DNA of 24,832 bases from Candidatus Kaiserbacteria bacterium RIFCSPLOWO2_01_FULL_55_19 (GTDB taxonomy: Bacteria > Patescibacteriota > Minisyncoccia > Phycocordibacterales > Phycocordibacteraceae), in assembly GCA_001781715.1 (NCBI GenBank), contig MFMD01000036.1, forward strand, positions 1 through 24,832. The letters run 5' to 3'. This document shows, piece by piece, positions 1-24,832 of this stretch; positions within the stretch are counted from its first letter, which is position 1, and every line of letters starts with the position of its first letter. The position numbers and the translations under genes are program-made. The notes below the pieces were generated by a model. It worked only from the letters and a program-made list of their open reading frames with translations, did no database searches and was not told the origin of the DNA.

Positions 1-2
1 AG

Positions 3-584
3 AATCTTGACGCGAACAAGCGTCAGGCGCTCTTCGGCATCGTGCAGGGCGGGAGGCACGAGGACTTGCGCAGGGAGTCGGCGCGTGAGATCGCCTCGCT
101 TGGTTTTGACGGCATCGGCATCGGGGGCTCCTTCAGCAAAGAGGATATGCGCGGGGCGCTCTCCGCGGCAGTGGGGGAACTCCCCGAGGAGTTGCCGCGC
201 CACTTCCTCGGCATCGGCGAGCCCGGAGATATTTTAGAAGGCGTTGCTCAAGGCATGGACCTCTTTGACTGTGTCGCGGCAACGCGCATCGGGCGCCACG
301 GCTCCATCTACACCCATCACGGCATCATTCATCTAACAGGGGAGAAGTACAGAAATGATTTTGGGCCGCTTGACCCGGGACGTACCGTTCCCGGTACCGA
401 ACCCTTTACCCGCGCCTATATCGCGCATCTCATCCGCGCCAAAGAGATGCTCGGCGCCATCATCTGTTCAACGCATAATGTCGGCTTCATCCTCAATCTT
501 GTTGCGGGTGCTCGGCAGGCAATCCTTGAGGGACGATTTGATGAGTACCGGAAGGGATTCTTAAGTAACTACTATAGAAAATAA
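3..584 (+). CDS. tgt: tRNA-guanine transglycosylase, C-terminal part (5'-truncated by window edge)
   Basis: Frame is open from nt 3 (NLDANKRQALFGIVQGG...). It contains FGIVQGG, PRHFLGIGEP, DLFDCVAATRIGRHG, TRAYIAHL and THN motifs typical of Tgt. Confidence 0.96.
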   Translation, partial: NLDANKRQALFGIVQGGRHEDLRRESAREIASLGFDGIGIGGSFSKEDMRGALSAAVGELPEELPRHFLGIGEPGDILEGVAQGMDLFDCVAATRIGRHGSIYTHHGIIHLTGEKYRNDFGPLDPGRTVPGTEPFTRAYIAHLIRAKEMLGAIICSTHNVGFILNLVAGARQAILEGRFDEYRKGFLSNYYRK

Positions 585-611
585 AAAGGCAGGTCCTCCG
601 GACCTGCCTTT
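585..611. terminator. Intrinsic terminator hairpin, probably bidirectional
   Basis: Perfect 12-bp stem AAAGGCAGGTCC/GGACCTGCCTTT with a 3-nt loop right after the tgt stop. T-runs follow on both strands. Confidence 0.85.
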
Positions 612-628
612 GTCTTTGCGCGCGCTCA

Positions 629-766
629 TCATGCGGGAACGAGTCCCATCCGAAAGCCGTTCGGCATGCGAATGACGAGGGCGCTTGCCAGTCTTCCTAC
701 ACGCGACCTCCTGAAGGAAAGTGGAATCGAACAAAATAGTGATAGCATTTCCGTCTGGAAAGTCAA
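629..766 (-). CDS. Possible 45-aa small ORF (TTG start); alternatively a structured ncRNA
   Basis: AGGAG lies 4 nt before TTG. Translation MTFQTEMLSLFCSIPLSFRRSRVGRLASALVIRMPNGFRMGLVPA ends just before the 585-611 terminator. No recognisable homology. Confidence 0.3.
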   Translation of the reverse strand: MTFQTEMLSLFCSIPLSFRRSRVGRLASALVIRMPNGFRMGLVPA

Positions 767-791
767 TCAACTCCTACATTATTAAAAATAA

Positions 792-817
792 AACGGCCCA
801 CGTCTCCGTGGGTCGTT
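792..817 (-). terminator. Intrinsic terminator of the 838-1029 gene
   Basis: On the minus strand: AACGACCCACG-GAGA-CGTGGGCCGTT followed by TTATTTTT, 20 nt after the stop. Confidence 0.8.
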
Positions 818-837
818 GTGCTCTCTAGCTCTCGGCA

Positions 838-1029
838 TCAGCCGGCGCCCTTGAGCAACATTTCTTCCGCCTCTTTCAGCGGAACCTTGTGCAGGAGCGC
901 GACGCCCGCCGCGGCATGTCCGAACAGCTCGTACGTGTGGACCTTGCCGAACAAATCGAACGATATGCCCGAGGTTGTCATGCTGTGGACTCGGCGAGCG
1001 ACTTCCTCGCGTGTTGTTGCAGTAGCCAT
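838..1029 (-). CDS. 63-aa hypothetical protein
   Basis: GGAGG Shine-Dalgarno 4 nt before ATG, its own terminator, and divergent from uvrB. Confidence 0.75.
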   Translation of the reverse strand: MATATTREEVARRVHSMTTSGISFDLFGKVHTYELFGHAAAGVALLHKVPLKEAEEMLLKGAG

Positions 1030-1095
1030 AATTCCTCCATAGGTGGTCCGATGGAAAACCGTGCAGAACTGCGGGAATTATTATATACTTTACCT

Positions 1096-3192
1096 ATGCA
1101 AAGTCAATTCACGCTCCACCTGCCGTTTCAGCCCGCGGGCGACCAGCCGGCGGCGATAGAGGCGCTCATGCGAGGACTGAAAGAAGGTATGCACCACCAA
1201 ACGCTCTTTGGGGTGACCGGAAGCGGGAAGACGTTTACGATGGCAAATGTCATCGCGAAGAATGACAAGCCGACCTTGGTGCTCGCGCACAACAAGACAC
1301 TCGCCGCCCAGCTCGCACAGGAGTATCGTGAATTCTTCCCAAAGAACGTGGTGCATTACTTCGTTTCGTACTACGATTACTATCAACCGGAGGCCTATAT
1401 CGCGCACTCGGACACCTATATTGAGAAAGAGGCGATGATTAATGCCGAGATAGACCGCCTGCGCCACGCGGCAACGCAGGCCCTGCTCACGCGCAAGGAT
1501 GTCATCATTGTTGCTTCAGTTTCTGCTATCTACGGTCTCGGTTCGCCCGAGGAATATGAGAAAGTGCATGTCAAAATAGAGATGCAGGAGGCAGTAGCAG
1601 GAGGCAGGGGAGGGCTCATCAGGAAGCTTGTGGGCATCTATTTTGAACGCACGAATGCTGACCTCAATCCAGGACATCTCCGCGCCATTGGTAACTCGCT
1701 TGAGTTTATGCCGGTCAACGAGCGGGTGATGTATAAGGTGATATTTGATAATGATGTTGTCGCGCGTATAGAAAAACTTGACCCTGTCTCGCGCGCCAAG
1801 ATGGCGGAGCCGAAGTCGGTCTTCGTCTTCCCAGCGAAGCACTTCGTCAGTAGCGAAGAGGAGCGCGCTCGTGCGATAGAAGATATTAAGCTGGAACTTG
1901 ATGAACAGCTAGCAAAGTTTAAGAGAGAAGAGAAGCCGCTTGAGCATGAGCGCTTGAAACGTCGCACGCTCCACGACCTCGCTCTCATCCGCGAGCTCGG
2001 CTACACGAGCGGAATTGAGAATTACTCCCGCCACTTTGACGGGCGCGCTCCGGGCGAGCCGCCCTTCACGCTCCTCTCCTATTTCCCACATAAGAAAGAC
2101 GGTTCTGCGGATTTCCTTACGGTCATAGACGAGTCTCATGTGACCGTGCCGCAGATAGGCGGAATGTATGCGGGCGATAAGTCGCGTAAGGATGTGCTCG
2201 TTGAATACGGCTTCCGTCTCCCATCGGCGCGCGATAACCGACCACTCCGGTTTGAAGAGTTTGAGGAGCGCGTGGGGCAGGTGCTCTACACCAGCGCGAC
2301 ACCGGGGCCGTATGAAAAGAAACATTCAGAACAGATAGTGGAGCAAGTGATTCGTCCAACTGGCCTCATAGACCCCGAGCTCACCGTACGCCCCGTCTCC
2401 GAAGGACATCCGATGTCGCGGCCCGAAGTTGGACATCGGATGTCCAACTACCCGGGGCAGATTGCCGACTTTATCGCTGAAGCGGAGATAGTGATTAAGC
2501 GGAGCGGGCGCGCGCTCGCCACCACGCTGACCAAGCAGATGGCAGAGGATCTCGCCGCCTTCCTGCGCGAGAAGGGGATGAAGGCAGAGTATCTCCATTC
2601 GGACGTGAAGACGATTGACCGCATAGATATCCTGACCAAGTTCCGAAAGGGAGGATTTGATATCCTCGTCGGGGTGAACCTGCTTCGCGAGGGGCTGGAT
2701 CTGCCCGAGGTGGAGCTTGTCGGGATATTAGACGCAGATAAAGAGGGATTCCTGCGGAGCGAGACCTCGCTTATCCAGACCATCGGGCGCGCCGCCCGGA
2801 ACGTGCTCGGCAGGGTCATCCTCTACGCCGACCAGATGACGGGCTCGCTTGACCGCGCTATCGGCGAGACGAACCGCCGTAGAGAAAAGCAGATAGCGTA
2901 CAACACGAAGCACGGCATCACCCCGCTCACGATTAAGAAAGAGATTCACGACATCGCCGCGTCTATGCGCACTGAGCACCAGCGCACGATTGACGAGCTC
3001 CTCGTGCTGGACACGCTTGCTTACAAGGACGACCCGAAAGCATTTATCAAACGAAAGAAGGAAGAGATGGCAGAGGCGGTAGAGCAGCTGGACTTCGAGA
3101 CCGCCGCACTTATCAGGGACGAAATCTACAAGCTGGAAGGCACCGGCCCCAAGGCCCGCAAACCCCGCACCCGCAAACCTTTGTCTGGTTAG
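1096..3192 (+). CDS. uvrB: Excinuclease ABC subunit B
   Basis: Motifs PAGDQP, GVTGSGKT, HNKTLAAQL, YFVSYYDYYQPEAY, DESH, GVNLLREGLDLPEV and QTIGRAARN, plus a C-terminal UVR motif. Start placed at ATG 1096 (TATACT at 1084-1089); the 889 start is spurious. Confidence 0.98.
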   Translation: MQSQFTLHLPFQPAGDQPAAIEALMRGLKEGMHHQTLFGVTGSGKTFTMANVIAKNDKPTLVLAHNKTLAAQLAQEYREFFPKNVVHYFVSYYDYYQPEAYIAHSDTYIEKEAMINAEIDRLRHAATQALLTRKDVIIVASVSAIYGLGSPEEYEKVHVKIEMQEAVAGGRGGLIRKLVGIYFERTNADLNPGHLRAIGNSLEFMPVNERVMYKVIFDNDVVARIEKLDPVSRAKMAEPKSVFVFPAKHFVSSEEERARAIEDIKLELDEQLAKFKREEKPLEHERLKRRTLHDLALIRELGYTSGIENYSRHFDGRAPGEPPFTLLSYFPHKKDGSADFLTVIDESHVTVPQIGGMYAGDKSRKDVLVEYGFRLPSARDNRPLRFEEFEERVGQVLYTSATPGPYEKKHSEQIVEQVIRPTGLIDPELTVRPVSEGHPMSRPEVGHRMSNYPGQIADFIAEAEIVIKRSGRALATTLTKQMAEDLAAFLREKGMKAEYLHSDVKTIDRIDILTKFRKGGFDILVGVNLLREGLDLPEVELVGILDADKEGFLRSETSLIQTIGRAARNVLGRVILYADQMTGSLDRAIGETNRRREKQIAYNTKHGITPLTIKKEIHDIAASMRTEHQRTIDELLVLDTLAYKDDPKAFIKRKKEEMAEAVEQLDFETAALIRDEIYKLEGTGPKARKPRTRKPLSG
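2404..2449. repeat. Paired palindrome, copy in uvrB (GGACATCCGATGTC...AGTTGGACATCGGATGTCCAACT)
   Basis: Two GACATC-N-GATGTC cores start at 2405 and 2432. The second extends to a 23-nt palindrome (2427-2449). Encodes GHPMSRPEVGHRMSN. Confidence 0.9.
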
Positions 3193-3326
3193 AACTAGAA
3201 AAAGAAAATCTTGATAGCAATTGCCAGAACTAGAAGAAGGGTCACAATTGTCACCCAATTTATTTCCTTCAGTAATCCAAATAATCCCTCTTTTCAATAG
3301 GACTCATTTCTTAACTTTAGCATATC

Positions 3327-3335
3327 TGCTATACT
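3327..3335 (+). promoter_or_regulatory. Extended -10 promoter of uvrA (TGcTATACT)
   Basis: TG-n-TATACT 37 nt upstream of the uvrA ATG. Confidence 0.6.
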
Positions 3336-3348
3336 CATACCGTACCTG

Positions 3349-3370
3349 CCCCGCCACGGGCGGGGATTTT
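3349..3370 (+). terminator. GC-rich hairpin with a short T-tail in the uvrA leader
   Basis: CCCCGCC-ACG-GGCGGGG followed by ATTTT, immediately before the uvrA ATG. Confidence 0.45.
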
Positions 3371-3372
3371 CT

Positions 3373-6066
3373 ATGAAAAAGACCAAAGATAAACCTATGA
3401 AAGACCTCAGAGGTCCTTCATCTGATGAGCGACCTCCGAGGTCGAATGCGCACCGGCACGGAAGCGATTGGCTCGTGGTGAAAGGTGCGCGTACCCACAA
3501 CTTGAAGAACATTACGGTAGAGATGCCGCGTGGCGCGATGAGCGTCATCACCGGCCTCTCGGGGAGCGGTAAGTCCTCGCTCGCCTTTGACACCATCTTC
3601 GCCGAGGGGCAGCGGCGCTATGTAGAATCGCTCTCCGCATACGCGCGACAATTCCTGAATCAGATGGCGAAGCCGGATGTGGACGAGATTGTCGGGCTCT
3701 CGCCAGCAATTTCTATAGACCAGAAGAGCCGTTCCAATAACCCGCGCTCTACGGTGGCGACCGTGACCGAGATTTATGACTACCTGCGCGTCTTGTACGC
3801 GCGCGCCGGTCAGCCGTACTGCATTCATCACGATGTGCCCATAGTGCGCCTCTCCAAGGAGGAGATGATTAAACTCGTCTTTCAGCGAGTGGAGGCAGGG
3901 AGCAGGAGCAGTATGCAGGGACCCGAAGTGCTTGGTGTGGCGGTTGATAAACGCGCAGTCACTGTGTATGCACCAGTTGTTGTGGGGAGAAAGGGCGAGT
4001 ATTATCAGCTCCTCTACGACCTGCTTAGTAAGGGGTATGAAAAAGTTGTCGTTGATGGGAAGGTGCATTCGCTCCGGGAGAAGATTGTAATGGAGCGCAA
4101 TAAGGTGCACAGCATTGATGCGATTGTGGACTCTATCTTCGTTTCTGAATTCGCTCGTTCCACACAGGGCGCGCGCGAACGGCTCTCGGAGGCGCTTGAG
4201 CTCGCGCTGAAGCAGTCCGATGGACTGGTGAAGATTAAGCACGCCGACGGTACGCTGGAGACGCTCTCGGCGAAGTTCATCTGCCCCGAGGACGGTGCAT
4301 CGTTCCCCGAGGTGGAGCCACGCCTCTTCTCCTTCAACTCGCCCTACGGCGCTTGCCCTGCCTGCCACGGCCTCGGTACAGAGTCCCTTTTCTCTGAAGC
4401 GGTATGCCCCGTCTGTGAGGGGAAACGACTGCGCCCCGAAGCATTGCGCGTGTATCTCAAGAGCAAGAAGGATAAGACACTGGGCTCGAGCATTGTGGAC
4501 TTCACCAATATGTCCATCCGCGAAGCAAAGGATTTCGTAGATACCATCCAGCTTTCGGAGATGAAGCAGGATATCGCATTCCCTATTTTGAAAGAGATAG
4601 ACAGTCGTCTCACCTTTATGTTGAATGTCGGTCTGGACTATCTCACCCTGAATCGCTCGGCCGCAACCCTTTCGGGTGGCGAGGCACAGCGCATCCGCCT
4701 CGCCTCACAGCTCGGGAGTGGGCTTACGGGTGCCTTGTATGTGCTTGACGAACCGACTATCGGGCTCCATCAGCGCGATAATGACCGCCTCATCAAGACC
4801 CTTCTTACGCTCAAAGAACTCGGGAATACGATTATCGTCGTTGAGCACGACGAGGACACCATCTACTCCGCTGACTACCTCGTAGACATTGGTCCGGGCG
4901 CGGGCATACACGGAGGAACCGTCGTGGCCTCCGGTTGGTTAGACGATTTACTTACTGCGAAGAAGAATGACTCGGACTCGCTCACGCTTTCATACTTGCG
5001 ACAGGAGAAGGAAATACCAATGCCCGAGAAACGGCGCACGAGCGAGAAGGGTGCGATTAAAGTGCGCGGAGCGACCCTCCACAATCTGGTGAACCAGAAT
5101 ATTGATGTACCGCTCGGGAAGCTCGTCTGCATCACCGGCGTCTCGGGGAGCGGGAAGTCCACCTTCCTCTACGATATTTTGCATCGCAACATCGCGGCGC
5201 GCTTCGCCCGCCGCGAGGCGAAACTTGAGCACATCGCTTCCTTAACCGGTACCGAGTATGTCGGGCGCGCCGTACTCATTGACCAGTCGCCCATCGGCCG
5301 TACCCCGCGTTCTAACCCAGCGACCTATACAGGCGCTTTTACCCATATCCGCGATCTTTTCGCCGCCACCCCCGAGGCGCGCGCGAGAGGATGGAAGCCG
5401 GGCCGCTTTTCCTTCAATGTCCCCGGTGGCCGCTGCGAGGCGTGCCAAGGGAACGGCTCTATCGCGGTAGAGATGCACTTCTTGCCGACCGTGTATGTGA
5501 CCTGTGATATCTGCATGGGCATGCGATTTATGAAGGAGACGCTGGAGATTACCTTCCGCGGGAAGAATATCTATGAGGTGCTCCAGATGACGATTGAGGA
5601 GGCGGAGAAATTCTTCGGCGACATTCCGGCGATCAACGACCGCCTAATGAGTCTTAATTCAACCGGGCTCCAGTATCTCACACTTGGACAGAGCGCAACG
5701 ACGCTTTCGGGTGGCGAAGCGCAACGCGTGAAGATCGCGAGCGAGCTTTACCGCTCGCAGACGATGAAGACGATTTACTTGCTTGATGAACCAACAGTCG
5801 GTCTCCACTACGAGGATGTACACAAATTGATTGAAATCCTCCAAGAGCTTGTGCGGCGTGGGAATACAGTCGTCGTCATTGAACACAATCTCGATGTCGT
5901 GAAGAGCGCTGACCACATCATTGACTTCGGCCCCGAGGGCGGGCAGGGCGGTGGTAAAATCGTTGCCAAGGGTACGCCCGAAGAAGTCGCCGACACAGAC
6001 GGCTCTTATACCGGCGAATATCTTGCAAGAGCTCTCAAACATCATGCAAAAAAGCGATCTGCGTAA
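3373..6066 (+). CDS. uvrA: Excinuclease ABC subunit A (lacks the insertion domain)
   Basis: [10 protein letters not shown], two Walker A motifs ([18 protein letters not shown]), two LSGGEAQR signatures, LDEPT, and Zn-finger CEACQG...CDIC. Start may be 3373 or 3397. Confidence 0.98.
3403..3444. repeat. Paired palindrome, copy in uvrA N-terminus (GACCTCAGAGGTC...CGACCTCCGAGGTCG)
   Basis: Two GACCTC-N-GAGGTC cores start at 3403 and 3431. The spacer contains a third palindrome, TCATC-T-GATGA. Confidence 0.85.
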
Positions 6067-7309
6067 ATTAAATCTGCCGGATGTGCCGGGCGTATATCTC
6101 TTCAAACAGGGGAGGAAGGTGTTGTATGTCGGCAAGGCGACATCGCTCCGCGATCGCGTGCACTCCTATTTTGACGATGACCTTATAGCGACACGCGGGC
6201 CGCGCGTCGTGGATATGGTGACGAAGGCCGATCGCGTGAGTTATGAGCCGACACCAACCGTGCTTGAGGCGCTGGTGCGCGAGGCGGCGCTTATCAAGAA
6301 GTATTGTCCGAGTGCAAATGTGGATGGGAAAGATGACAAAACCTTTCTCTATGCAGTCATCACGAAGGAGGCGATACCGCGCGTGCTCGCTGTGCGCGGG
6401 AAAGATATAGATTTTCAGAGCAAAACCTACAACCTACAAACTACAATCTACAAACTGAAATCCATTTACGGACCGTTCCCGTCGGGCGCGCAGCTGCGCG
6501 AGGGTCTGCGGCTCATCCGCCGCATCTTTCCCTTCTTTGATATGTCGAAGCCGCTGGGAGCGAAAAGTAAGCATCAAGCGGCGAAGATAGAATTTAATAC
6601 ACAGATTAAACAGTACCCGCGCTCGTATGACGCGAGAGAATACGCGCGTACGATACGGCGCGTGATGCTCTTCTTAAGCGGGCGGGGAAAGGAGTTGCGC
6701 ACCATGCTTGAGCGGGAGATGCGGCAGGCCGCAAAGGACGAACGCTTTGAGGATGCGGCGGAGGCGCGCCGCGAACTTTTCGCACTCAATCATATCCAGG
6801 ATGTTTCTCTCATCAAGGACGAAGACGGATATCAAAAGAATGTACCGGTCGGTACAAAGCTTGGATACCGGATTGAAGCGTATGACACAGCACATCTCTC
6901 GGGGACGAACGCCATCGGCGTGATGACGGTAGTTGTTGACGGAGCGCCGGTTAAGAAGGAGTATCGAACCTTCCGTATTCGCGGCGTGCAAAAGAATGAC
7001 GACGTCGCTTCGCTCACCGAGATTCTCTCTCGCCGTTTGAAGCACCCCGAATGGCCGTTCCCGCAGGTTGTCATTGTTGACGGCGGAGTAGCCCAGAAGA
7101 GAGCGGCAGAGCGCGTACTCTCGAAAGAGGGCATTGCTATTACTGTCGCAGCGGTAGTAAAGGATGAGCGACATCGTCCACGCGAGGTTATCGGTGCGCG
7201 CCGCGCCGGCATCAGCGAAGTCGATGCGGTTCTCGCTAACAGCGAAGCGCACCGCTTCTCGCTCTCTCGCCATCGAATGGCTCGCTCGCGAGAGATGCAC
7301 TCGAAGTGA
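6044..7309 (+). CDS. uvrC: Excinuclease ABC subunit C, shortened (GIY-YIG + UVR + RNase H-like domains, no HhH tail)
   Basis: LPDVPGVYLF/YVGKA, EALVREAALIK, UVR motif (ERFEDAAEARR), RIEAYDTAH and IVDGG. ATG at 6044 overlaps the end of uvrA. Confidence 0.93.
   Translation: MQKSDLRKLNLPDVPGVYLFKQGRKVLYVGKATSLRDRVHSYFDDDLIATRGPRVVDMVTKADRVSYEPTPTVLEALVREAALIKKYCPSANVDGKDDKTFLYAVITKEAIPRVLAVRGKDIDFQSKTYNLQTTIYKLKSIYGPFPSGAQLREGLRLIRRIFPFFDMSKPLGAKSKHQAAKIEFNTQIKQYPRSYDAREYARTIRRVMLFLSGRGKELRTMLEREMRQAAKDERFEDAAEARRELFALNHIQDVSLIKDEDGYQKNVPVGTKLGYRIEAYDTAHLSGTNAIGVMTVVVDGAPVKKEYRTFRIRGVQKNDDVASLTEILSRRLKHPEWPFPQVVIVDGGVAQKRAAERVLSKEGIAITVAAVVKDERHRPREVIGARRAGISEVDAVLANSEAHRFSLSRHRMARSREMHSK
6424..6465 (+). 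repeat. Degenerate 7-nt tandem repeat AA(A/C/T)CTAC inside uvrC
   Basis: aacctac aacctac aaactac aatctac aaactga aatccat; encodes KTYNLQTTIYKLKS. Confidence 0.8.
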
Positions 7310-7334
7310 TTTGATATACACAGCACACAGAGAG

Positions 7335-7357
7335 ACGCCGAGGCCTCGGTGTAGAAT
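7335..7357 (+). promoter_or_regulatory. Palindrome abutting a TAGAAT -10 box
   Basis: ACGCCGAGG/CCTCGGTGT (7335-7352, perfect 12-nt core CCGAGGCCTCGG). TAGAAT at 7352-7357 lies 6 nt before ATG 7364. Confidence 0.6.
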
Positions 7358-7363
7358 CAAGCT

Positions 7364-7486
7364 ATGAAAACAAAAGCAGTGCGCAGTGCCATCACCGGGC
7401 GGTTTGTCCACAAAGGGAAGGCGACCGCCAATCCAAAAACGACCGTCACGCAAACACTTAGAACCGCAGGGCGGAAGCGCGGCTAG
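7364..7486 (+). CDS. 40-aa basic small protein (RSAITGRFV...PKTTV motif), not in the ORF track
   Basis: MKTKAVRSAITGRFVHKGKATANPKTTVTQTLRTAGRKRG. It has a -10 box 6 nt upstream and fills the uvrC-ddl gap. Confidence 0.8.
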   Translation: MKTKAVRSAITGRFVHKGKATANPKTTVTQTLRTAGRKRG

Positions 7487-7509
7487 TTTGTCCTTGGTAT
7501 ACTGAGGTG

Positions 7510-8472
7510 ATGCAAACCGTTGTTGGGGTACTGCGGGGCGGGCCGTCGCGCGAGCATGATATCTCGCTCAAGTCCGGCGCCGCGATACTCGCGCATCTCC
7601 CGGCAGACCGGTATATCACGCGCGATATTTATATCCACAGAAACGGAGAGTGGTACGATCGCGGCAAGCCAGTCGCACCCGAACGCATCCTACGTCAACT
7701 TGATGTCGTACTCATCGGGCTCCACGGCGAGTATGGCGAGGATGGGGAAGTGCAAAAGGTCCTTTCTCGCTTCGGCGTTCCTTATGCCGGTGCAGATTCC
7801 TTCGGCTCCTATCTCGCGATGCATAAGATGATGGCGAAGCTGCGGGCGAAAGAAGCCGGACTGCTCACGCCGGAATCTCACTACATCGAGCGCGCCGAAG
7901 ACAGCGAGGCGGGCGCGCGCGAAGCGATACGCAGGTTCCATCAGCCGGTTGTAGTGAAGCCGGTCGGCTGGGGCTCTTCTATCGGGGTGTCCATTGTGGG
8001 CGGGTACGCGCCCGTGGTCGCTGCTGTCAAGCAGCTTTTTGCCGATGGCGCTACCGGCGTGCTCGTAGAGGATCTCGTTCGCGGCAAGGAGGCGACGGTC
8101 AGCGTTGTTGAGAACCTTCGCGGACAAGCGTTGTATTCTCTCCCACCCACAGAAATCATTCCTCCCGAGGATGATTTCTTCTCCTACGGCGCAAAGTATT
8201 CTGGCGCGACGCGTGAAATCTGCCCGGGGAACTTCTCTCGTGTTGCCTCTGAAGAGCTTCAGCGTTTGGCGAAGGTAATGCATCGTGCTCTCGGCCTGCG
8301 TCATTACTCCCGAAGCGACTTTATCGTCGCACCGAAGGGCATTTATTATCTGGAGACCAATACGCTCCCGGGCCTCACGACCGAATCGCTTCTGCCAAAG
8401 TCGCTCGCCGCGGTAGGCGTTACCTTCCGCGATTTCCTCTCGCATCTGGTCAACCTCGCCCTCTCGCGTTAG
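7510..8472 (+). CDS. ddl: D-alanine--D-alanine ligase
   Basis: GGPSREHDISLKSG, LHGEYGEDG, VVKPVGWGSSIGV, FSYGAKY and ETNTLPGLT. TGGTATACT lies 6 nt before ATG 7510. Confidence 0.95.
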   Translation: MQTVVGVLRGGPSREHDISLKSGAAILAHLPADRYITRDIYIHRNGEWYDRGKPVAPERILRQLDVVLIGLHGEYGEDGEVQKVLSRFGVPYAGADSFGSYLAMHKMMAKLRAKEAGLLTPESHYIERAEDSEAGAREAIRRFHQPVVVKPVGWGSSIGVSIVGGYAPVVAAVKQLFADGATGVLVEDLVRGKEATVSVVENLRGQALYSLPPTEIIPPEDDFFSYGAKYSGATREICPGNFSRVASEELQRLAKVMHRALGLRHYSRSDFIVAPKGIYYLETNTLPGLTTESLLPKSLAAVGVTFRDFLSHLVNLALSR

Positions 8473-8486
8473 AGTAAAAAGCGCTC

Positions 8487-8559
8487 GGGCCTGTAGCTCA
8501 ATTGGTAGAGCGCCTCATTTGCAATGAGGAGGTAACCGGTTCGAAACCGGTCAGGTCCA
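8487..8559 (+). tRNA. tRNA-Ala(TGC)
   Basis: Cloverleaf with G3-U70 acceptor, anticodon arm CCTCA-TTTGCAA-TGAGG and GTTCGA T-loop. CCA not encoded. Confidence 0.97.
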
Positions 8560-8567
8560 CAAATTAT

Positions 8568-9098
8568 ATGAAGAAGATAATTGTCGCTTCAAAGAATCCA
8601 GTCAAAATAGCAGCTGCGCTCAGTGGTTTCCAGAAGATGTTTCCGCATGAGACGTTTGAGGTTGAGGGGGTATCAGCCCCTTCTGGCGTCGGCGAACAAC
8701 CGCGGAACGATACAGAAACGTTCACGGGTGCTCGCAATAGGGCGCAAAACGCTTCTAAAGAGGTCATCACTGCGGATTACTGGGTTGGTATTGAAGGTGG
8801 TATTGAAGAAAAGAATTCTGCTATGGAGGCGTTTGCATGGGTTGTTATACAGGCAAAAGGCGGCGCATATGGGAAGGGAAGAACAGGGACCTTTTTCTTG
8901 CCGCCAAAAATTGCTGAATTGATACAACAAGGGAAAGAGTTGGGGGAGGCAGACGACATTGTGTTTGGCAGAAGCAATTCAAAGCAAGGAAATGGAGCGG
9001 TAGGTATCTTGACGGGCGATGTGGTAGATAGAACCAAATACTATACGGAAGCCGTGGTATTCGCACTTATTCCGTTTAAAAACATCGAACTATATTAA
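8568..9098 (+). CDS. yjjX: Inosine/xanthosine triphosphatase (YjjX/DUF84 family)
   Basis: IIVASKNPVK, SGVGEQP, GARNRA, VGIEGGI, ELGEADDIVFG, K-GNGAVGILT and TRY-like C-terminal motifs. ATG at 8568. Confidence 0.92.
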   Translation: MKKIIVASKNPVKIAAALSGFQKMFPHETFEVEGVSAPSGVGEQPRNDTETFTGARNRAQNASKEVITADYWVGIEGGIEEKNSAMEAFAWVVIQAKGGAYGKGRTGTFFLPPKIAELIQQGKELGEADDIVFGRSNSKQGNGAVGILTGDVVDRTKYYTEAVVFALIPFKNIELY

Positions 9099-9106
9099 TA
9101 TCTTTG

Positions 9107-9177
9107 TCGGGCCGCCGGGAATCGAACCCGGTCTGCACGAACCCGAATCGTGCGTACTACCGGCATACTCCGGCCCG
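9107..9177 (-). tRNA. tRNA-Pro(CGG)
   Basis: C1-G72, A73, anticodon arm CACGA-TTCGGGT-TCGTG and GGTTCGATTCC T-arm. Confidence 0.95.
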
Positions 9178-9178
9178 G

Positions 9179-9252
9179 TGCGCTCCACAAGATTCGAACT
9201 TGTGACCTTTCGCGTGTGAGGCGAACGCTCTAACCAACTGAGCTAGGAGCGC
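9179..9252 (-). tRNA. tRNA-Val(CAC)
   Basis: Acceptor GCGCTCC/GGAGCGC, anticodon arm TTCGC-CTCACAC-GCGAA and GTTCGAATC T-loop. Confidence 0.96.
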
Positions 9253-9271
9253 GCAAGAGCACAATATCACA

Positions 9272-9342
9272 TCGGGCTACCGGGAATCGAACCCGGACTG
9301 CATGACCCCCAGCCATGCGTACTACCACTATACGATAGCCCG
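9272..9342 (-). tRNA. tRNA-Pro(GGG)
   Basis: Acceptor CGGGCTA/TAGCCCG, anticodon loop CTGGGGG and a canonical T-arm. Confidence 0.95.
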
Positions 9343-9385
9343 TTATTTTCCAACTATATCGTACTCGTGTTAAAATCGCCCGCAC

Positions 9386-9456
9386 GGGCCTATAGTAAAG
9401 TGGTATTACACGTCATTCGCATTGACGAGGCGCGGGTTCGATTCCCGCTAGGTCCA
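9386..9456 (+). tRNA. tRNA-Ala(CGC)
   Basis: G3-U70 acceptor and anticodon arm CGTCA-TTCGCAT-TGACG. TGtTAAAAT promoter at 9368-9376. Confidence 0.95.
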
Positions 9457-9463
9457 CAGTACG

Positions 9464-9784
9464 CTATACGATTTTCAGCGTATGAAGCAGGAAGAATCCG
9501 GCAATCATGCACACCGATAAGATGACAGCGACGGCTTCAGCGATGATAAACGCCGAGAGCCGCGGCGTATCACGCTTCAGCCGGAAGATGATGCTGAAGA
9601 AGGCGAATGTCCCGAGCGCAAGGACTCCTTTGCCGAGCCAGTGATGATAAAAAGTCACTTTGAGCCAATCCTTCAGCGCAGGGATTTCTTCTGCACCGAC
9701 AATAAGTGCGGCGAGAAGAAGAACGGTAACGATTGTCGCAATCGCAGTTGAACGAATCCACAGGGCAAGAGGTGAGGGCATCAT
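9464..9784 (-). CDS. Small polytopic membrane protein with an FYHHWLGKG motif
   Basis: About three hydrophobic helices. Its start overlaps the upstream stop (ATGA). Confidence 0.85.
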   Translation of the reverse strand: MMPSPLALWIRSTAIATIVTVLLLAALIVGAEEIPALKDWLKVTFYHHWLGKGVLALGTFAFFSIIFRLKRDTPRLSAFIIAEAVAVILSVCMIAGFFLLHTLKIV

Positions 9785-10230
9785 ATGGAGCCGGAGACAA
9801 TAATACCCGACGCGGCGGTCACGACTCCGACCACGAGCGCGACGAGCGTGAGAAATGCCGTACCCTTGCGCAGATTATCGTCATCCGGATTCATGCGCAA
9901 ATATGTCGTGCAGAGCGCAATGGAGAGAGCCAGAAACGGTAGTACGAGAAAGATATGCTCCTTCGTCTCCATAAAGAAGGTGTGTGCGAAAGGCAGGGAG
10001 CCCGCGAGTATCCTTGGTTTGACGGCGGAGCCATAGTAGGTCACATAGTAGTATGCCGAAGTCGCCCACGAGAGGATGAACAACACAAAAGCCGACCACG
10101 CAAGGCGCGATACGAACACATAGTTGGGCGCTTTCTTGAGCAGGTGCATAAGCACGACATTGTGCATACCGATGGCGATAATACCGCCGAGGACATGAAC
10201 GATAAGCAAAGCCGCAAGGGTTGTTGTCAT
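9781..10230 (-). CDS. Polytopic membrane protein with multiple His (HVLGG...H; AHTFFMETKEH)
   Basis: About four hydrophobic helices, with ATGA overlaps on both sides. Confidence 0.87.
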   Translation of the reverse strand: MTTTLAALLIVHVLGGIIAIGMHNVVLMHLLKKAPNYVFVSRLAWSAFVLFILSWATSAYYYVTYYGSAVKPRILAGSLPFAHTFFMETKEHIFLVLPFLALSIALCTTYLRMNPDDDNLRKGTAFLTLVALVVGVVTAASGIIVSGSI

Positions 10231-10730
10231 ATGGTTGTTGGGGCGTGCAAGCGAGTGCGAATCCAGCGCAGGATAACACCCACGAGCAGGGTAGCAAGCG
10301 CGTAGTACATAAATAGTTCGCCATACGTAGCATCGGTTTTACCAATGACTCCGAGGACGAGTGCGGCATACCATGAGGTGAGTGATATGGCAGAGCCGAT
10401 TGCCAGCGGCATGATGCGCGCCTGCAGGAGAAGTGCGTTCCCGACAAGAATCCCAATGATGGTCATCTTCGCCCAAAATGAAGGGCTAGTGAGAGCTCCC
10501 ACATGCTCCGTCAGACGGAAGTAGAGCAGAAAGGCAAAGCCGGAGATAACGAGGAGGAAGAGTCCTGTCCGCAGTACGGTATACGTTACCGCAAGAGTCC
10601 TCCGCTCATCGTCTGTGAGGATATTGTCGCTGTTGAAGCGCGTGTAATAGATTTCGGCAAAGGTTGCCGCGCCAACGCCGAGGACGGTGCCCACCACATG
10701 CATGATTATGAAAGATTCGTAGAGTGTCAT
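10227..10730 (-). CDS. Polytopic membrane protein (HVVGTVLGVG...; WAKMTII)
   Basis: About five hydrophobic helices. True ATG at 10730 overlaps the stop of the oxidoreductase gene (ATGA). Confidence 0.87.
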   Translation of the reverse strand: MTLYESFIIMHVVGTVLGVGAATFAEIYYTRFNSDNILTDDERRTLAVTYTVLRTGLFLLVISGFAFLLYFRLTEHVGALTSPSFWAKMTIIGILVGNALLLQARIMPLAIGSAISLTSWYAALVLGVIGKTDATYGELFMYYALATLLVGVILRWIRTRLHAPTTI

Positions 10731-11311
10731 ATGCCTTGAGAGCCCAGCTCCTGCACCTGTGCCACCCATGCGGCGTGCTTTGCGGCATCCGGATGCTCGC
10801 ACGGACCCATGGTTGTCACCTGCGCGCTCATACCGGAGAAACCGAGGATGCCGCGCGATATCTCGTTTGTATAATCGCCGTACTTCAGGCGCGTCATAAA
10901 GGGACTCTGCGCTCCGTCAACGACGATGACACGCGCCGTTTTCCCTTTCAGCAGCTCTGCAATGTCGTGATTCTCTTTGCTGAAGGAAAAGGCAAAGTCA
11001 GGGAGCCACATTCGGTCAAACATTCCTTTCAAGAGCGCGGGCATACTTGTCCACCAATTCGGGTAGAGAATCACCACATGGTCGGCCCAGCGTATGTTCT
11101 CTTGCACGGTGACGAGATCGGGCTCCAGGGGCTGTATCTCGCGGTATCCCTTATGCAAAATCGGGTCGAACTTCAACTCGCCAAGGTTAAGTCGTCTCAC
11201 TTCATGACTTGCAGCGCGCGCTGCATGCTCGTAGGCATCGGCAAGTTCCGCTGTGAATCCTTGAGTATGAGAATGTCCAAGAAGTACGAAAATCTTGCGC
11301 GGATGATTCAT
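10727..11311 (-). CDS. Flavodoxin-fold NAD(P)H-dependent (quinone) oxidoreductase, Flavodoxin_2/KefF-NQO-like
   Basis: IFVLLGHS, LNLGELKFDPIL, WADHVVILYPNWWTSMPALLKGMFDR and LLKGKTARVI. ATG at 11311 with TATACT 6 nt upstream. Confidence 0.93.
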   Translation of the reverse strand: MNHPRKIFVLLGHSHTQGFTAELADAYEHAARAASHEVRRLNLGELKFDPILHKGYREIQPLEPDLVTVQENIRWADHVVILYPNWWTSMPALLKGMFDRMWLPDFAFSFSKENHDIAELLKGKTARVIVVDGAQSPFMTRLKYGDYTNEISRGILGFSGMSAQVTTMGPCEHPDAAKHAAWVAQVQELGSQGI

Positions 11312-11365
11312 AATCTTAGTATACCCTCTTGAGCAACAGAAGGAAGGGAAGTACAGTGGAGTAAA

Positions 11366-11436
11366 GGGCCTATGGTGAAGCGGTATCACGCATCCATGGC
11401 ATGGATGAAGTCGGGGTTCGACTCCCCGTAGGTCCA
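11366..11436 (+). tRNA. tRNA-Ala(GGC)
   Basis: G3-U70 acceptor and anticodon arm CATCC-ATGGCAT-GGATG, with the A32/U38 typical of Ala(GGC). Confidence 0.95.
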
Positions 11437-11447
11437 CAAAAATAAAG

Positions 11448-11474
11448 CGCCTGCGAGGCGGAGCCTCGCAGGCG
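11448..11474 (-). terminator. Intrinsic terminator between tRNA-Ala(GGC) and the lipoprotein gene
   Basis: Perfect 12-bp stem CGCCTGCGAGGC/GCCTCGCAGGCG. The T-rich tail (CTTTATTTT) is on the minus strand. Confidence 0.8.
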
Positions 11475-11485
11475 GGTTGAATCAT

Positions 11486-11968
11486 TCATTCAATACGGTT
11501 CCATGTCGGATCAACGGATTCGATGCTAACGATGCAATTCCCGTGAGAGTTGAAGCGGACGCGGAACGCCCGTGTATAGTTGTATCGGTCGTCATCGATA
11601 TAGAACATCCTCTTCACGGTGACAATTTTTGTGTGCGGGTCGGAGGTGTCGTCGATGACGCTGAACAGAGTGCACGCACAGCCGTCGTTCTCACCGGAAA
11701 CTGGATTCGCCAATATCTGACGGACAATTTCTTGTCCCCGCTCCCCCTTGTTGTCGAAGACTCCGAAAATAGAAGCTCCATCGGGAATGAGCGCCCGCAG
11801 AATGCCGATACTCGTTTCTGCGACGCCGCGGAACCATTGAACGACGGCGTTGCGGGGTGTGTCGCTACATTGTTTGATACTCCCATCGTCACGGACTGTT
11901 GTTGCACACGACGAGAGGAGTATCGATGCGGCTACTGTCATGAGGAACCTCACTGCAAACGGTCTCAT
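11486..11968 (-). CDS. Putative lipoprotein, unknown function
   Basis: Signal peptide ending LLSSC (lipobox-like), GGAGGAG SD 5 nt before ATG, and a downstream terminator. Confidence 0.8.
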   Translation of the reverse strand: MRPFAVRFLMTVAASILLSSCATTVRDDGSIKQCSDTPRNAVVQWFRGVAETSIGILRALIPDGASIFGVFDNKGERGQEIVRQILANPVSGENDGCACTLFSVIDDTSDPHTKIVTVKRMFYIDDDRYNYTRAFRVRFNSHGNCIVSIESVDPTWNRIE

Positions 11969-12048
11969 CGCATCTCCTCCTTTAAGCGAAATTGCGGGTG
12001 GTGGAAGGTACTTCTGCTTAGACTACAATACAATACATTCTGGACATA

Positions 12049-12081
12049 AACACACCGTCCGCCAAAGGCGGGCGGTGTGTT
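12049..12081 (-). terminator. Terminator of the SWIB gene
   Basis: 15-bp stem AACACACCGTCCGCC-AAA-GGCGGGCGGTGTGTT, just after the stop at 12099. Confidence 0.75.
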
Positions 12082-12098
12082 CACGCAGGAGCCCCTGA

Positions 12099-12347
12099 TT
12101 AGCTCAAATGCGGACCGATGAGACTTCCCATCTCGAACATCGTCACTTCGCCCTTGCCAAAAATGGCCTTAAGCTTCTCGTCGCAAAGGATATTACGCTT
12201 ATTCTCCGGATTCTGGAGATTATGATTCTTGATGTATACCCAAAGCTGTTTAACGACTTCGGTGCGAGGCATTGGCCCCTTGCCCACAACTGCCTCAAGG
12301 TCGGCTGAGAGCTTCTGTGGTTTTGCGAATGCTGAATTTGTTGCCAT
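12099..12347 (-). CDS. Stand-alone SWIB/MDM2-domain protein
   Basis: AFAKPQKLSADLEAVVG-GPMPRTEVVKQLWVYIK-HNLQNPENKRNILCDEKLKAIF. ATG at 12347. Confidence 0.93.
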   Translation of the reverse strand: MATNSAFAKPQKLSADLEAVVGKGPMPRTEVVKQLWVYIKNHNLQNPENKRNILCDEKLKAIFGKGEVTMFEMGSLIGPHLS

Positions 12348-12474
12348 AGTGAATGTTACTGGTATTAAGACTAACTTCCCCCAGTATATAGCATAGGAAA
12401 GCCTGTTTCCACAGGGCCGTGGACTATTCCCCTTGGGGGCTTGCGACGTCCACAGAAGGCGTATACTGGGGCAT

Positions 12475-12909
12475 ATGAGCTTCAACGAGGATGGCGGGAA
12501 CGAAGGGAACGGGGGGATGCGGGTGCCCCCGCGCCATGACATACCCCACTATTACGGTAATGAGTCGCGGGCGCTCTTTGTCGCGGGCGCCGTAGTGCTT
12601 GTCATCGCACAGTCAACCGGCGCCGACCTACCGCTCTCAACCGGCGCCGCTGTGATGGCGGCGGTACTCCTTGTTGTCGCCGCGGGGATTACTAATCCCG
12701 CACAAGGGTGGATTCATTGGCTGAACGCATTCATCGCCATCTACGGAGTGCTCCTCTTCGGCACAACTGCCATCAGCCACTACCGTTCGGGTATAAGCAT
12801 CTTTAACCCTTCGTTCTTCTATATTGAGGCGCTTACGCTCATCGCTCTCATCGCGCTCTACTTCACGACCCGCACCATTCGGGGATTCCATCTGCGCGAT
12901 ACCCTTTGA
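12475..12909 (+). CDS. Hypothetical membrane protein (about 4 TM helices)
   Basis: Hydrophobic helices; TATACT 7 nt before ATG 12475. Confidence 0.85.
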   Translation: MSFNEDGGNEGNGGMRVPPRHDIPHYYGNESRALFVAGAVVLVIAQSTGADLPLSTGAAVMAAVLLVVAAGITNPAQGWIHWLNAFIAIYGVLLFGTTAISHYRSGISIFNPSFFYIEALTLIALIALYFTTRTIRGFHLRDTL

Positions 12910-12945
12910 TAGAGGCGAAAACCGTCTCCGTGCTACACTTTCTCT

Positions 12946-13176
12946 ATGTCTATCCAGAGTTTTCTCCTCAATCAGTACACGAAGTGGAAGTTGAAGGATG
13001 TTCCCGAGGCGCAGCGCGAGCAGATGACCGCGCTCGTGATTAAGGATCCGCAACTCTTTAAGAAAATCGGTGAGGAGATTGAACGCCGCAAGAAGGGCGG
13101 CGAGAGCGAGACGAAAGCGGCGCTTGAAGTGATGAAGAAGTACCGTACCGAGCTTGCCGCGCTCATGCAACGATAA
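12946..13176 (+). CDS. 76-aa helical hypothetical protein
   Basis: TGcTACACT 6 nt before ATG; normal codon pattern. Confidence 0.85.
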   Translation: MSIQSFLLNQYTKWKLKDVPEAQREQMTALVIKDPQLFKKIGEEIERRKKGGESETKAALEVMKKYRTELAALMQR

Positions 13177-13177
13177 T

Positions 13178-13681
13178 ATGCTGCCCTTCATCTTTCTCCT
13201 TGTTTTCTTTCAGGCGCTTGGCGCGCTCGTCGGCGCATTTTCAGCAGTGTGGAGCGAGCTCGCTTATGTGCGGATGATGCGAGACGGGCGGATTGACCAC
13301 GCCGAGCGCGCGCATCTAGACTACATTGGACACGGTCTGCGCTGGGGTATGTCGCTCCTCTTTCTCGCCTCGTTCGGCTTAGTAGTCGTCTCCTACCTCC
13401 TTCAGGCAGCGACACAGCCGGCGCTCACTGCTCAGTACTGGCTCTTCATCATGCTCGGTCTTCTGGTGACGACGGCATCGTGGGCACTCTCGCGAAAACA
13501 GGTCTCTTTCAAGTTGGGTACCGCCGTCACTTTCACCGGATGGTGGTTTCTCGTCTTTCTTACGCTCGGTCAGATGCCGCCGCTCTCCTTCGGCGCGAGC
13601 ATTGCCTTCTTCGTTATTGCAACGGCGATCTTCTACGCTCTGCTCCACTATGCGCGACTTCTTATGGTGCGCGGGAAATAG
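13178..13681 (+). CDS. Polytopic membrane protein, apparent paralog of 10227-10730
   Basis: ATG lies 1 nt after the previous stop. Shares the pattern G..(L/V)G...(A/F).E..Y....D.....ER..L......GL..L..S. Confidence 0.85.
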   Translation: MLPFIFLLVFFQALGALVGAFSAVWSELAYVRMMRDGRIDHAERAHLDYIGHGLRWGMSLLFLASFGLVVVSYLLQAATQPALTAQYWLFIMLGLLVTTASWALSRKQVSFKLGTAVTFTGWWFLVFLTLGQMPPLSFGASIAFFVIATAIFYALLHYARLLMVRGK

Positions 13682-13716
13682 TGGCAGAGCGGGACAAAAT
13701 CCTGTAGGTTGGGAAG

Positions 13717-14814
13717 ATGTTGAAGATAGGAATTGTCGGATTGCCGAACGTGGGGAAGTCCACGCTTTTTAATGCACTCACGAAAGCGTCAGTACCGGCG
13801 GAGAATTACCCGTTCTGCACCATTGACCCTTCGGTCGGTGTTGTTGGCGTGCCCGATGCGCGACTCGCGCTCCTCACTCAGTTCTCAAAGAGCGCGAAGA
13901 CCATCCCTGCCGCGATAGAGTTCGTGGATATTGCGGGGCTAGTGAAGGGTGCCGCCGAAGGGGAAGGGCTCGGGAATCAATTTCTCGCGAATATCCGCGA
14001 GACCGACGCAATCCTCCAAGTCGTCCGCTTCTTTGATGACCCGAATATCGTCCATGTGGACAGCGAAGTGGAGCCCTATAAGGATATTGAGGTGATTAAC
14101 CTGGAGCTTGCGCTCGCTGACGGGGAACAAGTTAGGAAACGCCGGGATAAGATTGCGGGCGATATTAGGTCCGGCCGGGAGGAGTTTGTTGCCGAAGATG
14201 CCGCGCTCGCCAAGGTGATGCAGGCCTTTGCGGCAGGGAAGCTCGCGCTCCATGCAGGCCTCACCGAGGACGAGAAGAAGCTCGTGGCGCACCTAAATCT
14301 CCTCACGATGAAGCCGATTCTCTATGCGCTGAACAGGAAAAGTGGCGGACACAATCTGGACGAGCTTGCAGATGGGCGCGCCGAGCGCGCCTATGACCTC
14401 ATCAAAATGCTTGGAGGCCGGTACATCTTCCTTGATGCGGCGACGGAGCGGGAACTGAACGATGTTGCGGATGACGACCGCGAGGGATTCCGCCAAGAGC
14501 TCGACGTCTCCGAAGACGGTCTTGCTGGGCTTATCCGCGGTGCCTATGAAACGCTCGGGCTTATTTCATTCTTCACCACCGGAGAGGACGAGACGCGTGC
14601 ATGGACGATTACGAGGGGGAGTACCGCGCCCGTGGCGGGCGCGGCAATTCACAACGACTTCCTCACGAAATTCATCCGCGCTGAAGTAGTCTCTACGGAC
14701 GATCTTCTCGCCGCTGGTAGCTACGCCGCCGCCCGCGAAGCCGCAAAAGTCGCTACCTGCGGCAAGGACTACATCGTCCGCGACGGCGATGTCATCATCT
14801 TCCTTCACGGATAA
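13717..14814 (+). CDS. ychF: Redox-regulated ATPase YchF
   Basis: GIVGLPNVGKSTLFNALT, NYPFCTIDP, FVDIAGLVKGA, GLGNQFLANIRE and a C-terminal TGS-like segment (FFTTGEDETRAW, DGDVI). Confidence 0.97.
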   Translation: MLKIGIVGLPNVGKSTLFNALTKASVPAENYPFCTIDPSVGVVGVPDARLALLTQFSKSAKTIPAAIEFVDIAGLVKGAAEGEGLGNQFLANIRETDAILQVVRFFDDPNIVHVDSEVEPYKDIEVINLELALADGEQVRKRRDKIAGDIRSGREEFVAEDAALAKVMQAFAAGKLALHAGLTEDEKKLVAHLNLLTMKPILYALNRKSGGHNLDELADGRAERAYDLIKMLGGRYIFLDAATERELNDVADDDREGFRQELDVSEDGLAGLIRGAYETLGLISFFTTGEDETRAWTITRGSTAPVAGAAIHNDFLTKFIRAEVVSTDDLLAAGSYAAAREAAKVATCGKDYIVRDGDVIIFLHG

Positions 14815-14834
14815 AAATGGTATAATCTGAATCT

Positions 14835-15788
14835 ATGGACAAACCCAAAACAACAGCGAAGGATTTCTTCTTGTGGACGGGGGCGATGGTTACCTTTTAT
14901 TGGAGCACTATCGCATTCATTCTCCTCACGTTCGATTACATTAACTACTCATTTCCGAACGCGCTTTCGTATTATCCCGCCGATCCATATCAGAGCGGCA
15001 TTAGTTACGAAATGGCGTCTATCATTGTGCTGTTCCCAATCTATCTTCTTCTGATGAAGCTTATTCACGGAAATATTTCTCGGGACCCTTCTCGAAATGA
15101 AATTTGGGTTCGCCGCTGGGCGCTCATACTGACGCTCTTTGTTGCAGGCGTGGCGATAGCGGTTGACCTCATCATGCTTCTCACGACCTTCCTCAATGGC
15201 GAAGCGCTCACGATAGCGTTTTTGCTCAAAGTGCTCATCATCTTTCTTGTCGCGGCGGGAGTCTTTATGCACTTCATCGCTGACCTGAAAGGATATTGGG
15301 ATACATTTCCGGCGCGAAGGAACATGGTGCGCATCGGCGTCGCGGTTCTCGCTGTCGCAACGATAGGTTCCGGCTTCTTTATTGTCGGGACGCCGGCAGA
15401 GGCCCGTCTCGCACGCTTTGACGCGCAGAAGGTGAGCGACCTTCAGAACATCCAGTCACAAGTTGTGTATTACTGGCAGGCGAAGCGAGCATTACCGGCA
15501 ACGATTACTGACCTGAATAATTCGCTCAACTACGGCCCGATACCGGTGGACCCTGAAACAGGAGCGTCGTATGAGTATCAATCGACCGGAGCGCTCTCCT
15601 TCAAGCTTTGCGCCACCTTCAACGCACAGAGTCGTGGGAATCAGAATGCGTATTCCGAGACCCGAGTACTTGCACCGATGCCAGTTGATGCTAAAGGTAT
15701 GCTCGCGGATAACTGGCAGCACTCCGCAGGTACGGTGTGTTTCGACCGCACCATTGACCCAAGCTTCTATCCGCCGCTAAAGAACTGA
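14835..15788 (+). CDS. DUF5671-like membrane protein with a C-terminal pilin/GspG-like exported domain
   Basis: N-terminal KTTAKDFFL and five or more TM helices. The C-terminus reads D..KVSDLQNIQ...YYW...LP..L...DPETG..YEY...F.LCATF. Family assignment is from recall. Confidence 0.75.
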   Translation: MDKPKTTAKDFFLWTGAMVTFYWSTIAFILLTFDYINYSFPNALSYYPADPYQSGISYEMASIIVLFPIYLLLMKLIHGNISRDPSRNEIWVRRWALILTLFVAGVAIAVDLIMLLTTFLNGEALTIAFLLKVLIIFLVAAGVFMHFIADLKGYWDTFPARRNMVRIGVAVLAVATIGSGFFIVGTPAEARLARFDAQKVSDLQNIQSQVVYYWQAKRALPATITDLNNSLNYGPIPVDPETGASYEYQSTGALSFKLCATFNAQSRGNQNAYSETRVLAPMPVDAKGMLADNWQHSAGTVCFDRTIDPSFYPPLKN

Positions 15789-15794
15789 GTTTGA

Positions 15795-18266
15795 ATGGAA
15801 AAGTACGATCATGGGAGCATAGAAAAAGCGGCCCAAGAAAAATGGGCAGAGCTTAATCTCTACACCACTAATCTCACAGACGAGTCCAAGGAACCCTACT
15901 ATCTCCTCACCGAGTTCCCGTATCCCTCCGGCGACCTTCATATCGGCCATTGGTACGCCTTCGCGGTGACCGACATCTACGCGCGTCTCCTGCGCCAGCG
16001 CGGGAAGAATGTGCTCTTCCCGATAGGATTTGATGCCTTCGGCCTGCCCGCGGAAAATGCCGCGATTAAGAACAATCTGGACCCAAAGGAGTGGACATAT
16101 ACGAATATGGAGCGGATGCGCGAGCAAATCGCCAGCATGGGCGCATCATTTGATTGGAGCAAGGAGGTGGTGACCTGTGAGCCAAGCTACTACCAGTGGA
16201 CGCAGTGGTTCTTTACCAAGTTCTTTGAGCATAAGCTCGCTGAACACCGTGAGGCACCAGTGAAGTGGTGTCCCGAGGACCAGACCGTACTTGCAAATGA
16301 ACAAGTTATTGATGGTCACTGCGAACGGTGTGGCTCTGCGGTAGAGGAGAAGCGGCTCACGCAGTGGTTCTTGAAGATTACCGACTATGCCGAGCGCCTC
16401 TTGAATGGACTAGATGCGCTCCCGTGGCGCGAAGAGATTAAGGAAGCCCAGCGCGCATGGATTGGGAAGAGCGAAGGCGCGAAGCTGAAATTCAAGATAG
16501 CAGGAGTAGTAGGTAGTGAGCAGGAGATAGAAGTGTTTACCACACGCCCCGACACTATCTTTGGCGCCACGTATATAGTGCTTGCACCCGAGCATCCGCT
16601 CATAGCAGAGTTATTGAATGTCGGGACGTCGTACGTCCCGACATTAGGAAATCATGAAGTTGTCAAAGCGTATGTAAAAACAACTGCGCAAAAGACTGAG
16701 AGAGAGCGCAGTGAGAATAAAGAGAAGACGGGTGTGAATCTTGAGGGCGTTATGGCGATTAATCCGGCGACCAAGGAAGAAATCCCCATTTTCGTCGCTG
16801 ACTATGTGCTCGCTTCCTACGGCACAGGCGCGGTGATGGCGGTTCCCGCCCATGACGAACGCGACTTTGAATTCGCACAGAAATTTAATCTACCTATCAA
16901 GCCAGTGATTATGGGTGGTGGCAGTGTTCAAATCGGATGGTCGATTGAAAAATGGGGAGACGAGTGGAACGATTGGTACGAAAAAGCAGGAAAGTTAATC
17001 AACTCGGGAGAATTCACAGGCAAGAACAGCGAAGAGGTGAAGTGGGATATTGTCGCGTTTGTCGGCGGAGAGAAGGCGACGCAGTACCGTATTCGCGACT
17101 GGCTCATCTCCCGCCAGCGCTACTGGGGCTGCCCCATCCCGATTGTGTATGACACGCTCGGGAAGCCGCATGCGATTTCTGCCGAACACTTGCCGTGGCT
17201 CCTGCCGACTGATGTTGACTTCACCCCAACAGGTCAAGCGCCGCTGGCTTCTTCCAAGGAGTTGAAGGAGCGGGTTACCAAGTTATTCGGCGAGGGATGG
17301 ACGCCGGAGTATGACACGTTGGATACCTTCGCCGATTCCTCGTGGTACTTTCTGCGGTACCTGAACCCGAAGGATGTCCACAACTTCTCTGACGCCGCGC
17401 TGATGAAGAAGTGGCTCCCGATTAACCGCTACTCGGGCGGGAGCGAGCACACCACGATGCATCTCTTGTACGCGCGATTCTTTATGAAGGCACTTTATGA
17501 CCTCGCACTCGTGTCGGTTGACGAACCGTTTACCGAGCGCTTCAACCGTGGACTCATTCTCGGTCCCGATGGCCAGAAGATGAGTAAGTCAAAAGGAAAT
17601 GTCCTGAATCCCGATGAATTTGTGCAGAAGTATGGTGCAGACGCGGTACGCATCTATCTCGCCTTCATCGGCCCCTATAACGAGCCGGGAAGTTATCCGT
17701 GGAATCTGGACGGTGTTGCCGCAATGCGTAAGTTTCTTGAGCGTGTCACACGCCTCATTGAAAGGTTAGGACATCCGATGTCCAAGTCTGCGGAGGACAT
17801 CGGATGTCCGGCCCACATTCAGCAGGCGCTTGGGCATGCCATAACGAAAGTTTCTGACGACAGTGATCGATTTAAGTTTAATACGGCTGTTTCGGCATTG
17901 ATGACCCTTCTTAATGCACTTGAGGCGGAGCCGACAGTGTCATCTGGGACGGCAAAGATATTTACCATTCTGCTCGCGCCGTTTGCGCCGCATCTGGCTG
18001 AACATCTTTGGGAGAAGCTTGGCGGAGAGGGGAGTGTGCACCAACAGCCATGGCCAGTAGCGGCCGAAGCGGTTATTTCTGAGCGAGAAATTGTCGTACA
18101 GGTAAACGGCAAGCGCCGCGGCTCCGTCACACTGCCCGCTGACGCATCAGAGGCGGATGCCGTAACGGCCGCACGCGCCATCCCGACGGTTGTCGCGACG
18201 CTTGGTGGGAAAGAGCCCGTTCGGCAGGTCTATGTGCCTGGGAAAATCCTCAATTTTGTGGTGTAA
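15795..18266 (+). CDS. leuS: Leucine--tRNA ligase
   Basis: FPYPSGDLHIGH, editing domain FTTRPDT/GTGAVMAVPAHDERD, WLISRQRYWG, DTFADSSWY and KMSKS. Confidence 0.98.
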   Translation: MEKYDHGSIEKAAQEKWAELNLYTTNLTDESKEPYYLLTEFPYPSGDLHIGHWYAFAVTDIYARLLRQRGKNVLFPIGFDAFGLPAENAAIKNNLDPKEWTYTNMERMREQIASMGASFDWSKEVVTCEPSYYQWTQWFFTKFFEHKLAEHREAPVKWCPEDQTVLANEQVIDGHCERCGSAVEEKRLTQWFLKITDYAERLLNGLDALPWREEIKEAQRAWIGKSEGAKLKFKIAGVVGSEQEIEVFTTRPDTIFGATYIVLAPEHPLIAELLNVGTSYVPTLGNHEVVKAYVKTTAQKTERERSENKEKTGVNLEGVMAINPATKEEIPIFVADYVLASYGTGAVMAVPAHDERDFEFAQKFNLPIKPVIMGGGSVQIGWSIEKWGDEWNDWYEKAGKLINSGEFTGKNSEEVKWDIVAFVGGEKATQYRIRDWLISRQRYWGCPIPIVYDTLGKPHAISAEHLPWLLPTDVDFTPTGQAPLASSKELKERVTKLFGEGWTPEYDTLDTFADSSWYFLRYLNPKDVHNFSDAALMKKWLPINRYSGGSEHTTMHLLYARFFMKALYDLALVSVDEPFTERFNRGLILGPDGQKMSKSKGNVLNPDEFVQKYGADAVRIYLAFIGPYNEPGSYPWNLDGVAAMRKFLERVTRLIERLGHPMSKSAEDIGCPAHIQQALGHAITKVSDDSDRFKFNTAVSALMTLLNALEAEPTVSSGTAKIFTILLAPFAPHLAEHLWEKLGGEGSVHQQPWPVAAEAVISEREIVVQVNGKRRGSVTLPADASEADAVTAARAIPTVVATLGGKEPVRQVYVPGKILNFVV
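16617..16645. repeat. 29-nt palindrome inside the leuS editing domain
   Basis: AATGTCGGGACGT-CGT-ACGTCCCGACATT with perfect 13-bp arms; encodes NVGTSYVPTL. Confidence 0.85.
17769..17809. repeat. Paired palindrome, copy in leuS (GGACATCCGATGTCC-N11-GGACATCGGATGTCC)
   Basis: The two 15-mers are reverse complements of each other and each is self-palindromic. Encodes GHPMSKSAEDIGCP. Confidence 0.9.
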
Positions 18267-18276
18267 GGGTCAGCTA

Positions 18277-18305
18277 TTGACGCTTTACAGGGCATTTGCT
18301 ATAAA
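18277..18305 (+). promoter_or_regulatory. Sigma70-type promoter TTGACG-N17-(TGc)TATAAA
   Basis: -35 at 18277-18282, a 17-nt spacer, -10 at 18300-18305, and ATG 9 nt later. Confidence 0.75.
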
Positions 18306-18314
18306 TTAGACCAC

Positions 18315-19394
18315 ATGACTAAGGCAAATTCGGCCGTGGGGCAGGGAAAGGGGAAAAACTCCCCAGTTGCTTCGTTCTCCTTTGACGGCGCCGCACTCGC
18401 GAAGCGCCTTCTTGCTACCGTGCCGGAGAGGGCCCGCGAGGTGCTTATCCGCCGCTTTGGCCTCGGGACAAGTGCCGAACGCGAGACGCTTGAGGCCATC
18501 GGCGATCGCTCCAGCATCACCCGTGAGCGTGTCCGTCAGATAGAGGCCGCCGGTCTTGACGCCGTCCGTGCGGGCAAGGTCTTTAAAGATGCGGCCCCCG
18601 CGTTTGAAGAAATCGCCAAATACATCCACTCGCTCGGTGCGATTGTGCCCGAGGAAATACTGCTCTCTGCACTTGGCAAGGATGAAAAGAGCCGCAATCG
18701 TTTCCGCTTTTTCCTGATGGTTAACTCCTCTTTTTTCCGCGAACGCGAGACGAATGATTTTCTTGCACGCTGGCATGTGGACAACACAACAGCAAAGCAC
18801 ATCCACGATGCTCTCACGAAACTCTACTCCTCTCTCTCTGACGATGAGGTGGTTCCTGAAGGGGAACTCCTTGACCGTTTTCTTGATGAACTGAAGAACG
18901 TCAACGATGCCTATAAGAACGAGGAGATTCTGAAGCGCTGGCTCTCGCTCTCTAAGCGTATCGGCAGCAATCCGCTCGCCGAGTGGGGCCGTACTTCTGC
19001 TCCTGCCATACGCATCAAAGGAATCCGCGACTATGCGTATCTGGCAGTGAAGCGCCATGGCAAGCCGATGCATTTCTCTATGGTTGCCAAGACCATCGGC
19101 ACGCTGTTTTCTAAGAAGGCGCACATCGCCACGACGCATAACGAACTGATTAAAGACCCGCGCTTTGTTCTTGTCGGCCGCGGTCTCTACGCGCTTACCG
19201 AGTGGGGCTATAAGCCCGGCGTCGTGCGCGATGTTATTCGTGAGGCGCTGGAGAAGGGTGGACCGATGAAGAAAGACGATATCATCAAGCAGGTGAAGAA
19301 GGCGCGTTTTGTGAAGGACAATACAATTCTGGTTAACCTGAACGATTCCCGTTACTTTAAGAGGATGAAGGACGGCCGTTACGCAGCCGCGTAA
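18315..19394 (+). CDS. Sigma70 region-4-like HTH plus C-terminal HARE-HTH/winged-helix protein
   Basis: RRFGL...TLEAIG...ITRERVRQIE is region 4.2-like, with no region 2. The C-terminus has GIRDYAYL...GKPMHF...HNELIKDPRFVLVGRGLYAL. Confidence 0.85.
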   Translation: MTKANSAVGQGKGKNSPVASFSFDGAALAKRLLATVPERAREVLIRRFGLGTSAERETLEAIGDRSSITRERVRQIEAAGLDAVRAGKVFKDAAPAFEEIAKYIHSLGAIVPEEILLSALGKDEKSRNRFRFFLMVNSSFFRERETNDFLARWHVDNTTAKHIHDALTKLYSSLSDDEVVPEGELLDRFLDELKNVNDAYKNEEILKRWLSLSKRIGSNPLAEWGRTSAPAIRIKGIRDYAYLAVKRHGKPMHFSMVAKTIGTLFSKKAHIATTHNELIKDPRFVLVGRGLYALTEWGYKPGVVRDVIREALEKGGPMKKDDIIKQVKKARFVKDNTILVNLNDSRYFKRMKDGRYAAA

Positions 19395-19408
19395 GGGTAG
19401 TACACATC

Positions 19409-19443
19409 AAGAGGAGCGGCTCCGGAAGGAGCCGCTCCTCTTT
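19409..19443 (+). terminator. Intrinsic terminator
   Basis: 15-bp perfect stem AAGAGGAGCGGCTCC-GGAA-GGAGCCGCTCCTCTT, followed directly by the next gene's TGGTATACT. Confidence 0.85.
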
Positions 19444-19459
19444 GGTATACTGAGCGGAT

Positions 19460-20830
19460 ATGTTTCTCCCGTTCTACGATAAGCTTGCGGGTCTGGTGGC
19501 AGAATCGCGCGATACTGTCGGCGTCCGTCCGTTTCGCTGGCCGCCATTTATTGCGGGCGTCGTCCTCATTTTCATAGCGTACCTGTTCTTGCCGGCCCAA
19601 GTTGATCTGGCGCTTTCCCTCGTCCTTTTCTTGGCGCCCGTGTGGTTGCCGTTTCTTCTTGTCGGAGGCGCCTATCTCCTTTGGATTGTGATGCGGCGCT
19701 CGGAGTTTATCGCCAGCAAGCCCTATGTACTGCTTGAAATCAAGCTCCCGCGGAATCTGGTGAAGACGCCTCTCGCTATGGAGGCCGTGTTATCCGCCAT
19801 GCACTACACGAAGGGCGAGAGCAATTGGTTCCAAACAGAATGGCAAGGCCAGGTACGTCCCTACTGGTCGCTTGAGATTGCGTCGTTTGAAGGGAAGGTC
19901 CACTTCTTTGTATGGACGCGCTCGGATTTCCGCCAACTGGTTGAGAACGCCTTTTATGCGCAATACCCTGGCGTACAGCTGGTTGAGACCCTTGATTACA
20001 CACGCATGATAGATGCACAGCCCGAGGATTTTGCCATCTGGGGTTGTGACTACAAACATACAAAGCCAATCGATGCGTATCCCATCAAGACCTACGTTGA
20101 GTACGGGCTGGACAAGATACAAGAAGAGCCGGAACAAGTTGATCCATTTGCATCTCTGATTGAGTTTTTTGGTTCTATCGGCAAGGGTGAAAACCTCTGG
20201 CTACAATTCGTTTTCCGCGTTCACAAGGGCGAGAAGTACAATAAGCTCAATAAAGAAGGTAAGCCATATACTTGGCAAGACCAGGCGCTTGAGCAGATAG
20301 AGGAAATTCGCAAGAAAGCGGGTACCAAGAGCAAGTTCTTTGACCCCACGACCGGCAGGATGATTGAGACCGAAGGGTTCCCGAATCCGACTAAAGGGCA
20401 GATGGAGACCATCGCCGCAATTGAGCGGAATGTGTCTAAACTCGGCTTTGATGTCGGTGGTCGTGCCGTATACATTGCGGCACGCAATAAATTCAACGCC
20501 ACCATGATTACCGGTATGATAGGCCTCTTCCGGTCTTTCACATCAGAAGGGTGGAACGGACTAAAACCGACCCATTTTGGCATGGAATTCAGCGACTATC
20601 CGTGGGAGTTCGGGAATGAACGCCGCAAAGATATCTTCCGGCGAAACATCGTACAGGCGTACCGTCGTCGGCAGTATTACCACGAGCCCTTTGATATGGG
20701 CGATGCGATGGTTATGAGTACCGAGGAGCTCGCCACCGTCTTCCATATCCCGTCCCAGTCCGTTCAGGCGCCGGGTCTCGTCCGTATCCAGTCGGCGACG
20801 CGCGAAGCTCCTTCCGATCTCCCCACCTAA
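19460..20830 (+). CDS. Conserved hypothetical protein with N-terminal TM segments and a large soluble domain
   Basis: Long ORF with TGGTATACT 8 nt before ATG. Motifs LLEIKLPR, YWSLEIAS.EG.VHFF, AQYP, YPIKTY and EELATVFHIP; no Walker motif seen. Confidence 0.88.
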   Translation: MFLPFYDKLAGLVAESRDTVGVRPFRWPPFIAGVVLIFIAYLFLPAQVDLALSLVLFLAPVWLPFLLVGGAYLLWIVMRRSEFIASKPYVLLEIKLPRNLVKTPLAMEAVLSAMHYTKGESNWFQTEWQGQVRPYWSLEIASFEGKVHFFVWTRSDFRQLVENAFYAQYPGVQLVETLDYTRMIDAQPEDFAIWGCDYKHTKPIDAYPIKTYVEYGLDKIQEEPEQVDPFASLIEFFGSIGKGENLWLQFVFRVHKGEKYNKLNKEGKPYTWQDQALEQIEEIRKKAGTKSKFFDPTTGRMIETEGFPNPTKGQMETIAAIERNVSKLGFDVGGRAVYIAARNKFNATMITGMIGLFRSFTSEGWNGLKPTHFGMEFSDYPWEFGNERRKDIFRRNIVQAYRRRQYYHEPFDMGDAMVMSTEELATVFHIPSQSVQAPGLVRIQSATREAPSDLPT

Positions 20831-20836
20831 TTCTGC

Positions 20837-21793
20837 ATGGATGCTCCCCGGCGTTACTTCCCGTTACTTCTCGCGTGCGCGAGTATTTTGATTTTATTCG
20901 GCGGCTGGCACTACTTATTTGCGCCGCCGGCGACCTTTCCTGCCGGAGGTGTTGTAATTATCACAAACGGCGCCTCGGCACCCGAGATTGCACAAGAACT
21001 TGCCGATATGAACATCATCGCGCACCCCAATTTCTTCCGTTTCCTCCTCCGTATCTCGGGGACCAGCGGACAAATTCACTCGGGCACCTACCGCTTCCAG
21101 TCCCCCGAGAGCATGCTCGCGATCGCGTACCGACTTGTTACCGGTTCGTACGGCATCCCTCCCGTCCGTCTGACCTTTATTGAAGGCAGTACCGTCCGCG
21201 AGATGGCACTGCAGGTAGGAGTGGCATTTCCGCATATGACGAAAGCAGATTTCCTCCGTGCAGCCAGTCCCTACGAGGGATACCTTTTCCCCGACACCTA
21301 CCTCTTCTCCCCATCTGCAGACGCAGCATCCATCGTGACAGCGATGCGGGACAACTTTACGGCGAAGCTCGCATCGTCTACGCCCGCTATCGCCGCGTCG
21401 GGACATTCTCTCTCCGATATTGTGATTATGGCCTCACTGATTGAGAAGGAGGCGCGTACCACGGTGAGCAGACGCACGGTCGCCGGCATCTTGTGGAATC
21501 GCTTGGAACTCGGTATGCCGCTTCAAGTTGATGCCGTGTTCGGCTACATTTTCAACCGCGAGACCTACTCCCCCTCATTTAAAGACCTTACGGTTGAATC
21601 GCCCTACAACACCTACACGCACACTGGACTCCCTCCAGGACCGATTAATAATCCCGGTCTTGATGCCTTTGACGCAACCATCAACCCGACGAAGACGAAC
21701 TATCTGTATTATCTCACGGGCAAGGATAATCTGATGCATTACGCCACAACCTATGCCGGCCATCTAGCTAACCAGCGCAAGTATTTGAAGTAA
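20837..21793 (+). CDS. mltG: Endolytic transglycosylase MltG
   Basis: N-terminal TM, TFIEG, EGYLFPDTY, MASLIEKEA (catalytic Glu), LQVDA, SPYNTY..GLPPGPINNPG and YLYY. Confidence 0.95.
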   Translation: MDAPRRYFPLLLACASILILFGGWHYLFAPPATFPAGGVVIITNGASAPEIAQELADMNIIAHPNFFRFLLRISGTSGQIHSGTYRFQSPESMLAIAYRLVTGSYGIPPVRLTFIEGSTVREMALQVGVAFPHMTKADFLRAASPYEGYLFPDTYLFSPSADAASIVTAMRDNFTAKLASSTPAIAASGHSLSDIVIMASLIEKEARTTVSRRTVAGILWNRLELGMPLQVDAVFGYIFNRETYSPSFKDLTVESPYNTYTHTGLPPGPINNPGLDAFDATINPTKTNYLYYLTGKDNLMHYATTYAGHLANQRKYLK

Positions 21794-21802
21794 GATGTGC
21801 CC

Positions 21803-22723
21803 ATGGATGTACGCGGGAAGAAGATATTCGTAGGGCTTTCGGGGGGCGTTGATTCGGCGGTGTCGGCCGCGCTTCTAGAGCGCGCAGGAGCGAGGGTTAC
21901 GGGGGTATTTATCAAGGGTTGGTATCCGCCCGAGATGCCCTGTGCGTGGGCAGAGGAACGCCGCGACGCGATGCGGGTTGCGGCGCATCTACATATTCCA
22001 TTTCTCACGCTTGACGCCAGCGCTGAATATAAGAGAAGCGTGATTGACTATTTGCTCTCCGAGTATCGCGCGGGACGGACGCCGAACCCTGATGTGATGT
22101 GCAACAAGGAGGTGAAGTTTGGCGCATTTTACCGCTTTGCAAAAGAGATGGGGGCAGATGCGATAGCTATGGGGCACTACCGGCGCGGTGAAAAAGACCA
22201 GAGCTATTTTCTCTGGGCAGTACCGAAAGACGTTCTCAACGCGACGATATTTCCCGTAGGAGAGATGGAGAAGAGTGAGGTGCGCTCGCTCGCCAAGGTA
22301 TTTCATTTGCCCGTGTCCGAGAAGAAGGACAGTCAGGGCATCTGCTTTCTGGGAAGCGTTTCCGTCAAAGAATTCTTAGAAAAAGAGCTCGGGAGCGATA
22401 ATCCGGCGCTGTTGTATACCATTGGCCAGAAAGTTGGAGGCAAGTATGTCATCGGCAAAGATGTGGAGAAGAAAGAAATTACAGTGTCCAAGACGCGCGC
22501 CGGAGGCGCGCGGGCGATCGGATTTATCGATGCAAACTGGTTTGCTGAATCGGCGACAGCGACTGAGGCCCAGTATCGCTACCGCGGACCGCGCATACAA
22601 GGGCGCATTGATAAGGGCTCTTTTATGAGTGCAAACCCGCTTCCTGACCTCCCTGCGCCCGGACAGTCAGTCGTCTTCTATCGAGACAGTGAGCTTGTCG
22701 GTGGTGGTATCATTACCGTATGA
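21803..22723 (+). CDS. mnmA: tRNA-specific 2-thiouridylase, compact form
   Basis: SGGVDS PP-loop, TPNPDVMCNKEVKF, MGHY, KDQSYFL, KKDSQGICF, YTIGQ and PGQSVVFY. Start at 21803 (or GTG 21797). Confidence 0.95.
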   Translation: MDVRGKKIFVGLSGGVDSAVSAALLERAGARVTGVFIKGWYPPEMPCAWAEERRDAMRVAAHLHIPFLTLDASAEYKRSVIDYLLSEYRAGRTPNPDVMCNKEVKFGAFYRFAKEMGADAIAMGHYRRGEKDQSYFLWAVPKDVLNATIFPVGEMEKSEVRSLAKVFHLPVSEKKDSQGICFLGSVSVKEFLEKELGSDNPALLYTIGQKVGGKYVIGKDVEKKEITVSKTRAGGARAIGFIDANWFAESATATEAQYRYRGPRIQGRIDKGSFMSANPLPDLPAPGQSVVFYRDSELVGGGIITV

Positions 22724-23133
22724 ATCATATGCGTCTTTGGACCGCGGCGACTATTATTGCGGTCTTCATTTTTGTTGGATTTGTCCTCTCGGTACCGCGA
22801 GCAAGCGACGGTCCGATTGTACCGTTACCGGAGGAAGTGGAGGCACCGACACCATCGGTTACCGTGCATGATGTGTTTAAGAAGGGCATTCACACCATCA
22901 CTGCTTCGCTCCTTGCGCCAAACGCCTGTGCGACAGTTACGGCCAGCTCCACGCTCCAAAGCACTGCCTCAAGTACTGAAAGCATACTGATTGCAATTGA
23001 GCTCGCAATAGATACGGGCGTATGTCTACAGATGCCGACTCTGATAAAGGTTTCTACAACCGTCACTGCACCGTCAAATATACCGATTACGGCAAGCGTG
23101 AACGGCGTGATGGCATCTACCACCGAATCATGA
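22720..23133 (+). CDS. Membrane-anchored exported protein, beta-rich with two Cys
   Basis: N-terminal hydrophobic helix, PNAC...GVCLQM, and ATGA overlaps on both sides. Confidence 0.82.
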   Translation: MNHMRLWTAATIIAVFIFVGFVLSVPRASDGPIVPLPEEVEAPTPSVTVHDVFKKGIHTITASLLAPNACATVTASSTLQSTASSTESILIAIELAIDTGVCLQMPTLIKVSTTVTAPSNIPITASVNGVMASTTES

Positions 23134-23966
23134 CATTACCGGTCATTATCAAAGCGGATGGTACGCGCGAGATCTTTGACCCCGCGCGTCTTGTGCGATC
23201 GCTTGAACGCTCGGGCGCCGGCGAGCACACAGCGGAGCGGATCGCGCGTGCCATCACCAGCACGGTGAAGCCCGGCGCCTCCTCAAAAGAGATTTATACA
23301 AGAGCATTTTCACTCTTGAGGAAAGAGGCCCGTCCGGTCGCCGCTCGTTATGCGCTTCGGCGCGCATTGCTCGAGCTTGGGCCGACCGGACACCCTTTTG
23401 AGGATTTCATCTCACACCTCTTTCGCAAAGAGGGGTGGGAGGTTGAGACGCGCAAGATTATCCAAGGGAAATGCGTTCCGCACGAAGTTGACTTTTATGC
23501 ATCGCATCCGGGGCAGAACACCTTTCTTGCGGCTGAACTCAAATATCACAATGACCCCGGGTATAAGACGGACCTGAAAGTCGCCCTGTATGTGAAGAGC
23601 CGTTTTGATGATATCTTTTCGTGCGATCCTACCGTGCGTGCGTGCCCTCTTGACCGCGGGCTCCTCGTGACCAACACCAAATTTACCTCAGAGGCCATTG
23701 TCTATGCCGAATGTTCCGGTGTAGAACTGCTCGGCTGGGGATACCCGCTCAACAATACGCTCTTTATGCGTATGAGGAGTGCGGGCGTCTATCCGATCAC
23801 GACGCTGACGACTCTCTCTCACGCTGAGAAGAATCTCCTTATTGAACACCAAGTCATTGCGGTTGATGAGGTCATGCGCGACCGCCGTCTTCTGGACGTA
23901 TTGCATCTCTCCGCCGAACGCGTTGGCGAGCTGCTTGCCGAGGCAGACGGCCTTCTCACGCCGTAA
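23130..23966 (+). CDS. ATP-cone plus Mrr-like PD-(D/E)xK restriction-endonuclease-fold protein
   Basis: N-terminal IIKADGTREIFDPARL..SL (ATP-cone), followed by PTGHPFE, HEVD, AELKYHN, LYVKSRFDDI and LVTNTKFT. True ATG at 23130. Confidence 0.88.
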   Translation: MTLPVIIKADGTREIFDPARLVRSLERSGAGEHTAERIARAITSTVKPGASSKEIYTRAFSLLRKEARPVAARYALRRALLELGPTGHPFEDFISHLFRKEGWEVETRKIIQGKCVPHEVDFYASHPGQNTFLAAELKYHNDPGYKTDLKVALYVKSRFDDIFSCDPTVRACPLDRGLLVTNTKFTSEAIVYAECSGVELLGWGYPLNNTLFMRMRSAGVYPITTLTTLSHAEKNLLIEHQVIAVDEVMRDRRLLDVLHLSAERVGELLAEADGLLTP

Positions 23967-24832
23967 TCCTTTTCAGCTCTTCATGAGCGACTTTCGCGTC
24001 GCTCCACGGGATTCGTGCGCCTTTCGGACCCATAATGTAGGGGTCATCTCCTTTCCCGCTGATAAACACGACCGAGCCCTTCTCGGCCATGGAAAATGCT
24101 TTTTGTATCGCTGTGCGCCGATTAAGTATGAACTCATACGGGCGGTTTCGTATACCGCGCGCAATATCCGCGGCAATCGCTTCAGCTGACTCGTCGTAGG
24201 GGTCATCCTCGGTCAAAATAATGTGGTCGCAGTGCTTGTCCGCGACGGCGCCCATCACCGCGCGCTTGGCCGTATCGCGTCCGCCGCCCGCACTGCCGAA
24301 GAGGCAAATCTTCTTTATTCCCGCATACACGGTGAAGGATTGTTCAAGAGAATCCGCCGTATGCGCATAATCCACAATGACGATGAAGTCCTGTCCTTCG
24401 TCAATGCGCTGCATCCGACCGGGGACGAGGGTGAACTTCCCGAGCGCGGCCTGTATCACTTCTGGAGCAATATCGCGACTCTCCGCAAAGGTTGCCGCTG
24501 CAAGCGCGTTCAGAATATTGAACTCTCCAGGGAGAGCGAGATGCATCTCTACCCCGCGCCAGATAAAATCGCTCCCCTTAGGGTTTGTGGTGAAGGGTCG
24601 TGCATCAGCAACGCCGTAGGGGCATTTGACCCCGACACGCGTAGCGAGGAACCGGCTTCCTTCCGCATCATCACGGTTCGCGACGATTGTGTGTGCCGAT
24701 GCCTCCCCGCGTTCAAGCGCGCGAGCGAGAGTCAGCTTCGCCTCAGCATACTTCGCGTAGGAGCCGTGCGACTCAATATGCTCCGGCGATAAATTAGTGA
24801 AGAGAAGCGCATCAAGGTCAATAAAGGCATGG
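23956..24832 (-). CDS. murE: MurE-type UDP-MurNAc-tripeptide ligase, C-terminal part (5'-truncated by window edge)
   Basis: Frame is open to the window end: FTNLSPEHIESHG..Y..AK, N.DD, GEFNILNALAA, VPGRMQ, VDYAHTADSL, FGSAGGGRD.KR..MG and TEDDPYDE. Confidence 0.9.
   Translation of the reverse strand, partial: HAFIDLDALLFTNLSPEHIESHGSYAKYAEAKLTLARALERGEASAHTIVANRDDAEGSRFLATRVGVKCPYGVADARPFTTNPKGSDFIWRGVEMHLALPGEFNILNALAAATFAESRDIAPEVIQAALGKFTLVPGRMQRIDEGQDFIVIVDYAHTADSLEQSFTVYAGIKKICLFGSAGGGRDTAKRAVMGAVADKHCDHIILTEDDPYDESAEAIAADIARGIRNRPYEFILNRRTAIQKAFSMAEKGSVVFISGKGDDPYIMGPKGARIPWSDAKVAHEELKRITA

Follow-up and report, generated by a model that had tools for sequence, protein, structure and literature searches.

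The paired palindromes lying within uvrB, uvrA and leuS of a Candidatus Kaiserbacteria bacterium, a groundwater organism with a tiny genome, are probably non-autonomous hairpin repeats of the REP/REPIN type, each family having its own RAYT-like Y1/HUH gene with inverted copies of the repeat on either side (a 'REPtron'). The window, i.e. the whole stretch of DNA that was analyzed, is 24,832 nucleotides long; its host genes and elements are given below, the elements without strand.

889..3192, forward strand: uvrB, host gene, open reading frame as listed
2398..2452: family A REPIN-like doublet in the uvrB linker, translated SEGHPMSRPEVGHRMSNYP
2404-2418 and 2431-2445: cores of the uvrB doublet (GGACATCCGATGTCg and GGACATCGGATGTCC), the second extending to a 23-bp palindrome at 2427-2449
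3373..6066, forward strand: uvrA, host gene, with the N-terminal tail MKK..HGSDWL conserved in the genus
3397..3444: family D REPIN-like doublet in the translated N-terminal tail of uvrA, encoding 16 aa
3397-3421: 25-mer of the uvrA doublet, ATGAAAGACCTCAGAGGTCCTTCAT
3418-3428: palindrome in the uvrA spacer, TCATCTGATGA
3430-3444: second part of the uvrA doublet, CGACCTCCGAGGTCG
15795..18266, forward strand: leuS, host gene, with two sites carrying elements of two families
16617..16645: one REP of family B, AATGTCGGGACGTcgtACGTCCCGACATT, at the entry of the LeuS editing domain, 13-bp arms, translated NVGTSYVPTL
17766..17812: family A REPIN-like doublet, preceding the anticodon-binding helices of LeuS, translated LGHPMSKSAEDIGCPA
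17769-17783 and 17795-17809: cores of the leuS doublet, read in different frames

The start of uvrB is probably located further downstream than that of the listed open reading frame, since orthologues align only from residue ~58-72. The uvrA doublet lies in coding sequence, as indicated by the conservation of the MKK..HGSDWL tail across the genus.

A pattern scan with GACMTCNGAKGTC gave matches at positions 2405, 2432, 3403, 3431, 17770 and 17796, which are the six core positions reported by an earlier, sequence-only reading of this DNA; the spacings that it claimed (27 nt in uvrB, 28 nt in uvrA and 26 nt in leuS) and the third palindrome that it placed in the uvrA spacer were likewise recovered. 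Its statement that the core is present only in these pairs within the window holds for GACMTCNGAKGTC, which has just six sites, but the third-family palindrome at 16617-16645 in leuS had been overlooked. No GACMTCNGAKGTC match is expected in the window and none was obtained in 100 dinucleotide-preserving shuffles; genome-wide, the pattern is matched 11 times. Chance or codon bias was rejected as an origin, as five palindromes with stems of at least 11 were observed compared to 0.1 in codon-block shuffles, and 0 of 100 shuffles contained GACMTCNGAKGTC. An assembly or adapter artefact was ruled out by independent contigs from other public groundwater runs, which span the elements with 0-1 differences, and by the presence of the repeat in dozens of genomes. 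A known RNA family was also ruled out, the Rfam search of the window returning six tRNAs only.

The REPIN-like doublets are made of two palindromes of 15-25 bp in opposite orientation that form a single 15-bp hairpin. When doublets were folded as single-stranded DNA, copy 1 paired with copy 2 (-16.2, -11.4 and -17.9 kcal/mol) and no shuffle folded as well; pairs of the uvrB/leuS type gave a long hairpin of -16 to -18 kcal/mol with z scores of -4 to -6. The core shared by uvrB and leuS is a 15-mer, GGACATC[C/G]GATGTCC, that elsewhere extends to 23-33 bp (for instance at 2427-2449 and at C9:2023-2055). Within a pair the centre base is C in the first core and G in the second, which shows that the two cores are inverted copies.

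The three loci had been taken for a single family. They fall instead into two sequence families that each have a transposase-like gene of their own. The change of A to C and T to G in the uvrA arms, which had been read as a variant that preserves pairing, thus did not arise by compensatory mutation in a single family; the uvrA pair comes from a different family than the uvrB and leuS pairs. As the earlier reading had stated, the window does not carry a mobiliser. Three PF01797 (Y1_Tnp) genes are present elsewhere in the genome (C9:2056-2700, C9:9222-9893 and C19:4378-5091) and each lies between two inverted copies of its own palindrome. Family A (GGACATC-S-GATGTCC) is found in uvrB, leuS, gltX and recG and brackets the first of these genes. 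Family B is found in leuS, in a holB-like gene and in its own RAYT-like gene; it brackets the second gene, which is flanked by the same palindrome as the one inserted in leuS. Family C is found in lepA and in a glycosyltransferase gene and brackets the third. Family D (ATGAAAGACCTC-N-GAGGTCTTTCAT) is found in uvrA and brackets RAYT-like genes in two congeners, G068 and G034, where the flanking sequence is the uvrA 25-mer ATGAAAGACCTCAGAGGTCCTTCAT and, in G034, family D cores enclose the gene; no family D RAYT-like gene was found in the present genome, which is 84% complete. The proposed check for a RAYT- or TnpA(Y1)-like partner was therefore positive for both the uvrB/leuS and the uvrA types.

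Scanning the genome and its relatives, as had also been proposed, revealed that the repeats are multi-copy in both. The present genome carries eight exact 15-mers and one degenerate copy of family A, six copies of family B, seven of family C and two of family D. Across the genus, the family A 15-mer was detected in 24 of 61 genomes (1-20 copies each), whilst a reversed control pattern was detected in none. Away from the RAYT-like genes, 16 of the 17 copies in the present genome are inserted in frame within genes, mostly at domain borders. The intragenic hosts are uvrA, uvrB, recG, holB, leuS, gltX, lepA and the glycosyltransferase gene, half of which (uvrA, uvrB, recG and holB) have roles in DNA repair or replication; each host gene is present in one copy and keeps its frame open.

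The peptides encoded by the cores are GHPMS and GHRMS in UvrB and GHPMS and DIGCP in LeuS, in agreement with the earlier observation that GHPMS occurs in both proteins and DIGCP in the other LeuS frame. As family A is used in all three frames (GHPMS, DIGCP and RTSDV), the constraint acts on the nucleic acid and not on the peptide, as had been suggested, and a peptide-level motif was ruled out. The elements are not designed to be free of stop codons in every frame: the C9 form of family A and family B are stop-free in all frames, but several frames contain stops in family D and in the common GTTAGG form of family A, so that survival reflects a filter and not a design. The feet of the hairpins are AAGTCGG, AAGTTGG, GTTAGG or CTAGG; they are similar to GTAGG, but no invariant tetranucleotide such as the GTAG or CGTC tag of known REPs was found at them. 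A DNA uptake sequence was also considered and ruled out, because the copies are much too sparse (about 1 per 25-50 kb) and flank Y1 genes.

Orthologues with empty or shorter sites were identified at all five places that were checked, and the comparison bore out the absence of the uvrB, uvrA and leuS elements from orthologues. The net gain was +12 aa for the uvrB doublet, +18 aa for the uvrA site, +7 aa for the family B REP of leuS, +3 to +8 aa for the leuS doublet and +4 aa in gltX. In comparison with UvrB of solved structure, the uvrB stretch inserts 18 residues between positions 413 and 414; in G008, the sister of the genome studied here, this site is empty. The uvrA doublet is shared with G010 and its site is empty in G005. 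At the leuS doublet the length of the site varies among orthologues and is longest in the window. In all cases the net gain was smaller than the element; insertion of a whole unit hence does not explain every site, and part of the old loop is overwritten or later deleted. In addition, orthologous recG doublets are nearly letter-perfect in three species although their flanks diverge by roughly 20-25%, and this conservation calls for a further mechanism, for example re-insertion, conversion or selection. Neither transposition nor excision was observed, and contigs from four runs, which drop rare variants, contained no clean empty-site joint.

The linker of uvrB is a site of repeated change. Different palindromes are present at this same position in G010, G009, G013, G018 and G007, and the site changes content from one species to the next while its length varies little. 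The palindrome at the G009 site also flanks a RAYT-like gene of G009; in the search for cognates, those of G010 and G018 were single or near-single copies in their own genomes. On a UvrB tree computed with the loop masked, the insertion state requires 4-8 changes.

These features may be accounted for by templated repair or gene conversion, in which loop codons would be rewritten by short patches from another copy, the Y1/HUH enzyme only nicking or binding hairpins without RAYT-catalyzed insertion of a unit. The net gain that never reaches the length of the element, the nearly letter-perfect recG doublets between diverged flanks and the turnover at uvrB with little change in length all agree with such a process. 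However, every tested site is longer than its empty orthologue, which implies that DNA was added, and the spacing of 26-28 nt is family-specific and recurs at unrelated loci and in other genomes, as expected of a discrete mobile unit. We consider this explanation unlikely and favour hairpin repeats mobilized by their own RAYT-like enzymes.

The proteins encoded by the bracketed genes are 214-237 aa long. Their sole match in NCBIfam is the REP-associated tyrosine transposase model NF047646 (30.9, 27.7 and 32.5 bits, for an equivalog cut-off of 80 bits), and they score 32.8, 17.7 and 25.9 bits with Pfam Y1_Tnp for a cut-off of 23, one of the three being below it; they consequently belong to the superfamily but are not RAYT equivalogs. 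Residues H69/H71 (HUH motif) and Y129 do not vary among 20 homologues and correspond in the alignment to the HUH motif and catalytic tyrosine of ISDra2 TnpA (2XM3). A PDB search with a single RAYT-like protein gave no match; only the family profile reached 2XM3 (E 6e-4) and, with a slightly weaker score, E. coli TnpA-REP (4ER8, E 0.015). Matching palindromes are present on both sides of the gene at 42 of 77 homologous loci from named Patescibacteria genomes, and also at the genus loci examined. Among the 61 genomes, 23 carry both a RAYT-like gene and family A, 15 the gene only, one family A only and 22 neither; the association is significant (Fisher p 8e-6), with the limit that related genomes are not independent.

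Could these genes be ordinary autonomous IS200/IS605 insertion sequences with MITE-like solo palindromes (PATEs), and no domesticated RAYT/REP pair? Both systems have a transposase of the Y1/HUH superfamily, recognition of hairpins on single-stranded DNA (presumed for the enzymes described here) and short non-autonomous hairpin derivatives. The slightly better profile match to ISDra2 TnpA, the scores below the RAYT equivalog cut-off and the existence of genus genomes with up to 10 such Y1/HUH genes point in this direction. In contrast, there is a single gene per palindrome family, the same palindrome is found inverted at both ends, and the neighbouring genes encode GAPDH, aldolase and a surface protein, with no tnpB; IS200/IS605 elements have subterminal hairpins that differ between the left and right ends, occur as multiple identical whole copies and often carry tnpB, none of which was found here. 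Furthermore, the proteins are larger (214-237 aa) than canonical TnpA of ~140-170 aa, which are also present in the genus and score 100-133 bits. This explanation is very unlikely. Finally, sites placed for regulation and not selfish, such as operators for dimeric regulators or sites for gyrase or a nucleoid protein, are highly improbable, because their symmetric and paired arrangement, the four of eight hosts in repair or replication that echo the bias in PMC3733652 and the one copy overlapping the promoter of a C9 RAYT-like gene are set against locations in the middle of genes that differ between species, absence from close orthologues with a patchy distribution across the genus, replacement by unrelated palindromes at the same site and the lack of a linked regulator gene; the earlier proposal of paired sites for a dimeric DNA-binding protein thus found no support.

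The sequence-only reading also proposed that coding DNA tolerates a small selfish element akin to REPs; this is supported by the multiple copies, the use of all frames, the orthologues devoid of the element and the Y1/HUH partners. In the mechanism that we envisage for these REP/REPIN-type repeats, the enzyme would bind the hairpin on single-stranded DNA, cut it and rejoin it, and this would spread single copies or inverted doublets. Most copies would land in genes, as a genome of ~0.5 Mb has almost no intergenic DNA, and those that survive would be the ones that keep the frame, bring no stop codon and lie in linkers or tails of proteins, where they would be translated as short extra loops. 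Sites occupied by a hairpin may attract or retain more hairpins, leading to the turnover at the uvrB linker.

The in-frame landing of hairpins in linkers of housekeeping proteins is a known kind of event, found now in a little-studied phylum; a literature search retrieved no publication linking RAYT or REP-associated tyrosine transposases to Patescibacteria or CPR. A broader and more tentative proposal is that RAYT-like enzymes and their private hairpins might be, in Patescibacteria, a main and hitherto undescribed source of extra loops and length differences in conserved housekeeping proteins, sites such as the UvrB border being recurrent landing pads where families replace each other, with the enzyme keeping copies letter-perfect instead of letting them decay and the proteome being partly written by a mobile repeat. 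On the favoured reading, the odd 'insertions' seen in essential proteins of ultra-small bacteria are footprints of hairpin repeats and their enzymes and not lineage-specific adaptations, which is relevant to annotators and structural modellers of such proteins. With many enzyme/hairpin pairs, small genomes, and empty and filled sites among close relatives, the system also offers a compact natural setting in which to analyze the choice of hairpins by Y1/HUH enzymes and the tolerance of proteins to random loops. Repair genes and tRNA synthetases recur among the hosts, as had been noted for Proteobacteria in 2013.

Several properties are shared with the REP/REPIN-RAYT systems of Proteobacteria (E. 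coli TnpA-REP/RayT, 4ER8; Pseudomonas REPINs, PMC3116915): repeats that occur alone or as inverted doublets forming one hairpin, a Y1/HUH gene in single copy between inverted repeats of its own type, the coexistence in a genome of several families with their own enzyme, and conservation of the HUH motif and catalytic tyrosine. In contrast, the proteins described here are distant (28-32 bits for the 80-bit equivalog cut-off) and longer (about 215-240 aa), the palindromes are perfect with centres of 1-3 nt, no invariant GTAG tag was found, copy numbers are low (2-20), dispersed copies are nearly all intragenic and not extragenic, and the enzyme genes can hold their own repeat in frame. Rickettsia palindromic elements are also in-frame palindromic repeats in housekeeping genes of a reduced genome that add surface segments, as would be the case here if the copies are translated; however, classic RPE-1 is about 100-150 bp long without a linked transposase, whereas the elements described here are 25-55 bp long with cognate Y1/HUH genes. 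A close precedent is that of the intragenic GTAG/CGTC REPs of Proteobacteria, Opitutus and Rickettsia, described as in-frame singles or dimers in known genes, encoding about 20-30 aa (Di Nocera, De Gregorio and Rocco 2013, PMC3733652). Their hosts include uvrA, uvrB and other repair or replication genes, tRNA synthetases and tRNA-modification enzymes, and recB of two Xanthomonas species is reported to carry different REPs at about the same site. Within those large families most copies are extragenic, whereas intragenic ones form the majority in the Patescibacteria genus studied here, with its genomes of ~0.5-1 Mb, and one uvrB linker site accommodates at least five different palindromes across species.

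The sequence-only reading had described paired palindromic cores in uvrB, uvrA and leuS, and this observation was borne out with the sequences as first reported: GACMTCNGAKGTC has six matches in the window, at 2405, 2432, 3403, 3431, 17770 and 17796, and none across 100 dinucleotide-preserving shuffles of the window. The core in uvrB and leuS is the 15-mer GGACATC[C/G]GATGTCC. Within each pair the centre base is C in the first core and G in the second, so that the cores are inverted copies (a doublet). In single-stranded DNA folds, the two copies pair with each other in one long hairpin (uvrB -16.2, uvrA -11.4 and leuS -17.9 kcal/mol), and folds as good were found in 0 of 200 shuffles. An additional 29-nt palindrome of a different type is present in leuS (16617-16645), and palindromes with stems of at least 11 bp number 5 in the window versus 0.1 in codon-block shuffles. 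An Rfam search of the window returned tRNAs only. Contigs from other public groundwater data cover positions 17648-18764 with 0 differences (X1), 2027-2821 with 1 difference and 16340-16816 with 0 (X6), and the elements are thus confirmed in independent assemblies.

The palindromes were sorted into families by a genome-wide scan of the window's own genome (G000). The sequence-only reading had proposed a search for RAYT/TnpA(Y1) genes; a Pfam model search of the genome identified three Y1_Tnp (PF01797) genes, hereafter RAYT-like, each bracketed by palindromes.

Palindrome families in G000, with host genes outside the window (identified by Pfam), and RAYT-like genes on contigs C9 and C19
Family A, AAGTYGGACATC-S-GATGTCCRACTT; in frame in gltX and recG
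Family B, ATGTCGGGACGT-nnn-ACGTCCCGACAT; in frame in a holB-like gene
Family C, CGGAAGGTC-W-GACCTTCCG; in frame in lepA and a glycosyltransferase gene
Family D (uvrA type), ATGAAAGACCTC-N-GAGGTCTTTCAT
C9:2056-2700, RAYT-like gene bracketed by family A copies at 2023-2055 and 2714-2746
C9:9222-9893, RAYT-like gene bracketed by family B copies, with a third family B copy in frame inside
C19:4378-5091, RAYT-like gene bracketed by family C copies

The two palindromes that flank a gene are inverted relative to each other, and their centre bases are complementary. The three proteins match a single NCBIfam model, REP-associated tyrosine transposase, at 28-32 bits, far under its 80-bit equivalog cut-off, and score 32.8, 17.7 and 25.9 bits with Pfam (cut-off 23). 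In 20 aligned homologues the HUH histidines H69 and H71 and the tyrosine Y129 are invariant; the profile of these homologues matches ISDra2 TnpA (2XM3, E 6e-4), with the HUH motif and catalytic Tyr aligned, and also E. coli TnpA-REP (4ER8, E 0.015). The neighbours of the RAYT-like genes in G000 encode GAPDH, aldolase and a surface protein, and no tnpB lies beside them. On C9 (2701-2760), a family A copy is located between TTGCAT and TATACT boxes, 8 nt before the ATG, and hence inside the likely promoter of the RAYT-like gene, which suggests self-regulation. The RAYT-like genes of family B (C9 9720-9746) and of family D in a congeneric genome (G068) each contain a copy of the palindrome of their family, in frame and at the same protein position (peptides MSGRTTSRH and MKDLRGLSF, respectively); in G068 the flanking palindrome also provides the ATG and overlaps the stop codon. 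In tgt (window 375-394), CCGGGACGTACCGTTCCCGG, whose first 10 nt (CGGGACGTAC) are common to family B, looks like a decayed copy of that family; TGTACCGgtCGGTACA in uvrC (6841-6856) is merely a weak 7-bp palindrome.

The paired palindromes belong to the REP/REPIN type of hairpin repeat, have RAYT-like genes as partners and are translated as in-frame parts of protein linkers; the earlier view of a REP-like element tolerated in coding DNA was right. Empty or shorter sites, which the sequence-only reading had suggested looking for in orthologues, were found for UvrB, UvrA, LeuS and GltX. Most UvrB orthologues read RPV(S/V)E-TGEYK-GQ and the window protein has 12 more residues; aligned to solved UvrB structures, it shows an 18-residue insert between positions 413 and 414, at the domain border that precedes the last helicase domain. 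LeuS gains 7 aa at 16617 and 3 to 8 aa at 17769, and GltX 4 aa. Most insertion sites fall at borders between domains (RecG wedge/helicase, LepA G domain/domain II, GltX catalytic/anticodon domain). Of the 17 copies that do not adjoin a RAYT-like gene, 16 are intragenic, about the expectation for random landing in a gene-dense genome. Family A is translated in all three frames (GHPMS, DIGCP, RTSDV); some frames of some families contain stop codons, so that those copies which survive have passed a filter. Family A variants ending in CCTAA (G054, G001) provide the miaA stop codon (...LGHPMS*), the repeat thus lying also on gene ends. The window LeuS is the short form (823 aa); in many congeners the protein is 914-1135 aa long and has some 150 additional residues between the segments that match window residues ~373 and ~395.

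The uvrA pair had been read as a compensatory A-to-C/T-to-G change within one family. This is not so, because uvrA-type palindromes bracket RAYT-like genes of their own in G068 (ATGAAAGACCTC(A/T)GAGGTCTTTCAT, 24/25 identical to window 3397-3421) and G034, and the difference is therefore one between families A and D. Family D is present in 7/61 genomes of the genus, often as doublets 28 nt apart; its enzyme gene was not found in the 84% complete G000 assembly. The uvrA site is empty in G005, and the doublet is common to the window and G010, where a further palindrome follows it. The UvrA N-terminal tail MKK..HGSDWL is conserved among orthologues, indicating that the doublet is coding. A hairpin, CCGTACCTGCCCCGCCACGGGCGGGG (3340-3365), separates a -10 box (TATACT) from the start codon of uvrA; it is single-copy in G000, conserved in sequence across the genus, with a similar structure in sister families and no match in Rfam, and it has the look of a uvrA leader or operator element rather than of a terminator.

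At the same place in the UvrB linker, other species of the genus carry other perfect palindromes.

Palindromes at the UvrB linker in congeneric genomes
G010, palindrome with a 14-bp stem
G009, doublet of GGTTTCGTAAACC
G013, longer form of the G009 palindrome
G018, doublet with a 19-bp stem
G007, decayed copy of a palindrome also present in a G000 glycosyltransferase gene

In G009 the linker palindrome also brackets a RAYT-like gene; the palindromes of G010 and G018 are single or near-single copies in their genomes. On a UvrB tree with the loop masked, the insertion state requires a minimum of 4 changes, which well-supported branches enforce, and a maximum of 8, and the site is empty in the window's sister, G008. 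Hairpins also adjoin elsewhere, with an extra palindrome beside the doublet in G047 recG and families A and D side by side in G041.

PF01797 matches occur in 38/61 genomes of the genus (up to 10 per genome) and the family A 15-mer in 24/61 (1-20 copies each, many as doublets 25-35 nt apart); its reversed control is absent from all 61. Gene and family A were both present in 23 genomes, the gene only in 15, family A only in 1 and neither in 22 (Fisher p 8e-6, inflated by kinship). Every RAYT-like gene examined in the genus has a private palindrome on both sides. Matching perfect palindromes stand on both sides of 42 of 77 homologous loci in named Patescibacteria genomes, and a further 25 loci have a hairpin on at least one side.

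Proteobacteria are known to carry REP/RAYT "REPtrons" and REPIN doublets (PMC3116915). Intragenic REPs, single or dimeric and encoding 20-30 aa, were described by Di Nocera et al. 2013 (PMC3733652), many of them in genes for excision repair (uvrA, uvrB, uvrD), recombination, tRNA synthetases or tRNA-modification enzymes; some Rickettsia RPEs were equated with them. The G000 elements are therefore the same kind of thing, and the same bias towards repair and replication is seen among their hosts (uvrA, uvrB, recG and holB, 4/8 as a raw count), which lie on contigs C36, C39, C37, C21, C29 and C6. They differ in phylum, in a divergent, longer enzyme subfamily, in perfect palindromes of low copy number, in the dominance of intragenic copies and in the turnover of palindrome families at one linker site (UvrB). 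A literature search, with most subscription journals outside its scope, found no paper linking RAYTs with Patescibacteria.

We infer that the RAYT-like enzyme mobilises the repeats. The main rival is a conversion-type spread of palindrome copies, favoured by two observations that a simple model leaves unexplained: the net length gain over orthologues is always smaller than the element, and recG doublets are near-identical in three species (~2/60 core positions differ) while their flanks diverge by roughly 20-25%. Such near-identity implies either renewal of the copies, through re-insertion or conversion, or selection acting on the DNA hairpin itself. Assembler contigs of public runs showed neither excision nor an empty-site allele.

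The window is contig C36 of the G000 assembly, which comprises 426 kb in 39 contigs; relatives have genomes of 0.5-1 Mb. The window sequence occurs in groundwater and soil metagenome runs dated 2015-16, and one G000 gene has its closest named relative in a Candidatus Adlerbacteria genome, which places the organism in the Patescibacteria (CPR). Contig ends coincide with palindromes (G000:C8:16-44; a contig of run X3 starts at window 16617), so the repeats seem to break short-read assemblies and the copy numbers are probably underestimates.
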